From a virus (taxonomy: Duplodnaviria; Caudoviricetes): a stretch of DNA of 64,000 bases. The stretch's first letter is position 1; each line of letters begins with the position of its first letter. This document shows, one piece after another, positions 1-64,000 of this stretch. The stretch is from positions 32,001 to 96,000 of the IMG/VR virus record IMGVR_UViG_3300008740_000001, one strand, 5' to 3'. The position numbers and the translations under genes are program-made. The notes beneath the pieces were generated by a model. The model did not search any database, was not told where the DNA came from, and saw only the letters and a list, made by a program, of their open reading frames with translations.

Positions 1-1
1 C

Positions 2-280
2 ACATCAAAATGCATTATCGGATCCCAGCAGGTACCATATATTTACGAAGATCGTGTATCTAAAGAGGATTTCCTCAAAGCCTTAGAAGACATCTACAAC
101 ATGACAGCCGAAGAAAGATTCGAATTAGGACTTCAAGGCAGAAACCATGTCATGACAAATTACAACTTTAGTGAATTTCAAGATTCTTGGAGAGAACTGG
201 TTGAAAAGACAATGGAATCTCACGGCTCTTGGGAAACTCGAAAAAATTATCAACGTTGGCACTTTATGGAGGTTGCATAA
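2..280 (+). CDS. Partial (3' end) GT4-family glycosyltransferase
   Basis: Frame 2 is open from the window edge: TSKCIIGSQQVPYIYEDRVSKEDFLKALEDIYNMTAEERFELGLQGRNHVMTNYNF...MEVA*. This resembles the C-terminal helices of GT-B/GT4 enzymes, and the stop abuts the next GT4 start. Confidence 0.65.
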   Translation, partial: TSKCIIGSQQVPYIYEDRVSKEDFLKALEDIYNMTAEERFELGLQGRNHVMTNYNFSEFQDSWRELVEKTMESHGSWETRKNYQRWHFMEVA

Positions 281-1555
281 ATGAAAAAGAAAGTTATTAT
301 TAGAGGACCAATTCTCACGCGGACTGGCTATGGAGAGCAAGCTAGATTTGCGTTTCGAGCCCTGAAGTCCCGTCCGGATTTGTTTGATGTATATGTGATG
401 CCTACAAATTGGGGCCACACTGGTTGGACCGTTGAAGATGATGAAAATCGCAGAGAGCTTGATCAGATTATTCGGGAGACTCCGATATATATCAATGAGT
501 GTAACGAGGCCCAAGTCCAGCCATTTGACATCTCTATTCAGGTTACTATCCCGCAAGAGTGGGAGCCATTGGCTGCCAACAATATTGGCTTCACAGCCGG
601 CACAGAAACGACACACATTTCTGCGAACTGGATAGAGAAATCAAATGAGGTCGACAGAATCATTGTAGTTTCAGAACACACGCGCTCTGGATTTGTGAAT
701 ACTGAATATAACGCAAAGGCGCGCAATGGTGCCGATGTCGTATTGAGATGTGCTACTCCTGTAGATGTTGTGAATTTTCCTGTTAAGCATGTAGAACCCG
801 AAGAACTGGACTTTGAGCCAAGTACGGAGTTCAACTTTTTAACAGTCGCACAATGGTCGCCCCGTAAAAACTTGGAACATACAGTTAAGTGGTTTATCGA
901 GGAGTTTATCGATAACGAAAATGTCGGCTTAATTCTCAAGGCCAACATTGCAAAGAATTGCCTTCTTGATAGGGTTGCGATAAATCAGCGCCTGTCTGAA
1001 CTAACGGCTAAATATCCAGATCGGAAATGCAAGATCTATCTTTTGCACGGTAACCTCACTGATGAGGAGATGGCCGGCCTGTATCAGCATCCCAAGGTCA
1101 AAGCTTTGGTTAATATTGCTCACGGAGAAGGGTTTGGTCTGCCGATGTTTGAGGCTGCAGCTAACGCGTTGCCGATTGTTGCTCCAAACTGGGGAGGCCA
1201 GAAGGACTACTTAAGTGCGGAAGTTACCACTAAGCGAAAGGGCAAGAAGACCACAAAGACGCGATGTTTGGCCACAAAGGTTGATTATACTCTAGGGCCA
1301 ATCCAAGCGGAAGCGGTTTGGGAAAATGTCTTAATTCCAGAATCATCATGGTGTTATCCAACAAAGACTGCTTATAAGAAAGCACTCCAGACGGTATATA
1401 AGAACCACAATAGGATGGTTAGTGATGCCAAGAAGCTGCAGGCTAGTATTGTAGAGAATTTTTCCGAAGAAAATCAGATTGAGAAATTTGTCGACTCTGT
1501 GCTTAAAACCACTGGGGCGAGTTCTTCTGAATTTAGTAAGGTTGTTACATTATGA
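281..1555 (+). CDS. GT4 (GT-B fold) glycosyltransferase
   Basis: 424 aa. Donor-binding motif HGEGFGLPMFEAAANALPIV, plus FNFLTVAQWSPRKN. Confidence 0.9.
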   Translation: MKKKVIIRGPILTRTGYGEQARFAFRALKSRPDLFDVYVMPTNWGHTGWTVEDDENRRELDQIIRETPIYINECNEAQVQPFDISIQVTIPQEWEPLAANNIGFTAGTETTHISANWIEKSNEVDRIIVVSEHTRSGFVNTEYNAKARNGADVVLRCATPVDVVNFPVKHVEPEELDFEPSTEFNFLTVAQWSPRKNLEHTVKWFIEEFIDNENVGLILKANIAKNCLLDRVAINQRLSELTAKYPDRKCKIYLLHGNLTDEEMAGLYQHPKVKALVNIAHGEGFGLPMFEAAANALPIVAPNWGGQKDYLSAEVTTKRKGKKTTKTRCLATKVDYTLGPIQAEAVWENVLIPESSWCYPTKTAYKKALQTVYKNHNRMVSDAKKLQASIVENFSEENQIEKFVDSVLKTTGASSSEFSKVVTL

Positions 1556-2817
1556 CAACAAAGGTGCTATATCAAGGTCAGGTTTATGACCCAAGCGGAT
1601 ACGCCGTCGCCGGCCGAGGCTATATTCGTTCAATGTATGATTACATTAAGGCCAATAACTTAGATATGGAACTTAGAGTTGTGGCTGTTAGTGCTGACCA
1701 GCATAAGAGCTTGACAGAAGAAGAGACCAAGTTCCTCGATTCTCTAGGTTTTGATTCAGCAGAGGCTATGGACGAGTGGATTGAAGATGAAGATTATCAT
1801 TATATTTTTCATCACCCACCGGTATATGCTTGGAAACTGCCAATTACCAAGAAGCTTGCGGCACGCTCATTAACTACAACGTGTTTTACTGTGTGGGAAA
1901 CAGACGAGATCCCACCTGTTTGGAATGACATTTTTGAATCTTTTGATGTTGATAAGGTTGTGGTGCCCTGTAAGTGGAATCGTGACAGTTTTGTACAAAG
2001 CTTGCAGAAATTTGATCGCCCCCGCCCCGTCGAAATGGTGCCACACCTTATCAACGATAACTTTATCGAGTCGGACAACGCAGTTACTGAAATTGAAGGG
2101 TTCCCGATGAATAAGGATGCCTTTAAGGTATTGACAGTGGGCCAATGGACAGATCGTAAAGCACTCAAAGCAGTCGTAAAGGCCTTCTTGATGGAGTTTA
2201 AGGATAATACAGACTGTGAACTCATTGTAAAAACATATGGCAATATTCAAGATCCACGACCGGAGATGCAGACTGCGCAACAGCAATCGATTGCTCAGGA
2301 GATGGTTATACTGAAACAGTCTATCCTCGGGAACAGTTTGACCGATTTACCTAAGTGTTCTTTACACCTATTGTATGGTCTTTTTCCCAAAGATCAGATG
2401 AACTATTTGTTTAAAGAAGCAGACTTGTTTGCTTTACTTAGCAAGGCAGAAGGCTTCGGCTTGCCTATCGCAGAAGCAATTGCTAGCGAAACACCTGTTT
2501 TGGTCCATGACAAGGGTGGCCATGTTGGCTTTACCGATCCTGAGAATAATTTTTTAGTTGACTGTCACCTTACTCCCGCTAATTGTACTGTATTTCCTTT
2601 TGTTTACTCCTGCGATAGCAACTGGTTTGATACTGATTATCTTTCAGCCAGAAAACAATTTCGAGCGGCATACAATGCATGGAAGGAAGACAAGGCAGCA
2701 TATACCGCTCGCGCCACCGCCTCGAAGGCGTATATGTTAAACGTCACCGGCGATAGCTTAGTATTAGGCAAAAAGCTGGTTGATTTTGTTGTAGGCGAGA
2801 ATGCACAAGAGGACTAG
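1552..2817 (+). CDS. GT4 (GT-B fold) glycosyltransferase, paralog of upstream gene
   Basis: 421 aa. KAEGFGLPIAEAIASETPV and FKVLTVGQWTDRK motifs. ATGA overlap with the upstream gene. Confidence 0.9.
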   Translation: MTTKVLYQGQVYDPSGYAVAGRGYIRSMYDYIKANNLDMELRVVAVSADQHKSLTEEETKFLDSLGFDSAEAMDEWIEDEDYHYIFHHPPVYAWKLPITKKLAARSLTTTCFTVWETDEIPPVWNDIFESFDVDKVVVPCKWNRDSFVQSLQKFDRPRPVEMVPHLINDNFIESDNAVTEIEGFPMNKDAFKVLTVGQWTDRKALKAVVKAFLMEFKDNTDCELIVKTYGNIQDPRPEMQTAQQQSIAQEMVILKQSILGNSLTDLPKCSLHLLYGLFPKDQMNYLFKEADLFALLSKAEGFGLPIAEAIASETPVLVHDKGGHVGFTDPENNFLVDCHLTPANCTVFPFVYSCDSNWFDTDYLSARKQFRAAYNAWKEDKAAYTARATASKAYMLNVTGDSLVLGKKLVDFVVGENAQED

Positions 2818-3571
2818 AGAAACCAAAAGAGCTTTAAACCGGCTTAACACTTACCACGAAAAAGTCGCTCATTTGAAAGATTTATATGCAAATGAGCGAT
2901 TATTTTTGTTGGCACCGGGCCCTTCTCTGGGAGAGGTGGACGAGCAAGAACTAAGGGCGAAATTAAAAAATAGCCTTACTTTTTCTGTAAAACAAGCTTA
3001 TCTTAAGTATAAAAACGAAACAGACTTTCACTTCATCAACGATTGCAATTTGCCGATGATTAACGGGTACCCCGGATATGTATATGGAATAAAATCTGGG
3101 CCCATAACAATCGCTTCCAGCGGATACCCAGAGGAGCATGCTAGGCAGAGATACGCGCACCATCAGCATTGGGACATTTTTTGTCGAGTCCTAGATCCGC
3201 TGGTATATCAGGATCAGAACCTTCAGCGTTTGTGTGAGAGTAATGATTTTGATTCTGGCTTGTTCGATAATATGCTTGATCGCCCATGTGGCCCAAGCAT
3301 AACCCTAGAGACAGTTCTTTATATGGCAGTGCATGTTGGAGCCAAAGACATATACGCTATTGGTTGGGATAGTGGTGATAAGGCCGGAGAACATTTCTAC
3401 GATGACGAAACACACCTGACCAGCAATCGAGAATTTGAATATGCAATGGTGCAAAAAGCTTCCAGTCCATTGTATAATTGGCTAAAGGAGCAAGGAGTAA
3501 ACTTGCACTTAATTAGCAAAATCAGCGCTCTAAGCGATGAAATCCCCAGACTAAATTTAAAGGATATATAA
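2801..3571 (+). CDS. DUF115/Maf-like (GT29/GT42-fold) putative nonulosonate transferase
   Basis: LLAPGPSL N-terminal Rossmann motif and AVHVGAKDIYAIGWD...EHFYD C-terminal motif. Confidence 0.6.
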   Translation: MHKRTRETKRALNRLNTYHEKVAHLKDLYANERLFLLAPGPSLGEVDEQELRAKLKNSLTFSVKQAYLKYKNETDFHFINDCNLPMINGYPGYVYGIKSGPITIASSGYPEEHARQRYAHHQHWDIFCRVLDPLVYQDQNLQRLCESNDFDSGLFDNMLDRPCGPSITLETVLYMAVHVGAKDIYAIGWDSGDKAGEHFYDDETHLTSNREFEYAMVQKASSPLYNWLKEQGVNLHLISKISALSDEIPRLNLKDI

Positions 3572-4398
3572 TGTCAACTTATATTATTGCCGAAATTGGC
3601 ATCAATCACAATGGCGATCTAAATATCGCTAAACGATTAATAGATATCGCTGCAGTGGCTGGTTGCGATGCGGTAAAGTTTCAAAAAAGAAATCCCGATG
3701 TGTGCGTACCCGAACACCAAAAGGGCGTCATGAGAGAGACGCCATGGGGAACGATGACATACTTGGATTACAAATACCGCATGGAATTTGGAAAAGCCGA
3801 GTATGATGAAATTGATCAATATTGTCGAGACAAAGGCATTGCATGGTCAGCCAGTCCGTGGGACATGGATAGTTTAGAATTCTTAAAACAGTATGATCTA
3901 CCGTTTATTAAAATACCATCTGCCATGATTACAAATGAGGAGTTGATGCGAGGCTGCGCCAATTCTGGCATGAAGGTGATCTTTTCTTCTGGTATGAGCA
4001 CTATTGAGGAAACCGATCAGGCTGTCAATTGGATGCGGGACGAAAACACTGAATTTGCACTTTTGCACTGTAATTCTACATATCCCGCGCCACTTGAAGA
4101 TTTGAATCTTAGATGCATACAGACTTTGAAGGAGCGCTATAATTGCGAGGTTGGCTATAGCGGTCATGAATTTAGACTAGGCACCTCGGTGGCTAGCATT
4201 TATTTGGGTGCTACGATTATCGAGCGTCATATCACGCTAGACAGGACGATGTGGGGTTCAGACCATTTAGCATCCGTAGAGCCCCAAGGGTTGATTAAGC
4301 TGGTAAAGGGCATTCGAGAATTGGAGATTGCCCTAGGCGACGGAGTTAAGAGAGTTACGGAAGGGGAACTTCCGGTAAGAAAGAAGTTGAGAGGCTAA
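3571..4398 (+). CDS. neuB: N-acetylneuraminate/nonulosonate synthase family (short form lacking the C-terminal antifreeze-like domain)
   Basis: IIAEIGINHNGD, DAVKFQKR, IKIPSA, LLHCNSTYPAP, GYSGHE and IERHITLDR motifs. 275 aa. Confidence 0.92.
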   Translation: MSTYIIAEIGINHNGDLNIAKRLIDIAAVAGCDAVKFQKRNPDVCVPEHQKGVMRETPWGTMTYLDYKYRMEFGKAEYDEIDQYCRDKGIAWSASPWDMDSLEFLKQYDLPFIKIPSAMITNEELMRGCANSGMKVIFSSGMSTIEETDQAVNWMRDENTEFALLHCNSTYPAPLEDLNLRCIQTLKERYNCEVGYSGHEFRLGTSVASIYLGATIIERHITLDRTMWGSDHLASVEPQGLIKLVKGIRELEIALGDGVKRVTEGELPVRKKLRG

Positions 4399-4399
4399 A

Positions 4400-5386
4400 A
4401 TGGAACTTGGTGCGCATTGGGGCCCATATCAGTTGGTTTTTAACAAAAACAACAAAGAAATGTTAAGCGAACACATAAGTGGCGTGCTACAATATATGAG
4501 ATATTATCCAAATTCAGTCTACGAAAACATATGGCTAGACGGGAATACTAATGAGTTGTTTAGTGCATCTCAAACTCTTTCTACTGGCAAATGTCCCATA
4601 AACCACATGTTCTGTTTGACACGCGAAGAATTCATCAATGATCAATATCCGACACACCAGCTTGGAATGAAACACAATTACGATGCGTTAAGGAATGTTT
4701 TTCTTAGTGAGAACACATTTGAGGCAATAAGTACAGAATTAAAATGTGGAGTCAACGAAGATCTGTTATCGCTAAGACACCAAGAAAAGGTTTTAATTGT
4801 GGGCGGAGGCCCTTCTACAAAACAAGTCGACTTTGCGAAACATAAAGATACTCCAGTTTGGACCATGAACGAGTTTTGGAAAAATCCGGTATTTGAATTT
4901 TTTAACAACATTCAGGCGGTGGCCTTGTGTGATGACGTTGATATCAATAGTTCGCAGCTGTGGGATTCGATTAATAATAATAATGCTGTGGTCCTGCAAG
5001 AGTTAAGTGATTTGGGCCCTGAGCGTGTCCAGTCAATTTATAACAAGGCCGGCCGGTCGACGTTTATTCATACACGATACAGATCAAAGCTGGGCATTGG
5101 CCCGAGAATGATTGTTTTAGCGATTATCCTAGGGGCCAAAGACATATATTTTTGTGGACTAGATGGCTATGATTCTGCTTCTGACGATACACACTCCTTT
5201 GAGTCTGGCAAAGACTATCCATATTGGTTCAAAGTGGGGGGTCACGCAATGCAAGCCCAGCAGCATGTGGTAACTTGGGATTATATTTTAAACTTTTTAA
5301 GACCCAGTTATGATTTCCGATTACACGATTTGTCTGCTGGAATGCCAAGTGTTAAGTATGGTTTTATGCAAGAGAATATTAAGTGA
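4400..5386 (+). CDS. Putative sialyl/nonulosonyl-transferase (CstII/GT42-like) with an unassigned N-terminal ~120-aa domain
   Basis: VLIVGGGPSTKQVDF...VWTMNEFW and LAIILGAKDIYFCGLDGY resemble the CstII motifs IIAGNGPSLKEIDY...FRCNQFY and AIALGYKEIYLSGIDFY. Lies between neuB and neuA. Confidence 0.65.
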   Translation: MELGAHWGPYQLVFNKNNKEMLSEHISGVLQYMRYYPNSVYENIWLDGNTNELFSASQTLSTGKCPINHMFCLTREEFINDQYPTHQLGMKHNYDALRNVFLSENTFEAISTELKCGVNEDLLSLRHQEKVLIVGGGPSTKQVDFAKHKDTPVWTMNEFWKNPVFEFFNNIQAVALCDDVDINSSQLWDSINNNNAVVLQELSDLGPERVQSIYNKAGRSTFIHTRYRSKLGIGPRMIVLAIILGAKDIYFCGLDGYDSASDDTHSFESGKDYPYWFKVGGHAMQAQQHVVTWDYILNFLRPSYDFRLHDLSAGMPSVKYGFMQENIK

Positions 5387-6072
5387 AAGATATTAACGAA
5401 ATAGCAGTAGTAATTCAGGCCCGCCTCGGCTCCCAGCGCGTTCCACGAAAAATGATTCGACCATTTGCAGACACAACTCTTCTTGATGTTGCATTAAAGA
5501 AGATTAGGCGATGCACTTCTTTTTCTCAAAATAATTTTTATTTGTCGGCGCATGAGCCAGAACTGGTGCTTCTTGGCGAAAAACACGGAGTCAACGTTTA
5601 CCGTCGATCAGCCAAGTCTGCGAATTCCGAAGGTACCCCCATGACTGAGATGTATGAATGGTGGGACCGCCTACCACATAAATATTGCGTATTGATAAAC
5701 GCATGCGCACCTTTTTTGCGTCCTGAGACAATAGACAACTTTGTAGAGGCCTACAAAATAAGCGATCAAGATGGGCTTTTTGGTGTAATTCATAAAAAAA
5801 ATTATTTTTGGAACGAACAACGAGAACTGTTAACTCCTCTTACCGAAGCGGTGATGAATACCAAGACGGTACCCGCAACATATGAGGCGGCTCATTGTCT
5901 CTACGCCGGCCGATTGGATAAAATAGGGGAAGATATATGGATGGGAAACTTTAATACACCGGGAGAAATAGGGCTATACATAATGGACGAGAAAGAAGCC
6001 TTGGACATTGATTATGAATGGCAATTTAATACATATGAAAAGCTATATAGAACATTATCAGAAGTGCGTTAA
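5383..6072 (+). CDS. neuA: CMP-nonulosonate synthetase (acylneuraminate cytidylyltransferase family) #1
   Basis: IQARLGSQRVPRKMIRPF N-terminal motif and EALDIDYEWQF C-terminal motif. GTG start overlaps the upstream stop. Confidence 0.85.
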   Translation: MKDINEIAVVIQARLGSQRVPRKMIRPFADTTLLDVALKKIRRCTSFSQNNFYLSAHEPELVLLGEKHGVNVYRRSAKSANSEGTPMTEMYEWWDRLPHKYCVLINACAPFLRPETIDNFVEAYKISDQDGLFGVIHKKNYFWNEQRELLTPLTEAVMNTKTVPATYEAAHCLYAGRLDKIGEDIWMGNFNTPGEIGLYIMDEKEALDIDYEWQFNTYEKLYRTLSEVR

Positions 6073-6094
6073 GCAAGCCCATGGGCCTGACCAT

Positions 6095-6868
6095 ATGTTC
6101 CTTGTCAAGCCAGTCTCCCCCGAGGATACTTTAGGCGAAGATATCGATTTAACACTAGAGGAGAATATTGAAACTTCAAAAGAATTCCGACAATTAGTAA
6201 AGTCGTTGAGTTTGAAAGTTTCGGATATTTTCCAAGACGGGACTCACATTCAAAGTACTTCGTTTTCGAACGAAATAATGGACACGCTGCAATTCCCCGA
6301 AGTTCATGAAATTTATGAACTTGCGTATGAACAGTTATTCAACTTGTATAAGTGTCACGTTACTACTAATCGTATACAAATATATCAAAACATATATTCC
6401 AAAGATACACCTTTGTCTTCATGGCAATGGCACTATGATGACAATCCTGTTCCGCAAAGAAAACTGTTTGTCTACTTGACGGATGTTGGTAGAGATGACG
6501 CTCCCTTTTGTTACTTGGGTGGCCCAACCGTTATTGGTACCACCCGAGATCAAGAGAGTACTGCATATCCATACAGAGTTGGGTCCTCGCGGATCTCACC
6601 TACCTATAGAAAAGAACAGGTGTTTAAAACTTCAAGAATTCCCGATCATTATATACGAAAGTTGCAAATGCGCCACGATGCCAGAGAATATTTTATCTTG
6701 GGCGAAGCAGGCACATCTTTTGTCTTTGATCCCAATATTATTCATAGAGCCACGATTCCCAAGCAGGGTCATCAACGCATAGCGCTTGTTTATCATCTTC
6801 ATCCGACATTGGAGAAGACTGAGCTACAAAATTTTTACAACAAGGATGTTAAAGTATATGCAATCTGA
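6095..6868 (+). CDS. PhyH-like Fe(II)/2-oxoglutarate-type dioxygenase
   Basis: QWHYDD (HxD), KLFVYLTDV and FVFDPNIIHRA (distal His). Start moved from the track's TTG at 6008 to ATG 6095 (uncertain). Confidence 0.75.
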   Translation: MFLVKPVSPEDTLGEDIDLTLEENIETSKEFRQLVKSLSLKVSDIFQDGTHIQSTSFSNEIMDTLQFPEVHEIYELAYEQLFNLYKCHVTTNRIQIYQNIYSKDTPLSSWQWHYDDNPVPQRKLFVYLTDVGRDDAPFCYLGGPTVIGTTRDQESTAYPYRVGSSRISPTYRKEQVFKTSRIPDHYIRKLQMRHDAREYFILGEAGTSFVFDPNIIHRATIPKQGHQRIALVYHLHPTLEKTELQNFYNKDVKVYAI

Positions 6869-7721
6869 CAAAACATCATGCTTCGTGATCCCGTGCAAAT
6901 ATAGTAAAGAGATCCCGATTATTTTTAACTGCCTAAAGAGCATAAGAAAATTTCATCCGGATGATGAAATCTTTGTAGTAGACAGCAATTCAGAAGATAA
7001 AAGCTATTTTCAAGAGGCCTCCGAACAATATGGGGCTACGGTTTTAGATGTATCAAATAACAATTATTTAACCGGCGCCATTTGGTATGTGTTCAATCAT
7101 TACAAAAGGGACTTTTATTACTGTATTCACGATTCAATAGAACTGCTAGATAATCTCGCATCGCTGCAAGAACACAGAGTCTCACCTATTATGTACCATA
7201 AGCACTGGGAATGGCCCAAGGAACCCGAGACGGGAATGCGTATAGTTGACTGGTCAAAACAGCAAATAAAGAGCCACACTAATTTCACTTTTAGAGCCAG
7301 TGACTTTTATATTCTTCTGGGCGCAATGATGTGCTGCAAGAGGGAAGTCCTTGAAGGACTTAAAATGCAGGGGTTTGATAAGATCGTGCCATCCAACAAG
7401 TATCAAGAAGAATGCACGGAGAGATTGTGGGGATTCGCACTGGGAGAAATGGGATATAATCAAGACATAGAAGAAAACTCTATCCTCGGGCCCATGCGCC
7501 AAGGGCAAGGTCTCGGAACTGATTTTATTTCTAGCATTGCAGAAGATGATGATAGGGTTGTCTTTGAGGGAGTTAAATATTATAAGGATCCTGTCGGCAA
7601 ATATCATTTAGGAAATACGGACAGGGTGGTGTTGGATGACATACCCTTTGCTTTAAAACGAAACAAAATGTATGACGGTGACAAAGTGGTAAAATACTGG
7701 TGCAGCGTTAAGAGGAAGTAA
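6858..7721 (+). CDS. GT2-like (GT-A) glycosyltransferase
   Basis: FVIPCK...CLKSIRKFHPDDEIFVVDSNSED N-terminal GT-A motif, plus IHDS. ATG 6858 overlaps the upstream stop. Confidence 0.6.
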   Translation: MQSDKTSCFVIPCKYSKEIPIIFNCLKSIRKFHPDDEIFVVDSNSEDKSYFQEASEQYGATVLDVSNNNYLTGAIWYVFNHYKRDFYYCIHDSIELLDNLASLQEHRVSPIMYHKHWEWPKEPETGMRIVDWSKQQIKSHTNFTFRASDFYILLGAMMCCKREVLEGLKMQGFDKIVPSNKYQEECTERLWGFALGEMGYNQDIEENSILGPMRQGQGLGTDFISSIAEDDDRVVFEGVKYYKDPVGKYHLGNTDRVVLDDIPFALKRNKMYDGDKVVKYWCSVKRK

Positions 7722-7722
7722 G

Positions 7723-8376
7723 ATGGCGGTAGCATGCTTTATCCCAATCAAAGAAAAGAGTACCAGAGTACCAAGAAAAAACTTCAGATATCTGCAGGAT
7801 CGGCGCCTTTTTGAACACATCATCGATACCGCAATCAAATCTGATAGTTTTGATAACATATATGTGGACACAGATAGTACAGAAATTAAGGAATATTGTA
7901 GAAAATCAGGAGTTTCGGTCATTCACAGGGAGCCCAAACTGGCAGAAGACACCGCTAACGGAAACGATTTGCTAAATCATTGGACTATGTTACACCCTGA
8001 ATACGACTATTATTTCCAGCTTCATGCCACCGCGCCATTTTTAAGCTCAACAACTGTTAAAAAATGTGTTAATATATTGACAGAAGCGAAGAATTATGAT
8101 TCTGTTTTTACAGCATATGAAAATTGCGGATGGTATTGGTATGAAAATACGCCGATTAATTATGATCCGGCCGAATTGCCTAGAAGTCAAGATGCCAAAA
8201 AGGTATACAGCGAAACTACTGGCCTATATGGAATAACTTCTTCGGCATTGAGGCATCTTGGGTGTCGTATCGGCTCTAAACCATATGTTTATTTTGTAGA
8301 TGAAGTTGAGGCGCATGATATCGACAATGAATTTGACTTTAAAATAGCGGAATTGATAGCGAGGGAATTAAAATAA
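7723..8376 (+). CDS. neuA: CMP-nonulosonate synthetase family #2
   Basis: IPIKEKSTRVPRKNFR, IYVDTDS, QLHATAPF and EAHDIDNEFDF motifs. Confidence 0.85.
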   Translation: MAVACFIPIKEKSTRVPRKNFRYLQDRRLFEHIIDTAIKSDSFDNIYVDTDSTEIKEYCRKSGVSVIHREPKLAEDTANGNDLLNHWTMLHPEYDYYFQLHATAPFLSSTTVKKCVNILTEAKNYDSVFTAYENCGWYWYENTPINYDPAELPRSQDAKKVYSETTGLYGITSSALRHLGCRIGSKPYVYFVDEVEAHDIDNEFDFKIAELIARELK

Positions 8377-9359
8377 TGTTAGACACTGAAAATATTGAAA
8401 GCAAATTTCATTCAATTATCAAATCTCAAGGATGGAATGATTATGTTAAGCAATTGAACTCTGTTGATGATGTGTATGTGATAGGGAACGGAGGCAATTG
8501 GGCGGTCGGCAGCCATGGGGCTATCGACAATCTCAAGATGTCAAAAGATAAAAGATTTTTTAGTCCGGACAGTACCGCTTATGTCACTGCGGCTTCGAAT
8601 GATTGGGGTTACGATAACTTATTTTTAAACTGGCTTAAGCATCAAAACAAAAACGGCGATCTATACAATGGCAAGGTGATGGTACTAGGACTTTCGTCTT
8701 CTGGAAATTCAGAAAACATCATTAGAGCGCTAAGGTGGGCTTCTGATGCCGGCATTCCGACATGTCTGATAACAGGGCAAAAAAGTAAAGAGCTTGAAAA
8801 GTATCCAACCATCAACACAGTAGAGGTTGACTTGGGGGTGCAGTATTACCACTCAGCAGAACTGTTAACGTTGTGGCTATTTTACGAAATGGTACACGTT
8901 ACGGGCGCCACCTGTCCGAAGTTCGTCGATAGAAAAGACGATTCTGTCGAAAGAAAACAATGGACGGGTATTAGAAAGCATAGCTATCCAGACGAGATGA
9001 TCAATATTGGTATTGACTTTGATGGTGTAATACACAGGTGTTCTAAGGGCTTCTATGATGGAACGATTTACGATGAACCTGTCGACGGCGCCGCAGAAGC
9101 TTTGAAGTCTTTAGCCGAAAAATACAATATTATAGTTTATACAGCAAAGGCCAAGCCAGATCGGCCATTGATAAGCGGAAAAACCGGCCAAGAGTTGGTG
9201 TGGGAATGGCTTGACAAGTGGAACTTTAGCCAGTATGTATGTGAAGTTACAGCAGAAAAGCCTAGGGCCAAGTTCTACATAGATGACAAAGCTATCCGGT
9301 TTGTTGATTGGGCAGATGCACTGGAGGCCATAGATACTCTTTATGATGAAAGTTATTAA
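8376..9359 (+). CDS. SIS-domain (GmhA-like) sugar-phosphate isomerase fused to a HAD phosphatase
   Basis: N-terminal VIGNGGN...LGLSSSGNSENIIRAL (GmhA-like). C-terminal IGIDFDGVIH...VYTAK...FYIDDK (HAD motifs I, II, IV). Confidence 0.8.
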   Translation: MLDTENIESKFHSIIKSQGWNDYVKQLNSVDDVYVIGNGGNWAVGSHGAIDNLKMSKDKRFFSPDSTAYVTAASNDWGYDNLFLNWLKHQNKNGDLYNGKVMVLGLSSSGNSENIIRALRWASDAGIPTCLITGQKSKELEKYPTINTVEVDLGVQYYHSAELLTLWLFYEMVHVTGATCPKFVDRKDDSVERKQWTGIRKHSYPDEMINIGIDFDGVIHRCSKGFYDGTIYDEPVDGAAEALKSLAEKYNIIVYTAKAKPDRPLISGKTGQELVWEWLDKWNFSQYVCEVTAEKPRAKFYIDDKAIRFVDWADALEAIDTLYDESY

Positions 9360-10026
9360 AAATATATTTGCAGAAGAGAAACAGAAGAAATGTTTTATCA
9401 TGGGCACCGGCCCGTCTTTATCAGACACTCCTTTGCACTTGTTGAAAGAACATATCACAATAGGTGTCAACTTGGTGATGCATTCAGGATTTGTGCCAAA
9501 TTATTTATGTGTTAGTGATAGAGAGATGGCCGTCGATAACTTTGATGCTATTTTTAATGAGAAGATGGATAACGGTACATATGTTATAGCTAGAACCAAA
9601 AATCAACATGTTAATAATTTCCTAATGAGAAAGAGTAATGTGTATTTAATTGAAGGATTTAAAGAAAACAGACCAGTTAGGCCGCCCCATATAGATGAAC
9701 AGTTTTTGAAATTTGCAATGACTAAAAACGGGGTTGTCAACGACTTAGCTGTTCCGCTGGCAGTCTATCTGGGATTTAAGGAAATTTATTTATTAGGAGT
9801 CGATGGCGAACATGGCCCAGAGGCCCACTTCTATGATCACGTCAACGCTAAGGACAAGAAGGAATCAATCATAAGAGGGCCCCGCACGCCAACGAAATAT
9901 GACTTATTGCTCGAAATATTAAAACATAGAGACATAAGCCTGTATAATTGTAGTGTTAATGGAAATAAGACGCCCGAAATAGAAACTAAGAAACTAGGAG
10001 ACGTATTAAATGGTTCATGCCTCTGA
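9343..10026 (+). CDS. DUF115/Maf-like putative nonulosonate transferase
   Basis: CFIMGTGPSL, TIGVN and AVYLGFKEIYLLGVD...AHFYD motifs. Confidence 0.65.
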   Translation: MMKVIKNIFAEEKQKKCFIMGTGPSLSDTPLHLLKEHITIGVNLVMHSGFVPNYLCVSDREMAVDNFDAIFNEKMDNGTYVIARTKNQHVNNFLMRKSNVYLIEGFKENRPVRPPHIDEQFLKFAMTKNGVVNDLAVPLAVYLGFKEIYLLGVDGEHGPEAHFYDHVNAKDKKESIIRGPRTPTKYDLLLEILKHRDISLYNCSVNGNKTPEIETKKLGDVLNGSCL

Positions 10027-10732
10027 CATGCATTATCATCAAGAATTGATTGAGAAGCTGGTTCGCGCCACTTCTGCAAAAGTTGTATTAGAACTTGGCG
10101 TCCGTGCCATCGTTTCCCACCCGCGCAAAGGCACCTCGACATTCTTTTTCTGGAAATCATTGGCTCCAGAAGAGGGAAAACTTTATTCAGTTGATCTGAA
10201 AAACCCGGCAAGTCATAATCATTCAGAAGAATTCCTACTACGCGAATTACGAAGTTCAGGTAGATGGGAGTTTATCCAAGGAAATACCATGAATGTGTTC
10301 GAGGACATAGAGGCTCGCTTCCGGAAAGAGAATATAAGTGTGGACATTCTTTTCATCGACACGGACAAAGAAGGTGACTTAACAAAATATGAATTGGAAA
10401 ACTATTCTAAGCTGCTGGGGCCCAAAGGCATTATCATGATGCACGATACAGGGTGGGTACCCAGCAAGAGGGTGCATGAACTAGCCAGAGCAAACTCAGG
10501 CTGGCCGGCCCATGATTCGGCGGTTCAAGATTTCTTGCAGCAGACAGATTTTAAGATGAAAGCACAACTCGGAAGTTACAATATGGTCGTACTTTATAGA
10601 GATGTTGCCGATCTATGCGGAGTGAAGATTGATAATGATCTCCCGGTCGACGAAAATAGGGCGCCCTATGAAGACTCAAAAGTTGCACTACGGCGCCGCA
10701 AGTTTAACGAAATTTGGAGTAAATACGAATGA
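10010..10732 (+). CDS. Class I SAM-dependent methyltransferase (Methyltransf_24-like)
   Basis: VVLELGV, LYSVD, VDILFIDTD and LGPKGIIMMHDT motifs. Confidence 0.8.
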   Translation: MVHASDMHYHQELIEKLVRATSAKVVLELGVRAIVSHPRKGTSTFFFWKSLAPEEGKLYSVDLKNPASHNHSEEFLLRELRSSGRWEFIQGNTMNVFEDIEARFRKENISVDILFIDTDKEGDLTKYELENYSKLLGPKGIIMMHDTGWVPSKRVHELARANSGWPAHDSAVQDFLQQTDFKMKAQLGSYNMVVLYRDVADLCGVKIDNDLPVDENRAPYEDSKVALRRRKFNEIWSKYE

Positions 10733-11913
10733 AAATTTTTAGAGAAAGTCTCGATAGCGAGAAGTATATTATGGTCGAATACTATTTAGAGTCCAAGACG
10801 ACACTAAGAGATGCCGCATGGAGCTTGGCCATTGGACAAAGTGTAGGTAATCCCAATGTAAGAAACCAGTGGGAGACCGATGAACTTTTTGAAAACCACG
10901 CATGTATGGTGCTCGGTGATGAAGAGTGGCTAGCATCTTCAAATTCTGGACATGTCGCCATTGGTTTTCCAGTCGACAATATCGATTTGTCAACTGATGG
11001 GATTTCTCACCTGTTATGTCAGATTATGGGAGGCCAGTTAGATATTGATATTGTTTTAAAATGTCATGTGCTGAATATTGAATTTCCCCAAGCGGCTTTA
11101 CAACATTTTCGTGGGCCAAAATATGGAATCTCTGGTATTCGAAAGTTTACAAAGGTGTATGATAAACCGCTTTTGGGCGGAATCGTTAAGCCCAAGATTG
11201 GCATTAGTCCAGAAGTGCTGTTGGAAATGGTCAAGGAAATGGTTGAAGGCGGTGTAAACTTTATTAAAGAAGACGAGATTATGTCTAACCCGCATTTCTG
11301 CACAATCGAAGATCGTGTCCCGAGAATAATGGAATATCTGAAAAACAAGAATGTAATTTATTCGGTTTGCATTAATTCTGATGCTCCGTACTTGTTAGAC
11401 AGAGTTCGACAAGTTCACTCTTTGGGCGGAAACTCTGTACATGTTAACTTCTGGAGCGGCTTAGGATCTTATAAGGCGATTAGAGATCTGGACTTACCAT
11501 TGTTTATTCATTTTCAGAAAAGCGGCGACAAGATCTTGACGAACAAAAGTCACGACTATCACATTGACTGGAGAGTCGTATGTGATCTGGCCGGCCTTAT
11601 GGGTGTTGATTTCATCCATGCTGGCATGTGGGGCGGCTATATGAGTGACAATGAGAAAGAACTCAAAGCAGTTGTGTCCACGCTACATAACCACGGAGTG
11701 GTGCCTGCATTAAGCTGCGGCATGCATCCGGGCTTGGTACAAGCCATCAACAGCCGCTTTGGGGTAGACTACATGGCGAACGTAGGAGGAGCCATCCACG
11801 GCCATCCTAGTGGCTCTCTTGGTGGCGCCCGAGCCATGCGCCAGTCAATTGATCACGACCACGGTTTAGAATATGAGCTAGCTATAGACAAGTGGGGTCT
11901 GGTTGATGGCTAG
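10729..11913 (+). CDS. RuBisCO-like protein (form IV RLP), not a carboxylase
   Basis: FRGPKYGISGIR, GGIVKPKIG (K175/K177), GGVNFIKEDE (K201/D203/E204), FIHAG (H327), PALSCG (S379) and VGGAIHGHP (G403/G404) are present. The E60, N123, R295 and K334 equivalents appear substituted. Confidence 0.9.
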   Translation: MKIFRESLDSEKYIMVEYYLESKTTLRDAAWSLAIGQSVGNPNVRNQWETDELFENHACMVLGDEEWLASSNSGHVAIGFPVDNIDLSTDGISHLLCQIMGGQLDIDIVLKCHVLNIEFPQAALQHFRGPKYGISGIRKFTKVYDKPLLGGIVKPKIGISPEVLLEMVKEMVEGGVNFIKEDEIMSNPHFCTIEDRVPRIMEYLKNKNVIYSVCINSDAPYLLDRVRQVHSLGGNSVHVNFWSGLGSYKAIRDLDLPLFIHFQKSGDKILTNKSHDYHIDWRVVCDLAGLMGVDFIHAGMWGGYMSDNEKELKAVVSTLHNHGVVPALSCGMHPGLVQAINSRFGVDYMANVGGAIHGHPSGSLGGARAMRQSIDHDHGLEYELAIDKWGLVDG

Positions 11914-12823
11914 GGACATCATAACAACTATGCCGGATTATAATGTTAGAATCTTAGTCTGTGGTATGTCGCGCAGTGGCAGTACGCTGTTAGTAAAAAT
12001 GATACGAAAGTATTTCGCTGAATACCACGGTTTAGTTTTACCAGTGTTGAGTAATAAACAGTTCTTGAACGCCCCACCTCGTTCGGGCAATTACATTGTC
12101 AAGACACACGTTCCAGATGTTAGTATTAAAAGAAAATACAAGCACGACCAACCCCGGGACCCTGATGATAAAGAACTTAAACAATATTTCTCGCTTACTG
12201 ATATTTTCCGTACAAAAAGAGATATAAGAGATGCAGCTGCTTCAGAAATTATAAGTTTGAACCTGCGTGAGCATTTCTTTCCGAGCGATGCCAAGGCGCT
12301 CCTAACTAAAAACGAAGATTACGAGTCTCCTTACTTAAGGGAAATTGTTAAAAAATTACACAGAGAACATATGATTTGGGCACATACCTTATCCCGCGTC
12401 CACACTCATCCAGATTTTACAGCATCCAGCACTAACACCAAGTGGTATGAGTGGAAATATGAAGATAGTATATCTGATCAGCACGCGGCATTTCGAAACG
12501 TTTTAGCGTTTTTAAAAGAAAGGCACGACTTTATCGAAGATTTGGACGACGCCTCTATCGCAAATTTGCTGGCCTCGCTGCCCGATCCAGTAGAATTACC
12601 TCGCAGCGAGGACGACTTCCGAGGCCTGCCTAGAGAATTCTGGAGAGACCCCGAAAAATTCGCAAGCGAGAACGTACCCTACAAAAAGAGGCTTGGTTGG
12701 GATGTGGGGGTGTCTAGTACCGGCGGCAAAATTGGATATTATAAAGAATTTTTTACAAAAGAACAATTAAAAGTCATTGATGGACAATGTGTTCAGTGGC
12801 TAAAAAGGAATGGTTATAAATGA
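11906..12823 (+). CDS. PAPS-dependent sulfotransferase (P-loop type)
   Basis: VCGMSRSGSTLL 5'-PSB loop and RTKRDIRDAAAS 3'-PB-like motif. Confidence 0.7.
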   Translation: MARDIITTMPDYNVRILVCGMSRSGSTLLVKMIRKYFAEYHGLVLPVLSNKQFLNAPPRSGNYIVKTHVPDVSIKRKYKHDQPRDPDDKELKQYFSLTDIFRTKRDIRDAAASEIISLNLREHFFPSDAKALLTKNEDYESPYLREIVKKLHREHMIWAHTLSRVHTHPDFTASSTNTKWYEWKYEDSISDQHAAFRNVLAFLKERHDFIEDLDDASIANLLASLPDPVELPRSEDDFRGLPREFWRDPEKFASENVPYKKRLGWDVGVSSTGGKIGYYKEFFTKEQLKVIDGQCVQWLKRNGYK

Positions 12824-13752
12824 AAAGATTGATTGTAACGACAGCAGATGATAAATTTGCACCCGGCACTGCTTTATTGTTATATTCCCTTAAAAGAAAT
12901 ATGGTGAGATTCGCAGAAACTGACGTAAAGGTGCTGTATACAAATTTGTCCGATGAGAATAAGAAAATGATTAAAAGTGTACTCTCTAGAGTACAGTTTG
13001 AAAAACCAGATATGGATTTTTGCGCAGGTATTAAGACGCTTTACGGCGCCGACAACCAAGACACTTATTTGTGTCTTGAGGCATTTAGACAACACGAATA
13101 CGATCAAGTAATATGCTTAGATAGTGATATGCTTTGTATAGGGGACATCTCCCCGTTGCTCGGCTATGATAAGGTAATCATGGCATGTATTGGAAAAAGA
13201 AACCTTAACACAAAAGAACAGACCTATCATCATGGAATTGACAAGTTTAATGCCGGCTTTATGGTGATTGGTAAGCAAATTCTACAGAACAATAGGGTGT
13301 ATCAAGACTTGACATCAATAGTACGACATATTAGAGACAACAAGCGTGATGGCCTATACAACGTCTTTGGTGATAATCGAAAAGTGTTTAACGATCAGGA
13401 TGTAATAAGAGTATACTTTAGCAGTGCTCCAACACATATTCTGCCGGATTGGTATAATTTTAAGAATTTTTGTTTGGGCCCAAACTTTGAAGAAACAAAC
13501 AAGATTTTCGATACTCACCAAAACGACGTAAAGATTCTGCATTTTTCGGGGAAAAGAAAACCATGGGCGAATAAGACGGACCGCTCTGGTGGACCCGTTG
13601 ACGGGAAGATAGCAGGGATTTATGATGTCTGCTCAGTGGCAGATCCGGAGGAAATGAACAACAGCGCCGCCTGTCACATATGGCACGATTATTATGAAGA
13701 ATGTTTCGGAGAGAAGTGCATTAATGATTGGTACAGGCACGACAGGAGTTAA
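12820..13752 (+). CDS. GT8 glycosyltransferase
   Basis: VICLDSDML (DxD), FNAGFMVI, NDQDVI and ILHFSGKRKPW motifs. Confidence 0.88.
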   Translation: MKRLIVTTADDKFAPGTALLLYSLKRNMVRFAETDVKVLYTNLSDENKKMIKSVLSRVQFEKPDMDFCAGIKTLYGADNQDTYLCLEAFRQHEYDQVICLDSDMLCIGDISPLLGYDKVIMACIGKRNLNTKEQTYHHGIDKFNAGFMVIGKQILQNNRVYQDLTSIVRHIRDNKRDGLYNVFGDNRKVFNDQDVIRVYFSSAPTHILPDWYNFKNFCLGPNFEETNKIFDTHQNDVKILHFSGKRKPWANKTDRSGGPVDGKIAGIYDVCSVADPEEMNNSAACHIWHDYYEECFGEKCINDWYRHDRS

Positions 13753-13758
13753 GGCATC

Positions 13759-14493
13759 GTGAATATTTTAATTCCAATGGCCGGCGCCGGCTCTCGTTTT
13801 ACGCAAGAAGGCTACGAACTGCCTAAACCACTGATCGACATAGCCGGCCTCCCGATGATTCAGAGATGCATCAACAGCTTAGATATAACAGGACAGTATA
13901 TTTTTATCATTAGAAAATATGAGACTCTAGCTGAGACCATTTTACTTCGAGATATTTTGAAACAAATAACGGAAGAACCAATTATCATTGAAATAGATCA
14001 CGTTACAGAAGGCGCCGCATGTACATGCTTGTTGGCAAAGGAACATATAAACAATTCCGAACAACTGATTTCAGTCAATTGTGATCAGATAATGAATTGG
14101 GACTCTAAGGAGTTTCTAAATCTTGTAGAAGGTGCAAACGTTGATGGTTGTGTGGTAACATATAATTCTGATTCGATCAAAAATAGCTACATTGAACTAG
14201 ACGAGCAGGGGTTTGGCGTTCGGCTAGCCGAGAAGGATCCAATTAGTAACCTCTCTTTAACAGGAATCCACTATTGGAAACAGGGTCGCTACTTTGTAAA
14301 ATCGGCGGAAGCTATGATAAACGACAACATCAGAGTAAATAACGAGTTTTATGTGGCACCAACCTATAATCATATGATTTCGGATGGACTAAAGGTCAAC
14401 AATTATCATATTGAGAACTCCAACTTTCACCCTGTTGGTACTCCAGAAGATTTAAAGAAGTATCTTCATAGCCATTATGGTATAGAGAAATGA
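13759..14493 (+). CDS. Sugar-phosphate nucleotidyltransferase (GT-A NTP_transferase family)
   Basis: ILIPMAGAGSRF...PKPLIDI, ISVNCDQ and EFYVAPTYN motifs. GTG start. Confidence 0.85.
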   Translation: MNILIPMAGAGSRFTQEGYELPKPLIDIAGLPMIQRCINSLDITGQYIFIIRKYETLAETILLRDILKQITEEPIIIEIDHVTEGAACTCLLAKEHINNSEQLISVNCDQIMNWDSKEFLNLVEGANVDGCVVTYNSDSIKNSYIELDEQGFGVRLAEKDPISNLSLTGIHYWKQGRYFVKSAEAMINDNIRVNNEFYVAPTYNHMISDGLKVNNYHIENSNFHPVGTPEDLKKYLHSHYGIEK

Positions 14494-14816
14494 AAATTTT
14501 AAAGCTAAAAGACATGAAGGCCGGCTGGTTTATTGGTAATTTTGAACCAACTGCCTATAAAACTTCTGATTTTGAGGTATGTTATAAAGAACACCCCGCC
14601 GGCGAATCATGGGATGTGCATTTTCATAAGAAAGCTCTGGAAATTAACTATCTGATTCGTGGAAAGATGTGTATACAGGGCAAAATTTTGGAGCAAGGCG
14701 ATATTTTTATGTTATATCCGTGGGAAGTGGCAGACCCAGTTTTCATAGAAGACTGTGAGGTTGTTGTGGTCAAAGTACCTTCCGTTCCAAACGATAAATT
14801 TACAATTAAGGAATAA
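14490..14816 (+). CDS. Small RmlC-like cupin
   Basis: GWFIGNFEP...HFHKKALEINYLIRGKM...GDIFMLYP cupin motifs. Confidence 0.75.
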   Translation: MKILKLKDMKAGWFIGNFEPTAYKTSDFEVCYKEHPAGESWDVHFHKKALEINYLIRGKMCIQGKILEQGDIFMLYPWEVADPVFIEDCEVVVVKVPSVPNDKFTIKE

Positions 14817-14818
14817 AA

Positions 14819-15517
14819 ATGGGAATTAATCATATAGGCAAGCTAGAGCGTCTTGAAACGGCGCTCCTACAAGCTGGAAAAGAATATCAAGGAGCAAAAG
14901 TGTGTGACTTGGGAAATCAAAGAATGTGGGAATCTGCTGCAGAAGGTTTGGGTATACCGATGGATTATTATGCAGGAGCTTATCTGCTTAAAGATTATTT
15001 TAAAAAGAAAAGGGTCTCTTTTCACACTTCAATCGATTTAAATGGAAAGGATGGTTCTTTGAGTCTAGATCTGACAAAACCAATTGATGTAGAAAAGATT
15101 GGGGGCCCCTTTACTGTGGTTACAAACTATGGTACTAGTGAACATGTGCCCGGTCAATATTGGTGTTTTAGAAATATTCATCATTTAGTAGAGCTTGGTG
15201 GCCTAATGTGTCATGTGGTGCCTCGTGTTGGAAATTGGGATGGCAAAAATTGTGGTTGCAAGAAACCTCATTGCCCATATTATTACGATACAGACTTTTT
15301 TGGTCTTTTGGCCGAGGCTAATGGTTATAAAATCATAGAGAACGATATATGCAATTATGATCACGAAACTCCCAAAAGAGCCCGGGAAGAATGTTTTGTA
15401 ATATATCAAAAGACCACAGAACAAGAGTTTGTTTCGCTCGATAAATTTGAAAAATTTCCAATAAAGTGTATTTCAAATCCGTCAAAAACAGGGAATTATT
15501 CCCCGGGAGGAAGATAA
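14819..15517 (+). CDS. SAM-dependent methyltransferase-like protein
   Basis: VCDLGNQ, SIDLN, LDLTKPI and VTNYGTSEHV...GGLMCHVVP motifs. Confidence 0.65.
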   Translation: MGINHIGKLERLETALLQAGKEYQGAKVCDLGNQRMWESAAEGLGIPMDYYAGAYLLKDYFKKKRVSFHTSIDLNGKDGSLSLDLTKPIDVEKIGGPFTVVTNYGTSEHVPGQYWCFRNIHHLVELGGLMCHVVPRVGNWDGKNCGCKKPHCPYYYDTDFFGLLAEANGYKIIENDICNYDHETPKRAREECFVIYQKTTEQEFVSLDKFEKFPIKCISNPSKTGNYSPGGR

Positions 15518-16510
15518 ATGTCAGAAACGGTTTTAGTAACCGGCGGAGCCGGCTTCATTGGCCATGCGGTAATTGAATATTTATTGGCCAACACAGATCA
15601 CAATGTGGTCTCACTAGATAGGTTGGATGTCTCAGGCAACTTGAATCGCTTGGGCGCCCTGATAGGGGAACATCCAGAATGGCGAACCCGACTAAGGATA
15701 GTGTGGCACGATCTTAAGGCCCCAGTGCACGATTACGTAATTAACAAAATTGGTCAGGTTGACTATATTTTACATTTGGCAGCCGGCTCACATGTTGATA
15801 GAAGCATTTTATATCCGCTGGAATATGTAATGGACAATGTTGTGGGCACATGTAACATCCTTGACTATGCACGTAAAGAGTGTGAAGATCTAAAGCTGTT
15901 TTTATATTTCAGCACGGATGAGGTCTTCGGCGCCGCCCCTCGTGGTATAACCTTTAAAGAAAATGATCGCTATAATGCCGGCAATCCTTATGCTGCATCT
16001 AAAGCTGCTGGGGAGGAGTTGTGTGTCGCATACGAAAATACATATAGCATGCCAATTATCATAACCCACACAATGAACGTATACGGACCTAGGCAGCATC
16101 CTGAAAAGTATTTGCCTCTTATTATCAACAAGGTGCTCAATGGAGATACACTGGAGGTGCATTCAAATCCGCAGCTTACAGAAGCTAGCAAGAGGCATTA
16201 TTTGCACTCTAGGGATGTAGCTGCAGCAGTTCATTTTTTGATGCAAAATCACAAAGTTGGCGAAAAATACAATATTGTGGCAAACGAAGAGACAGATAAT
16301 TTAGATTTAGCAATTAAGATTGCCGAAATCATTGGCAAGCCTTTAAAGTATAAATTGGTCGACCCACAGATTACCAGACCCCGCCATGACTTTCGTTACG
16401 CACTGTGCGGAGAAAAGCTGAGAGAAATGGGATGGACTCAGGAAATTGAACTTGTGTCGGGATTAGAAGAAGTTGTTCAATGGTTTATTGAAAACGAGCA
16501 CTGGAGGTAA
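15518..16510 (+). CDS. rmlB: NDP-sugar 4,6-dehydratase (RmlB-like extended SDR)
   Basis: VTGGAGFIG, HLAAGSHVDRSI, STDEVFG, YAASK and NVYGPRQHPEK motifs. Confidence 0.85.
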   Translation: MSETVLVTGGAGFIGHAVIEYLLANTDHNVVSLDRLDVSGNLNRLGALIGEHPEWRTRLRIVWHDLKAPVHDYVINKIGQVDYILHLAAGSHVDRSILYPLEYVMDNVVGTCNILDYARKECEDLKLFLYFSTDEVFGAAPRGITFKENDRYNAGNPYAASKAAGEELCVAYENTYSMPIIITHTMNVYGPRQHPEKYLPLIINKVLNGDTLEVHSNPQLTEASKRHYLHSRDVAAAVHFLMQNHKVGEKYNIVANEETDNLDLAIKIAEIIGKPLKYKLVDPQITRPRHDFRYALCGEKLREMGWTQEIELVSGLEEVVQWFIENEHWR

Positions 16511-16514
16511 TTAA

Positions 16515-16958
16515 ATGATTTGGATAGCACATAGGGGGAATATTGATGGCCCAAAACCCGAAATGGAAAACCGGCCGGAATATTTATTAGCCGCCACTGA
16601 AAAAGGTTATGATGTAGAAGTAGATGTTTGGCTAGCCGGAGATAAATTATTTCTTGGTCATGACGAGCCTCAATATGAAACAAATATCGAGTTTTTAAAT
16701 AATGAGCATTTTTGGTGTCATTGTAAAAATGCCGAAGCGCTCAAGCTTTTGCTTGAGCATGGAATTCACTGTTTCTTCCATATCGGAGATGATGTTACAT
16801 TGACCTCAAAGAACTACATCTGGACCTTTCCGAAGAAAAGATTGATCTCCGGAGCCATTTGTGTCATGCCAGAATATGGCTACAGGGGCGATATTGATGG
16901 ATGTATCGGCGTGTGCAGCGATAATATTCTTGAATGGGAGAAGCGATATAATGGCTGA
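16515..16958 (+). CDS. Minimal GDPD/PLC-like phosphodiesterase
   Basis: IAHRGN, GYDVEVDVW, LGHDEPQY and WCHCKN motifs. 147 aa. Confidence 0.7.
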   Translation: MIWIAHRGNIDGPKPEMENRPEYLLAATEKGYDVEVDVWLAGDKLFLGHDEPQYETNIEFLNNEHFWCHCKNAEALKLLLEHGIHCFFHIGDDVTLTSKNYIWTFPKKRLISGAICVMPEYGYRGDIDGCIGVCSDNILEWEKRYNG

Positions 16959-17301
16959 AGTATATACAGAAGAGCGTCCATGGGGCAAGTTTGAGAACCT
17001 ATTAGAATCAGATTACTGTAAAGTAAAGAGGATTACGGTTAACCCGGGTCAAAGGTTGAGTTATCAATATCACCATAAGCGTAATGAAGTTTGGACAATC
17101 GTGCAGGGTACTGGGCTGATAACTATAGACGACAACGCAACTTGGATCCAAAAAGGAACAACGGTTGAAATCCCCGCCGGCTCAAAACATAGGATTCAAA
17201 ACGCGACCGAGGGACCCCTTGTATTTATCGAGGTCCAGCACGGCTCCTATTTCGGTGAAGATGACATTGTAAGGATTAGTGATGATTACGAAAGAAACTG
17301 A
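16951..17301 (+). CDS. Stand-alone type II mannose-6-phosphate isomerase C-terminal cupin
   Basis: EERPWGKF, KVKRITVNPGQRLSYQYHHKRNEVW and FIEVQHGSYFGEDDIVR motifs. Start set at ATG 16951, which overlaps the upstream stop. Confidence 0.85.
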   Translation: MAEVYTEERPWGKFENLLESDYCKVKRITVNPGQRLSYQYHHKRNEVWTIVQGTGLITIDDNATWIQKGTTVEIPAGSKHRIQNATEGPLVFIEVQHGSYFGEDDIVRISDDYERN

Positions 17302-17926
17302 GGATAAAGTTTCAAAGGTGATTTGCAAAGACAAGGAATTGTTCTTTGTGCATATACCGAAAAACTATGGCACTTCAATAATGCACATCGTATTCCAAGA
17401 TATTCGCGGTGCCGCCACTCACATGACGGCGGATCAGATCAACTCGATAGAACAATATTCAGAGTATAAAAACTTTTGTTTTGTCAGAGATCCTATTGAA
17501 AGGTTCATAAGTGTATATTTGTGGCGTAAGCGAAAAGACGAGCTTATTGCCCCTTTGGGCCTTGCTGGTACGCTGGATCTTCTGTGTGAGTCGGGCATGA
17601 ATCAAGTAATTGGGAAAGATTTCCAAACTGAGCCAGACAAGCTTAATAGAATGTTTTTGAAACAATCAACGTGGGTTAATCAAAATACTGTATTTGTGGG
17701 CAGGTGTGAAAACTTTGTTTACGATTTGAACAGTTTGAAGAATAAGTATGATTTGGATTTCCCCATCCGCGAGCTTAAAACCAATCGTCAACTTAAGTCT
17801 ACAAAAAAAGAAACAAAAAGTAAACTTCTCAATATTTTTGATAATTCTCCCGACTTGAAGAATAAATTTTATGAATATTACGACGAAGATTACGAGCGCT
17901 TCCAATACAGTAGGGAGACCTCATGA
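17282..17926 (+). CDS. Sulfotransferase family 2 (HNK-1/CHST-like)
   Basis: FFVHIPKNYGTSI and FCFVRDPIERFIS motifs. Confidence 0.8.
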   Translation: MITKETEDKVSKVICKDKELFFVHIPKNYGTSIMHIVFQDIRGAATHMTADQINSIEQYSEYKNFCFVRDPIERFISVYLWRKRKDELIAPLGLAGTLDLLCESGMNQVIGKDFQTEPDKLNRMFLKQSTWVNQNTVFVGRCENFVYDLNSLKNKYDLDFPIRELKTNRQLKSTKKETKSKLLNIFDNSPDLKNKFYEYYDEDYERFQYSRETS

Positions 17927-18825
17927 CAGCAGAACAGAAATGGTTAACCCCAGATCATGCCGGTTTTTATAGGGGCGGCCACCCATCGGTGTATTGGTAT
18001 AATGATAGAGTCATGGAACGCAGAAAGTTGTATCCAAACTGGGAATCTCTGCGGGATGAAAATAAGGCTCTCACTGCAGTCGCCCACCGTGTAGCTCACG
18101 ACGGGTATTATAAAATTGAGGATTTTTGGAACACAGATTTGTTAGATCAGCTTAGAGATCAAACATTGCAACTTATGGAGCAAAACCACCCGGACAAAAT
18201 TAAACACCCCCAAGAAGGTCGCCATACACAGGTTTATATGCCTTTGTTGAATGCTCCTGTTGCAAATCAGCTGGCAACCGATCCACGCATCCTTGCTATA
18301 GCGACTGCTTTTCTAAATTGTTTCCCGGCATTAGGCACATCAAATTTACGATTGAGTACGGCGGAAAAGTCCGAATCAAAGGGCACCTGTATGTTCCATA
18401 GAGATTTTAACAGCCCAGTAAAGTTTATTAAGTTTTTTACATATCTCAACGACGTTACAATGGAAAATGGTCCGTTTACTTACGTGGAGGCCTCGAACAG
18501 AGAAATGCCAGTACAGCCACATTGGAGCACTCATCACCGATGGCCAGATGAAACAATAGAGTCGATTTATGGAAAAGATAGAATAAAGAACATAACGGCG
18601 AATTACGGCGATCTCTTGATAGCCACAACGGTTGGTTTTCACAAGGGCCTACAGTTACAAAAAGGCAGTCGATTAATGCTTACGTTGAATTATCTTGTAC
18701 ATCCCGAGCTTGGCGGACAGGGCATTTATGGTCCGCCCGAACAACCGCATCAAGTTTCAATGGAAACATTTAAGTCTACAAAGCACCCTGAATCTGGCTT
18801 GTACGATTTTATGACCAAGGTATGA
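17923..18825 (+). CDS. PhyH-like Fe(II)/2-oxoglutarate-type dioxygenase
   Basis: MFHRDFN (HxD), IKFFTYLNDVTMENGPF and TTVGFHKG motifs. Paralog-like to the 6095 gene. Confidence 0.78.
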   Translation: MTAEQKWLTPDHAGFYRGGHPSVYWYNDRVMERRKLYPNWESLRDENKALTAVAHRVAHDGYYKIEDFWNTDLLDQLRDQTLQLMEQNHPDKIKHPQEGRHTQVYMPLLNAPVANQLATDPRILAIATAFLNCFPALGTSNLRLSTAEKSESKGTCMFHRDFNSPVKFIKFFTYLNDVTMENGPFTYVEASNREMPVQPHWSTHHRWPDETIESIYGKDRIKNITANYGDLLIATTVGFHKGLQLQKGSRLMLTLNYLVHPELGGQGIYGPPEQPHQVSMETFKSTKHPESGLYDFMTKV

Positions 18826-18826
18826 A

Positions 18827-19660
18827 ATGAAAACTGCACTAATTATCCCGGGCCACATAAGAAATATAGACCAGACAATAGATAATCAAAAGTCAAAACT
18901 GATTAAGCCCAACGATTGTGATATTTTCGTGTATACATCAACCATGAATACTCAACGCTGGACCATCCACACTCAGGATCGCAGATACTATCATGCTCCG
19001 AAGGGCGAAATTCACCATAGCAACAGGTATTTGAAACAAAGCGCCGGCACTGTGGGTTCTATTTATCTTCTAGATAAAGAATATGTTGCAGATGTGTTAA
19101 GAAGGAATTATGGTGAAAGATTGAAAGGCTATGTCATAGAAGAAGAAATTCCAAATGACGCCAGCAGAGAACTGGATCACTTGAAATGGGAATTTCACAG
19201 AGTTAGACAATTTAAAAAAGCATACGAATGCAACAAATTAATGCATGAGCACGAAGAAGAGCATGGGTTTAAATATGATTTTGTCATCCGCGCCCGCACG
19301 GATATCACATTAGACCAAACAATCACTCCGGTTGATTACGCCAGTGCTTATATCAGTGAATATTCACGGGAAGAATACGAAAAGTCTGTATTTCTCTTTG
19401 GAGGCTGGCCCGATCCCACCGGAAGAAGCAAATCTGGTAGGGGGTTGTTTGATGGATTTGCTTTCGGCCACCCCACAGCGATGGATGTTTATTTTGATGT
19501 TTATAATACCAAAAAGATATACGAAAACAGTGGCCACCCAACGGATCTTGAACATCCCGCTAACCAGCTAGAACAACATATAGAAGAAAATAATGTGGAA
19601 CTGGTTTATCTTAAAGGCTGGACAGGGAAGCATAATCGGGGATATAAACTTACTAGGTGA
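18827..19660 (+). CDS. Hypothetical protein, possible glycosyltransferase
   Basis: KTALIIPGHIRN and FKYDFVIRARTD...FDGFAFG resemble uncharacterised viral GT-like proteins. Located within the glycan cluster. Confidence 0.4.
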   Translation: MKTALIIPGHIRNIDQTIDNQKSKLIKPNDCDIFVYTSTMNTQRWTIHTQDRRYYHAPKGEIHHSNRYLKQSAGTVGSIYLLDKEYVADVLRRNYGERLKGYVIEEEIPNDASRELDHLKWEFHRVRQFKKAYECNKLMHEHEEEHGFKYDFVIRARTDITLDQTITPVDYASAYISEYSREEYEKSVFLFGGWPDPTGRSKSGRGLFDGFAFGHPTAMDVYFDVYNTKKIYENSGHPTDLEHPANQLEQHIEENNVELVYLKGWTGKHNRGYKLTR

Positions 19661-19669
19661 AAATAACAA

Positions 19670-19990
19670 ATGATTGTATACATTGACATAGACGAAACAA
19701 TAGCAGACACACCAGCAGATAGGAATTACAGCCTATCGACACCAATTAGAGAAAATATTGAAAAAGCCAACAGATACTACGAAGATGGCCACACTGTTGT
19801 TTATTGGACAGCACGAGGCAGCGGCAGTGGAATTGATTGGTATGAGATAACCAGAGATCAACTTCAGTCATGGGGCGTCAAATACCATGAACTCAAGTTG
19901 GGAAAACCAATTTATGATTTATTCATTGATGATAAAGCAATGAACCCAGCAGAATGGGAAAACAAAGGAGAAAAAAATGAATCAGAATGA
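19670..19990 (+). CDS. Small capless HAD phosphatase (capsule-biosynthesis type)
   Basis: YIDIDETI (DxD), YWTARG, LGKP and FIDDK motifs. Confidence 0.8.
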   Translation: MIVYIDIDETIADTPADRNYSLSTPIRENIEKANRYYEDGHTVVYWTARGSGSGIDWYEITRDQLQSWGVKYHELKLGKPIYDLFIDDKAMNPAEWENKGEKNESE

Positions 19991-20207
19991 AACAGAGAAA
20001 AATATGCACTTATCCGAACAGGCAATGGGTGCAGTTATGATGGCTTTACAAAAGAGTCTTTTGGAACAATCGGACATAGTGCCGGTTCTCAAGCAAATGA
20101 AGTTCAGGCTTTCTGAGCAGGGGCTGATTGTGATGAACCCACCGATTGTACATGCGAACTCTCCTGCTGTCGAAACGACCGAAGTCGATACAGCGACATT
20201 TGAATAA
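19977..20207 (+). CDS. Hypothetical protein
   Basis: 76-aa ORF with RBS (aaggaga) and coupled stop/start with its neighbours. Confidence 0.6.
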   Translation: MNQNETEKNMHLSEQAMGAVMMALQKSLLEQSDIVPVLKQMKFRLSEQGLIVMNPPIVHANSPAVETTEVDTATFE

Positions 20208-20470
20208 TGCCGAGGTATTCGTATTATTGTGAAATTTGCAGAGAGGCCTCAGATGTATTTCATTTAATTGGCGAATCTGTCGAACACTGCCCAATATGTG
20301 ACGTGACAGGCAGCTTATCCAAAATGGTTTCAACGCCGACTATAAATTCGAAAGCTGCTGTCCAAAACACTTCGGTTAAAGAGAGGGTAGTTAAACATAT
20401 TGATGATGCTAAGAGAGATTTAAAACTACAATTAGAAGAATTAAAAAACGAGGATTTAATTAACGAATGA
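20207..20470 (+). CDS. FmdB-like zinc-ribbon protein
   Basis: MPRYSYYCEIC...CPIC (two CxxC). Confidence 0.75.
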   Translation: MPRYSYYCEICREASDVFHLIGESVEHCPICDVTGSLSKMVSTPTINSKAAVQNTSVKERVVKHIDDAKRDLKLQLEELKNEDLINE

Positions 20471-20841
20471 CAATTGCAACAAATTTAATAATTGTATTGA
20501 CAATTATTTTTACAATATCCGCACTTTTAAACGCAGTGCTGATTTGGTACACGAGGGTATCAATACAAAAGTTTTCATTTATTTCAGAGAACATACAAGA
20601 CTTAAAAGATTCCATAGCACATTATGAGAATCACTTAAAATCAGTATACGAAATGGAGATGTTTTATGGAGACGAAACCTTAAAGAGCCTAATCGAACAC
20701 ACCCGAGCTTTGAGCGGGTCGATGTCTCTCTATGATGACTTTTATGATCTTTTTGGAATCGAAGTATTGGAGGAAGAAATCGAGGAAGAAGAAATCGAGG
20801 AGGAACTAGCAGATGACGAAGCGCAGACGCAGGCGATCTAG
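20467..20841 (+). CDS. Small membrane-anchored coiled-coil protein with acidic tail
   Basis: N-terminal hydrophobic helix (LIIVLTIIFTISALLNAVLIWY) and a Glu-rich C-terminus. Confidence 0.6.
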   Translation: MTIATNLIIVLTIIFTISALLNAVLIWYTRVSIQKFSFISENIQDLKDSIAHYENHLKSVYEMEMFYGDETLKSLIEHTRALSGSMSLYDDFYDLFGIEVLEEEIEEEEIEEELADDEAQTQAI

Positions 20842-21517
20842 GGGTGGCTCTGGAAAGCAATATTTCACAAAAGATCACGAAGATGCGATAATCAAATACG
20901 TTGCTACGACGGATATCCGCGAGCGCACATATTTATATGAAAAATGGATCGGTCCTGCTTTTAACGAGATGGTCGATAAAATTTGCTACACATATAACTT
21001 TACTAATCTGTCAAATGTAGCTGAGTTGAGAGAAGAGTGTAAGGTGTGGTTAACTACAATTCTTGACAAGTACGATCCCAGCAAGGGCTCTAAGGCCTTT
21101 TCTTATTTTTCGGTGATCACAAAAAACTGGTTTATTCACAAAGTAAAGAGGCAACAAAAACAGCTTTGCCGTGAACAAGATATCGAGTCGATTTCTAATC
21201 AAACTCATCTCGATCACATGTCGACAGAAAACAAGTATTTGCCGGAGAGGATGGAGAGGGAATTCTGGATGCTTTTATGGAAAGAGATGGAGTCGTGGGA
21301 TACAGAAACCATGAAAGAGAATGAAAGAAAGGTTTATGAAGCGATAAAGATTTTGTTATCAAATCCAGATGATATAGAAATTTTTAACAAAAAAGCTATT
21401 TATTTATACTTGAGGGAAATTACTGGTCTGAATACAAAACAGGTCGTCAACAATCTCAATAAAATGCGCAAGCGATATCGGACCTTTAAAGATAAGTGGA
21501 ATGGTGGAGAGTTATGA
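20813..21517 (+). CDS. Phage sigma factor (T4 gp55-like, putative late transcription)
   Basis: KYDPSKGSKAFSYFSVITKNWFI resembles sigma region 2.3/2.4. KQYFTKDHEDAII resembles gp55-type N-termini. Lies directly upstream of the structural module. Confidence 0.65.
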   Translation: MTKRRRRRSRGGSGKQYFTKDHEDAIIKYVATTDIRERTYLYEKWIGPAFNEMVDKICYTYNFTNLSNVAELREECKVWLTTILDKYDPSKGSKAFSYFSVITKNWFIHKVKRQQKQLCREQDIESISNQTHLDHMSTENKYLPERMEREFWMLLWKEMESWDTETMKENERKVYEAIKILLSNPDDIEIFNKKAIYLYLREITGLNTKQVVNNLNKMRKRYRTFKDKWNGGEL

Positions 21518-21798
21518 AACTAGATGACTACATTACTGAAGTAATTGATAACATCCGCGAAGATCGAGAAGTTACTAAAGAACTTCTAAACGACGCGATC
21601 AATTATATGAGCAATAAGACCGACGCTCACGAGTCAGTTGGTCAAATTGCGGCAAAGTATGTAGAAACGCTCCAGCGTTCAAACGAGCAACTGGTGAAGA
21701 TCACTGGATTGCTGCACAAACGAGAGCAGGGCACCGAAGGGCTGACCGAAGAAGATAAGAAAGCCGTGTTCGATATGATCAGCGCGGGAGAGGTATAA
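21514..21798 (+). CDS. Hypothetical helical protein
   Basis: ATG 21514 (ATGA overlap, RBS ggag). 94 aa. Confidence 0.6.
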   Translation: MKLDDYITEVIDNIREDREVTKELLNDAINYMSNKTDAHESVGQIAAKYVETLQRSNEQLVKITGLLHKREQGTEGLTEEDKKAVFDMISAGEV

Positions 21799-23201
21799 TG
21801 ACAACAGAAGATCGATATTTACCCGGCACTCTAAACCCCGAGGCTATGAAGATCTCGGCGGATCATTATGAATTTCCAGCTTCTACAGATAATACAGACT
21901 TCTTTCCAAGGTTTCACGAATCGATCCTCAAGGGGGCAGCCCCTGACAGTTTTAAAGGCGTTAGTAGATATAAGGGCATGGTGATTTCCCAGCCAACCAA
22001 GGAAGTGGTAGGCGGAGGCTGGTTTAAAAAAGGAAAGCCCAGATATAGTTTCAGAGTGAGAATTCCAGAACTACACAGTGCTATACAGGATCCTTGCTCT
22101 ATTGCTCCCGATGGAGGTACTGGTGCAAACCTTGAAGACTCGCAGAGAAAGCTTGTGTGTATGCACCCGATGGCCATTACCGCAAACGATAATGAGAATG
22201 GTGATACTTTGCCGGAACCTAGCTTGGGCGATATAGTCTGGATTGAGTTCGAAAAAGGGCCCTCTGGGGGCCGCATGGGCTCACCAATTTATGTTGGCCG
22301 TTTTAGTAAAGGTGCCGGCACAAACGGCCTAAGTGATGCGTGTTCTTCTTTAGCAAACCTTAATTGGGACGGCTCTACGCTTGGTGGAAACGGCTATGCG
22401 CCTGCCGGCGGCTACCCCGGGGATCCATCTTCGTGGCCAGTTAGTGAAGGCGCACAGCATATAACAGACGAAGCGGCGGAAGATCTGCACGAAGTGGCCA
22501 GAACTTATTACGAAGAACACGGGTTTGATTGGCGTACTAATCCGTCAGAGCTTAACATTATGGGAATGAGAAACACAAACACACAAACAAACAACTCTTT
22601 CGATGATAAGATGATATGCATGTATACTGATGACGCCGGCGCTCAATATGTAGACGTGTGGCCCTGCACCACCCGCCCGGGCCGGTCTTCTATGACTGGT
22701 GCCGGAGGCTATGGGATTGCGATTTTGATTCCGTCTGCGGCCCAGTATCATTCGGATGATCCGTCATTACATCCCGACAGCAGAAAGATCCCAAGCGCCG
22801 GCCAAAAGTCATATGATCTTGGCCGAGGCGGGTCGAACAAAGAAGAAAGAGGCCGGCCAGATCGATCCGATCCGGGTCAGGCATATCGTGATAGCAACAA
22901 TGATGATGTGTTCAACTATGATCCCAACACAATTGGAGGGTGCATTCAATGTCAGCTTCATGATACATCTCCGGGCAGATCGATGAGCAAAGGGGTTGAC
23001 GGCTACTCAGAGGGATGCCAAGTTTGGGGCCAATACGAGGATTTTCAGTTTTTCTTGTCTCTATGGAAGAAGCAGATAGCTGTAGGGGTGTCTGATCTTG
23101 ATTACGTTCTTATCAACGCAGAAGACTTGAGCGAGTTGTGGAGCACAACGACATCTTCAACGGCCACTGACGAGCCACAAGCAGGAGATCCGGTAGAGTA
23201 A
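21798..23201 (+). CDS. gp5/VgrG-like OB-fold baseplate protein fused to a YkuD/L,D-transpeptidase-like domain
   Basis: N-terminal RYSFRVRIPELH...PSLGDIVWIEFEKG (OB fold). C-terminal HDTSPGRSMSKGVDGYSEGC fits HX15-S-x-G-C. Confidence 0.55.
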   Translation: MTTEDRYLPGTLNPEAMKISADHYEFPASTDNTDFFPRFHESILKGAAPDSFKGVSRYKGMVISQPTKEVVGGGWFKKGKPRYSFRVRIPELHSAIQDPCSIAPDGGTGANLEDSQRKLVCMHPMAITANDNENGDTLPEPSLGDIVWIEFEKGPSGGRMGSPIYVGRFSKGAGTNGLSDACSSLANLNWDGSTLGGNGYAPAGGYPGDPSSWPVSEGAQHITDEAAEDLHEVARTYYEEHGFDWRTNPSELNIMGMRNTNTQTNNSFDDKMICMYTDDAGAQYVDVWPCTTRPGRSSMTGAGGYGIAILIPSAAQYHSDDPSLHPDSRKIPSAGQKSYDLGRGGSNKEERGRPDRSDPGQAYRDSNNDDVFNYDPNTIGGCIQCQLHDTSPGRSMSKGVDGYSEGCQVWGQYEDFQFFLSLWKKQIAVGVSDLDYVLINAEDLSELWSTTTSSTATDEPQAGDPVE

Positions 23202-23212
23202 TGAGGAATTAA

Positions 23213-24265
23213 ATGGGACTTTGGAGCAAAGGCCGCGATAAAGGTCGTGAACAAAAAAACATAGACCCCGAAAAGGCAAAAAAGCTAGAAGAGATTAAGT
23301 CGGGCGAAGGCTCCTTTACAGAGGAGGGCGCCCAAGCACGTAAGCGAGTTGTAGGCGGCATTGGTTGTGACACAATCATCGAGCCCGTGCCAGAATTCGA
23401 CCGTGCACCCTGTGAGACGGTGATGCACGGAGAGAACAATCAATGGATTGTTTTAGGCAGAGATCGTCCTGCGAACCGCGCTAGCGGTTATGGTGGAGCC
23501 GGCCATACTCACTGCGGAATGGTTGATATTGTTGTTGGTAGGGCATCTAGTAAGAATAACGGTCTTAAGGCCGCCGGCCCAAGTGACGAAGATGTTGTAG
23601 GAAACAACTGGTTCAACGACGCAGCTAGAATTTATATTAGTGCTAAGACTGATATTGATAAGAACTTGGGCCTCTCTCGTGGCACCTTGGGGAATAAGAA
23701 GGCGCAGTCTGGCATCGCGCTTAAAGCGGATCAGGTCCGCATCGTTGGTCGCGGCGGAATCAAGATTGTAACAGGAAAGGCTCAAAATGTTAAGGTTGGT
23801 GCCGGCGGAGAAAAGCTTTCTAATGGGGCCAAGGAAATTACACCATCCCCTATCATTGAGCTTATTGCGGGAAATCAAGACGGCTCTTCAAGACACTTCT
23901 CTATCGACAAAGGCTTTTTTACAGTTAACAATGTCCAACCGGCCGTTTTAGGAGAAAATTTGATAGAAGCCATGACCGAACTGATTGATTTAGTAAATCA
24001 GCTTCAGGGCGCCGTTACAAATTTTGCAACTCAGCAGACTATTTTTAACGGCGTGGCGGCTGTACATACTCATCCAGTTGTTCTGGCGTATACAACACCT
24101 TCTCCCGAGATGGCATCGACGGGTATCAACAATCTAATCAAAATGGCGACAGATGTCCATATACCTCTCTTTTCACAAAAGGTTAACACTATGTTATATG
24201 AAATGAACTATTTACAGCCATTCGGAATGAACTATATTAATAGCCGGAGCGTTAGGATCACCTAG
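23213..24265 (+). CDS. Putative baseplate central spike (beta-helix with HxH tip)
   Basis: Repeating short beta strands (ARIYISAK, SGIALKADQVRIVGRGGIKIVTG) and a C-terminal VHTHP. Follows the OB-fold gene. Confidence 0.55.
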   Translation: MGLWSKGRDKGREQKNIDPEKAKKLEEIKSGEGSFTEEGAQARKRVVGGIGCDTIIEPVPEFDRAPCETVMHGENNQWIVLGRDRPANRASGYGGAGHTHCGMVDIVVGRASSKNNGLKAAGPSDEDVVGNNWFNDAARIYISAKTDIDKNLGLSRGTLGNKKAQSGIALKADQVRIVGRGGIKIVTGKAQNVKVGAGGEKLSNGAKEITPSPIIELIAGNQDGSSRHFSIDKGFFTVNNVQPAVLGENLIEAMTELIDLVNQLQGAVTNFATQQTIFNGVAAVHTHPVVLAYTTPSPEMASTGINNLIKMATDVHIPLFSQKVNTMLYEMNYLQPFGMNYINSRSVRIT

Positions 24266-24273
24266 GAAAAACC

Positions 24274-27200
24274 ATGGCCGAAACAGATACTGAAACTACA
24301 GAAACAGAAGAAACACCTTCTGACGAGACCAGCTATATTGATTATCAGTCAGTGCCCTCGTCCGCCAGCGATTGTGATCTTGTAGAAGAAGAGGTAGTTG
24401 AAGAAGAACAGGATTGCCCAACGTGCACTCCAAACCCGAAAGCTCCTCTGATTGACTGGACCAAGACAACGGACACTACTCCATTCTTGAATGAGAGAAA
24501 GTGCATGTATTCTATTTGCATCCGCACTGATTATGAGGGCACCGGGGGCAACCAGCTTCAGACACGCTTAGACGAATATGTAGAAGAAGGTGTCATCAAA
24601 TTATTGGCGTATTATGACAAGGCGTTAGATGAGAATACTGTTGCGGCCATGGTGAGCATCGCCGGCGCCACTGATCACTTCATCCCGCCAAGACCTAAGC
24701 TTAAAATGAAGGCTCTCATTGAGATCGACGCCAATGAGTTTGATAAGATGCCTTCCTCGACAGATGTTCCGGAAGACAGTACAGTAGATGAAGAGCAGCA
24801 AGACGAAGTAACAATACCAGACATGTCCGCCACGATTAACATCGAAGGTGGCGATGAAAAGTTTAAGAAAATCGTGCATGGCTTCGAGGCGTATGCAAGA
24901 TATCAGGCAATATATTATAAAATCCAGCGAGGAAAAGTAACCTTTCCCGGCGGCCAAATGGTCAATTTGTTACATGAGGCCAAACATCTTAGAAAAGTTT
25001 ATCCGGCTATAAAGAGATTCCTTAGAACAAAAGGTTGGGTCCTCCGCGAACGCCGGGGAATGTCCAAGATAGGTCAAAAGCCCGGGCTGAAGTTGGCAAA
25101 CAAAGTAGAGTTCGGTTTCGATTCAGAATATAAAATTATATCTGTTAAGGTGTATCAACACGGCACTTGCGAGGAATCTCCTGTCGAATATAAGGATATG
25201 AAATTATATGCCTTACAGGGCACATATCCTTTCGACCGACCCACCACCATGGCATTGCTTCCAAATTTAGATGCCATGGAGGACGATTTGACTCGTCGGG
25301 AAGGTATGATGCCATGGACAGAGTTTGTTCAGACATATATTTATCCGACTCCTACGGTTAACGAAGGTGTCGATCTAACAGCAACGACTACCGCTCTTGT
25401 CGCCGCCTCCACTGGTACTGCTACCGATACTGATTTAGAAACATTAACAAAAGCGGCGGTTCAATATAGCGATGAAAACGCCATGGCCGCGAAAACTCCC
25501 GGCTCTTGGGAAGATGCCTCGTCAGATGAACACTATCACGGCGGCGGAGCCATGGCGGATCGCGATTGGAACCCATGGGCCGAAGGCGCCACCGATGGTA
25601 TGACTGCCGAAGAGTACACAACAGCCATGACTGAGTACTACGAGAATACAGTCGATAGCAAAACATTAGATTATGATGAACAAGTAGCAGCATTATGCAA
25701 TGATGACTTCGCCGGCTGGGGAGATGAATTCGTCGACGGGTTTATGGATGAACTGTTCAGCATCTGGGATGCTATTCAGTACCAGTTCCAGAACTATTTG
25801 TGCATGTCTCCTGACGAGCGGGAGCAGTTACTCACGAATCTGCAAGAGATGAACAATCAGGTTGCGGCAGAGGCTTTTGCGGAATACGTCGCTGTTCTAA
25901 TTGGCTTTAGCGAGATGATTGAATCTATGTTTGAGGGCTTGGACGAACTTAAGGATCTTAAAGACCTCTATCCCGGGGCAATGGACAAGATTAAACTTTG
26001 TGGCCTTTTTAATCTGCTTTTGGCATTTGCAGAATGTCTAGTTGCTGGCTTGGACTTCTCAGAGATGTTGGAGCCCATTATTGCTGCTGCCTTATCGAAT
26101 ATGGATCCAAAGAGTTTTGAGAAGCTGTTTGTTGGTCTCCCTCCCGACCGTCAAGCTGCCGTTATGGCCGCAGTCGAGGCAGAGCTTGGTTCCCACGTTA
26201 TGCCATGGGAGGCTTATGAGATGCAAGGCCAGCCTGACCCGGCCGCACATACGGCATACGGCTCAGAACCTCATTCTGGAACGGTAGTGACATGGGGATC
26301 CGGCGGCTTAAATACCGAGAAGGCTGCAGCCAGACAGGATCCTTCTTACATATCACCAAAAGAAATCTCTTTAGCTAGGAAGATGGAAAACATTCTGGGC
26401 GATGACCCCGAATCTGGAGACTACTTCAGACTGATTATGGATCTAGACGGGGACTCTACTTGGAGCACTCTCGCGGAGTCTTTCGGCCTGCAAAATGATC
26501 TGGAAGACGTATATTATGCAGAATCTGGATTTAGTAAATTATCGGCCGATGGGTGGGACTCCCCCGGCTCGGATTATAATCTCATGGTTGGTCATATTAA
26601 TGATTTAATTGAACAAGCCAACAGCACCGGCGTCCAGTATGCAACGACTGTCGACCGCAGCAAAACAATCACTTATACTGCGACTTATCAAGATGCCTTA
26701 ACTGAATACTGTGATGATGCTTTTGCTGATGCTTTTATGGCGACTGATGATGGTGAGATGGGTATGTCTGCCGATGAGTGGAAGGCTGATTGTGCCACGT
26801 CATCCGCCGCAATTGCTTATGCAGAAGCCGCAGCAGAAGCCGCAGACGCAGCACAGGCAGGAGAGGCTACATACGGGTCTGAGGGTCCATACGGCACAAG
26901 AGGCTCCCTCGGCGCCGCAGCAGGTGCAACGGTAACGACCTTGTTGTCTGTATATGCGCAGCAGTTATTAGAATACTATGTTGAACATGGGCTCTTAGAA
27001 GAACTCATGGACGGATTAAACAAGCTCCCCGGCGCCGAAATTGTTGCTAAAATTATTGCGATGTTTGACTGCGTAGTGCCGCCCTTGTTCGACCCCCCAT
27101 TATTCGACTTTTTGAAAACTCTAGAAATCGACTTTTGTAATAACCAATATGGTATTGTACTTCCGAGATTACAGTCTTTGCCGATTCCGAACTTTAAAGA

Positions 27201-30200
27201 TTTCTTCAAATATCTTTTAGAATATGCAAAACAGATCTTACTTTATATATTGTTCCGATTATTGCTTTATATACTTACTAAGATATTATTTATGCTTTTC
27301 GACTCACTATGTAAAGCATTATCAACACTAGGAGAAGCAGCCTCAAATGCTTTGGCCGACGCCGCATGCAATGCTATGTCGAATGCTGGAGGTTTCTTGG
27401 GCGATGTTGCAGAGGAGGCTTCCAAGGATGACATGGAATACAATCCTGAAACTGGATTAGAACAGCCAGTTGAGGGTTCTAGTTTCTGTGAGGATCCGCC
27501 TAGAGACTTTCTCTCGTGTATCAAGGAGGCCTTCTGTGGGCCACAAGCAACAGATGAGCAAGCAACCGACACAATGAACCAGATGATGAGCACATATGGT
27601 GGTATCACTGAAGAGGACGCTGCGCAAATGGCTAATACTGAAGCCGTCAATCAGTTGGTTGCAGACATGTCTTCATGCTTGACTGGCGCCGAGATGACCG
27701 ACTTATTGCTTGGGCGCCCCAACCCTGTTGCGCAGCAAATGATTCAAGAAGTCGTCGCGACAGAAAATCCCGCCTTCGCGTCTGTATTGGGCAGCACTGG
27801 CCAAGTTGGTGATTTGTTTAAGAACATCGGTGATATGATGCCAATGGAGTTCCGGGCCAAACTAAGAGATGAGGTCAGTCCTCAGTCTGGAGAGGAGATG
27901 CCCGCCAATCCATCGTTATGTGTAACTAAGTCAGATGTGGATAGGTTTAGGCAACTAAGACAAACAATTTTGACGAACAAGGAACCTGACGACGGTACCG
28001 GAACCACTGGTACTACACCGGCACAGGCAGACCAACAGTTCGACGCTATGCGCGGTAGGGCTTTGAATGATTTGGCCGAGGTTGCAGATCTGCTGCAGGG
28101 CGGTCCAGAGAGCTTCATTGCCAACAACCTGCCTCCGATCTTAGGAGAGCCAGATGAGAATGGGTGCGTTCCTCCAAACGCTATTCTTCCCCGCGAACCG
28201 GAAGAACTAATGGATCTGCTCAGTTCTTCAAACGAAAAGCTATATGATATTGTCGGCCGGGCATTCAATAGAGATATTATGGGCCGTTATGGCTTTCTCA
28301 ACATGGTCTTGTCAGACACAAACGGAGTTCCGTATACTCGCCACCACCGCAAAGCTCGTCGAAATATCATGTACAGTGACAGCTATGGCGATGCCTTTGA
28401 AATTTTTGGAATTGAGCCAACTGCCGGTGATTCCATCGAAGATTCAGACATTCCTTTCTTCTTAAAACCCCTGTTAGCCAGAGAGCGCGGCTATTATCCA
28501 GAAATAGTTGGACAATATTTAATCGATCATCTTAATAACGAAGAGCATTTGGGCGATGGTTATGAATCAACCACCACCTACGTGGCTGGTTCGACATCCA
28601 CCTATGAATCCCCCGTGGGAACAGTTATAAAATCAGGAGATTATCCGAGAGATGACAAAGGTGCCCTAATGGGTACAGAAGAGAATCCGTTTGTTGAAGA
28701 AGGATCTAAAGATCCAGATTTGACATTGACATTCAAGGATGCAAACAAGGGGCTAAATTTGCCGATGTTGTCAGACGATATGCAGTTTTCAGAAGGATTC
28801 AAACTTGAATATCTCTCTTATATTATTGAAGAAGATGAAGATGGGGTTGCTTCTGCAAATACTGACAATGTGTATCAATTAAATGTAGTAGAGGTTACTA
28901 ATGAGGCGGCCCTTGCTCCAGCAAACATAGCAGAAGCCCAAGCACTAGCGGATCAAAGCGACCACGCACTGGGAGACCTTGGCACCTATGAGGGTACTGA
29001 GGATGAGATCTACTCGTTAACCATATATGGTTCTTTGTCCGAGGAAGCAGAAGAACTGAGATCAGCCTATGATCTTACTCAATTAGATGCATCTCCACAG
29101 GTTAATCTATGGAATCAGTACCTTATTGCACAATACCAAAAGCTTGGTTTAGACGACGAGTCGGCCGCTTTGTTCAATACTTACGCAGCCTTCTATGGCT
29201 CTGGCGCCGGAAATGTTACGCATGATAACATCATGAATACGCTTTTGGGATATATGGGCAAAAACATTGCCGCAAACACGCCAGCCTTTAAATTCGGCTA
29301 CGATGCCTCAACAGATGACGACCTCGACATCACAGACAAAGCATACATGTCCCCAGAAGACTATGAGGGTACCCCGAAGTTGTTCGCACAGTGGGTGGTA
29401 GAAGATCTTGTGCCATCACTCGGCCCGGATTATGTGCGCGAATCCAACGGCAAGCCTCGCTGGCGAAAAGTTAAGAAATATATCAAAGAAAACCAAATTA
29501 TGGGTACATCAAACCACTCACGCTTGGAATTTTTGAACCCATCAGAGTTTGGTGGGAGTTGGATGGCACCGCCATTCTATATCGAGCCTCCGGTGTATGA
29601 AGGTTGGTTGGGCATTCGAGATGCATTGATCCCCGAAGTAGATGGAAAGGATCCGAAGCGAGTTCCTGTGTGTAATTTCGAAGATATTAAAGATCGCGTA
29701 GATGAATTGACAAAGAAAATGCCAGATGATCCTCGCTTATCAGAATGCCCCGATTGTGTTGTAGAGTTACCTTATTCTAGAATTCTCGACCGTGCTGCAG
29801 CTTCTGGTATGGAAGGTCCGATTTTAGCCATGATTCGAGTTTACGTCTTGGAAGAAATGCTGAAAGCCATGCCTGTATTTTCTAATTTTAAAGCAGTAAT
29901 TCCTGAAGTAATGGACTATACGTATGTTGAATACATCATTGCTAAGATGAAAGAAGACTTTGTTGAAAATCTAGGTCGAAAACGTGGGTTCCTGAAGGGT
30001 GACGCACTATGGTACACCTTCTTGGAGCAGTGCGTACAGTCATATGCCAGACAAATTCAGCTAGACGGAAGAGAGCCTTCCTATGATGTTCAAGAGGCCA
30101 TGGATAAGCTGAATGCACTCCAGAAAGACTTTCATTATCCAAGCGAAGAGGATCTCTATACTGCTAAGCGAAAGGCTGGTGAGAATCCATGGGAGAGCTA

Positions 30201-31842
30201 TGGAGTCGACGCAGAAGAACAAGACTCAGAAATTGTCTTTGGCCGAGAAGTTACCAAGACTACAAAATTAGCATGGTACCGACGTTGGGCCCTTCTTCAA
30301 GCCGTTAAGGATACTGAGGAATATGCAAACGTGATTCTTCGTTCGTTGATTGAGGAACAGCTGGAATATATGGCTGATAGGTTAGAGACCTCTTTGGACT
30401 CCATTGACATGAAGCCGGAGATTACTAATATCTACAAATACTTTATTGGCTCAAGTGGCATGTGTGCTGGTAACATCGAATTTACGCCAGATTTAGAGTC
30501 GAGCACCGGAGGAGATGTGTTTAACGTCGCCGCCGATTTAGATGACAACCCTCTTAACCAATATGCTGCATCCGAGTTGGATGTGAAATTTAAGGTTGTA
30601 GAAAGCTCTTCAGGTACTTCCACGGTTGATGATCCAATTTCCAGATTTAGCACAGGTGAGTTCATATTAGAAAAATATATAAGAGTTTACGACAAGGAAG
30701 ATCTGGGAGTTACCGAAATAGATTTACCAGAATCAGTTTCTACGAGAGATGACAAGTTACGCGGTGTTGTCAACATTGACGAGTGGAAAACGTGGTTGGA
30801 GTCAATCTCTGACGAATTGGGTGATAGTAAACTATCTGAGTATTTTGGTGATTTGGCGTACATATATGAAACAGATGAAAACGGAGATCCAACTGGGGAT
30901 CCGACCGGAATCGAAGGCTCTATGGGCGTGGCTTATGGATTAAGGCTCAGTTATGTTCCTCCACAAGATGCGGTTAATGCTCTCAGCGGCTCAGTCCTCC
31001 CCGGCCTGCAGGAAAATGCTTCGTGGGCTACGTGGCAATCTGAGGCATTAAAAGAGAAAGCGTTTTTCTTAGCCCCTCCACAATACGATTATACGGATTT
31101 AAATGTAACAGACGTTACTTTGTATAATTCCTCTGACGAAGAGATGGAGGCCACTACAGGCACTACGGAGACGCAGGACACTATTTTGGACATTGAAAGT
31201 GGAGTCTACCCCGGAACATATACCATTAGGGAGGCCGGTTTTATCATACCTTTGGCATATGCAGAATATGATGCATTAGATCATACGATTTCAGATCATA
31301 TTAATCAAATCGAAGAAGAAATGGACCTAACATGTCTCGCGAATGATCTTATTGAAACTCCAGAGTTTGAGATGCTGTTCCAGTATGTGTTCCCCCTAAA
31401 CAGAATTACATCGCTAATGAGCATTTATGTTGGGCGCGCCTTCTTAATGTCAATTGGAGAAAAGGTTTTAGAAATGGATCCAAAGGACATTCTCAACCTC
31501 ATGTCGGGAGGATTCCCTATACCTGATAACGCCGCCGGCGAATGGCAGGCGTATGCACTAAGAAGGGGGCAAGGCAGATGGGGAGCGACATACGACAAGT
31601 GGGATTTCGACTTCTTATTTAGAAGAACAAAGAAAAGGCTAGTAAGAATGTTTAGAACTTACTTTAAATCTAGGGAGTTTTTGTCTAACAAGGATGATGA
31701 TAATATCGGCGGAGGCAGTCACTCTGATGGCGAGTCTGATCGCAACAAGACTCGTAATCGGCCCAACAAAAATAAGGGCCTAGGTTCTCGCAAGATGCGC
31801 CGTAGGCGCCGGGATCGTCCATACGACAAAAATGGAGAGTAG
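24274..31842 (+). CDS. 2522-aa acidic virion protein (tape-measure/ejection-like, function uncertain)
   Basis: Uninterrupted ORF between the spike and gp25. Helical and acidic, with one strongly hydrophobic segment at ~27232-27310 and a basic C-terminus. Confidence 0.5.
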   Translation: MAETDTETTETEETPSDETSYIDYQSVPSSASDCDLVEEEVVEEEQDCPTCTPNPKAPLIDWTKTTDTTPFLNERKCMYSICIRTDYEGTGGNQLQTRLDEYVEEGVIKLLAYYDKALDENTVAAMVSIAGATDHFIPPRPKLKMKALIEIDANEFDKMPSSTDVPEDSTVDEEQQDEVTIPDMSATINIEGGDEKFKKIVHGFEAYARYQAIYYKIQRGKVTFPGGQMVNLLHEAKHLRKVYPAIKRFLRTKGWVLRERRGMSKIGQKPGLKLANKVEFGFDSEYKIISVKVYQHGTCEESPVEYKDMKLYALQGTYPFDRPTTMALLPNLDAMEDDLTRREGMMPWTEFVQTYIYPTPTVNEGVDLTATTTALVAASTGTATDTDLETLTKAAVQYSDENAMAAKTPGSWEDASSDEHYHGGGAMADRDWNPWAEGATDGMTAEEYTTAMTEYYENTVDSKTLDYDEQVAALCNDDFAGWGDEFVDGFMDELFSIWDAIQYQFQNYLCMSPDEREQLLTNLQEMNNQVAAEAFAEYVAVLIGFSEMIESMFEGLDELKDLKDLYPGAMDKIKLCGLFNLLLAFAECLVAGLDFSEMLEPIIAAALSNMDPKSFEKLFVGLPPDRQAAVMAAVEAELGSHVMPWEAYEMQGQPDPAAHTAYGSEPHSGTVVTWGSGGLNTEKAAARQDPSYISPKEISLARKMENILGDDPESGDYFRLIMDLDGDSTWSTLAESFGLQNDLEDVYYAESGFSKLSADGWDSPGSDYNLMVGHINDLIEQANSTGVQYATTVDRSKTITYTATYQDALTEYCDDAFADAFMATDDGEMGMSADEWKADCATSSAAIAYAEAAAEAADAAQAGEATYGSEGPYGTRGSLGAAAGATVTTLLSVYAQQLLEYYVEHGLLEELMDGLNKLPGAEIVAKIIAMFDCVVPPLFDPPLFDFLKTLEIDFCNNQYGIVLPRLQSLPIPNFKDFFKYLLEYAKQILLYILFRLLLYILTKILFMLFDSLCKALSTLGEAASNALADAACNAMSNAGGFLGDVAEEASKDDMEYNPETGLEQPVEGSSFCEDPPRDFLSCIKEAFCGPQATDEQATDTMNQMMSTYGGITEEDAAQMANTEAVNQLVADMSSCLTGAEMTDLLLGRPNPVAQQMIQEVVATENPAFASVLGSTGQVGDLFKNIGDMMPMEFRAKLRDEVSPQSGEEMPANPSLCVTKSDVDRFRQLRQTILTNKEPDDGTGTTGTTPAQADQQFDAMRGRALNDLAEVADLLQGGPESFIANNLPPILGEPDENGCVPPNAILPREPEELMDLLSSSNEKLYDIVGRAFNRDIMGRYGFLNMVLSDTNGVPYTRHHRKARRNIMYSDSYGDAFEIFGIEPTAGDSIEDSDIPFFLKPLLARERGYYPEIVGQYLIDHLNNEEHLGDGYESTTTYVAGSTSTYESPVGTVIKSGDYPRDDKGALMGTEENPFVEEGSKDPDLTLTFKDANKGLNLPMLSDDMQFSEGFKLEYLSYIIEEDEDGVASANTDNVYQLNVVEVTNEAALAPANIAEAQALADQSDHALGDLGTYEGTEDEIYSLTIYGSLSEEAEELRSAYDLTQLDASPQVNLWNQYLIAQYQKLGLDDESAALFNTYAAFYGSGAGNVTHDNIMNTLLGYMGKNIAANTPAFKFGYDASTDDDLDITDKAYMSPEDYEGTPKLFAQWVVEDLVPSLGPDYVRESNGKPRWRKVKKYIKENQIMGTSNHSRLEFLNPSEFGGSWMAPPFYIEPPVYEGWLGIRDALIPEVDGKDPKRVPVCNFEDIKDRVDELTKKMPDDPRLSECPDCVVELPYSRILDRAAASGMEGPILAMIRVYVLEEMLKAMPVFSNFKAVIPEVMDYTYVEYIIAKMKEDFVENLGRKRGFLKGDALWYTFLEQCVQSYARQIQLDGREPSYDVQEAMDKLNALQKDFHYPSEEDLYTAKRKAGENPWESYGVDAEEQDSEIVFGREVTKTTKLAWYRRWALLQAVKDTEEYANVILRSLIEEQLEYMADRLETSLDSIDMKPEITNIYKYFIGSSGMCAGNIEFTPDLESSTGGDVFNVAADLDDNPLNQYAASELDVKFKVVESSSGTSTVDDPISRFSTGEFILEKYIRVYDKEDLGVTEIDLPESVSTRDDKLRGVVNIDEWKTWLESISDELGDSKLSEYFGDLAYIYETDENGDPTGDPTGIEGSMGVAYGLRLSYVPPQDAVNALSGSVLPGLQENASWATWQSEALKEKAFFLAPPQYDYTDLNVTDVTLYNSSDEEMEATTGTTETQDTILDIESGVYPGTYTIREAGFIIPLAYAEYDALDHTISDHINQIEEEMDLTCLANDLIETPEFEMLFQYVFPLNRITSLMSIYVGRAFLMSIGEKVLEMDPKDILNLMSGGFPIPDNAAGEWQAYALRRGQGRWGATYDKWDFDFLFRRTKKRLVRMFRTYFKSREFLSNKDDDNIGGGSHSDGESDRNKTRNRPNKNKGLGSRKMRRRRRDRPYDKNGE

Positions 31843-31860
31843 GCGATATTAAATATAAAA

Positions 31861-31867
31861 CTAATTA
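31861..31867 (+). promoter_or_regulatory. Candidate late promoter element CTAATTA
   Basis: Intergenic, 36 nt upstream of the gp25 ATG. The same motif precedes other structural genes. Confidence 0.5.
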
Positions 31868-31896
31868 CATGATAGTTATTGTAAGGAGAGACGAAA

Positions 31897-32289
31897 ATGG
31901 CCTATGATGCATCGCTACCGCTGAGGCGGGATCCCACATCTGGTTTTGGCGAGTTGAGTACTTTAAAGGCAGCGGTACATCAAGACTTGCTGATTCTATT
32001 ATTAACCGCGCCCGGCGAAAGGGTTATGGATCCGCTATTTGGTGTCGGATTAAAGAGATATTTATTCCAGCCTTTGACTAGAAGTACGTTGGCCAGTATA
32101 GAAGCACGCATAAAAGAACAAGTTTTTCGTTATCTGTCATTTATCACAATTGAGAGTGTAAATTTTCAAAGCGCATTAGATTCCGGACCCGGCGCCACTG
32201 TTACTGATATGGATCCAAATCAAGTTAGTATTAATATCACTTATAAATTTGGCCGTGGTGTGTATGGAAATATCACAGTGGGCGCCTAA
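31897..32289 (+). CDS. Baseplate wedge subunit, gp25/GPW family
   Basis: LLLTAPGERVMDPLFGVGLKRYLFQP...IEARIKEQVFRYL. Confidence 0.9.
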   Translation: MAYDASLPLRRDPTSGFGELSTLKAAVHQDLLILLLTAPGERVMDPLFGVGLKRYLFQPLTRSTLASIEARIKEQVFRYLSFITIESVNFQSALDSGPGATVTDMDPNQVSINITYKFGRGVYGNITVGA

Positions 32290-32306
32290 ATTTTATAAAA
32301 CTATTG

Positions 32307-32313
32307 CTAATTA
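32307..32313 (+). promoter_or_regulatory. Candidate late promoter element CTAATTA
   Basis: Intergenic, 26 nt upstream of the gp6-like ATG. Confidence 0.5.
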
Positions 32314-32332
32314 AATGGTGGAGAATTAATTA

Positions 32333-34141
32333 ATGGCCAAGAACAAGAGATATACAAGAAGCATTAAATATACCAGTAGAGATTTCTCATCCATCAAGAC
32401 CGATCTGATAGAGCAAGCAAAAATCTACTATCCAGATACGTATAAGGACTTCAATCAAGCTAGTTTTGGCTCTATGATGCTGGATGCGGTTGCATACGTT
32501 GCCGACCAGCTTTCCTTTTACTTAGATTATCAAGCGAATGAGAGCTTTTTAGACACCGCAGTAGAATACAATAATGTAGTTCGGCATGCCCGCAGTCTGG
32601 GATATCGGTGGAAAGGTGCACCATCAAGCACAGGTGTCATCGCGCTCTACATAATCGTCCCAGCGGTCGGCTTGGGAATGGGTGTGGACACAGATTATGT
32701 TCCGATCCTTAAAGCCGGCGCCCAGTTAAAGTCTGGCGCCACCAATGCTAGTTTCATATTAATGCAAGATGTGGATTTTTCATTAAGTTCTAATGAAGTT
32801 GTTGCCGCAAAAAAGGATTCCACCACCGGCTTGCCGTCTCATTGGGCCATTAAGGCTTACGGTAAAGTGATATCGGGAGAACTGATGCGGAAAACGGCCA
32901 CAATTGGTTCGTTCCAAAGATTCTTGAAAGTACCAGTGGGCTCTATTAATTCCGTTTCAGAGATCCTCCGCGTCACAGACGACGAGGGTCATGAGTATCA
33001 TCAGGTGGAATATCTATCGCAAGATGTAGTTTATAAAGAGGTGGTGAACCAAGACGCCCGTGCCTCGGGCATTCCATCGGTTATGAAGCCATATTCTGTT
33101 CCGAGAAGGTATGTTTTAGAGACAGAGGGCTCAAACCTGTATGTTCAGTTTGGACATGGATCAGATTCCGAAACTTCAGATCCTTCCGTTGTTGAACCGA
33201 CAAATTTAACCCTCCAGCGATTTGGGAGAGATTATATAACAGACGAGGCCTTTGATCCTACAAACTTGTTATCCACAGATAAGTTCGGAATCAGCCCAGC
33301 TAACACAAAGTTGTACATAGTATACAGGATGAATTCAAAGGAAACGGCTAATGCTGCTGTGGGCACCGTCAATAAGACTGGTGACTATGAGATGGTAGTG
33401 GCTAACGAGCAGATTTTAAGCCAAACTAAGCTTCGTGAGGTCCGAAAATCCCTAGAGTGTTATAACGAAGAGCCATTTGTTGGAGACATCACACTTCCCG
33501 ATTCTGCAGAAATTAAGAGAATGGTATATGATAATTTTGCCACGCAAAACAGGGCAGTCACTCAGCAAGACTATATGGCACTAATCTATTCTATGGATCC
33601 AAAGTTTGGATTAGTAAAGAGGTGCAATATTTTGAGAGATCCGGATTCTCTCAAGAGAAACTTAAATCTATATGTGGTTTCAGAAGGTCCCGATGGAAAA
33701 CTAATTGCTGCAAACGATACATTAAAAAAGAACCTTAAAACATGGATAAACCAATATCGAATGATCAATGACACGATTGATATTCTAGACGCAAAAATAC
33801 TCAATTTTAAAATTAATTTTTCAGTAGTGGCTCACAGGGATTATGATAAACACGATGTTTTAAATCAATGCATTAGTGTCTTAAAAGACAAATTTGCCCA
33901 ACCGCTGTCCATGGGCGAACCATTTTATATCTCAGATATACAAAAGGTGTTAAACGATGTCCCGGGCATCACCGATGTGAAACAGGTTATTGTGGAGTGC
34001 GCATCCGGAGGAACATACTCGACAGCATATATGAACGTCAACCAGCAAAAATCAGCAGATGGTAGATATGTCGCCATTCCAGCAAATTGTGTAGTTGAGA
34101 TAAAGTTTCCGGACAACGATATTATAGGATCTATTACATAA
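32333..34141 (+). CDS. Baseplate wedge subunit, T4 gp6/baseplate-J-like
   Basis: YTSRDFSSIK...DFNQASFGSMMLDAVAYVADQLSFYLDYQANESFLDTA and QNRAVTQQDY motifs. Confidence 0.88.
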   Translation: MAKNKRYTRSIKYTSRDFSSIKTDLIEQAKIYYPDTYKDFNQASFGSMMLDAVAYVADQLSFYLDYQANESFLDTAVEYNNVVRHARSLGYRWKGAPSSTGVIALYIIVPAVGLGMGVDTDYVPILKAGAQLKSGATNASFILMQDVDFSLSSNEVVAAKKDSTTGLPSHWAIKAYGKVISGELMRKTATIGSFQRFLKVPVGSINSVSEILRVTDDEGHEYHQVEYLSQDVVYKEVVNQDARASGIPSVMKPYSVPRRYVLETEGSNLYVQFGHGSDSETSDPSVVEPTNLTLQRFGRDYITDEAFDPTNLLSTDKFGISPANTKLYIVYRMNSKETANAAVGTVNKTGDYEMVVANEQILSQTKLREVRKSLECYNEEPFVGDITLPDSAEIKRMVYDNFATQNRAVTQQDYMALIYSMDPKFGLVKRCNILRDPDSLKRNLNLYVVSEGPDGKLIAANDTLKKNLKTWINQYRMINDTIDILDAKILNFKINFSVVAHRDYDKHDVLNQCISVLKDKFAQPLSMGEPFYISDIQKVLNDVPGITDVKQVIVECASGGTYSTAYMNVNQQKSADGRYVAIPANCVVEIKFPDNDIIGSIT

Positions 34142-35646
34142 TGGCTATTAAAAGATACTTTGCTATAAAAGACAATACGATTACAAACGCGTATGAGACT
34201 AATTTAACTACCCGTGCAACCGGTTCTAACATGGGCGCGGCAGATATTTTAGAAGTATTCTCAATTTTTGGCCAAGCTACCGGCTCAACTGCTGCGGCTT
34301 ACGAAGCTTCTCGAATCTTAATTCAGTTTCATGCGACCGGCTCTGATATACAGAATAGCCAGAATTCGATCAAAAGAGACCGAACGCTCAGCAAACTCCC
34401 CGCTAGTGGAAGTGTAAACTTTTATTTAAGGATGACGAATACAAAACATTCCCTAACTACGCCTAGAGATTTTCGGCTGGTTGTAAGCGCTGTAGAAACT
34501 GCGTGGCAAGAGGGATATGGCTTGGATATGGACAATTATACAGATTTGACATATAACCAGCGCGGCTCAAACTGGGCCCGGGCTTCATCTGAAGCTACGT
34601 GGACCACTGCTGGTGGAGATTGGGATAACGACGATTCGTCGTCTTTGACTGCATCTTTCACTAATGGAACAGAAGATTTAGAACTTAACATTACGCCGAT
34701 TGTGGAGAAGTGGATTGCCGGCACCAAAGACAATAATGGTGTGATAATCCGCCTCACTGCAGATTTAGAAGATGCAGAAACTTCATATTATACGAAAAAG
34801 TTCTATGGGAGAACTTCAGAATTCTTTTTCCGTCGACCGGTCATTGAGGCTCGCTGGGATTCTGCCACTAAAGACGATAGAGCAAACTTTTACTACAGCA
34901 GTTCAAATGCCCCAGCAGCAGATAATCTGAATACACTTTACTTTTATAACTATATCCGTGGTCGTCTTACAAACATCCCCAACGTGGGTACGGGCAGCAT
35001 CTTGCTTAGCTTGTATTCTGGGTCTTCTGGCAACCCCGGAGGAAGCAAACTAGCACTTTCTAAGGGAGGCGGTGTTGTTACAGCCGCCGATGTCAACGTC
35101 ACCGGAGGATATGTAAGCACTGGCATTTATTCTGCTAGTGTAGCAATAACTGCCTCTTCTACAAACCGTCTCACAACATTGTATGATATATGGCATTCAG
35201 GCTCAGTGCAATATCACACAGGCACACTTGAGCCGCAAAGTTTATATGCGTCAAACTACAATCCAAATCCGACATATGTCACAACGGTCAACAACTTAAA
35301 GCCAGTATATCGTAAATCAGAAACAAATAGGTTAAGATTGTATACTAGAACAAAAGATTGGTCTCCAACTATTTATAATAAAGCTAGCAAAACTATTGAA
35401 AGGACGATTATTGACAGCGGATCCTACAGAATTACAAGGAATATTGATAGAACAGAGGTTATTCCCTTTGGCACAGGCTCGGATTTACATACCCAGATGT
35501 CTTTTGATGTATCTGGAAATTACTTCGATTTAGACTTTTCGATGTTGGAGCCGGGTTATTCATATACTCTAGATTTCAGTTATTACAATGGTTCAATAGA
35601 TTCGTGGACAATTCAGCCTGAAAAGTTTAAATTTAGAGTTGAGTAG
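34141..35646 (+). CDS. Virion structural protein with DNRLRE/CBM96-like domain
   Basis: KDNTITNAY...SRILIQF...WQEG...WTTAGGDW...LNITPIVEKW...NNGVII pattern. Confidence 0.6.
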   Translation: MAIKRYFAIKDNTITNAYETNLTTRATGSNMGAADILEVFSIFGQATGSTAAAYEASRILIQFHATGSDIQNSQNSIKRDRTLSKLPASGSVNFYLRMTNTKHSLTTPRDFRLVVSAVETAWQEGYGLDMDNYTDLTYNQRGSNWARASSEATWTTAGGDWDNDDSSSLTASFTNGTEDLELNITPIVEKWIAGTKDNNGVIIRLTADLEDAETSYYTKKFYGRTSEFFFRRPVIEARWDSATKDDRANFYYSSSNAPAADNLNTLYFYNYIRGRLTNIPNVGTGSILLSLYSGSSGNPGGSKLALSKGGGVVTAADVNVTGGYVSTGIYSASVAITASSTNRLTTLYDIWHSGSVQYHTGTLEPQSLYASNYNPNPTYVTTVNNLKPVYRKSETNRLRLYTRTKDWSPTIYNKASKTIERTIIDSGSYRITRNIDRTEVIPFGTGSDLHTQMSFDVSGNYFDLDFSMLEPGYSYTLDFSYYNGSIDSWTIQPEKFKFRVE

Positions 35647-35661
35647 CAATGAGAGGGAATT

Positions 35662-38600
35662 ATGGGCATCAAAGATCTATTTGAGAAACCACAACAAATT
35701 CTGACATCGGCCGACGCCGAAAGTACAACAAAAGATAAGGTTGAATCTCTTGATTATCTTGACGCAGTAATGCGCGCCAAGGAAGAGTTTGTTCCTCATA
35801 TTGATTTTTCTTCCGCTTCAAATTTTGCAATTTATGGTTCTGCAGAAAAATACTACGAAGATGCGGTTACAACCATCTACCGTCAATACCCATATGATGG
35901 CACTGCTCGGGAAGTGCAAGAGTTTAATTTAAATTTAAATTATCTCACAAAGCACGTTTTAGAAAGCTTATACCCCCGAACCACCGGATATATTACTTTA
36001 GGAAAAAGCGCTACTTACAGCGGCCTGTCTGGTTCATATGGTAGCCCTGCGGCAAACGAATACATTGAGTTTTTCGGCGGCCCGCATACCGCCTCTAACA
36101 TACAAACCTCGCTGGAAGGAATGGCAAATCGGCCATTACACGAAACGTTTGAATATTCTAATCAACTCTCATCTGATCCATATACTAAAGCCGGCTTTCA
36201 AAAAGACAGCAGTAAGAAAGGCACACAATTATCAAACCTAAGATTCAATCCGGCAGATGGAATGACCGTCGAGTTCTGGTTGAAGAAGGACGCTTTTGAT
36301 TCTACCAAGACCAAAAGGGAGGTAATTTTTGATCTGTGGAATGGGAAAGATGATGATGATATCGCCTATGGCCGTCTTCTTTTAGAGCTTTCCTCATCGG
36401 CAACGGATCCGTTCAGGCTGACCATGGTCTCCGGCTCTGGTTCCCCGGTCCAAGCCGGCTATCAGAGCGCCACTCGCATCGCCCGAGATACATCAATCTC
36501 CTCCGGAATAACATCAGAAAAGATCACGGGCGGGGATTGGAATCATTATGCAGTATCGATTGCAAATAAAGGCGCTAATAAAACTGCTGTAAAGTTTTAT
36601 ATCAATGGCGATCTGGATACTACAACGCTTTTAACTGGACAGATTAACGAGGTGACAGGCGGATTAAGAGCCCACCTTGGCGCACTAACTCATCCAAATC
36701 GACAGCACGGAGGAGCTAAGGGCCACGGGCTTTTGAGTGCTTCTTTAGATGAATTCAGATATTGGAAGGAGGCCCGCTCTTCAGAACAAATCGGCCGTTA
36801 TTGGTGGACACAGGTTCGGGGCGGCTCAAACAGAGAAGTTTACAATTCAAGTTTGGGCGTATATTATAAATTCAATGAGGGTGTCGTGCAAACCGACGCC
36901 ACCGATTTAACTGCATATGCTATTGACAAAAAGGTGCTTGACTACTCAGGACGCGTCTCGAACGGTAATTGGGTCGGCTACCCCGGATATCCTGAAGGGG
37001 CCCGCTCAACGGATTCTGCACTAAACCGAACCGGCTCAGCAGAATTTAAAGATCCAATCATTTATAACTCGCATCCAAAAGTTAAGGCCTTGCTTGCAGA
37101 GCTTAAATCTTCAGGCTCAATCTGGGACGACCAGAACAATGCTTCAATGTTGAACGCGGTCCCCACTTTTATGAGAGAGCAGGACGAGGCCTCTGGTGAT
37201 GGAACGCTGACAAACGTGCTTCAAATGATGGGTTCTTATTTTGATAAGATTTATCATCTCGTTGACGCGCTGCCAAAAATTAGAGCCACTTCATATTTGA
37301 CCGCTTCTGCCAAGCCCTATCCTTTCGCCACCCATTTGTTAGAGAGCGTCGGCATGAATGCTCCACAGATGTTTGTTAATGCAAATGTTTTAGAGTCCAT
37401 TTCAGCCCGCGATGAAGATCGAAAGTATGAAAAAGACATATCGGAGATTAAAAACCTCATATATCAGAACATTTATAACAATCTTGTATATGTGTATAAA
37501 TCAAAGGGTACCGAGAAATCGATTAGAAACATAATACGGTGTTTCGGCGTGGATGAGGAATTAATACGCCTCAACATGTACGCCAATAACATGACGTATG
37601 AACTACAGGACAACGCTAGAACAAAGACTGTAAAGAAGAAATACATCAACTTCAACGATGTAGACAAATTTGATTGCGTAATATATCAGTATCCAGACCC
37701 AAATAATTCAAATACGGTCGGATATATAACTGGCTCTGGGCCAACAACCGTAACGGCTAGCTTGGGACATGAGGATGTTTTGGGAATGACGGTCGAGACA
37801 GAAGTTCTCTTCCCAATCAAGCTTACTCAAAGAGATTCGGGGTTTTTTACAACGGATTTTGAAGAAGCTTCCTTGTTCGGCTTACATACACCATTAAGCG
37901 ATGCGTCCCTATTGACGATTTCTAGGCCCAATTACGCGAACTTCCAAGTGACTGCTATTCGACCTCAGCGTGAATCGAAGCATGTATATTTTAAACTGAC
38001 ATCTGAAGACCCCGGAAACGGTTTCAGTGCCCCAATTCCTGAGTTGACATCTAGCTTGTTTACCGAGGTATATGACAATCAAAGATGGAATCTATCAGTA
38101 AGAGTTAAGCCTAGCAAGCCGTTGAAAAATCTTGTGTCAGGTAGCCACGCTTTGGCTTCTGATAAATATGAGGTTCACTTTTACGGTGTCAATATGGAAA
38201 CTGGTTATAAAGAACACTCGTTCCATCTATCGGCCTCCATTGCGGGCCACGAAGCACGCAACTTCTTGCGCGCCTCAAAAAGACTATATGCTGGCGCCCA
38301 CCGCGATAATTTCGTGGGAGATGTAAAAAATTATACCGATGTTAAGGTTTCATCGATAAGATACTGGGCAACTTTCCTTGAAAATAGTGAACTAGATGCA
38401 CATGCCTCCGATGCAGAAAACTACGGAGTATCAGATCCGTTTGAGAACCTTACATTATACGACAAGCAGCTTGGCGGAATTCATGTGCCTAGGATTGATA
38501 CCCTAGCACTGCATTGGACATTCGGAAACGTAACTTCTGCTTCGTCAGACGCGGCTAGCCCAACGTTGTCGGATTCATATTTTTACGCCGATGACGTTTC

Positions 38601-41600
38601 TTCCGGATCGGTAGAAGCAGTTAGCGCCGCAAGATATGGTTGGCTTAGTAACATTGTTCACAAACAGCACAGCGCTAAGGGCGACTTGTTTCTGCCACCA
38701 GAAAGCGGCGACAAAAACCCTGTCGATGTTAATTACATATCCTCTGCACGCCGTCAGTTACCAGAAGTAATTAGTTCGAATGATGCAGTTCAGATACTGA
38801 CTCAAGATGACGACAAATATACTAGAGAGCATAGAATTGTTGAACACTATTATGCATTAGAAAAGAGCATGTATCAGACAATCTCGGAAGAGATGATAAA
38901 CATGTTTGCATCTGTCGTTGATTTTAACAACCTTATTGGCGAACCCGTTAACAGATATCGGCAAGAATATAAAGATTTATCAAAGTTACGTCAACTTTTC
39001 TTCGAACGCGTTGGAGAAGTTTCAACTTTAGATAGATATATCAATTTTTACAAATGGATTGACAATGCTGTTACTACAGTTATCCAGCAGTTAATCCCGG
39101 CCTCGGCTGAGGTTTCAGAAGAACTCCACAATATGGTTGAAAGCCATGTTCTAGAGAGGAACAAGTATTGGACTAAATATCCAACGATTGAATTTAAGCA
39201 GGACGATCCAGAGGCCGGTGTTCATGGTGTCCACGAGTTAACTTATAACTGGAAATTTGGTCACGCTCCAGTCGATAATTCTGCACAATCTAACAATGCG
39301 CTTTATTGGCGTGAACGCGCCCACCGTGCTTCTGGCTCACTAAGCTCTGGCAATACAAACACTGACCAAGATCGTGAAGATCTTAGGATTAAAATAAACC
39401 AGCATCGTGAAGCCAAGGGCAAGATGTTGGCCAACGAGGATAATACAACCTATACCGGCAGAGTATACGCTCTTAAGAGATTTACAAAGCCATATAGGTT
39501 TACTGTTGATATTCCAAGAGAGTTGCGTTCGGGTACAAACTTCACTAGAAACAGAAATGTGCAGGTAGCCAAGACAGCGCTAGCTTACGGCGCCCCATTG
39601 ACCATCTCCTCGTCAACAAATCGCCCGGGCCTCCCGGGCCTCCCCACGGGCGTCATGTTTGTCGACGGCGATACGCTGGGACAATTTAAAGACATCAATG
39701 ATAATTTGGAGTTAAGGCGAAAGCGCTTCCATGATGGAACGGTGATCTTGGCTAGAGAGCAGGAGTATGATGGCAGGCAGGCAGTGCCCACTTCTACAAT
39801 CGCCAAGATTCTACCGGGCAACGTAGTAAGTAGTTCGGTGATTTCTGGATATAACAAAGTATTCAGTGGGGTTAACACTCCCGGCTTCGTAACAGGCACG
39901 GCGATTACGAACATTCATCATGATTTTTACGGCGAAGATAGGGAGATCCCACTGCAGGGCCCCTTCGTAGCAAAATATGTCGGTGGCCACCAATCTAGAC
40001 ACGTTAGATTGAATCCCGGTACGGATACTTCACATAACCGCCCAGAGGCTTGGAAGCTTTTGATAGGAAAAAGAGACTCCACAGAAGCGTTTAGAAACAC
40101 TAAAACTTCCGGAGCTTTTGGATTTGTGAGTCCTGACTATCCATATCCAAACATGGGCAAGAACCCATCACCTGCCACTGCTGTTTTCACTGCTGCCGGA
40201 AGCCACCCGAAGGCCGGCTCCAAGCTTAGATTAACTGATGGTGTAAATACAGCGACCTTTGAATATTGGGACGACGACATGACGGGGGATCACGATACGG
40301 CTCTCACTGCAGCCGAACAGTTGTTGAGCGCTTCACACATTGCAGTAGATATGGCGGGCCAAACCGGCCTCGCTGGGTCCGCCCTGCGAACCGCAAAATT
40401 AAACAGTATGGCCAATGCAATTAATGAGTCGACTATTGCAATGAACGCCACTGTGGACGGAAATGATATAACAATTACCAATACACGATATGGGCACTCA
40501 ACATCCAAGGGCCCCAACATATACGGAATAAAGGGCAACACTGAAATTTCTTCGTCATATGAAACGGTCTACGATTATCGCATGACGAGCGGCCTGCGTA
40601 TCGATGAGGTTTCTGCTCGCACACTCGCCCCGGGTCATGCCGCCAATGGCTATTCCGCAGGTATTGGATTTGAAGATCAGAGCGACTCCATAGCGGATAT
40701 TTTTGACACTGGCGCATCCGGGTGGGGTGAATTTACCATGACCGGCTGGTTCTACTTGCATGATGGTAGTGTCGGAGAGGCCAGAACAAATCTTCATAGA
40801 ACCCTCTTGACTCTCGGACCCTACTCCGTCCTTGGGAACAACTTGGCGATATCGATTATCAACAACAAACTGCATCTTAGGGTGGATCAGGGTACCATCG
40901 ATGCGCATCGTATGGCATATACAACAAATTCAGCAATCGTCACAGGCTCAGATTGGTATCATATAGGGGTCGCATGGAATCACCATTCCACCCGTAACAC
41001 CCAGACCACTAAAGAAGTTGAGAACGTACCGCGAATGTATGTGAACGGTACTCTTGTTGAGGGAGATTACAAGGATTACGATGGCTCAGTTTATGTTGGG
41101 ACCGGCTCCCTGCCAAGCTTTAACACGATAACTAAGTCCGATGGCGCCAATAATCGCACTCTTGTTGGTACTGTTGGTTGCATGATCAGTTCTGCTGCCA
41201 AATTCATGTCTGCCTCTCATCTTGCGGGCGATGTAATTGGAGATCTGGCCCTCTGGAATGCTAAATTAACTGCTGCTGAAATAACAGAGGCGTATAGTGG
41301 GCAAGGCCACAAACGACTTCTGCCCGGAGCCCAAAATCTCTTTAATCATTCCAAGTATAAGTCCAACTATAGCGACTCCGCTCTTAAAGCATGGTGGGGA
41401 TTTGGCGATGCGACCAAGCCAAATGCTGATAATGAGCTTTACGATGATGTCACCTCCATTTGTGGCACGCGTGGTGCACCCGGCGCCGCCGATGCTAAAG
41501 AGTTCTGCTATAACGGTGTTTATGGCTCCGGCGCCGGCCTCCGCTTAATAGCTTGGGAATACCAAGGAACGAGTTTCGGCGGAGACAATCCCCACCCCGG

Positions 41601-44600
41601 TACTCATTTTTATCAAGAAACCCAAAACACAACAGATGCCTCTTTGCCCGCCGGCGTCGGCGCTATCGGCGCACTATACGGTAATCGGCCTCTCAAGAAA
41701 TATGGCGGCGGCGAATGGTACGATGCTGCAGGCCAACCTTTCGCCTCCACCGGCGGCCCAAGTTCCTTCTCCGGCGGCGAAGACCCGGTGATACTAAATT
41801 ATCACGCACCTAGGGCCACAATGTATCGTGAAGAAGTGGTTAAACGCCCGGTGAATATTCGGAATATTCTGCAAACAACGGCCTCAGTGGACATCGCCCT
41901 TTCTGGTACTTTACAACATGGCCCAATCGGCAACTATGGCCGCAATTATGAAGTTGTGCACACTTCGCCCCGATCAGTCAATGATCTCCAGTTTAGGAAA
42001 GCATTGGGAGCCGAGGCCGGCCCTGCGTGGAACCCTCCCACCGAAGTCGACGCAATGTACTTCAGAAAGCCCATGCAGCGTCCAGTGACGGGCAGCTTTG
42101 ACCCGGCCCGGCCACTTAAATCGACATTATCTGATCCGAGATTTTGGGATAATGCAACGAGTCAACGTGACGGGACAGAACTCGGCGTCAATCCACGAAA
42201 TCTCAATACCCACCAGCGCGACTTTGAGGCTTTGGCCGACCGTCAGAAGAACAAAACAGTTATAGTTACAAAGTTTAGCGCCCCGGGCGGGTTTGAAACC
42301 ATGACTGCGGGATATATGGATTCGAATCATGGTGAGTACGCAGCTAACAATGTGACAACTTTTAGAAATCGTTATGTTCGCGGCCTAGGCCAACATGTGT
42401 TGACATCCGGATCCATGGAGGGCCGCACTTATAGCGGACAATTAACAGCCTCCTCGGGTGTCGACGGCACTGCTCTTCGTCGGCTAGTAGTGGAATCCAA
42501 AGAAAATGGGTACGGCATGGACGATGCCTATGTATACCCAGCTGAAGATGGGGTACCCGTACACAGATTCCAACATGCTACCCGCGAGCAACTGGCCGGC
42601 ACGTATCGCGTTTCAGACATTCACGATGAACCCTTTGGTCTTAGAACCCACTTGGCACGTTACACGGCGAAGTTTGGTCGAGATTCCGCTTTAGTATATG
42701 ATCCATTAGCAACTGGCACAAGTGGAAGCACGCAAGAGCCGGCCGGTTATCACAAGATCCATAGAAATAGGACTGCTGTTAATGATTTTTATGAACATTA
42801 CACGACCTATCATGGCCCCAAAAGCACTTACTCCATGCACTTCAACGATGATTCCACCGGTTTAGAAGCCGAGTCCGTGGACGATAAAAAACTGCTATCT
42901 ATAAATCCCTCGTGGCCTGTAGATATGTCCAAACCATGGTCATTCTCAGCTTGGGTCAAGCAAAGTGCAGCACAATCCGGGGCCCGGGCCCTGTTTTCTT
43001 TGGGTGAAAACCAATGTAAATTTTCGATTAGTATCGATGCAGCCGGCCGGTTTAGGGTCCATATGTACAATGATGATCAAACGGGCTCTGAATTCGCAGA
43101 TTTTTACTGTAGTGCTCCTGTTACATCAGGTGGCTGGGATCATGTGGTCATAACCTACGACCCAACCAAGGCTGAGACTTCACAGTCGGACGTTCCGAAA
43201 TTCTATGTCAATGGACAGCCGGGTAAATTTGCCAACTCCGATACTTTTCCGTCCGCGCCCTTCGCGCTGACATGCCTCAATGAACGCTCTTATATTGGCG
43301 CTCGCTTTGACAATGTTGAGCAGAAAGTGAAAACACTTGTCGATACTGAGATTGCAGAATTGGCGTTTTACGATAGAATTCTAGACTCCGACGAAGTACG
43401 ACGGCTTTGGGGGTACCCGAATGTACTCGGCGGCACCGGCGGAACAGTAAACCTTTCTGGCTCTATAACCCCAGCTAGTGATAAGCTGAAGGTATGGATT
43501 CGCTTCGGTGATCATGCAGATGGGCCAGACAAAGGCGTATCTGGTGGTTCCGCCTATCCAACAGGTCCAACTGGCGCGCCCTATTTTTACGATGTTATGG
43601 GGAACGTTAACTACGATCTCGCCGGTACTAAAGCGGATGCGACGGCGGGCACACCATATGCTGATGGCCTAGAGCCGGCCCAGTGGGAAAACGCCGCTCG
43701 AAATATCCACACATATTCGAAGTATCAGCATGATAACTTCTATGTGAGACATCAGCTTCCTAGGAATCATTCAAATTACAGTTGGGTTAGAGCAGCCCTT
43801 CCCGCTAGCCATGTACCCCAAGGTCTGCCAACAGCATCAAACTTCTATTCAGAACTTATGATTACTGCAAGCGAAATTGGTTCAATTCTGCGAGACGGCG
43901 AAAACGCGGCCGGCAACGTCTCCGTGAACGCCCTAGGTCGCCTGTATGGCGTGAACAAAGACAATGTTAACAATGCGGACACCGGCTACGGCGGGGGGAT
44001 GGATGCAGGCTTCGCCGCAATCCATAAATACAAATCATCATTGATTCTGAATGATATGGTCGGTATGAACTCCAACATCGTCACCAAGGTTGACTGGGAT
44101 AACAGTCTTGAAGGTTACACAGCCGATGAGGTGGTCGCCGCGACCGTAAAGCACGCTTGGGAGGTTGGCGCCAATGCCGATCAGAATAATAAGTCCGCTT
44201 ACAGTCCCTATTTCAACGAAGCTGCTATTGGTATTTGGAACAGATTCGGCACCGGATACAAACACCCCGGCCATCGGACAAGCAGTCCCTATGAATTTTT
44301 CGGAAAACAAGGCGCCTATGGACTTTCGGCGTTAGCAAACTATGACCCGGGCGCCCACCTGATCGGCCACAAAGCCACAAATGATCACGCCGGCGCGAAC
44401 GCAAGCCGCCACTTGCAGGCTATGGTACTCAACGGCGTCCTTCTCCATCGACAAGGGCCATATGGGTGGCCCTCATGGAAGCAGATCCGAGGTGCCCAGC
44501 ATCCTCTGGTGCGTTATGAGCGCAAACATAGTAGAATGTCATATGTTTTGGAAGACGCGCCAGAAAAACACTTGAGTTCTAGTCAGCAGGGCCACATGGT

Positions 44601-47600
44601 CGTGCGGCCCAAATATGGAAAGCCACACAAGTGGACTCGGGTCACTCCGCTTACTACCAAATACTCTCCCTTGACTATTACTCTTGGTATTTCGACTACG
44701 ATGCGAAACAGATTCGGGAAAAACAACACTGTAACTCTTCCGGTTGATATATCAACAACCTATGGAAACGCACTAGTTTACTTTAATAGAGACGAAATTA
44801 ACAAGGAACTTAATCTATCTCGTGCTACAGTTGAGTCTTATGAAGAAGTAAAGAGCATGTACACGCGAGGCGCCCTTGAATCCGATGTTTCTCCTGTGAC
44901 AGAAATTCAAAAACTCCAATATAGTGAGGTGGTGTTCCCTTCACACCTTAACATGTATATGGGAGATGTCCGGAAAAAGACTGGCTACACAAACAACTTC
45001 TGGCAAAGAGGCCATGTGAACAGAATCTCGAATACGGCACGAACGATCCACAATCGTATTGATTACGGGATTTCGTTTCATGACAACCAATATGGCCACC
45101 AAAAACTTGCGACCCTAGGTCGCGGGATTGGTATGTCTATCTGGCCACTTGACGACGCATCATCAAGCGCTGGTCCGCTAGATTCAATTCACTGCCCTGA
45201 CGGAACATGGGCGACCGAGGAAGACCTGAAATACCGGGCCTGTTGGGCCTCTTTTCTCCATCCAGATGCAGCCACTGGGCGCGGAGCAGGAGAGCTACAG
45301 AATCGCTGGACATACCTCATAAAGAACGACGATGGTCGCTATCATTATCACAATGGTCGCGGAGACAACAAAGTGAAGACGAACCCTGAAGCCGGCCCAC
45401 TTTATGCCATGCCACAGTTCTGTGCTGCAACATCGTCGATTGCTTCGCCCACAGCTAATCCCTTGGTTGGCGTTTCAAACGCTAATATTCTAACTGGCTC
45501 TGGGCAGGAAATTGCTGGTGTTAAAATCACCCAACAGTCCGGTGATCGTGGCTTATACCAATCAAGCGAATGGCGCCACGGCACTGCCAACGACGGCGGC
45601 ACCGAGAACGTAAGAAACAAATATATTACGCCCCTTAATAAGAACGCCAACTGGGCTGGTTATGCGCCAATTTTTGGCGGGTTTGCTAAATTTCAAACTG
45701 GCGAACTTGCCGGCAAGATCACGTCGGACACAGTGGTTATTACTAGGGAAGATGGGGTTGTGATTTCTCGTGAAACTGTGCCACAAGTACGCGAATTCGT
45801 GAGCAGTCCGACCAACCCATGGCATGACTCATATGAAGAGTTCTATAATGATATTAGAGTAAAAGCAAAAGATTACGCAGTACTCCCAGAATTCAGGATG
45901 GAAGACCATATTGAGAACTGGATTATGAGTCAAAATTCTGACTTCTTGGCAGAGCAGGATTCGTTGTTTAGGATGATTGGTATGCCATCTGGCTCCAATG
46001 GCCACAACGCCGCAAATAGCTCGGAAGAGAACTTCTATAAAATTTATGCAACATCAGATTTCTTAAAACACTTTGATGTCATTAAGACTGACATGTCAGA
46101 ACATTTTGAGCCTAGCGCACTAACACTTCAGTGTAAGGCCGTACTGAAATTTAACCCATACGATGGGTTTTACCCTGCACAAAGAACGGTGCAGTTGGCG
46201 GAAGCTTTCTCGGGCTCTTACGGAAAACATGTACAATACTCTGGCAACGGCATCCTCGCCACTGGACAACCAAAGCTGTGGGACAGCAGCTCTTGGAGTT
46301 CGGGCGACTGGGATTATCACACCGCTGAAGTAGCCAATGCAAACGAAAGAATGGCCTTTAGAAACTTTCTTACTCCATTGTTCGCGCCCGGAATCATGTA
46401 TAACACGATTAAAGCAGGTGTCGCATGCGATTGGCCGATATTCACAGATGCATCAAAACTATACAAGGTTAGATTAGGAAAGTCGAACTATTGGGGCCTA
46501 GGCTTTCCGAGTCCACAAGAAGATGGAGAACTTATAGGTCGTTTCGAATCCGTCTACGGTGAACAGGTCTCTCCAGACACAAAGAAAATGTTGTATGGAC
46601 TGCAAGGCCGCTCTGTGATTAATTATGGACCATATAAAATTCGCGAGCAATACAGGAAGCAAGCAATCGAGCTTTCTATCGTTCCCGCATCGGCTTCGAT
46701 AGGCGGACTTACTACGGGTACCGGATTCACTGGTATCAAGACAACAGATGCTGGAGGTGCTGGCGGCGCGTCCCGAACATATTATAAGCCCGGATATTAC
46801 ACTACAAAAATCAATGTCAACGAGATTCCCGGCCTCGCAGCATCGTCGATTACAATGGCCTTTGACGACGGCGGTGGTGACTCCGGTGAAGGCGACGACC
46901 AAGAAGACGGCGATGGCATCATGACAAGAATCATGCGGCGTATTGACATTACTGCTTCTTTTGGTCCGGGCCCGAACTTGGGACGATGGGATAAGAGAAT
47001 TCCGTTCGAAGCTCTCGTCAATCCAGAAAACTATCTTAAAGACACAGATCTATATGATTATACTCCGCACCCCTCTGCATCACTAGATGTTACAGCTTCG
47101 TGGGATGGCCAAGGAAACGACGTATACTCGCTAATGGCAAACAACTTCTTGGCAGCAATCCCAGAGTTGTACTTGGCCGGCGGAGGGTTTACAACTATTG
47201 CTTCAAAACCACAAGATGATTTGTCACTATACGCTCAAGCCGGTAAAACCTACGGAATGCGTCTTAAAATGTATCGATCTCTGAACAGATTTCGAAACTA
47301 TAAGACAGAGCGGAGCCTTGCTCTTTCATCAGCTAGCTATGAAGTGCCTCAAGATCCAAGAGATGACCACGGCTTACACGAAACTTTCACGATGTACAGT
47401 CGCCATTCCGCATTCGGATATCCCGTCTGGGGGAGAACCCACACTATTGTAAATAATCTGGCCCAGACCGCCGCCCTTCGGGCCGCGAGAGGCCTCAAAA
47501 CCGGCGTGTCACAGGACCCCACCACCACAGCCTATGAGACGGCCATGGCACTCACAGCATCTTATAAGTTCGAGGATGTCAACGGCGACAACGTAAAGGG

Positions 47601-49923
47601 CAAACTCGGTGCTATTTTCTCACCCATTAATTCATCACACGCTCCCACACCCGGACTGAACAATACCAAGGCCGGCTTCCAGAACGAATATAGTCGCCAT
47701 GGCACCAAACAACAAAATAGAGTACTCTTCCACACTTCATCTTTTTTGGCTACTCCTGCCGGAGCGCTCGACAGCGTAGAAGGTTACTATTGGTCTTATA
47801 CTCCGCCATATGCACATGGAGAGGCGTGGGTCGACATGATCTTCGCGCCACAGCAAAGTCGAACGTACACGCTGGCAGAAATTGTCGACAGTCTGGAAAC
47901 AGTACCATATCGCGTTGATCCCGGCTTCCAGTTCCCCACCGGTGCAAGTGGACAGATGAACCCACGGTTTATTCCCAATGGTTATCATAGTCAATCATTA
48001 TATTCTGCTGAGAATATTAACGCAAACGCCATGCAACTTGATTCTTGTCTCAACATGTTTAGTCTTGGTAAGGTGAAATCATTTGCATATGGTAACATCG
48101 GCCGACGCGGCGGAACAGGCGCTAGAACAACGAAAAGAACAGTGGGAGATTCTCCAGCTTGGATTATCCAGCCAAAGTTTGAAACACCAATGTTGAATTT
48201 TAATAGTTTAACAAATGAACAGGGTGGTACGTGTCCTAGACCATTAACAGACGATTTACTGGACCTGCCAGCTTACGGTTCAGGCTCAACCCCTAGAGGA
48301 ATGTGGCACCAGTTCGGTACTCTCCCAGTGGACGATGAGGGAATTTGGCTCGAAGCAGGGGACATTCCTGCAAAATGGTTGGCAAACAACCCAATTGTGG
48401 AACATGATTATCGATACTCCACCCACAGTGCCAGAACATCTGGCTCTGTCGCTGCCTACAAACGAATGAACGCGCAGTATGAAATGGAGTCTTTGGCTGA
48501 TTTGGTTGGCATGGACACTAGTCCGAAACGGCTTGGCAAGGTGCAAGAAACAGTAACGATTTCAGAGGCCGTCGTAGCTGTACCCTTTATTGAAAAAGAC
48601 AATCAGCGCAACTTCTTTACTATAGACCCGCACATGGTTGATATCGTAATGGGCGAAGAAAGCTATAGGCTGTCTGATGAATCGGACTCCCCCGGACGTT
48701 CTATTGAAAACTTAGTAGAAAAAATGGAGAAATATCTCTTCCCGCCGGTCTTTGATTTTGTACAAAACCGCTCTGTCACTCCTGTGGCCATGTACGTCTT
48801 TGAATTTAGCATGGCTTTCGATAAAGATGATTTGGCACACATGTGGCAGAATGTTCTTCCTCCCAAAGCTTCGGGTTTTGAAATGAGCACTGCTACAGTT
48901 AACCACAACTTGTTGAAGAATGAACTAATGGGCTATTCTAATAACGAGGCGGCAGTAACACTGCAAAACAAGGTACAGTGGCTAGTGTTTAAGGTCAAGC
49001 AACGCGCCCCGACAAACTATTACGATAAGGTCATCAAAAGTTCTCCGGAGCTAGATCGCCTAGATAAGATTGCCAGAAGTAGGCAAGTTTCTCTGGGTGG
49101 CCAAGCAGACGCCTCATATAGTTATAACTGGCCTTATGATCATTGTTCTATCGTCGAAATGGCACAGATCGAGGCCTCAGTTGAATATTCGAACATGCCC
49201 GAAAATGTTGCAACTGCTCAAAGAATTGACGGCCAAGGTGGCCGCCGTGGAAAACAAGGTCAGTATATTGGTCCATCGCTTCCCGGCCAGACATTCCCCG
49301 GATCAATGAATCCTGCTGCAGCAGGTAGTTATGTTGGAACAAGTGTTGCAACTGTAGCTGATTCCGACATCCTTGGTTCCGAAGGTGCTGGCACCGCTCC
49401 CAGCACCTTTGTAGCGAAATGGGGGGATGGTCTCGTACAAAAACAAGCCCAAAAACATCCAGACGCCTTAACCAAAGATCTGACCGTGCGAGAATTTGGA
49501 GGAAGTCCATTTGTTGGTACCAACGTTGCTGAAAAAGAGGCCTCAAAAGTCTCGCGAGACTTCTCCAGCACTGCAGCAATGCCATCGGCGCTACAAGGCG
49601 CCACCGGTGATATGATCCGCGATTTTGCCAAAGGGGGCACCACAGGGCCCATCGTTATGGGAGGTCAAGAAGACGAGTATAGTTTTGGAAAAACCGGCGT
49701 CAGCACCACCTCCTTTAACCCTAGCACGTTTGACAATACAATGAGCAGTATGGCATCCACAATCGCAACAGCTGCAACTGCGCAGTCATTTGCGACAACT
49801 GCCGGAGCTTCGAGTGTTGCACCCGGCTTCACCCAGACTACTGCAGCTGCCACTAGTTTAGTCCAGCCAGTAACGACCACAACGGTTAGTACAGCATACT
49901 CATTCTCGTTTAAGTACTTTTAA
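35662..49923 (+). CDS. 4753-aa baseplate/tail protein with multiple LamG (concanavalin A-like) domains
   Basis: YKSKGTEKSIRNIIRCFG (gp7/P2 gpI-like wedge motif). LamG signatures MTVEFW..WNHYAV..FYINGD, FTMTGWF..WYHIGV..MYVNG and WSFSAWV..WDHVVITYD..FYVNG. Confidence 0.7.
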   Translation: MGIKDLFEKPQQILTSADAESTTKDKVESLDYLDAVMRAKEEFVPHIDFSSASNFAIYGSAEKYYEDAVTTIYRQYPYDGTAREVQEFNLNLNYLTKHVLESLYPRTTGYITLGKSATYSGLSGSYGSPAANEYIEFFGGPHTASNIQTSLEGMANRPLHETFEYSNQLSSDPYTKAGFQKDSSKKGTQLSNLRFNPADGMTVEFWLKKDAFDSTKTKREVIFDLWNGKDDDDIAYGRLLLELSSSATDPFRLTMVSGSGSPVQAGYQSATRIARDTSISSGITSEKITGGDWNHYAVSIANKGANKTAVKFYINGDLDTTTLLTGQINEVTGGLRAHLGALTHPNRQHGGAKGHGLLSASLDEFRYWKEARSSEQIGRYWWTQVRGGSNREVYNSSLGVYYKFNEGVVQTDATDLTAYAIDKKVLDYSGRVSNGNWVGYPGYPEGARSTDSALNRTGSAEFKDPIIYNSHPKVKALLAELKSSGSIWDDQNNASMLNAVPTFMREQDEASGDGTLTNVLQMMGSYFDKIYHLVDALPKIRATSYLTASAKPYPFATHLLESVGMNAPQMFVNANVLESISARDEDRKYEKDISEIKNLIYQNIYNNLVYVYKSKGTEKSIRNIIRCFGVDEELIRLNMYANNMTYELQDNARTKTVKKKYINFNDVDKFDCVIYQYPDPNNSNTVGYITGSGPTTVTASLGHEDVLGMTVETEVLFPIKLTQRDSGFFTTDFEEASLFGLHTPLSDASLLTISRPNYANFQVTAIRPQRESKHVYFKLTSEDPGNGFSAPIPELTSSLFTEVYDNQRWNLSVRVKPSKPLKNLVSGSHALASDKYEVHFYGVNMETGYKEHSFHLSASIAGHEARNFLRASKRLYAGAHRDNFVGDVKNYTDVKVSSIRYWATFLENSELDAHASDAENYGVSDPFENLTLYDKQLGGIHVPRIDTLALHWTFGNVTSASSDAASPTLSDSYFYADDVSSGSVEAVSAARYGWLSNIVHKQHSAKGDLFLPPESGDKNPVDVNYISSARRQLPEVISSNDAVQILTQDDDKYTREHRIVEHYYALEKSMYQTISEEMINMFASVVDFNNLIGEPVNRYRQEYKDLSKLRQLFFERVGEVSTLDRYINFYKWIDNAVTTVIQQLIPASAEVSEELHNMVESHVLERNKYWTKYPTIEFKQDDPEAGVHGVHELTYNWKFGHAPVDNSAQSNNALYWRERAHRASGSLSSGNTNTDQDREDLRIKINQHREAKGKMLANEDNTTYTGRVYALKRFTKPYRFTVDIPRELRSGTNFTRNRNVQVAKTALAYGAPLTISSSTNRPGLPGLPTGVMFVDGDTLGQFKDINDNLELRRKRFHDGTVILAREQEYDGRQAVPTSTIAKILPGNVVSSSVISGYNKVFSGVNTPGFVTGTAITNIHHDFYGEDREIPLQGPFVAKYVGGHQSRHVRLNPGTDTSHNRPEAWKLLIGKRDSTEAFRNTKTSGAFGFVSPDYPYPNMGKNPSPATAVFTAAGSHPKAGSKLRLTDGVNTATFEYWDDDMTGDHDTALTAAEQLLSASHIAVDMAGQTGLAGSALRTAKLNSMANAINESTIAMNATVDGNDITITNTRYGHSTSKGPNIYGIKGNTEISSSYETVYDYRMTSGLRIDEVSARTLAPGHAANGYSAGIGFEDQSDSIADIFDTGASGWGEFTMTGWFYLHDGSVGEARTNLHRTLLTLGPYSVLGNNLAISIINNKLHLRVDQGTIDAHRMAYTTNSAIVTGSDWYHIGVAWNHHSTRNTQTTKEVENVPRMYVNGTLVEGDYKDYDGSVYVGTGSLPSFNTITKSDGANNRTLVGTVGCMISSAAKFMSASHLAGDVIGDLALWNAKLTAAEITEAYSGQGHKRLLPGAQNLFNHSKYKSNYSDSALKAWWGFGDATKPNADNELYDDVTSICGTRGAPGAADAKEFCYNGVYGSGAGLRLIAWEYQGTSFGGDNPHPGTHFYQETQNTTDASLPAGVGAIGALYGNRPLKKYGGGEWYDAAGQPFASTGGPSSFSGGEDPVILNYHAPRATMYREEVVKRPVNIRNILQTTASVDIALSGTLQHGPIGNYGRNYEVVHTSPRSVNDLQFRKALGAEAGPAWNPPTEVDAMYFRKPMQRPVTGSFDPARPLKSTLSDPRFWDNATSQRDGTELGVNPRNLNTHQRDFEALADRQKNKTVIVTKFSAPGGFETMTAGYMDSNHGEYAANNVTTFRNRYVRGLGQHVLTSGSMEGRTYSGQLTASSGVDGTALRRLVVESKENGYGMDDAYVYPAEDGVPVHRFQHATREQLAGTYRVSDIHDEPFGLRTHLARYTAKFGRDSALVYDPLATGTSGSTQEPAGYHKIHRNRTAVNDFYEHYTTYHGPKSTYSMHFNDDSTGLEAESVDDKKLLSINPSWPVDMSKPWSFSAWVKQSAAQSGARALFSLGENQCKFSISIDAAGRFRVHMYNDDQTGSEFADFYCSAPVTSGGWDHVVITYDPTKAETSQSDVPKFYVNGQPGKFANSDTFPSAPFALTCLNERSYIGARFDNVEQKVKTLVDTEIAELAFYDRILDSDEVRRLWGYPNVLGGTGGTVNLSGSITPASDKLKVWIRFGDHADGPDKGVSGGSAYPTGPTGAPYFYDVMGNVNYDLAGTKADATAGTPYADGLEPAQWENAARNIHTYSKYQHDNFYVRHQLPRNHSNYSWVRAALPASHVPQGLPTASNFYSELMITASEIGSILRDGENAAGNVSVNALGRLYGVNKDNVNNADTGYGGGMDAGFAAIHKYKSSLILNDMVGMNSNIVTKVDWDNSLEGYTADEVVAATVKHAWEVGANADQNNKSAYSPYFNEAAIGIWNRFGTGYKHPGHRTSSPYEFFGKQGAYGLSALANYDPGAHLIGHKATNDHAGANASRHLQAMVLNGVLLHRQGPYGWPSWKQIRGAQHPLVRYERKHSRMSYVLEDAPEKHLSSSQQGHMVVRPKYGKPHKWTRVTPLTTKYSPLTITLGISTTMRNRFGKNNTVTLPVDISTTYGNALVYFNRDEINKELNLSRATVESYEEVKSMYTRGALESDVSPVTEIQKLQYSEVVFPSHLNMYMGDVRKKTGYTNNFWQRGHVNRISNTARTIHNRIDYGISFHDNQYGHQKLATLGRGIGMSIWPLDDASSSAGPLDSIHCPDGTWATEEDLKYRACWASFLHPDAATGRGAGELQNRWTYLIKNDDGRYHYHNGRGDNKVKTNPEAGPLYAMPQFCAATSSIASPTANPLVGVSNANILTGSGQEIAGVKITQQSGDRGLYQSSEWRHGTANDGGTENVRNKYITPLNKNANWAGYAPIFGGFAKFQTGELAGKITSDTVVITREDGVVISRETVPQVREFVSSPTNPWHDSYEEFYNDIRVKAKDYAVLPEFRMEDHIENWIMSQNSDFLAEQDSLFRMIGMPSGSNGHNAANSSEENFYKIYATSDFLKHFDVIKTDMSEHFEPSALTLQCKAVLKFNPYDGFYPAQRTVQLAEAFSGSYGKHVQYSGNGILATGQPKLWDSSSWSSGDWDYHTAEVANANERMAFRNFLTPLFAPGIMYNTIKAGVACDWPIFTDASKLYKVRLGKSNYWGLGFPSPQEDGELIGRFESVYGEQVSPDTKKMLYGLQGRSVINYGPYKIREQYRKQAIELSIVPASASIGGLTTGTGFTGIKTTDAGGAGGASRTYYKPGYYTTKINVNEIPGLAASSITMAFDDGGGDSGEGDDQEDGDGIMTRIMRRIDITASFGPGPNLGRWDKRIPFEALVNPENYLKDTDLYDYTPHPSASLDVTASWDGQGNDVYSLMANNFLAAIPELYLAGGGFTTIASKPQDDLSLYAQAGKTYGMRLKMYRSLNRFRNYKTERSLALSSASYEVPQDPRDDHGLHETFTMYSRHSAFGYPVWGRTHTIVNNLAQTAALRAARGLKTGVSQDPTTTAYETAMALTASYKFEDVNGDNVKGKLGAIFSPINSSHAPTPGLNNTKAGFQNEYSRHGTKQQNRVLFHTSSFLATPAGALDSVEGYYWSYTPPYAHGEAWVDMIFAPQQSRTYTLAEIVDSLETVPYRVDPGFQFPTGASGQMNPRFIPNGYHSQSLYSAENINANAMQLDSCLNMFSLGKVKSFAYGNIGRRGGTGARTTKRTVGDSPAWIIQPKFETPMLNFNSLTNEQGGTCPRPLTDDLLDLPAYGSGSTPRGMWHQFGTLPVDDEGIWLEAGDIPAKWLANNPIVEHDYRYSTHSARTSGSVAAYKRMNAQYEMESLADLVGMDTSPKRLGKVQETVTISEAVVAVPFIEKDNQRNFFTIDPHMVDIVMGEESYRLSDESDSPGRSIENLVEKMEKYLFPPVFDFVQNRSVTPVAMYVFEFSMAFDKDDLAHMWQNVLPPKASGFEMSTATVNHNLLKNELMGYSNNEAAVTLQNKVQWLVFKVKQRAPTNYYDKVIKSSPELDRLDKIARSRQVSLGGQADASYSYNWPYDHCSIVEMAQIEASVEYSNMPENVATAQRIDGQGGRRGKQGQYIGPSLPGQTFPGSMNPAAAGSYVGTSVATVADSDILGSEGAGTAPSTFVAKWGDGLVQKQAQKHPDALTKDLTVREFGGSPFVGTNVAEKEASKVSRDFSSTAAMPSALQGATGDMIRDFAKGGTTGPIVMGGQEDEYSFGKTGVSTTSFNPSTFDNTMSSMASTIATAATAQSFATTAGASSVAPGFTQTTAAATSLVQPVTTTTVSTAYSFSFKYF

Positions 49924-49966
49924 AAAGTAGTATAAAGGGCTATATATTTTAGGATAGTATATTGAA

Positions 49967-51034
49967 ATGGCATTTTTTAACAAAAAAGAAGAAGTAATAG
50001 ACCTGCAATTGACTCAATACGGAAAGAATCTTCTTTCCAAGGGAGAGTTCAAGCCGGTTTCCTATGCTTTTTTTGACGACAATGTTCTTTATGATAGTAC
50101 ATATGCCGGCATAGACTCGGAGACACAAAATGATATCGAGCCAAGAATTCAGGAAAATACACCATCTTTCAAAACACAATATATTTACTATGGCGCCGAA
50201 ACAGAAATAATGAGAATCGCTGAAGAAATTAGAGGATCCAATGGCGCCGTCCCTGCAATGCAGCCGGTAGCCGACAAACTCTATGCACTATCAGCACCAC
50301 TCGGCACTGGGGCCCTTCATACAACGAATCTACCGGCATGGCAGGTACGCTTCTTTGGCGCAGAACTATCAGGCTCAGTGCAATATGTTACGGGCGCCCA
50401 CCCTACCATGAAGATTCCGCAATTAAGATCTAACATCGTATACAAAACAACAGTTTATGACCCCAATAGTACGGCCCCAGAGGATCCGACAGGCAAGTTT
50501 CCAGAGGGTCCGCCCATTACGAGTAACGCAGAGTATAATATGGTATCTAGTACATTTTCAGATGGAACATATTTTGTTACAACCGGCGACCAACTGTTGA
50601 TCGAGATCGATGAGAAAAATACAGATTTTTTCAAAGAAAACTTTGATATTGAGGTCTTTTTGGTTGAAGAGGTCGATGTTAGTGGCTCTTACATGACTCC
50701 AAATATTTCCAAGACTGACAAAATGGAGCTACTTAAGCCACTAAACTTTACTATTGAGCCCCCCGTGGTTGTGGATAATCTACTGATCGAGCCATCAGTT
50801 CAGAATTCTCGCGACCTCAACCCCGACGATACAGAATACTATTTTAACATTAACGTGGATTCAGAGATACCACCAGAAACTTTGTGCGCCATAATTCAAA
50901 GACTTAAGTCGGAAGGCAGGGACTTGGGATATCTCGATTCTTATGATCTGGTCTGTCCGGATATTGCACCAGCCCCATTCGATCTTTATGGCTCCAGCGT
51001 CACAACCGAGGATATTGAAGAATGCCAAGACTAA
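49967..51034 (+). CDS. Virion structural protein (tail-collar-like N-terminus)
   Basis: IDLQLTQYGKNLLSKGEFKPVSYAFFDD is shared with the 57516 gene. Confidence 0.55.
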   Translation: MAFFNKKEEVIDLQLTQYGKNLLSKGEFKPVSYAFFDDNVLYDSTYAGIDSETQNDIEPRIQENTPSFKTQYIYYGAETEIMRIAEEIRGSNGAVPAMQPVADKLYALSAPLGTGALHTTNLPAWQVRFFGAELSGSVQYVTGAHPTMKIPQLRSNIVYKTTVYDPNSTAPEDPTGKFPEGPPITSNAEYNMVSSTFSDGTYFVTTGDQLLIEIDEKNTDFFKENFDIEVFLVEEVDVSGSYMTPNISKTDKMELLKPLNFTIEPPVVVDNLLIEPSVQNSRDLNPDDTEYYFNINVDSEIPPETLCAIIQRLKSEGRDLGYLDSYDLVCPDIAPAPFDLYGSSVTTEDIEECQD

Positions 51035-54000
51035 CGCCAGATGTAAACTATGATTCAATGTTCGAAGGGATACTGCCAACCCCTAAAATTAGAACAGTGT
51101 CTTTGAAGCTTTCGCCTTTGCCTCCTCCGGTAAATAATCCTCATATTGATCATGTGAGGGAAACAATCATATATGAAGGAAGAGATGGAACGCAGCAGCT
51201 TAAGTCCCCCGGGTTTTCAATTAGTAAAGATCCGAGAAATCTTCTGATTGAAGTTACCGTAGTTTTAATAGACAAGATTGAAGATAGTGGGATTTCATCT
51301 TGGTTTAAAGATGAAGACTTGATGAAATATATGAGATTGCAGTTAATTCACTGCGAAGACGCAACATTTTCAGAAAAACTAACCTCTCAAACACTTAGTC
51401 CACTGCCGTCAATGGTTAATAAATACAAAGAGAACAATGGATTGGTCCAGAATGTTGTGATATCTCTAGAAAGCTCAGAAGATCTTGAGGGGTTTTACGA
51501 CAAAGAAGCCGGCGAAAATGTAGTCAAAGAGGCTTCATATAAGTTTAATTTCGCTATCAATACTACGACGCCAAAACACTTGACTTATTTTGCAAATGTT
51601 TATTTAGATACCGATCAATTGATAAATGATTATAGTTTAGATTTGTCTGATAATGGATTAATATCCGCCGTTAGTGATACCACAGTCGAATCAGTATACA
51701 AAGATGGTAAGCAAGTATCATCTGCTTCCATGTACTATACAAAGGGTTCTAATATTTTCACTGGACAAGTATATGAAGCTCCCGGCGGAATTGTGGTGCC
51801 ATCAACGGTTATAAATGACGAACAAATCATCATAGATCTAAATACGATTCTGTCCTCTTTCAGTTCAGATGCACGCTCCTCAACCGCGAATAGTTATAAA
51901 CAGCAGTTAAACAAAGTTATGAACGACCACTCAGCGCCTAAAATGGGACAAATAAACAGGTTGCTCAAATCTTGGCAATCAAGAGATGGCAGGACGAAGG
52001 CCGGCCGCATTTATAAATTATTGAAAAAGAGATATGAGGTATATGAAAAGAAGATTAACGCATCTACGCGCCAGTTAACTAAAAAACAAGTCACCAACCC
52101 CACAATTCGTGATGATCGCACAATAGCAGATTTGGCCGACATTGAGATCACACTAGAAGCTCCAGTAGAAGAGACTTTGGCCCTTGAAGACATCCGTTCG
52201 GCCAACAATAACATGTCGGCCGAAACTGCTGCAGCCAATTTAGAAAACGCACTATACTTTAGTGAGTTGTCGTTAACAAGGCCTACTGATAGTTCGGTCC
52301 GTGGCCTTTTTTTGGTAGATTTCGAAAAAATGGTGTCTAAAAATAGCAAATATTCCGGCTTGCTAAACAACACGAATGCTGAAATTCGGTCTGTTTTACG
52401 AGATCGTGTAAGATTAGAAGGTGTTAGAATAACAAGAGAGAGAATAGACGACCAGAACACCTTGAGTCAGTATGATCTGCATATGGTAAGAGATACAGAA
52501 TCGATTAATCAATTGATAGCTAATGGAGTGATCGACGAAAAAACAAAGGAAATAAAGGGCGCCGCTCTGGAGTCTTCGACAAACAAAAAGAAGGGTGAGC
52601 TTATTGGTTCTGTATCACAGGTCCACTTGGACGGCATAACTAATCGCAACATCATGGCTTTCGAGATACGTGATGCTAACATGGTGGGCAAAACTACTGG
52701 AAAATACAAATACCGAGTTAGCCTGTTGGCAGTCGATAGGATTGGCATATATCTGGCCGACAAGCTTTATGAGCTTGTTCAGGCCAAGGAGAGTATGAAA
52801 GTATATTATAATCTGGCCAACTTACAGTGTAACTATGATCTTAAGAACGAACGTTTTACGGAATTTTTTATTGCGTCTTTATATGAAAAATATAACTTAG
52901 CTAATCCGGATTCCTTAATGTTGGAGAATATAGAAGAACTGAATAAGCTTCTGGTTTCTGAGTCCCCCATGGACGCACCTTGGATGCGACCAATTACGAA
53001 ATATGTTGAGGTACTGAATTTATTTGGGGACATTAACGATGACTCCGGCGCCTCGCTGGCTAAGAAGATGTATCTGAAAGTAGAACCTTCGACAGCCACA
53101 CCGGACTCGATTTTAGAAGTTATTGGTCAATTGGAAGAGCTAGAAACAAAGGCCTCCGACGCACTGGGGCTGTCACAGACACAACTTGCATCATACAACT
53201 CTGCGGGATCCAAAATCACTGCAAACCTAGCTGCCAATATACAAATTGACTATCTTTTCAATAGTGTTCTGGATAACACCACGTTGAGTAATGTCGGCGC
53301 CCGTTATTTGGAATATGCTTCGGAGGCAACTCAGGGCCTCCCGGTGATAAGCAAAAACGACTATGTTCGCAGACTCAATCAAGAAAATTCAAGATATTTT
53401 AAAAATAATCCGACAAAAACTGCAAACGCCTTAAACGATATGGGCACATACAAATTGTCTTATTTGGCGCCATCATTTATGCAGGTCGGAGGTAAAAAAT
53501 TAGCATTATTAGAACGAGGAGAATCTTTGTATGACCCAGATCAATTCCAAGAAATGCTGTTCAGTATCTCTCTCTTAAAGACAAATCCAGCAGCGCGCTC
53601 TTTGACAATGCCAGTGTTGAACAAGTCGGCAACCAGTCTAGATCAGAGCACCAAAGCTTCGTCAGAAATGTCGTCAATTAACACTCAGGCATTGACTCTT
53701 TTGGCTAATTTCGGGATTGCATTTGCCAGCCCTAAGCCATCTAAGTCATCCTTGACGATTACCGCCGATCCTTTGTCTGAAGTAAAAAGCATTCTTGGCG
53801 AGAATACTCTTTTGGCAATCAATAACGCCGTCATGAACGATATTAACACGGCCGACGATTTGTCGATGATAACGGATTTAACAAACGTAGAAGTCTCGGT
53901 TGCAGATGCCACCTCGATGGCGAGTGCACTAGTGGGTACCTTGACTAATCTGGGAATGCAAAATTATTTTGGGATTAATGCTCAGGGCTTACAAGTGGCA

Positions 54001-54939
54001 GAAATGAGTGCAGTAGAAAAAGAACAGGTTCAGTTTTCTAAAACTTTAGACTTCTTTGATCTGACGAATCCTAAAAATGGAATCGACGCAGAAATGAAAA
54101 CGGCTGGGGGGAAAAGCTCCACTTCGAAGATTAGAAAAATTCCAAATCAATTAAAAAGCATATTTTTGACAAAAACTGGCCAAGCTAGCCCAAACAAGAA
54201 CTGGTTCCAAATGGAACAAGATCCTATCACTAGTCCAGATACGAGAGCAATATTCGAAATTCTGTATTTTAACTTACAACAAGTGGAAGTTCTGACCGGC
54301 TTTGAAGTTTCTCCTGAAGGAACTTTGTTGTTGAGGAGTCCGCAATGGGAATTGTTACAAGAATCACACTTTTCTAATGTTGGAAAAATATTTTGTAGAA
54401 TGAGCAGATACAGAAATGATTTATTGCATGTTGGCCAAACCGACATGATAGATTTACCGGCATATAACGATTATTTCGTTTTAAACATGTCAGACAGATC
54501 AACAAAATTTATCAGCCCGGTCACTGATCCCGGCCTTTATACATCCGGTGGAGAATATGAATTGCCTGACGGAACTAATTATATAGGCGATTATCATATC
54601 CACAAGGACGGAACTGTTATGACCGGCACTGATCATACAGAAGCCAGTGAGGTACTGGTGCCTATTGGGAGCACGATTTCGACGAAGGCACGCGCATCTC
54701 GTCGCGCCTCCTCTTTACTGCAAGCAGATGAGTCGGGATACCAGCGTACTTTGTTACAGCAAATGGTTTCAACTCATTATGAACAAGTTGCAGTCTCAAG
54801 CGAGTATTGTTCAACAGCTAAGACGATTACAAGCGCCGGCCAGCGAACAACAAAGAAAGCCAGCAAAAGGGCCACCACGTCGGCATCCACCAGATCTACG
54901 AAGGGTTCCAAGAACAAGAGAAGTAGGAGTAAATATTAA
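51022..54939 (+). CDS. 1305-aa hypothetical (probable virion) protein
   Basis: Long ORF inside the structural module. Small His-rich module GDYHIHKDG..GTDH near the C-terminus, followed by a basic tail. Confidence 0.5.
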   Translation: MPRLTPDVNYDSMFEGILPTPKIRTVSLKLSPLPPPVNNPHIDHVRETIIYEGRDGTQQLKSPGFSISKDPRNLLIEVTVVLIDKIEDSGISSWFKDEDLMKYMRLQLIHCEDATFSEKLTSQTLSPLPSMVNKYKENNGLVQNVVISLESSEDLEGFYDKEAGENVVKEASYKFNFAINTTTPKHLTYFANVYLDTDQLINDYSLDLSDNGLISAVSDTTVESVYKDGKQVSSASMYYTKGSNIFTGQVYEAPGGIVVPSTVINDEQIIIDLNTILSSFSSDARSSTANSYKQQLNKVMNDHSAPKMGQINRLLKSWQSRDGRTKAGRIYKLLKKRYEVYEKKINASTRQLTKKQVTNPTIRDDRTIADLADIEITLEAPVEETLALEDIRSANNNMSAETAAANLENALYFSELSLTRPTDSSVRGLFLVDFEKMVSKNSKYSGLLNNTNAEIRSVLRDRVRLEGVRITRERIDDQNTLSQYDLHMVRDTESINQLIANGVIDEKTKEIKGAALESSTNKKKGELIGSVSQVHLDGITNRNIMAFEIRDANMVGKTTGKYKYRVSLLAVDRIGIYLADKLYELVQAKESMKVYYNLANLQCNYDLKNERFTEFFIASLYEKYNLANPDSLMLENIEELNKLLVSESPMDAPWMRPITKYVEVLNLFGDINDDSGASLAKKMYLKVEPSTATPDSILEVIGQLEELETKASDALGLSQTQLASYNSAGSKITANLAANIQIDYLFNSVLDNTTLSNVGARYLEYASEATQGLPVISKNDYVRRLNQENSRYFKNNPTKTANALNDMGTYKLSYLAPSFMQVGGKKLALLERGESLYDPDQFQEMLFSISLLKTNPAARSLTMPVLNKSATSLDQSTKASSEMSSINTQALTLLANFGIAFASPKPSKSSLTITADPLSEVKSILGENTLLAINNAVMNDINTADDLSMITDLTNVEVSVADATSMASALVGTLTNLGMQNYFGINAQGLQVAEMSAVEKEQVQFSKTLDFFDLTNPKNGIDAEMKTAGGKSSTSKIRKIPNQLKSIFLTKTGQASPNKNWFQMEQDPITSPDTRAIFEILYFNLQQVEVLTGFEVSPEGTLLLRSPQWELLQESHFSNVGKIFCRMSRYRNDLLHVGQTDMIDLPAYNDYFVLNMSDRSTKFISPVTDPGLYTSGGEYELPDGTNYIGDYHIHKDGTVMTGTDHTEASEVLVPIGSTISTKARASRRASSLLQADESGYQRTLLQQMVSTHYEQVAVSSEYCSTAKTITSAGQRTTKKASKRATTSASTRSTKGSKNKRSRSKY

Positions 54940-57458
54940 TGTCTCTAGCTAAGAAGAAAACCTATATTCCCGCTTCCCTTATTGGTACGCCTACAGATCC
55001 TTTGCGCAGTGAACTCGGCGCCCACTGGATTCGTTATAAAAAGTCGGAAAAGTTTTCAAAGCATGAGCAGTTGCTATACTTGGCCGACAATACTAATAAT
55101 GCGGATTTAACAATACCGACAAACATCAAGGACTTTACGTTTTCAGAGGAAACGGATGTAGACTCCGCTCGCTGGACTCAAAAAAAGGTTACTATGAGGA
55201 TTTATGGAGACCCGAACACTTTTGAGAGCCAAAAGCATTGGCGCGCCTTCGTACTCGGCACAGTTTATAATGAGGAGGCTTACGCACCAATCATCAACAC
55301 TGGAACAAAGTATACAGACCACGTATTCACATGTGAGGCTCCTTTTACAGAAAAAGAAGCTAGCCTTTTAGGCGGCTCGTCTTTGGTGAAAACATACGAT
55401 GTGGACTTGGAATACAACTTCTATCAAAGAGAATATGAAAGACTCTCCATACGTAAAGTACCAGAGAGGCTGCTACCTAACTTGTATGTACTATATTCGT
55501 TTAAAGAAGAGGAGGAAAACGACGCTGTTGTAACGAACAAGATGTTCCGCAAGCACGTTTCCTTGGGGGGCGCCCTCAACGACAACACGGTAAATCAGTT
55601 CACAGACATAGGTTCAGAAAATCCAGATGTATCCAATAGTGACGAATACCTTAAATCGTTTTCTTATGCTATTTTAGATCGCACTGTATCAAAAGAAGGG
55701 CTGTCGAGCGTGATTGAGGCATACCAGAATGTTATGTTACCTGCATCTAACCTGAGTATACTTGGCTATAATGTAAAAAGGGAAATGTTCCCCATGTACA
55801 GCGACATTACTTTTGCTACTGACAAGACGACACAGTTCACACAAATATTGCTAGACTGCAATGCTAGTTGCACTTTTATGAAAGACATATACGATTCGAC
55901 AAAGGGCTCTGATTTGACCTTTGTTGATCAGAACTTTACAACACATGTTGAAGTTCCTGTACAGAAGGAAAACGAATTAGGTACAACCACATACGATAGT
56001 GTCAGCATGCTTGGCACTTCTGCTGCTAGAATTTGGAACATGAACGATTGGTATGAGCATTTTCAGACAATAGAACCAACTCCGATGGTAAACGGCATTT
56101 ATCTGGGCCACCAAAATAGAGAAACCCAGCTTGTCACTGAAGCAAATTATGGCTTTTATAAAAAGCTAATGGAAACAATTTTCTCTGGCAAGCTGAGAAC
56201 CCTTATAAAAAGCCAGCAGCGCCGCTTTGCTGATGTTATAGATGGAGACAGTTCATATTCGGAAGAGGTTTTTTACAAAATTGAAAAGTATGCCGGAAAT
56301 GCCACGGGTACCCCCATGCAAACTTTTTGGATTCCAAATACCAACGAGGTCGATATTGTTAACTTTATCGACACACAGGTTAAATATAACAAGAAGTACA
56401 CATATGTAGCCACTGTACACAAGCTAGTTATTGGAGCTTCCTATCGATATAGTAATGTGGCAGTCACAAAGAGAGTAACAGAAGATTGCGTCGAGTTTAT
56501 TGACGCGACTACTGGAGACACAGTATCACCCAGAGTTGAGGGCGATGTCACCGTGAACAACATTACGGGAACTCGTACTGCTATTGCAATAAACAAGGAC
56601 GACAGATTTATGGCAGAGGTAGATGTCACTATGACACCGGAAATCTTTTTGGTCGAGGTACCATTCTTTACTTATTCTGCTAGACTTATTGACGATCCGC
56701 CCATGCCTCCTGAAATCGACATATTGCCCTATAGAACCGACAGTAGATTCTTGAAATTTTTTATGCAAGGCTCTACGGGAGAACTGGAAGTAATGCCAAT
56801 TATATTAACTGACAAAGACAGAGTGATGGTCCAAAAAATACGGTCGGCTAAAAATCTAAGTAAAACAGAACCCATTGTTTACAAAGCGGACGATTATCCT
56901 TCATACTTTGAAATTTATCGATTAGATGAGCCGCCGCGAAGTTATAAGAGTTTCCGAAACAACCGTCGCGCCGTCGTAAAGACAGATATCTCGGATCAGA
57001 CAGCGCAGAAAGCCTCATCGGCCGCATATGTAGAGCAAATTCTGCCAAATATAAAATATTATTATATGTTCCGTTCAATAGATCTTCATGGCAAAACAGG
57101 TTACCCTTCTCCAGTATATGAAATCGAAATGGTAGAAGACAAGGGAGCCTTTTACCCCATAGTCAAGGTACACACAATTAATCCGCGTCTAGATCTTACA
57201 ACAATAAAATCTGGACGAAGATTCGTTCAAATCATACCAAATATTGGGCACACACTAATTAATGAAGTAGACTCGGCTTTTGAAGACTATTCATCAGCGA
57301 AAGATATCCCGGGCGACGTGGCTTATGGGTTCAAGGAAGACCCAATCTGGGGCAAGAAATTTAAGGTAAGAATCACATCGAAAAAGACAGGCAGAAAAAT
57401 GGACTTTAACCTTCAGTTTAAAACCAAAAGAGTTAAAACAGATTTTGAAGCAAGTTGA
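54939..57458 (+). CDS. 839-aa hypothetical (probable virion) protein with FN3-like strands
   Basis: FIDTQVKYNKKYTYVATV and ILPNIKYYYMFRSIDLHG resemble FN3 E/F strands. TAATG overlap. Confidence 0.5.
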   Translation: MSLAKKKTYIPASLIGTPTDPLRSELGAHWIRYKKSEKFSKHEQLLYLADNTNNADLTIPTNIKDFTFSEETDVDSARWTQKKVTMRIYGDPNTFESQKHWRAFVLGTVYNEEAYAPIINTGTKYTDHVFTCEAPFTEKEASLLGGSSLVKTYDVDLEYNFYQREYERLSIRKVPERLLPNLYVLYSFKEEEENDAVVTNKMFRKHVSLGGALNDNTVNQFTDIGSENPDVSNSDEYLKSFSYAILDRTVSKEGLSSVIEAYQNVMLPASNLSILGYNVKREMFPMYSDITFATDKTTQFTQILLDCNASCTFMKDIYDSTKGSDLTFVDQNFTTHVEVPVQKENELGTTTYDSVSMLGTSAARIWNMNDWYEHFQTIEPTPMVNGIYLGHQNRETQLVTEANYGFYKKLMETIFSGKLRTLIKSQQRRFADVIDGDSSYSEEVFYKIEKYAGNATGTPMQTFWIPNTNEVDIVNFIDTQVKYNKKYTYVATVHKLVIGASYRYSNVAVTKRVTEDCVEFIDATTGDTVSPRVEGDVTVNNITGTRTAIAINKDDRFMAEVDVTMTPEIFLVEVPFFTYSARLIDDPPMPPEIDILPYRTDSRFLKFFMQGSTGELEVMPIILTDKDRVMVQKIRSAKNLSKTEPIVYKADDYPSYFEIYRLDEPPRSYKSFRNNRRAVVKTDISDQTAQKASSAAYVEQILPNIKYYYMFRSIDLHGKTGYPSPVYEIEMVEDKGAFYPIVKVHTINPRLDLTTIKSGRRFVQIIPNIGHTLINEVDSAFEDYSSAKDIPGDVAYGFKEDPIWGKKFKVRITSKKTGRKMDFNLQFKTKRVKTDFEAS

Positions 57459-57469
57459 TAAGTTGAGTA

Positions 57470-57492
57470 CTATTTATAATTGTTACTATTTA
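57470..57492 (+). promoter_or_regulatory. Tandem candidate late promoter elements (ACTATTTATA x2)
   Basis: CTATTTA at 57470 and 57486, followed by RBS aggaga/gagga and ATG 57516. Confidence 0.55.
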
Positions 57493-57515
57493 TAAAAGGA
57501 GAAGAGGATTAACAC

Positions 57516-58430
57516 ATGGCATTTTTAGATAATTCGGGAGATATCATTCTCGATGCAGTTTTGACTGATACGGGACGTTTCCGTTTGGCAAAGGGGGACG
57601 GAAGTTTTAAAATTACAAAGTTTGCTCTAGGTGATGATGAAATAGACTACGCCTTGTACAACAAAACCCATGCCAGCGGCAGCGCTTATTACGATTTGGA
57701 ACTGTTACAAACTCCTGTTCTCGAAGCCTTCACCAACAACACCTCACTGCTTAAGTCAAGACTTGTTTCTATTCCAAGAACAAACTTGCTGTATTTGCCG
57801 GTAACAAAGATTAACGAGATTTATTCCACCAACAATGCACGTCACACCAGCGGCGCATTTTTGGTTGCAGTTAATAAAGATACCGAGGAGGCTCTCGGTG
57901 TCGATTCTTCGGGCAATGCAGTTAGCGGAATCATGTATGGTGAAAATGTGGGAGCCGGTACAACAATTAGGATTGATCAGGGACTGGATACAACAGAAAT
58001 CTCCCCAGCTTTTACAATTGATGCTGACCTTGTTGAGACGCAGTATATCGTTGAGATTGATAATCGATTCGGATCCATGGTCAACCCAACGAATGGTTCT
58101 ATTGCCTCGCCTTCTTTTATTGACGATGACAACATTGCAACCTACTTCTTCTCTCTGGGCACAGACATTGGCATTGTCTCAGAGAATACCGAAAGAGATG
58201 CAGCCGCCTCTACACAGACAATTCAAGGCCCTCGCGGCACTTATTTAGAAATGCAAATGCAAGCTTCGCTGGATTTGAACACGGGTACTTTCTTGTTTAC
58301 CGAATTGGGTTCTACCACGACTGTCAATAGCGTGTCGGTTTACTATATTGACACAACTCTTCGAATTACGGGCGCCACCACAGGTTATAGGCTTGATGTC
58401 CCGGTTCGATTCGTAAGAAAACAATCATAG
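57516..58430 (+). CDS. Virion structural protein (tail-collar-fibre N-terminal-like)
   Basis: DAVLTDTGRFRLAKGDGSFKITKFALGDDE resembles the P2 gpH/DUF3751 N-terminal LT..G...LA....IT.MAVGD motif. Confidence 0.6.
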   Translation: MAFLDNSGDIILDAVLTDTGRFRLAKGDGSFKITKFALGDDEIDYALYNKTHASGSAYYDLELLQTPVLEAFTNNTSLLKSRLVSIPRTNLLYLPVTKINEIYSTNNARHTSGAFLVAVNKDTEEALGVDSSGNAVSGIMYGENVGAGTTIRIDQGLDTTEISPAFTIDADLVETQYIVEIDNRFGSMVNPTNGSIASPSFIDDDNIATYFFSLGTDIGIVSENTERDAAASTQTIQGPRGTYLEMQMQASLDLNTGTFLFTELGSTTTVNSVSVYYIDTTLRITGATTGYRLDVPVRFVRKQS

Positions 58431-58447
58431 GGATATAGGATAAAAAT

Positions 58448-59665
58448 ATGGCAACCACATTTAAAACATTTTCTAGCAATGACGTAATTTCAACAAAGAC
58501 CTTGCTGCACGAAGCGGTACCCGTCACGGGCGCAATCTGTTCCGGAACATATGCAGATGGCAATATTAAGAACTATTCACATGGAATGTTCGAATCAGTT
58601 TACGACTACCCGTATCTAAGTTCTTCGGCAAACCATATTTTTGATATTACCATAGGGTATTCTCCCAAGTCTATTCTGTATGCAACTGGTTCGACCAAAG
58701 TCATGCAAACAAAGAAAAACAGCATCTACAATCAAATGGCGCAGGTGCTCATGGGATTCGACCATACTGGCTCGGTCCAGTTATTCGACGAAGACGGAGA
58801 CCTCCTCGCCGGCGGAAATAAACTTAAAGAATGTTTCTTCCTCAACTTCTCTAGATTGCTGGTTAAGGACGAGATCAAAAAAGGCTCGTTTGCAGTAGAA
58901 TTCGGAGTTGGCTCTAATGCCCCACACTACAATACTGACGATGGAACAAACAATACTTTCCAGAAATTAGTAAAGTTGGCGGACACAAACGCCCAGAATG
59001 ATTTTAGAGTTAACTCTCCGGCCGGCGAATACGGCGTGCTGTATGCATCTGTGTCAAAGGGTTCGAATGTGCTGTTTGGCGATCCCGCAGACGGCGCCAC
59101 CACCGTCCGCGCCGGTTTGATTTATTATCAAGCAGGCATTGCAGTTATCACATCTTCTTTGTTCCACAGGGCAACATCGGATGATACGGGGAATCCCACG
59201 TTAGACTCTTCCAGAACCGGTACGGGATTGCTACACAGAAGCCTAGGCGCCCCACTCACAGCCTCTATTTATGCTCATAAGGGGTATAACACGACTGATT
59301 CACACGGCGGTACACCCGGCGAAACTTTCCAGATGCTATTTACGGGCTCCAACATTACGGCCTCTTGTGACGGCTTACGCGCCCGAATCTTTAATATATC
59401 GTTCAACAATACGACAGAACTTAATTCTACGGTATATTTCTGCAGAGCGAACCACAATGAATTCAATTATAGTTCAAATCCGACCTATTTGAGTTCTTCG
59501 AAGATCCGCGTGAAGCAGCAGAGCACAGACACTCCGGTATCTTATATTACAACGGTTGGATTATATTCGGCCGATAATGAGCTTATGGCATGTGCAAAGC
59601 TGAGCGAACCATTACGTAAAGACCCCACTAACGAGATGACACTGCGAGTCCGCTTGGACTACTAG
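58448..59665 (+). CDS. Virion structural protein, paralog of the 60379 gene
   Basis: EIKKGSF, GLIYYQAG, NEFNYSSNPTY and YITTVGLYSADNELMACAKLSEPLRK motifs. Confidence 0.6.
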   Translation: MATTFKTFSSNDVISTKTLLHEAVPVTGAICSGTYADGNIKNYSHGMFESVYDYPYLSSSANHIFDITIGYSPKSILYATGSTKVMQTKKNSIYNQMAQVLMGFDHTGSVQLFDEDGDLLAGGNKLKECFFLNFSRLLVKDEIKKGSFAVEFGVGSNAPHYNTDDGTNNTFQKLVKLADTNAQNDFRVNSPAGEYGVLYASVSKGSNVLFGDPADGATTVRAGLIYYQAGIAVITSSLFHRATSDDTGNPTLDSSRTGTGLLHRSLGAPLTASIYAHKGYNTTDSHGGTPGETFQMLFTGSNITASCDGLRARIFNISFNNTTELNSTVYFCRANHNEFNYSSNPTYLSSSKIRVKQQSTDTPVSYITTVGLYSADNELMACAKLSEPLRKDPTNEMTLRVRLDY

Positions 59666-59666
59666 T

Positions 59667-60356
59667 GTGTCTGATAGTCGCGAGAAACGCCGTCTCAGCG
59701 CAAAATATAAGAAGCTCTTAAACCAGCTTCGATACATATACTCCGATTTGGAATACCACAAAGAAGAGCATGGCTACCGAAAACAAGATTTCCAAGAAGC
59801 ATTCAATGCGTTCTGCAAAGAGCGAGGATATGACTGTTCCCAGAGATCCTCGATAGAGAAGTTCCAAGAAAAACAAGTAGATGTTTACAAAGCCGAAGTG
59901 ACTGACAAAGAAAAAGAGAAAATAAAAGAAGAAACCGATGCAGAGATCCAAGAGGAAGAAAGTCCGGACGATCCTGAGCGCGAAATAAAAGCTTTATATA
60001 GAAAGATAGCAGTCCAGACCCACCCGGATAAAATATCAGATGCAGAGGCTCTCTCAATAAAAGAAAAGAAAAAGAGACTTTTTATAGAAGCGAAAGAGGC
60101 AATGGATAGTAGAAATTTTTTTCGATTATCACAAATTGCAGAAGAGTTAGGCGTAGAACTTCCGCCGCCCTCAAAGCAGCAATTAGTGTGGCTGCGAGAG
60201 GAAAAGAAGAGGATTGAGAAAATTATTGCTGGGATTTGTTCTACATACGAATGGGCTGCCATGGCAGAAGAAGGCATTGGACGCCCCAAGGAACAGTTGT
60301 TCGAAGAATACGCCACCATCTTGGGGTGCGCCCGAAACGTTTCTGCGAGAATCTAA
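59667..60356 (+). CDS. J-domain (DnaJ class III-like) co-chaperone
   Basis: REIKALYRKIAVQTHPDK...KRLFIEAKEA (HPD at 60021-60029) after an N-terminal coiled coil. GTG start. Confidence 0.8.
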   Translation: MSDSREKRRLSAKYKKLLNQLRYIYSDLEYHKEEHGYRKQDFQEAFNAFCKERGYDCSQRSSIEKFQEKQVDVYKAEVTDKEKEKIKEETDAEIQEEESPDDPEREIKALYRKIAVQTHPDKISDAEALSIKEKKKRLFIEAKEAMDSRNFFRLSQIAEELGVELPPPSKQQLVWLREEKKRIEKIIAGICSTYEWAAMAEEGIGRPKEQLFEEYATILGCARNVSARI

Positions 60357-60364
60357 ATAGTGGG

Positions 60365-60371
60365 CTAATTA
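60365..60371 (+). promoter_or_regulatory. Candidate late promoter element CTAATTA
   Basis: Lies in the 22-nt gap, 14 nt upstream of ATG 60379. That ATG lacks an obvious SD. Confidence 0.45.
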
Positions 60372-60378
60372 ATATACG

Positions 60379-61641
60379 ATGTCTGTTTATAAATTCGAGC
60401 GCGGCGACATATTTCACAATCAGATAAAGACTTATCCTAAGTTTAGCTTTTTTGTATATAACAACAAAATATACATAAACAACAAGACTAATATAAGTGG
60501 TTCGTTTACTGACAGCACGCCCGGCGCAGACGGCGACGGGGGTCGCACTGTAGAAACTGGCCACGTTAGCCTTTACGAAATGAACGTAGATAGAGCGAAG
60601 TCCAACACGGGCCGCACCATATTCTATGACGACGTAAGAGATACCGGGATCATATATCCTTTTATCACCAAAGACGGCACCTTAAGTGCATTTAAGACAG
60701 TTTCTGCCGGCAGCTTTGCGACTTTTGGGTATGGCACCGTCATGTCATCAAGCTATCCGATGACATCTAGCCTCACCAGAGATTTTTATCAGCAAGGAAC
60801 TTCACGCAAGCACATCACTGCACTTAAGAATACACTGAATTATTACACGCCCTTGAGTGATCACTATGCGTTCACCTCTTCTCTAGGAGACAAGAGCACT
60901 CAGGATCTCTGCATGATTAGTATCCCTTCGATTTTATATGGCTCATCGATAAAGAAAGGTTCGGTATCGCTAAAATTTTATTTGTCGGGCGCCCTCTTAG
61001 CAGAACTACAAGATCGTGATCGCAATGGAGAACTAATACAGGTTTCTGGTACAACTTACGCACAAGCACAGGGTTCTGGCTCTGTGGCGGGCGTCATACT
61101 GTATAATGAGGGGTTTATTCTTCTTACGGGCAGTTGGCCTCTTGAAGATCCGACTACTGAAAAACGTGACTTTTTAAATGACCCCACAGATCATCGCTCT
61201 AGCGCTTGGAAGTACTGGGGCACTTCAATGCCAAGTGATGGTTATTCGGTTCCTGAATCTGGCCAGACATTAGGCTGGGTTTCCTATGGCTTAGATTATC
61301 GAGGAACCAACTACGTTCCTGTGCTTACTATGTTGGCTCACGCTCCAAAGGGAGAATTGAATTATTCTAATAATCCAACATTTATTAAACACGGCCAGCG
61401 ACGAAAAATGACGCCTATAACTGGTTCGCGAGTTTATAGAGAAGTAGACACAATATCTGCCAAAAATACAATGAGTTCTAGCTATGCAGATCCGACCGGA
61501 AGTTACCAAAAACAGACTTTTATAACAAAGATTGGTTTATACGACGCAAACAATAATTTAATCGCGGTCGCAAATTTAGCAAATCCAGTGAAAAAGTTAG
61601 AAGAATTAGATTATACTTTTAAACTGAAGTTAGATTTTTAG
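60379..61641 (+). CDS. Virion structural protein, paralog of the 58448 gene
   Basis: SIKKGSV, GVILYNEG, GELNYSNNPTF and FITKIGLYDANNNLIAVANLANPVKK motifs. Confidence 0.6.
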   Translation: MSVYKFERGDIFHNQIKTYPKFSFFVYNNKIYINNKTNISGSFTDSTPGADGDGGRTVETGHVSLYEMNVDRAKSNTGRTIFYDDVRDTGIIYPFITKDGTLSAFKTVSAGSFATFGYGTVMSSSYPMTSSLTRDFYQQGTSRKHITALKNTLNYYTPLSDHYAFTSSLGDKSTQDLCMISIPSILYGSSIKKGSVSLKFYLSGALLAELQDRDRNGELIQVSGTTYAQAQGSGSVAGVILYNEGFILLTGSWPLEDPTTEKRDFLNDPTDHRSSAWKYWGTSMPSDGYSVPESGQTLGWVSYGLDYRGTNYVPVLTMLAHAPKGELNYSNNPTFIKHGQRRKMTPITGSRVYREVDTISAKNTMSSSYADPTGSYQKQTFITKIGLYDANNNLIAVANLANPVKKLEELDYTFKLKLDF

Positions 61642-61649
61642 GAGAAAGA

Positions 61650-62063
61650 ATGTCTATAAAAATGCACAAACATGTAAAAACCGCTTGGGTGACCAAATGG
61701 TCACAGGTCTCAAAGCCTTGGGGTCACGAAATGATATGGTCTAGTTTTTCGGCCGGCCATGGAAAGATGCTCTCGCTTTTAAAGGACAACAGGACCAGTC
61801 TAAAGTACAATCCACAGAAGAATGAATCTTTGATTGTACTTACCGGCAAGGTGTTGGCGAAGTTCGGAGATGAGCACACTTTACAGGATCTGGTAGCTCA
61901 CCCTTGGCAAGAGATTATATTAGAACCCGGAATGACCCTCAACGTCCAGTCGGGTTGTCCTTACCGTCTCACCGCGATAGAAGATTCTACCATAATTGAG
62001 ATCGGTAGTCACTTGACAGATGTCCCAATTCGCATCGAAGATGACTATGGGCGCGCCGAATGA
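61650..62063 (+). CDS. Cupin (PMI-like, metal ligands apparently degenerate)
   Basis: VSKPWGHEMIW...RTSLKYNPQKNES...IIEIG...IRIEDDYGR. Confidence 0.7.
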   Translation: MSIKMHKHVKTAWVTKWSQVSKPWGHEMIWSSFSAGHGKMLSLLKDNRTSLKYNPQKNESLIVLTGKVLAKFGDEHTLQDLVAHPWQEIILEPGMTLNVQSGCPYRLTAIEDSTIIEIGSHLTDVPIRIEDDYGRAE

Positions 62064-62620
62064 TAGTCGGATTAGATATCTCTACAAGCATTTCGGGCGT
62101 AACTGTACTTGACGAAGAAGGAACAATGATTCATAATGAAGCATGGGACACCAGAAAGTACAAAAACATATTTGAAAAAACCACCTATGTCAAAGAGAAG
62201 ATTCTCGACCTTTATGATGAATACGGGCCTGACATTTTTGATTCTCGCCGCGATGGTGTTCAGCATATATTTATCGAGCAAAACTTACAATCTTTCCGAA
62301 GCGGATTCTCATCAGCAAAAACTTTATCTACTTTATCTAAATTCAACGGGATTGTGTCGTGGCTGTGTTATGACACCTTTGAGATAGAGCCGGAATATAT
62401 TGCAGCCACAACAGCTAGGAAGCTCAACGGCATCAGAATTCCTAGAGGGACTAAGGCAAAAAAGGTTGTGATGCAGCACGTTATCGATAAGAATCTCATA
62501 GAAGTAGAGTTTACTCCAGCCGGCAATCCTCGACCGGAATATTATGATAGGGCAGATTCATTGATTATTGCAAAAGCGGGATACTATTTATTGCAAAAGG
62601 AAGCGGAAAATGAGACGTGA
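62060..62620 (+). CDS. RuvC-like Holliday junction resolvase (RNase H fold)
   Basis: IVGLDISTSISGV, IFIEQ and YDRADSLIIA supply the acidic catalytic residues. Confidence 0.8.
   Translation: MIVGLDISTSISGVTVLDEEGTMIHNEAWDTRKYKNIFEKTTYVKEKILDLYDEYGPDIFDSRRDGVQHIFIEQNLQSFRSGFSSAKTLSTLSKFNGIVSWLCYDTFEIEPEYIAATTARKLNGIRIPRGTKAKKVVMQHVIDKNLIEVEFTPAGNPRPEYYDRADSLIIAKAGYYLLQKEAENET
62584..62590 (+). promoter_or_regulatory. Candidate late promoter element CTATTTA
   Basis: 26 nt upstream of ATG 62610, inside the 3' end of the RuvC-like gene. Confidence 0.4.
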
Positions 62621-63488
62621 TCTATTTTATGAAAATTGGCGTAACTTCTTACTGAAAGAAGAGACAACTTTACAGAACTTACCAGACGAAGTTTTGTATT
62701 TGATCTTTTCTAAAGAAATTACGGCTATGCTACACGATAGAACGTTGAACGAAGTCGAGTCTTTAGAAACAAAGGCCAAGCGGATAGCTAAGAAATATGG
62801 TCTTCCGATAGCGCTGGCAATGGGATTACTTACTGGCACTGTGGGGCATGAAGTTGTCAAGGCTTTTCAAGATGCATCGGCAGACACCTCAGCAGAGATT
62901 GTAGACGACACACCCAGCGGCTATTGGAACAACTACGATCTGCCGCCCGGATATGACGACTTGTCAAACAAGGAGGCCATGGATACGGCTTGGAAGCAAT
63001 ATGAGGGCAGAAGCTGGCAACAGGCGCCAGTTGACGGCTCGTATCCGCTCATCCGCAATGGTCAGGTTATGAATGTACCCTTTGCCTATTTGCCAGCTTC
63101 TGAAATCAGTGATGATGATGTGTTGCCAATGGCACTCATCACCGCCGGCCAATATAGGGAAGCACTAGTTAACCAGCTTGAATCCGGCAACCCAAAAGAG
63201 GTTGTGTACCTAAAGAAAATGCTTTATGGAAACACGGGGAAGTGGGCATCGGGTGAAGGGAACGCAGATTTTAGATTTCACAATGATACAAACCCTCAAC
63301 TTCCGCCAGAGTGGTCAATTGCGCATGATGTTTATGCGTCTGCTGTTGAGGACCGTGCGAATAACTTGATAGAATATATAAATGAAAATCCAGAGCAACG
63401 CCCCGAAATTGCCGAAATGTTAGGCCTTCAAGGTGAAGAACAACTAGAAGATTATTTTAATCACTTATTTTACGGAATTCAAAGATAA
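62610..63488 (+). CDS. Hypothetical protein with an N-terminal ENWRxFLxxE motif and one hydrophobic segment
   Basis: MRRDLFYENWRNFLLKEE. Start set at ATG 62610, which overlaps the upstream gene. Hydrophobic segment YGLPIALAMGLLTGTVG. Confidence 0.65.
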   Translation: MRRDLFYENWRNFLLKEETTLQNLPDEVLYLIFSKEITAMLHDRTLNEVESLETKAKRIAKKYGLPIALAMGLLTGTVGHEVVKAFQDASADTSAEIVDDTPSGYWNNYDLPPGYDDLSNKEAMDTAWKQYEGRSWQQAPVDGSYPLIRNGQVMNVPFAYLPASEISDDDVLPMALITAGQYREALVNQLESGNPKEVVYLKKMLYGNTGKWASGEGNADFRFHNDTNPQLPPEWSIAHDVYASAVEDRANNLIEYINENPEQRPEIAEMLGLQGEEQLEDYFNHLFYGIQR

Positions 63489-63501
63489 TTATAAAAAAAG
63501 C

Positions 63502-63530
63502 TTGACTCTCAACACTGCATGTGTTAGATT
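63502..63530 (+). promoter_or_regulatory. Sigma70-type promoter (host RNAP, early/middle)
   Basis: TTGACT (63502-63507), 17-nt spacer, then TG-n-TAGATT (63525-63530). Upstream A-tract. RBS caggaga before ATG 63549. Confidence 0.75.
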
Positions 63531-63548
63531 ATAGTTACAGGAGAAATT

Positions 63549-63710
63549 ATGACTAAACATCTTAAAGTGTTTTTGAGCGGATTCATCTTAGGCTTGTGTC
63601 TTACTTATGTGTTCGCTTCCGGTGCTTCGGAAGAGATCATCTATATTGATGAAGCAAAGTACAACGACCAGAGTGTAGACAAGTTGGTTGAACTTGAATT
63701 GCCGCAGTGA
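63549..63710 (+). CDS. 53-aa small protein with signal peptide/TM helix (absent from the ORF track)
   Basis: MTKHLKVFLSGFILGLCLTYVFASGASEEIIYIDEAKYNDQSVDKLVELELPQ*. Good RBS, directly behind the promoter. Confidence 0.6.
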   Translation: MTKHLKVFLSGFILGLCLTYVFASGASEEIIYIDEAKYNDQSVDKLVELELPQ

Positions 63711-63713
63711 TTA

Positions 63714-64000
63714 ATGCACGACAAGATCAAGATCGTCACCCAGATTTTGGGTAGATCGTATACATCTGGCGACGAACGACTGTATTTCTGTCCTTATTGC
63801 AAACACCATAAACGCAAACTGTCGGTTAACATCGAACGAGACGTTTACAAGTGTTGGATATGTGATGCCCGTGGAAGGTCAGTTCGTCGCATTGTCCGCC
63901 GGTTCGGCAATTTCACACAATTGCAAGAGTGGGATGCGCTGCATGGCCGTACTAATTTAAGTGATTTCGATAATCTGTTTTCGGACGACATACCCGAAAG
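63714..64000 (+). CDS. DNA primase, N-terminal zinc-binding domain (partial, runs off the window)
   Basis: MHDKIKIVTQILG...LYFCPYCKHHKRKLSVNIERDVYKCWICDARG (CHC2-like Zn finger). Confidence 0.75.
   Translation, partial: MHDKIKIVTQILGRSYTSGDERLYFCPYCKHHKRKLSVNIERDVYKCWICDARGRSVRRIVRRFGNFTQLQEWDALHGRTNLSDFDNLFSDDIPE

Follow-up and report, generated by a model that had tools for sequence, protein, structure and literature searches.

A lineage-wide island of soluble sugar-making and sugar-transferring enzymes in a marine T4-like phage

Introduction

A marine T4-like phage with a complete genome of 203,859 bp (~204 kb) carries an island of ~21 kb whose genes make and transfer sugars. Which molecule receives these sugars is the question that the locus raises. 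We examined a stretch of 64,000 nucleotides of the genome (the window, to which all positions refer unless given as genome positions) together with related loci. The reading that we favour, with about an even chance of being right, is an autonomous, cytoplasmic and lipid-carrier-independent glycosylation system with a phage-encoded acceptor, most probably a virion protein.

Gene content of the island

The island comprised 26 co-oriented, tightly packed genes of soluble enzymes on the plus strand (Table 1), with intergenic distances between -98 and +9 nt (most often from -4 to +2) and no strand switch within it. Every plus-strand ORF between positions 2 and 19990 was a real gene. Genes were identified by Pfam, NCBIfam and PHROG profile matches, and methyltransferase 2, dioxygenase 2 and the DUF7796 protein were recovered solely through the ESM Atlas. 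These searches confirmed the glycan gene cluster and the enzyme set of the initial annotation, made from the sequence alone, as well as the co-orientation and overlap of its genes. The count was 26 and not "about 27", and the 5′ boundary was found ~1 kb upstream of the window, as the first gene, GT4a, begins at genome position 31015 (985 nt before the window). The RuBisCO-like protein had been left out of the earlier gene list.

The transferases included three GT4 proteins, a GT2, a GT8, a GT-A-like DUF7796 protein and three proteins with a sialyltransferase/Maf fold. The ulosonate and isomerase genes encoded a NeuB lacking the SAF domain, two cytidylyltransferases, a GmhA-like SIS-HAD fusion and a mini-HAD. 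An RmlA-like transferase, RmlB, a PMI, two sulfotransferases, two methyltransferases, two PhyH dioxygenases and the RuBisCO-like protein were also present. Two of the three GT42/Maf-like proteins scored below the Pfam thresholds, yet they shared GxGPS...(L/V/W)DG motifs. The Maf-fold proteins were reduced to the catalytic domain (227-328 aa), and their likeness to the glycan-acting CstI/CstII was at least as strong as that to the protein-acting Maf. The RuBisCO-like protein scored below all NCBIfam equivalog cut-offs, matched PDB 2cwx (E 2.7e-38) and the DK-MTP-1-P enolase 2oej (E 3.6e-34), and was not found in any of 160 related loci.

Table 1. Genes of the sugar island and of its downstream flank, with window positions
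Feature	Position	Strand	Evidence
GT4a, C-terminal end	2..280	+	Full 421-aa GT4 at genome 31015-32280; Pfam Glycos_transf_1 42.9 bits
GT4b, second GT4 (424 aa)	281..1555	+	Pfam Glycos_transf_1 26 bits
GT4c, third GT4 (421 aa)	1552..2817	+	Pfam Glycos_transf_1 44.4 bits
Maf/sialyltransferase-fold protein 1 (256 aa, weak match)	2801..3571	+	MptE-like 17.2 bits, below cut-off; phrog_4603 alpha-2,3-sialyltransferase E 0.002; APGPS...GWD motifs
NeuB-family ulosonate synthase without SAF domain (275 aa)	3571..4398	+	PF03102 264.6 bits; aligned to 1-274 of 329; below NeuB and PseI equivalog cut-offs; best PDB match 6ncs
CstI/CstII-like (GT42-fold) ulosonate transferase (328 aa)	4400..5386	+	PF06002 24.5 bits, cut-off 25; additional N-terminal domain of ~120 aa; GGGPS motif, H265 nearly invariant; AF2 pLDDT 88.9; Foldseek MptE HPPK 8sd5, CstII 1ro8, CstI 2p2v (E 1e-5 to 2e-4)
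CMP-ulosonate synthetase 1 (NeuA/KdsB family)	5383..6072	+	CTP_transf_3 51.3 bits; weak PseF/KdsB matches
PhyH-like 2OG-Fe(II) dioxygenase 2	6035..6868	+	ESM Atlas feature score 0.97; structure TM 0.77 to PhyH clusters; ORF 6008..6868, Atlas record begins at residue 10 of this ORF
GT2 glycosyltransferase	6786..7721	+	Glycos_transf_2 25.7 bits
CMP-ulosonate synthetase 2	7723..8376	+	CTP_transf_3 80.5 bits; PseF 90 bits, below cut-off
GmhA-like SIS sugar-phosphate isomerase and mini-HAD phosphatase fusion	8376..9359	+	GmhA models 40-44 bits; weak SIS and Hydrolase_6 matches; DFDGV motif I at residue 214
MAF_flag10/MptE-like transferase (227 aa, catalytic domain only)	9343..10026	+	PF01973 53.6 bits, cut-off 34.6; weak PseD-domain and WaaZ matches; GTGPS...GVDG motifs
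Methyltransferase 1 (Methyltransf_24 / O-MT type)	10010..10732	+	47.6 bits
RuBisCO-like protein (large-subunit fold, 394 aa)	10729..11913	+	RuBisCO_large 115.8 bits
Sulfotransferase 1 (weak match)	11903..12823	+	Sulfotransfer_3 26.6 bits, cut-off 27; GMSRSGST motif (RSGST, 5′-PSB-like)
GT8 glycosyltransferase	12820..13752	+	Glyco_transf_8 51.4 bits, full length
Sugar-1-phosphate nucleotidyltransferase (RmlA/AglF-like)	13759..14493	+	NTP_transf_3 24 bits; rmlA_long and AglF ~42 bits
108-aa protein of phage family	14490..14816	+	phrog_24762 E 3e-35; no PDB match
Class I SAM methyltransferase 2	14819..15517	+	ESM Atlas score 0.97; TM 0.74-0.77 to Methyltransf_11/23 clusters
NDP-hexose 4,6-dehydratase (RmlB-like)	15518..16510	+	TIGR01181 260 bits; GDP_Man_Dehyd 182 bits; Epimerase 179 bits
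147-aa protein	16515..16958	+	phrog_34507 E 2e-26; no PDB match
Mannose-6-phosphate isomerase cupin domain	16861..17301	+	MannoseP_isomer 112.5 bits; GMP_PMI C-terminal region 122 bits
Sulfotransferase 2	17279..17926	+	Sulfotransfer_2 44.7 bits; HIPKNYGTS 5′-PSB motif
PhyH dioxygenase 1	17923..18825	+	PhyH 33.4 bits
DUF7796, probable GT-A-fold transferase	18827..19660	+	ESM Atlas score 0.98; matches DUF7796 and "capsular polysaccharide biosynthesis" viral clusters; structure TM 0.55-0.69 to Glyco_transf_92 and Nucleotid_trans clusters
Mini-HAD phosphatase (106 aa), island 3′ end	19670..19990	+	phrog_1238 E 7e-28; PDB 9iqw "capsule biosynthesis protein" E 5.6e-14; DIDET motif I
Flanking 124-aa conserved protein	20467..20841	+	N-terminal hydrophobic helix (hydropathy 2.70 at residues 8-26), acidic tail; no Pfam or PHROG match
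gp55-like late sigma factor	20813..21517	+	phrog_234 E 1.9e-7
Baseplate wedge gp25-like and gp6-like genes	31897..34141	+	PF04965 55.4 bits; phrog_219 E 2e-21

Distribution and conservation

Sugar genes occupied the island position in all 55 loci that were anchored on the sigma gene and had 8 kb or more of upstream sequence, and their content was variable. The island is thus a lineage-wide fixture, common to every sampled relative, and the 26-gene form was the largest seen. Its universality at this site is new here, as are the GT4a-GT4b orthologues in cultured phages. Relatives of the SAF-less NeuB at 70-90% identity were found in 246 viral contigs and those of the late sigma factor in at least 599. 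Gene frequencies were counted in 80 NeuB-anchored loci, in which the CstI-like protein (76 loci), CMP-ulosonate synthetase 1 (73), GT4b (58) and the mini-HAD (50) were commoner than GT4c (28); PhyH-type dioxygenases were frequent.

Orthologues of GT4a were present in immuto, Mel-JY01, RM378 and LR756508.1, and those of GT4b in the first three (gp180, WWT39375 and p014, respectively). The GT4a-GT4b pair extended to cultured phages whose hosts are Flavobacterium, Microcystis and Rhodothermus, and to a 484-kb huge phage. The envelopes of these hosts differ so much that an acceptor encoded by the phage is the more economical reading, and the acceptor is therefore probably phage-borne and not host-specific, to judge from orthology. 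GT4a, the most conserved of the island's transferases, was on a par in identity (60%) with PhoH (60%) and sigma (62%), whereas the later transferases diverged along the gene order: 46% in GT4b, 31% (median) in GT4c and 29% in the CstI-like protein. This gradient would fit a fixed acceptor carrying a variable outer glycan.

In GT4a, the motifs E288-x7-E296 and R207/K208 were invariant or nearly so in 46 sequences. The best PDB match of its AF2 model (pLDDT 91.6) was the glycosyltransferase 3oy2 of chlorovirus NY-2A (E 6.7e-23), five orders of magnitude ahead of the cellular GT4 proteins. In chloroviruses, the capsid protein is glycosylated by soluble glycosyltransferases that the virus itself encodes.

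Membrane components and the host envelope

No TM segment was detected in any cluster ORF by a Kyte-Doolittle scan, the single marginal hydropathy peak (1.65) being in the CstI-like protein. Six-frame searches of the complete genome found no Bac_transf, Polysacc_synt (Wzx) or Glycos_transf_4 domain; Wzx, a priming transferase and WecA were all missing, and the only polytopic protein was the tape-measure protein. Among 3111 ORFs from the 160 related loci there was no recognisable glycan-export-like polytopic protein. The initial annotation had described soluble enzymes with no exporter, polymerase or priming transferase, and this description now holds genome-wide and in the relatives, supporting a soluble pathway that lacks such components of its own. 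However, the LOS/LPS core on lipid A is also built by soluble GT4, GT8 and GT42 enzymes without Wzx, Wzy or a priming transferase. The missing genes are therefore weaker evidence than had been assumed and do not count against remodelling of the host envelope.

Such remodelling is the strongest competing explanation, though we consider it unlikely. The soluble transferases would modify host lipid A-core, or Und-PP-linked or ABC-pathway intermediates, on the cytoplasmic side of the inner membrane, and host MsbA/Lpt, Wzx or ABC machinery would export the altered glycan. Superinfection would then be blocked, or progeny kept off infected cells and debris, a role already suggested for the "LPS" islands that T4-like cyanophages carry. 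The GT8, GT4, CstI/II-like GT42 fold and GmhA-like isomerase form a LOS-like toolkit, to which the KdsB-like cytidylyltransferase matches and the weak WaaZ match can be added. A fixed site with variable content recalls O-antigen loci, a sigma-70-type promoter and a place before the late-sigma gene agree with early expression, and the Kyanoviridae genome AG-345-L05 has a comparable NeuB/mini-HAD/RmlB island. Against this, lipid A-core differs in structure among the Bacteroidota, Rhodothermus and Cyanobacteria whose phages share the GT4a-GT4b orthologues, and the island is universal rather than sporadic in an apparently lytic lineage. The 160 loci without a membrane or export component also speak against it, as do the island enzymes, which showed neither an amphipathic nor a TM anchor.

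Genomic context and expected expression

The initial annotation had coupled the island to the tail module. The absence of a strand switch into the sigma factor and baseplate genes was confirmed, with the late-sigma-like, gp25 and gp6-like wedge genes all downstream, and the 124-aa flanking protein stood between island and sigma gene in 55 of 55 loci. Functional coupling, regulatory coupling included, was not supported. A candidate late promoter motif precedes the sheath, terminase and tape-measure operons, but it had no copy in the island or anywhere between genome positions 10811 and 67368. The island lies 3′ of a sigma-70-type promoter and 5′ of the late-sigma gene, outside any late operon, and no promoter-like site was found immediately 5′ of the late-sigma gene in 16 relatives. 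Proximity to the baseplate genes was also not kept in the distant relatives immuto and the huge phage LR756508.1, whose homologous islands lie a long way from both the sigma and the baseplate genes.

Expression would be early or middle, judging by promoter type and gene position, and this is also compatible with a cytoplasmic target other than the particle. The enzymes might glycosylate a conserved host protein or a non-structural protein of the phage, or they might produce a soluble glycoside or an oligosaccharide. Behind the chlorovirus enzyme, the structural neighbours of GT4a were the small-molecule GT4/GT20 enzymes MshA, BshA, sucrose-phosphate synthase and OtsA. In RM378 the GT4a-GT4b pair is present alone, amid replication genes, and a conserved intracellular target would equally explain conservation across host phyla. 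We regard this explanation as improbable: up to about ten transferases, ulosonate capping, tailoring and a content that varies between close relatives typify exposed surface glycans under diversifying selection, and such islands are atypical for an intracellular regulator or metabolite.

Hypermodification of DNA, in which the transferases would glycosylate a modified phage base (as in T-even glucosyl-hmC or base J) and the adjoining PD-(D/E)XK nuclease would degrade unmodified host DNA, has some basis in the nuclease-GT4a-GT4b neighbourhood kept in this phage, immuto, Mel-JY01 and LR756508.1, in the location of the pair within the replication module of RM378 and Mel-JY01, in the frequent PhyH-type dioxygenases and in the diverse DNA glycans made by phage glycosyltransferases (Pyle et al. 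2024, as cited in PMC12619734), but it is very improbable, as no ThyA-like hydroxymethylase, TET/JBP or TGT/DpdA gene was found in the genome, LC-UV-MS of DNA from immuto, which carries a homologous island, gave only dA, dC, dT and fdPreQ1 with no glycosylated nucleoside reported (bioRxiv 10.1101/2023.04.13.536721), and packaged DNA bearing acidic, sulfated glycans would seem physically implausible.

Proposed glycosylation pathway

For cytoplasmic glycosylation of a phage-encoded acceptor, we infer the acceptor, the step order and the glycan chemistry as follows. The conserved GT4a and GT4b would attach the first sugars to the acceptor from host NDP-hexoses, and the variable part of the island would provide additional activated sugars. 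One route would lead from the PMI or GmhA-like isomerase through the SAF-less NeuB and a mini-HAD phosphatase to NeuA and a CMP-ulosonate; it looks Kdn-type, with phosphorylated intermediates. In a second route, the RmlA-like transferase and RmlB would supply an NDP-6-deoxyhexose. GT4c, GT2, GT8, the DUF7796 protein and the three GT42/Maf-fold ulosonate transferases would then extend the glycan, and the methyltransferases, sulfotransferases (using host PAPS), PhyH dioxygenases and RuBisCO-like enzyme would tailor it. The island is presumed to be one transcription unit, expressed before the late genes and running on into the late-sigma gene, so that sugar pools and enzymes would be ready once structural proteins appear.

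Virion proteins as the acceptor, and a sulfated or nonulosonate-capped glycan, are unproven. Virion glycosylation is disfavoured by the island's place outside the late operons, by its loss of proximity to the baseplate genes in immuto and LR756508.1, by the cut-down Maf-fold proteins, by the enzymes shared with LOS/LPS-core assembly and by the replication setting of the GT4a-GT4b pair in RM378 and Mel-JY01. Several late structural proteins contained [ST]GS tripeptides 4-10 times above expectation; this lends weak support to virion glycosylation, and beta-rich fibre proteins alone could explain it. A cyanophage and a huge phage each have the mini-HAD next to NeuB, and the 147-aa protein accompanies the NTP-transferase and RmlB, the order NTP-transferase, 147-aa protein, RmlB recurring in relatives.

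Genome and affiliation of the phage

The phage genome in IMG/VR, derived from a marine metagenome assembly, was complete at 203,859 bp with direct terminal repeats, and the window covers its bases 32001-96000. The phage is T4-like, possessing a gp23-type major capsid protein (MCP, 242 bits), a tail sheath, a large terminase, a tape measure, gp25, a gp6-like wedge protein and a gp55-like late sigma factor. The closest cultured relatives were Flavobacterium phage immuto, Microcystis phage Mel-JY01 and Rhodothermus phage RM378. The MCP was 43-51% identical to its counterparts in the nearest cultured relatives over conserved parts, and gp6 was 31-32% identical to those of immuto and Mel-JY01. When the window was compared by megablast with 50,697 phage records, no match at the DNA level was detected.

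Extent and gene content of the sugar-enzyme island

The block of sugar-enzyme genes reported in the initial annotation is real, but its extent is slightly larger than noted, since its first gene (GT4a) begins upstream of the window, directly after a PD-(D/E)XK nuclease gene. The island included 26 co-oriented genes, with gaps of -98 to +9 nt. Profile searches confirmed the enzymes that had been listed, and the ESM Atlas recovered a GT-A-like protein (DUF7796) as well as the second members of the dioxygenase and methyltransferase pairs. The GT4 catalytic motifs (EX7E, R/K) were invariant or near-invariant in 46 homologues. “GT4-conflict” Pfam matches covered just a generic 45-residue nucleotide-sugar motif and were disregarded. 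A minus-strand ORF downstream of the island had no homologue in relatives and is probably spurious. In every one of 55 relatives the gene u20467 separated the island from the sigma gene; its 124-aa product, which has a single hydrophobic helix at the N-terminus and ends in a poly-Glu tail, had no family match.

Positions of the genes, promoter-like sites and other features discussed in the text
Feature	Frame	Position	Strand	Remarks
Candidate late promoter sites	window	35368, 57469, 57485, 62583	+	exact core ACTATTTAT
Candidate late promoter sites	genome	6506, 10811, 108759, 116770, 119336, 125474, 157027, 163623, 171847, 178424	+	exact core ACTATTTAT
Degenerate late promoter copies	genome	101516, 130387		ACTAATTAT
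Sigma-70-type promoter-like site	genome	28833-28860		TTGACA-16-TGnTATATT
ATLF-like gene	genome	29160-29885 (L002:17160-17885)		241 aa; upstream of the window
Sugar-enzyme island	genome to window	31015 to 19990		
GT4a	genome to window	31015 to 280		421 aa; window 2-280 is its end
GT4b	window	281-1555		
Maf-like protein	window	2801-3571		PF01973 17.2 bits, below cut-off
NeuB	window	3571-4398		275 aa
CstI-like protein	window	4400-5386		PF01973 17.5 bits, below cut-off
Maf-like protein	window	9343-10026		PF01973 53.6 bits, gathering cut-off 34.6
RuBisCO-like protein	window	10729-11913		
mini-HAD phosphatase	window	19670-19990		
Probably spurious ORF	window	20046-20333	-	
u20467	window	20467-20841		
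Late sigma gene	window	20813-21517		gp55-like
Late structural proteins rich in [ST]GS	window	34141-49923		
Late structural proteins rich in [ST]GS	genome	112025-128461		
MCP	genome	120460-122304 (L087:4460-6304)		614 aa
Early-region spacers	genome	187941-195753 (L090)		
Island of Marine virus AG-345-L05	MH319754.1 (L178)	10855-25908		

All three proteins previously called Maf-like shared GxGPS...DG motifs, but only one of them scored above the Pfam threshold. The full-length Maf architecture (~600 aa, with flanking flagellin-binding domains) was absent from these proteins of 227, 256 and 328 aa, and the NCBIfam PseD match was confined to positions 224-389 of 640, with 25 bits where the cut-off is 670. 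The most conserved of the three, the CstI-like protein, is confidently predicted to adopt a CstII/CstI/MptE-like fold. Its AF2 model (pLDDT 88.9) matched 1ro8, 2p2v, 9c08 and 8sd5 in Foldseek (E 1e-5 to 2e-4, TM by target 0.46-0.58), and it scored 24.5 bits against PF06002, for which the cut-off is 25. It possessed a nucleotide-binding GGGPS motif, and H265 was near-invariant in 21 sequences.

The TIM-barrel domain of NeuB was present in full (PF03102, 264.6 bits, 1-241), while the C-terminal SAF/antifreeze-like domain was absent, the protein aligning to positions 1-274 of 329 in TIGR03569. It remained below equivalog level for both TIGR03569 (274 bits against 399.65) and PseI (198 against 340). 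The best solved relative of the phage NeuB is likewise short. Neither NeuC nor Pse/Leg amino-sugar enzymes (PseB/C) were found, and two mini-HAD phosphatases, one PMI and one GmhA-like isomerase were present. Together with the SAF-less NeuB, this gene complement suggests that a Kdn-like or higher ulosonate may be made through phosphorylated intermediates and activated by two CMP-activating enzymes. An RmlA-like transferase, RmlB and a 147-aa partner suggest the synthesis of an NDP-6-deoxyhexose. As no APS kinase was found in the genome, PAPS must be supplied by the host.

A RuBisCO-like protein (RLP), omitted from the initial annotation, was encoded inside the block between a methyltransferase and a sulfotransferase gene. 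It matched PF00016 (115.8 bits), with a RuBisCO large-subunit fold, and fell far short of the cut-offs of all NCBIfam equivalogs (175 against 497 for rubisco_III, 125 against 514 for MtnW, 138 against 700 for OiaX). By these scores the RLP would be of form IV type, outside the characterised equivalogs. It was found in none of the 160 related loci sampled.

As stated in the initial annotation, the enzymes lack transmembrane segments and the exporter and priming genes are missing. A hydropathy scan of the cluster gave no hydrophobic segment of transmembrane strength, and the genome had no match to Bac_transf (PF02397), Wzx-type (PF01943) or WecA-type (PF00953) families; Wzy and ABC-2 permeases were checked by hydropathy only. 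The sole polytopic protein of the genome was the tape measure. Among the 3111 ORFs of the 160 related loci, no Wzx-, Wzy-, ABC- or WecA-like membrane protein was found. The few polytopic ORFs in these loci were holins, homologues of the giant protein, one MFS transporter outside an island and unassigned proteins, and none matched the glycan-export families scanned.

Conservation and variation of the island

The short NeuB had 246 relatives in IMG/VR at 70-90% identity and the sigma gene at least 599, while GT4a had thousands of homologues in ocean metagenomes (63-76% identity). A single-protein scan of IMG/VR with the MptE-like gene returned no relatives. Gene order was conserved, running from PhoH through u28877, a metallopeptidase-like gene, the PD-(D/E)XK nuclease, GT4a, GT4b, sometimes a third GT4 gene named GT4c, NeuB, the CstI-like gene and NeuA to a variable stretch, and then through mini-HAD, u20467, sigma, u21496, u23213, the giant protein and gp25 to gp6. 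Of the sigma-anchored loci, 55 extended 8 kb or more upstream, and in each of them sugar genes directly preceded u20467 and sigma. The metallopeptidase-like position corresponds to a sub-threshold match (25.7 bits) to ATLF, the anthrax lethal factor N/C-terminal domain family; the protein is probably a small metallopeptidase, and 27 of 80 loci had its gene conserved ahead of the nuclease and GT4a.

Island content differed strongly even among close relatives. In relatives with both anchors the island spanned 8.6-17.6 kb in all but one, and the 21.8 kb of the present phage was the largest seen. The exception (L032) had an island of 2.7 kb, with its ulosonate genes upstream of the nuclease. The Sulfotransfer_3-type sulfotransferase and the Methyltransf_24 methyltransferase were not among the genes tallied in the 160 loci. 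Median identities within the marine lineage were 60% for GT4a and PhoH, 62% for sigma, 46% for GT4b, 31% for GT4c and 29% for the CstI-like protein. On these identities, the graded divergence from GT4a to the CstI-like protein is the pattern that would be expected if the acceptor is fixed and the outer glycan variable. NeuB (75%), mini-HAD (54%) and NeuA (51%) kept their identity where the nuclease and GT4a fell to 25-32% (loci L030-L042 and L072-L084 against L005-L029), which suggests that the ulosonate cassette may have been exchanged horizontally among phage lineages. A co-oriented island of about 15 kb was also found in the T4-like cyanophage Marine virus AG-345-L05 (Kyanoviridae), in which RmlB, NeuB and mini-HAD were 56%, 45% and 37% identical to those of the present phage.

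Beyond the marine lineage, orthologues of GT4a and GT4b were found in four other phages. In immuto they were gp181 and gp180, downstream of its PD-(D/E)XK nuclease and followed by an 11-kb sugar island with a GT2, two WecE aminotransferases, a methyltransferase, a mannosyltransferase, an acetyltransferase, an epimerase and another GT. Mel-JY01 had the pair with further GTs and a methyltransferase, and RM378 the pair alone, amid replication genes. The 484-kb huge phage LR756508.1 had the nuclease, GT4a and about 20 genes including RmlB-like genes, NeuB and mini-HAD. The hosts of these phages were Bacteroidota, Rhodothermus and Cyanobacteria. Since the pair is conserved across such different host envelopes, its acceptor would most simply be something that the phage itself brings.

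Transcription and the tail module

A candidate late promoter, ACTATTTAT(A/T)A, had 14 sites with an exact core in the genome; in 11 cases a gene start followed 16-81 nt downstream. One site lies ahead of the tail sheath gene, and slightly degenerate copies were found ahead of the terminase and tape-measure operons. From genome position 10811 to 67368 no site scoring 13 or more was detected, so that the island and its surroundings have none. Upstream of the island, the best promoter-like site was of sigma-70 type, and within the island promoter-like and terminator-like sites were at background level. None of 16 relatives had a promoter-like site directly before the sigma gene. Judging from promoter motifs only, the island is most likely part of an early or middle transcription unit that continues into the sigma gene, because the late sigma factor must exist before late transcription. 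Later transcription is a lesser possibility, as 9 of 24 relatives had the late motif before PhoH, which lies upstream of the block. For the same reason, and because early sugar enzymes fit every reading of the acceptor, timing was rejected as a decisive discriminator. No metatranscriptome with this sequence was found, and three RNA runs searched at 80% likeness gave zero contigs.

The initial annotation had described the island as coupled to the tail module. In each of 55 marine relatives the island did lie by the sigma and baseplate genes. In immuto and LR756508.1 it did not, and in the latter it was about 200 kb away from the sigma and gp6 genes. Because the island abuts these genes only in the marine lineage and lacks a late promoter, the “coupling” is one of adjacency and a functional link was not borne out.

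Candidate acceptors of the glycan

A virion or other phage protein is the best-supported candidate acceptor. The top structural match of GT4a was a glycosyltransferase of chlorovirus NY-2A (PDB 3oy2), which we count as a hint in this direction. In addition, [ST]GS tripeptides were 4-10 times more frequent than expected from composition in several late structural proteins. Observed and expected counts were 9 and 0.9 in a 501-aa protein, 21 and 5.7 in the 4753-aa giant protein, 8 and 1.9 in an 828-aa protein, 7 and 1.4 in the tail sheath, and 6 and 0.8 in a 286-aa protein. The proteins encoded directly downstream of the sigma gene had no obvious glycosylation tracts. The central insertion of the MCP (approximately residues 113-354) was about 80 aa longer than that of immuto and could not be aligned with it, yet it contained no Ser/Thr tract and was rejected as a candidate acceptor.

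The main rival is the host envelope, where soluble GTs would assemble a glycan of LOS/LPS-core type for export by the host MsbA/Lpt system. The initial annotation had argued against such a target from the missing Wzx, Wzy and priming genes. These are indeed absent, but the argument is weaker than supposed, since LOS/LPS core is built by the same kinds of soluble GT4, GT8 and GT42 enzymes and leaves through MsbA/Lpt; the GmhA-like, KdsB-like and WaaZ-like matches also suit this chemistry. However, two observations speak against it: GT4a-GT4b is conserved across host phyla, and the island is universal in a lineage that is apparently lytic. Other cytoplasmic targets are possible. DNA hypermodification has a low probability: the conserved PD-(D/E)XK nuclease neighbour would fit it, but the genome had no ThyA-like (PF00303), TET/JBP (PF12851) or TGT/DpdA (PF01702) match at E <= 0.1, and LC-UV-MS of immuto DNA reported just dA, dC, dT and fdPreQ1, with no glycosylated nucleoside (bioRxiv 10.1101/2023.04.13.536721).

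Returning to phage-borne acceptors, we tentatively propose, with more doubt than conviction, that the T4-like clade comprising immuto, RM378, Mel-JY01, the 484-kb huge phage and the abundant marine lineage of at least 599 contigs sugar-coats its virions. The GT4a-GT4b pair would act as a primer that starts the glycan and the variable, horizontally exchanged island would finish it, giving rise to phage “serotypes” comparable to bacterial O-antigens. In the present phage the coat would be methylated, sulfated and ulosonate-capped, and the RLP would have been recruited to its synthesis. If the virion is the acceptor, one of the most widespread lineages of marine myoviruses would have particle glycosylation as a core and diversifying trait. 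This would bear on the adsorption and host recognition of ocean viruses, on how readily they stick to marine gels, and on their grazing and decay. The pathway would also be a source of new sugar chemistry, with its SAF-less NeuB, its sulfation and an RLP that takes part in glycan synthesis, and its soluble transferases, independent of a lipid carrier, could serve glycoengineering. If the target is the host envelope instead, the island would be a lineage-wide device for superinfection control or receptor masking. The question is directly testable, since the cultured phages immuto, Mel-JY01 and RM378 carry the GT4a-GT4b core.

Comparison with known systems

Giant viruses and mycobacteriophages are known to encode glycosylation machineries. 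To our knowledge, particle glycosylation among bacterial viruses has been documented so far only in the latter. Virion glycans have been demonstrated for eukaryotic viruses, namely the virus-encoded capsid glycans of the chloroviruses PBCV-1 and NY-2A and those of the fibril glycan clusters of Megavirinae. The island resembles these in being a multi-gene cluster for nucleotide-sugar synthesis and soluble cytoplasmic GTs, of clade-variable content and without a host lipid carrier. It differs in its bacterial host and in its predicted chemistry (ulosonate, sulfation, RLP), and its virion acceptor is a proposed one.

As summarised in a later paper, mycobacteriophages modify their own capsid and tail-tube proteins in the cytoplasm by O-glycosylation with phage-encoded soluble GTs (Freeman et al. 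2023, as cited in PMC12619734). The island shares phage-encoded soluble GTs with these unrelated siphoviruses, which are not known to have the ulosonate, sulfo- and methyl-tailoring enzymes present here. Those mycobacteriophages reportedly have few GT genes and no sugar-activation pathways.

The islands for nonulosonate glycosylation of flagellin in Campylobacter, Helicobacter and Aeromonas (Maf/PseD/PseE) likewise combine a NeuB-family synthase, a CMP-transferase and MAF_flag10/DUF115 transferases that act in the cytoplasm without a lipid carrier. Unlike them, the phage proteins (227-328 aa) consist of the catalytic core without flagellin-binding domains, the Pse/Leg steps are missing and there are many extra GTs. 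The CstI-like protein shares its fold with CstI/CstII (GT42) of Campylobacter LOS sialylation (with NeuBCA), where soluble or peripheral enzymes put ulosonate on a glycan terminus, but it has an extra N-terminal domain, and the Campylobacter acceptor is lipid A-core. With T-even DNA glucosylation and other phage DNA glycan hypermodification the island shares GT-B-fold phage transferases and an adjacent nuclease, but no hydroxymethylase or other base-modifying enzyme was found here.

The T4-like cyanophages P-SSM2 and S-SM2 have sporadic “LPS/cell-envelope” gene islands, the function of which is likewise conjectural. These are also variable islands of NDP-sugar enzymes and GTs in T4-like marine phages, and AG-345-L05 shares NeuB, mini-HAD and RmlB with the present phage. 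Unlike them, the island studied here is universal in its lineage, larger and anchored by the conserved GT4a-GT4b pair. We found no description of it in the literature on phage-encoded nonulosonate or sialic-acid pathways and virion glycosylation. The “moraphage” jumbo-phage paper (PMC12619734) describes core glycosyltransferases and no NeuB, and no tie to this lineage was established.

Host and occurrence

Intergenic spacers in the early region of the genome contained canonical TTGACA...TATAAT promoters, and the TTGACA box was often present in two or three tandem copies. Such promoters point to a host that uses a classical sigma-70 and so differs from the Bacteroidota that the nearest cultured relative infects. 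One sequencing run from 2025 (X4), with an organism label rather than “metagenome”, contained 77-93% of the words of window positions 1-10000 together with many diverged relatives, and may represent a host-associated or enrichment sample.

Follow-up and report, generated by a model that had tools for sequence, protein, structure and literature searches.

A Ser/Thr-Gly/Ala-Ser motif enriched in outer tail proteins of a Far-T4-like virus and its possible role as an O-glycosylation acceptor

Near the start of the 64,000-nt stretch of viral DNA analysed here (the window, in which all coordinates are positions), the plus-strand glycosyltransferase genes GT4a (281..1555) and GT4b (1552..2817) head a hypervariable sugar island (2801..19990, plus strand), the content of which differs among five near-complete relatives. 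GT4a is a virus-specific GT4-type glycosyltransferase that scores 26.0 against a cut-off of 26.4 for Pfam Glycos_transf_1, a cut-off which its homologs in relatives exceed, and the second GT4, GT4b, reaches 44.4 bits in Pfam. According to Pfam and NCBIfam assignments, the island encodes NeuB, a CST-I-like protein, two cytidylyltransferases, a GT2, a SIS-isomerase-like protein, an MptE/Maf-like protein, a methyltransferase, a RuBisCO-like protein, two sulfotransferases, a GT8, an NTP-transferase, a 4,6-dehydratase, a PMI-cupin protein and a PhyH dioxygenase. The Maf-like protein (227 aa) matches the catalytic-domain region only, with 25 bits versus a cut-off of 670. A hydropathy scan of the island detected no polytopic membrane protein and no flippase-, polymerase- or phosphoglycosyltransferase-like membrane protein; the island is soluble.

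The baseplate genes at 24274..34141 (plus strand) encode a 2522-aa protein and the gp25-like and gp6-like wedge proteins, which contain 2, 0 and 0 [ST][GA]S sites respectively. The tail-module interval analysed (34141-61641, nine proteins) begins with a 501-aa peripheral baseplate protein (34141..35646, plus strand) with 12 sites, nine being [ST]GS versus 0.86 expected (Poisson p=3e-7). Its AF2 model (pLDDT 76) predicts an N-terminal CBM/DNRLRE-like jelly-roll followed by Ig-like beta-sandwiches, with Foldseek matches to a chondroitin-sulfate CBM (8wab) and Ig/FN3 folds; profile matches to DNRLRE and Disaggr_repeat are both weak. The giant tail/baseplate protein of 4753 aa (35662..49923, plus strand) carries 40 sites, 21 [ST]GS and 19 [ST]AS, where 5.7 and 5.6 are expected. 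Further plus-strand genes encode a 355-aa tail protein (49967..51034) with two SGS sites and weak enrichment (p=0.017), tail-module proteins of 1305 and 839 aa (51022..57458, with starts at 51022 and 54939) and an unenriched 304-aa protein (57516..58430) with one site, the N-terminal ~90 aa of which are kept in Flavobacterium phage immuto and Microcystis phage Mel-JY01. With 2 and 0 sites versus 2.8 and 0.9 expected, the 1305-aa and 839-aa proteins represent unenriched internal negative controls. Two fibre-related proteins, likewise encoded on the plus strand, follow: one of 405 aa (58448..59665) with five sites, three being [ST]GS, and one of 420 aa (60379..61641) with five [ST]GS sites. The C-terminal ~100-aa domain of the former is common to the latter and is multicopy in Mel-JY01. 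A DnaJ-like match is located between the two fibre genes at 59667-60356. The hand counts of a preliminary description (9 [ST]GS in the 501-aa protein, where about one was predicted from composition, about 20 [ST]GS and about 20 [ST]AS in the 4753-aa protein, and 5, 3 and 2 [ST]GS in the proteins starting at 60379, 58448 and 49967) proved exact, and the near-absence of the motif that it noted elsewhere was equally found: the gp6-like protein, the 2522-aa protein and almost every sugar enzyme hold 0-1 [ST]GS.

Over the nine proteins, 67 [ST][GA]S sites were observed, as against 20.6 ± 4.4 after shuffling within each protein (z=10.5; none of 2000 shuffles gave more than 37) and 22.1 ± 4.7 after 30-aa block shuffling, by which local composition is preserved (z=9.6), leaving the excess unexplained by composition or local composition. 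Among all 8000 tripeptides ranked in the tail module, SGS is first (p=1e-8), TGS second (p=4e-6) and TAS seventh, so that the after-the-fact choice of the motif poses no problem. Under a dipeptide (Markov-1) null, [ST]GS is still significant (41 versus 21.5, p=1e-4), [ST]AS alone is not (26 versus 19.3, p=0.08). As the 67 sites comprise 58 distinct 9-mers, the copies are, as had been proposed, not DNA repeats. The motif is limited to about nine of 215 ORFs, the other 208 ORFs holding 91 sites versus 79.5 expected. The enrichment previously ascribed to the interval 34141-61641 holds overall, with the exception of the two control proteins, and is not confined to it: beyond the window it continues in the tail sheath, in fibre-like proteins of 286 and 828 aa and in the N-terminal region of the capsid protein. 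In sheath and capsid the motif is found only in lineage-specific regions, the eight sheath sites all falling within residues 143-605, with the universally conserved core (620-966) free of them, and the four capsid sites all falling within residues 178-294, beyond the limits of the canonical core (353-590). The 286-aa protein has its six sites all in a region which does not fold as a monomer and resembles a repeated fibre shaft, probably an oligomeric one.

The motif is specific at each position. At position 1, S and T are enriched 4.0-fold each and no other residue is; position 2 accepts G (5.0-fold), A (2.9-fold) and S (1.9-fold), with E, K, R, N, P and T depleted; at position 3, S is enriched 4.0-fold and T is not (0.85-fold). 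It is also directional, with TGS:SGT at 27:4 and TAS:SAT at 17:4, and the reversed motifs, of the same composition, are not enriched, nor are the good turn-formers [ST]GN, [ST]GD and [ST]GT. Hydrophobic residues are in excess on both sides, with 32 versus 20.5 expected at -1 and 35 versus 20.5 at +1 after the motif. Within the same alignment columns of homologs of the tail carriers, G exchanges with A and S with T, the former favouring a requirement for a small residue over that for a positive-phi glycine. The carriers span unrelated folds, i.e. jelly-roll, Ig-like domains, sheath insertion domains, extra capsid region and fibre shafts, and BLAST among them detected no homology between enriched proteins.

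The enrichment recurs in hundreds of homologs with 35-65% identity, and the motif is kept by thousands of marine homologs. The 110 homologs of the 501-aa protein contain on average 7.1 [ST]GS versus 0.98 expected, with sites 27, 89, 170, 293, 331, 426 and 445 kept in 69-97% of them. In the 4753-aa family (58 homologs, ~37% identity), the means are 17.8 [ST]GS versus 3.8 expected and 11.7 [ST]AS versus 3.3, and a 4.5-fold excess is retained; sites 359, 484, 981 and 2073 are kept in 76-93% and most others turn over. The 118 homologs of the 420-aa protein average 5.1 [ST]GS versus 0.73 expected, sites 233, 250 and 373 being kept in 73-94% of them, the last with exchange between TGS and TAS. Many sites fall in conserved sequence blocks, and the labile, non-conserved sites are also about threefold over expectation, with 5.4 per sequence in the 501-aa family versus 1.93 expected for the whole protein and 3.7 versus 1.23 in the 420-aa family. 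Judging from these alignments, sites turn over while motif density is upheld, even where homologs share no more than 35-55% identity.

In whole-genome scans, four GT4a-bearing myoviruses have observed/expected ratios of 1.8-2.2 with TGS far exceeding SGT, whereas the motif-negative comparison set, T4, two T4-like marine phages (S-B64 and Mosig) and Bacillus phage SP-15, has ratios of 0.6-1.2 and no TGS/SGT asymmetry. Position specificity, direction, conservation with G/A and S/T exchange, turnover and absence from T4 and the three other myoviruses bear out the earlier suggestion of selection at the protein level: that [ST]-[G>A>S]-S, mostly with hydrophobic flanks, constitutes a selected protein signal is well supported.

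GT4a is the sole sugar-island gene kept in every relative (43-57% identity in 20/20), and a second GT4 gene always adjoins it, GT4b being much more divergent (22-65% identity). Among 50,697 cultured phages, full-length GT4a homologs occur only in Mel-JY01 and the immuto phages, Rhodothermus phage RM378 encodes an N-terminal homolog, and the ESM Atlas clusters of the family are 100% viral. The co-occurrence of the GT4 pair with the motif was observed in 20/20 relatives and in immuto, Mel-JY01 and RM378, and no phage lacking the GT yielded a homolog of equal enrichment, a case that the preliminary description had named as speaking against its reading of the motif as acceptor sequon of the adjacent GT4/Maf cluster. 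The support for that reading is circumstantial, and only the GT4 part of the cluster, at 281-2817, is co-conserved: among motif-keeping relatives the remaining island genes, NeuB, the CST-I-like and the Maf-like gene included, vary, with the Maf-like gene missing from all five relatives compared, each of them motif-positive. Furthermore, homologs of the enriched tail proteins were found only in GT4a-positive genomes, which form one clade by MCP, TerL and portal; the association is phylogenetically confounded as the GT pair and the tail proteins are co-inherited in one Far-T4-like lineage. The nearest counterparts of this genome's MCP, terminase and portal are those of immuto and Mel-JY01, followed by RM378 (MCP 42%) and the more distant T4-likes (~32%). 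By MCP, TerL and portal similarity the virus resembles the Far-T4 phages, likewise an abundant, uncultivated group of aquatic myoviruses (Comeau and Krisch, 2008; Roux et al., 2015, PMC4360716); that literature mentions neither glycosyltransferases nor the motif (0 occurrences of 'glycosyl').

Tentatively, we read [ST]-[G>A>S]-S as an O-glycosylation acceptor motif with the conserved, virus-specific GT4 pair as its most likely reader. The motif would be displayed on outward parts of the virion, namely outer sheath domains, peripheral baseplate proteins, fibres and the extra capsid region, and GT4a/GT4b, with GT4a as candidate priming enzyme, would put a first sugar on one of the two motif hydroxyls in the cytoplasm, during or after folding. 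Strain-variable island enzymes, here including a nonulosonic-acid pathway, sulfotransferases and methyltransferases, might then elaborate this sugar into a lineage-variable glycan coat. If true, the motif marks the attachment points of a sugar coat laid down by a conserved phage sugar-transferase. Glycosylation of the motif, the choice of acceptor residue and the role of GT4a as the enzyme are inferences; several lines of evidence favour the acceptor reading: the recognition-like specificity and directionality, the restriction to few ORFs and to lineage-specific sheath and capsid regions, the non-paralogous carriers of differing folds, the site density upheld through turnover, the presence of GT4a in all relatives at the head of a variable island without membrane proteins, the motif excess in GT4a-bearing myoviruses and in none of T4, S-B64, Mosig and SP-15, and the precedent of virion O-glycosylation in mycobacteriophages. 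In addition, the complete genome contains no gene of the thymidylate-synthase/hydroxymethylase family, so that sugar modification of DNA by the customary pathway is not apparent. The island could, on the other hand, act on host envelope precursors via the host's own export machinery. The dependence of the GT-motif association on one clade weakens the acceptor reading, as do several features of the sites themselves.

These features fit a role in folding or assembly, which we consider somewhat doubtful: in outer-tail beta-sandwich and fibre-shaft modules of the Far-T4-like lineage, a hydrophobic-[ST]-[GA]-S-hydrophobic unit, read by no enzyme, might begin or end beta-strands or pack its small residue inward between two outward hydroxyls, and be inherited and re-invented for these reasons. 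The hydrophobic flanks are consistent with this, and in the 501-aa model seven of the 12 sites border on the beginning or end of a strand, two are in-strand and site 353 forms a two-residue hairpin. The core sites are nearly invariant within conserved blocks, the six sites of the 286-aa protein are in the shaft-like region, where repeated Gly units are structurally expected, and a single lineage holds all the enriched proteins and their homologs. However, the motif occurs in unrelated folds of carriers without BLAST homology, its third position is strictly Ser although Thr, Asn and Asp are equally good in tight turns, the replacement of Gly by Ala or Ser in the same columns argues against a required positive-phi turn glycine, and labile sites exceed expectation. 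Moreover, T4 proteins of the beta-rich tail, fibre and Ig-like kinds, Hoc among them, contain 13 sites where 21.8 are expected.

Specificity, directionality and turnover do not identify the reader and apply equally to a signal that is recognised by a partner of another kind than a glycosyltransferase, in our view an unlikely case. Such a signal could direct another Ser/Thr modification, e.g. phosphorylation, or acylation through an enzyme of phage or host, mark docking of a lineage-specific tail-assembly chaperone or decoration protein, or offer an array of surface hydroxyls to a ligand from the host or the environment. The DnaJ-like match between the fibre genes might speak for this case. Yet it is the GT4 pair that co-varies with the motif, as no candidate enzyme or partner is known to, and a tripeptide signal of this kind is, to our knowledge, without precedent in phage assembly. 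A chance, compositional or DNA-level artefact (S/T/G richness, low complexity, repeats, codon or k-mer bias, post-hoc motif) is highly improbable, since, although the enriched proteins are rich in S (~10%), T (~10%) and G (~8%), a Markov-1 null absorbs about half of the excess, including the significance of [ST]AS alone, and GGC is the Gly codon at 27 of 41 [ST]GS sites (44% background, p=0.007), it is refuted by both shuffles, the tripeptide ranking, the unenriched reverse motifs, the 9-mer diversity and the recurrence in hundreds of homologs.

Among known systems, the eukaryotic glycosaminoglycan attachment site, to which the motif had been likened, also contains Ser-Gly, but has the order Ser-Gly-x-Gly and acidic flanks; hydrophobic flanks, a Ser-only third position and Ala in place of Gly speak against this likeness. 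The autotransporter heptosyltransferases Aah/TibC perform multi-site cytoplasmic O-glycosylation of Ser in AIDA-I/TibA, surface proteins rich in beta-structure, at strand-loop-strand positions with no strict linear consensus; they differ from the system proposed here in enzyme family, heptose donor and single cognate substrate, and no homologs were seen among the Pfam/NCBIfam assignments of the island. The GT4-family protein O-GlcNAc transferases GtfA-GtfB of serine-rich-repeat adhesins and SdgA/SdgB of Ser-Asp repeats are cytoplasmic, often adjacent GT-B-fold pairs that modify Ser in very short, Ser-flanked S-A-S or S-D units, many per substrate, the first sugar being later elaborated by further GTs. 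They act on secreted adhesins with long, disordered repeats of low complexity, in contrast to the sites reported here, which are scattered through folded beta-rich proteins. NCBIfam matches of GT4a and GT4b to the SdgA/SdgB protein O-GTs (NF047880, NF047881) are sub-threshold (~18 bits versus a cut-off of 800) and no better than those to generic GT4 families; membership is thus unsupported and homology does not reveal the acceptor of GT4a.

The flagellin nonulosonic-acid transferases Maf/PseD work in the cytoplasm and form O-linkages to surface-exposed Ser/Thr; the window encodes NeuB, two cytidylyltransferases and a short MptE/Maf-like domain protein. Maf enzymes of ~600 aa dock onto their cognate flagellin and use no short sequon (PMC11339370), which weakens the acceptor reading. 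Mycobacteriophages encode GTs that O-glycosylate virion proteins (Freeman et al., 2023, Cell Host Microbe, as cited in PMC12619734), and resemble the proposed system in that GTs of the phage reportedly glycosylate structural proteins of its own virion, still in the cytoplasm, to yield a glycan-coated particle. In these siphoviruses the glycans are, according to the same account, on C-terminal tails of capsid and tail-tube subunits, with no tripeptide sequon described there, whereas the candidate sites reported here are internal and scattered over the sheath, baseplate and fibre proteins of a myovirus lineage related to T4.

Enrichment of [ST]-[GA]-S tripeptides in the tail proteins of this phage is real, specific and lineage-wide, and chance or composition is excluded as its source. 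The hand counts of the preliminary description all reproduce, as the 501-aa protein (34141..35646) carries 9 [ST]GS versus 0.86 expected, the 4753-aa giant protein (35662..49923) 21 [ST]GS versus 5.7 and 19 [ST]AS versus 5.6 expected and the proteins at 60379, 58448 and 49967 carry 5, 3 and 2 [ST]GS respectively, with 0-1 [ST]GS in the gp6-like protein, the 2522-aa protein and almost all sugar enzymes. Over the nine proteins of 34141-61641, 67 [ST][GA]S are found versus 20.6 +/- 4.4 in within-protein shuffles (z=10.5) and 22.1 +/- 4.7 in 30-aa block shuffles which preserve the local composition (z=9.6), so that the enrichment persists under the compositional null model proposed earlier as a check. 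Since the motif had been chosen by eye, all 8000 tripeptides were ranked, with SGS and TGS in the first two places and TAS in the seventh. A dipeptide (Markov-1) null, which is over-conservative because the motif itself raises dipeptide counts, halves the excess without abolishing the still significant [ST]GS signal (41 versus 21.5, p=1e-4), while the excess of [ST]AS taken alone is not significant under this null. Composition, local composition (50- and 100-aa windows, 30-aa blocks) and low complexity can be rejected as causes, as the excess survives all these controls and masking. The copies are, as initially proposed, not DNA repeats, since the 67 sites show 58 distinct 9-mers with varied codons at all three positions; a tandem or dispersed repeat or k-mer cause is equally rejected, the copies having no common nucleotide sequence. 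The motif Gly codon is GGC at 27 of the 41 [ST]GS sites versus 44% of all Gly in these genes (p=0.007), a mild and unexplained preference absent at Gly-Ser lacking a preceding S/T.

The window is part of a complete genome of 203,859 bp with direct terminal repeats, and among its 215 ORFs the excess is limited to about nine proteins, the remaining 208 ORFs holding 91 sites versus 79.5 expected. Beyond the five proteins of the window, carriers are the tail sheath with 8 sites, a 286-aa protein with 6 sites, all PhiPhiPhi-[ST]GS-Phi (Phi, hydrophobic), and an 828-aa fibre-like protein with 15 [ST][GA]S sites and no PHROG match, encoded outside the window at G000:C1:116813-119299 of the genome sequence (L082:3813-6299 in the corresponding sequence piece). 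The latter, third most enriched in the genome, carries a tandem ~65-aa repeat with FVSASGF[SA]GDGSN[LI] followed ~30 residues later by [QR]SGS[IL]. Within the sheath, all sites lie at residues 143-605, and the C-terminal core (about 620-966), common to 2,684 phage records, has none. All four [ST]GS sites of the 614-aa major capsid protein (G000:C1:120460-122304, L082:7460-9304) are likewise found at residues 178-294, in an N-terminal region of ~350 aa, the canonical major-head-protein profile matching residues 353-590 only. The sites are confined to these non-core sheath and capsid regions and to peripheral tail proteins; the portal, tube, gp6-like, 2522-, 1305-, 839-, 927- and 806-aa proteins are jointly not enriched (16 sites versus 23.9 expected).

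Two of the fibre-related proteins, of 405 aa (58448-59665) and 420 aa (60379-61641), have only a C-terminal domain of ~100 aa in common, of which Microcystis phage Mel-JY01 encodes five copies, Flavobacterium phage immuto two and Rhodothermus phage RM378 one, and which may be a family of exchangeable distal domains (receptor-binding or knob). Encoded between them is a 229-aa protein (59667-60356), possibly a chaperone for fibre assembly, whose residues 101-127 match the DnaJ J-domain below threshold (22 bits versus a cut-off of 27.8). The genes directly 3' of the fibre genes, at 61650-62620, encode a cysteine-dioxygenase-like cupin of 137 aa and a RuvC-like resolvase of 186 aa.

The 501-aa protein is modelled as a CBM-like jelly-roll with Ig-like sandwiches, in which DSSP places the predicted sites at strand edges or in strands with hydrophobic flanks. 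In the 286-aa protein, the motif-bearing N-terminal 180 residues are not folded as a monomer by AF2 while the C-terminal beta-sandwich is confident, a layout suggestive of a knob-bearing fibre shaft. Hydrophobic flanks, strand-edge or in-strand sites and a shaft location would all be compatible with the motif being a structural idiom of a lineage-specific tail module. Against a purely structural role speaks, on the other hand, the spread of the motif over unrelated folds; paralogy or a shared domain among the carriers was rejected at BLAST sensitivity.

The anatomy of the motif, with position preferences computed over eight enriched proteins of the genome, also argues against a purely structural role. 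Position 3 is strictly Ser (S 4.0x, T 0.85x) with no enrichment of N, D or T, and Gly, Ala and Ser exchange at position 2 (5.0x, 2.9x and 1.9x), where E, K, R, N, P and T are depleted. At position 1, S and T are enriched 4.0x each and no other residue is. The motif is directional, TGS occurring 27 times versus 4 for SGT (p=3e-5) and TAS 17 times versus 4 for SAT (p=0.007). Hydrophobic residues are over-represented just before (32 versus 20.5 expected) and just after it (35 versus 20.5), giving the full pattern Phi-[ST]-[GA]-S-Phi. Sequence specificity beyond composition, both positional and directional, as a sequon would have it, is hence a property of the motif. Generic beta-turn propensity (type I'/II' hairpin) can be dismissed, as Gly is not required, with Ala and Ser substituting in the same columns, turn formers are not interchangeable ([ST]-[GA]-N 1.04x, -D 0.98x, -T 0.85x) and beta-rich T4 proteins show no excess, with 13 sites versus 21.8 expected in 20 T4 structural proteins including the fibres, the sheath and Ig-like Hoc.

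The motif is maintained in homologs. For the 501-aa family, with >5,700 metagenomic homologs, 110 homologs of 50-65% identity have a mean of 7.1 [ST]GS versus 0.98 expected, and seven sites of the query are retained in 69-97% of them, with SGS/SAS and TGS/TAS swaps in the same columns. The 420-aa family behaves likewise (mean 5.1 versus 0.73 expected), and the 286-aa family has conserved all six sites, some at just 28% identity. Homologs of the giant protein (~37% identity) contain 17.8 [ST]GS versus 3.8 and 11.7 [ST]AS versus 3.3 expected; a few sites are retained in 76-93% of them and the majority turn over. With the conserved 'core' columns removed, the labile sites still amount to ~3x the whole-protein expectation, so that the motif density itself is maintained beyond a set of ancestral positions, again at odds with a purely structural role. 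We regard a structural idiom as a somewhat unlikely explanation. Were it to hold, the phage would provide an unusually clean case in which a tripeptide idiom defines how a whole phage lineage builds its outer tail, and a marker useful for spotting exposed virion proteins in the pool of functionally unassigned ones. That the positional and directional specificity reflects some other recognition or modification signal appears improbable.

All genes of the window are on the + strand. A hypervariable sugar-modification island (281-19990, +; Pfam and NCBIfam assignments) encodes two GT4 glycosyltransferases, NeuB, a CST-I-like protein, two cytidylyltransferases, a GT2, a SIS-isomerase-like protein, an MptE/Maf-like domain protein, a methyltransferase, a RuBisCO-like protein, two sulfotransferases, a GT8, a nucleotidyltransferase, a 4,6-dehydratase, a PMI-cupin and a PhyH dioxygenase. 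The late sigma factor (20813, +) is located 3' of the island and is followed by gp25-like and gp6-like baseplate wedge proteins (+), which precede the motif-rich proteins. Immediately 5' of the sigma factor, a 124-aa protein (20467-20841) containing a strongly hydrophobic stretch (Kyte-Doolittle maximum 2.7) is kept in four of five relatives compared. Major capsid protein identity is 51% to immuto, 48% to Mel-JY01 and 42% to RM378, but only 32-33% to Mosig, S-B64 and T4; portal identities rank the phages in the same order, and by terminase, too, immuto and Mel-JY01 are closest, followed by RM378, with T4-type phages more distant. Judged by capsid, terminase and portal identity, the phage is thus probably a member or close neighbour of the 'Far-T4' group, uncultivated myoviruses of aquatic habitats (PMC4360716), the description of which makes no mention of glycosyltransferases (PMC4360716).

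Of the two adjoining glycosyltransferases, GT4b (1552..2817) scores 44.4 bits against Pfam Glycos_transf_1 (PF00534, cut-off 26.4), while GT4a (281..1555) stays marginally under the cut-off with 26.0 bits; its orthologs in relatives exceed it with 27-52 bits and its ESM Atlas neighbours are virus-only PF00534 clusters with a structural TM of 0.91-0.95, which makes both members of the GT4 family (PF00534). GT4a, GT4b and the Maf-like protein gave no informative match when their sequences were compared with those of solved structures. GT4a is the only island gene kept throughout five near-complete relatives (46-57% identity), with GT4b present in divergent form; NeuB, the CST-like and Maf-like proteins, GT8, the sulfotransferases and other island genes are variable. 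NeuB occurs in three of these five relatives (sequences L086-L095); none of the five encodes the RuBisCO-like protein, the Maf-like protein, GT8 or the sulfotransferase at 11903. GT4a was also found in 15/15 further relatives with contigs reaching far enough upstream, always adjoined by a second GT4, and in the 20 relatives about 22 to 37 kb separate it from the 501-aa gene. In a search of 50,697 cultured phage records, only Mel-JY01 and immuto phages had full-length homologs of GT4a, with weaker, partial matches in Streptomyces phages. The island encodes no polytopic membrane protein, which suggests a soluble, cytoplasmic pathway. A thymidylate-synthase/hydroxymethylase family gene (PF00303) is absent from the complete genome, so that glycosylation of DNA by the usual route is not apparent, which speaks against DNA hypermodification as the role of the island.

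With low-complexity masking, the genome-wide observed/expected ratio is 1.76 for this phage, 1.82 for immuto, 2.13 for Mel-JY01 and 2.16 for RM378, all with the TGS>>SGT asymmetry in enriched proteins, as compared to 1.03 for cyanophage S-B64, 1.22 for pelagiphage Mosig, 0.96 for Bacillus phage SP-15, 1.20 for Streptomyces phage Bordeaux and 0.60 for T4 without asymmetry. The motif is hence not a generic property of myovirus fibres, as T4, S-B64, Mosig and SP-15 demonstrate. Thermophilic RM378 encodes the same adjacent GT pair (L148:9165-11893 in its sequence), the second member being homologous to GT4a at the N-terminus, and a cluster of tail-region ORFs at 64-78 kb with the Phi-[ST]GS-Phi motif, so that phages with the feature have mesophilic marine, freshwater and 65 °C hosts.

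GT4a and the motif co-occur in 20/20 relatives, immuto, Mel-JY01 and RM378, while T4, S-B64, Mosig and SP-15 have neither. As only GT4a-positive genomes, which form one clade, contain homologs of the enriched tail proteins, this association is a single phylogenetic contrast, confounded by ancestry; it is rejected as independent evidence and cannot separate a sequon from a structural idiom of a lineage-specific tail module. A natural GT4a knock-out inside the clade does not occur among the 20 relatives. Of the GT4/Maf cluster, with which the preliminary description suggested comparing the enrichment, the GT4 pair accompanies it throughout (20/20), with this confounding, but the Maf-like protein (0/5) and NeuB (3/5) do not. 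If the motif is a sequon, its reader is the GT4 pair rather than the Maf-like or NeuB genes.

An O-glycosylation acceptor motif is the best single explanation, which we put forward tentatively. A conserved priming transferase would act on the conserved acceptor, and the variable island genes would build a diversifying glycan atop the first sugar. As a glycan acceptor, the motif would give phage virion glycosylation its first known short linear sequon, make glycosylated sites predictable from sequence alone, and account for the large, fast-evolving sugar islands beside tail genes. Virion glycans would become open to study in adsorption, protease and grazer resistance, particle stickiness and evasion of host surface defences, and a portable tag-plus-GT4 pair would add to the glyco-engineering toolbox. 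Metagenomes from ocean and freshwater contain relatives by the thousands, and the question can be put to a direct test in three cultured ones, immuto, Mel-JY01 and RM378; the literature search returned no publication on the virion biochemistry of Mel-JY01 or RM378 and no description of an [ST]-[GA]-S motif.

Among known systems, O-glycosylation of phage virions is established for mycobacteriophages, where, according to the citing passages of PMC12619734, glycans are located at the C-termini of capsid and tail-tube proteins. A Gly-Thr glycosylation motif as a parallel from the Kuenenia S-layer was dropped, not being borne out by the text of the S-layer paper. The analogy with Ser-Gly glycosaminoglycan attachment sites drawn in the preliminary description does not apply either, as these have acidic flanks, whereas the flanks of the phage motif are enriched in V/I/L/F/Y, not D/E. 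The 227-aa Maf-like protein (9343-10026) passes the MptE-like domain model only (53.6 bits versus 34.6), reaches 25 bits versus a cut-off of 670 with the PseD model and has no homolog in the five relatives compared; identity as a Maf/PseD flagellin glycosyltransferase is thus rejected, there being no full-length match and no conservation alongside the motif. Maf enzymes recognize flagellin by docking and not via a sequon (PMC11339370), in contrast to the short sequon proposed for the phage proteins. Taken together, though with considerable doubt, this may be an abundant aquatic T4-related myovirus lineage with a genetically encoded [ST]-[GA]-S O-glycosylation sequon, read in the cytoplasm by a conserved virus-only GT4 pair, which would coat outer sheath, baseplate periphery, fibres and capsid protrusions with an island-diversified glycan, here sulfated, methylated and nonulosonate-containing. 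Such a viral glycocalyx with its own sequon would follow a logic comparable to that of N-X-S/T.
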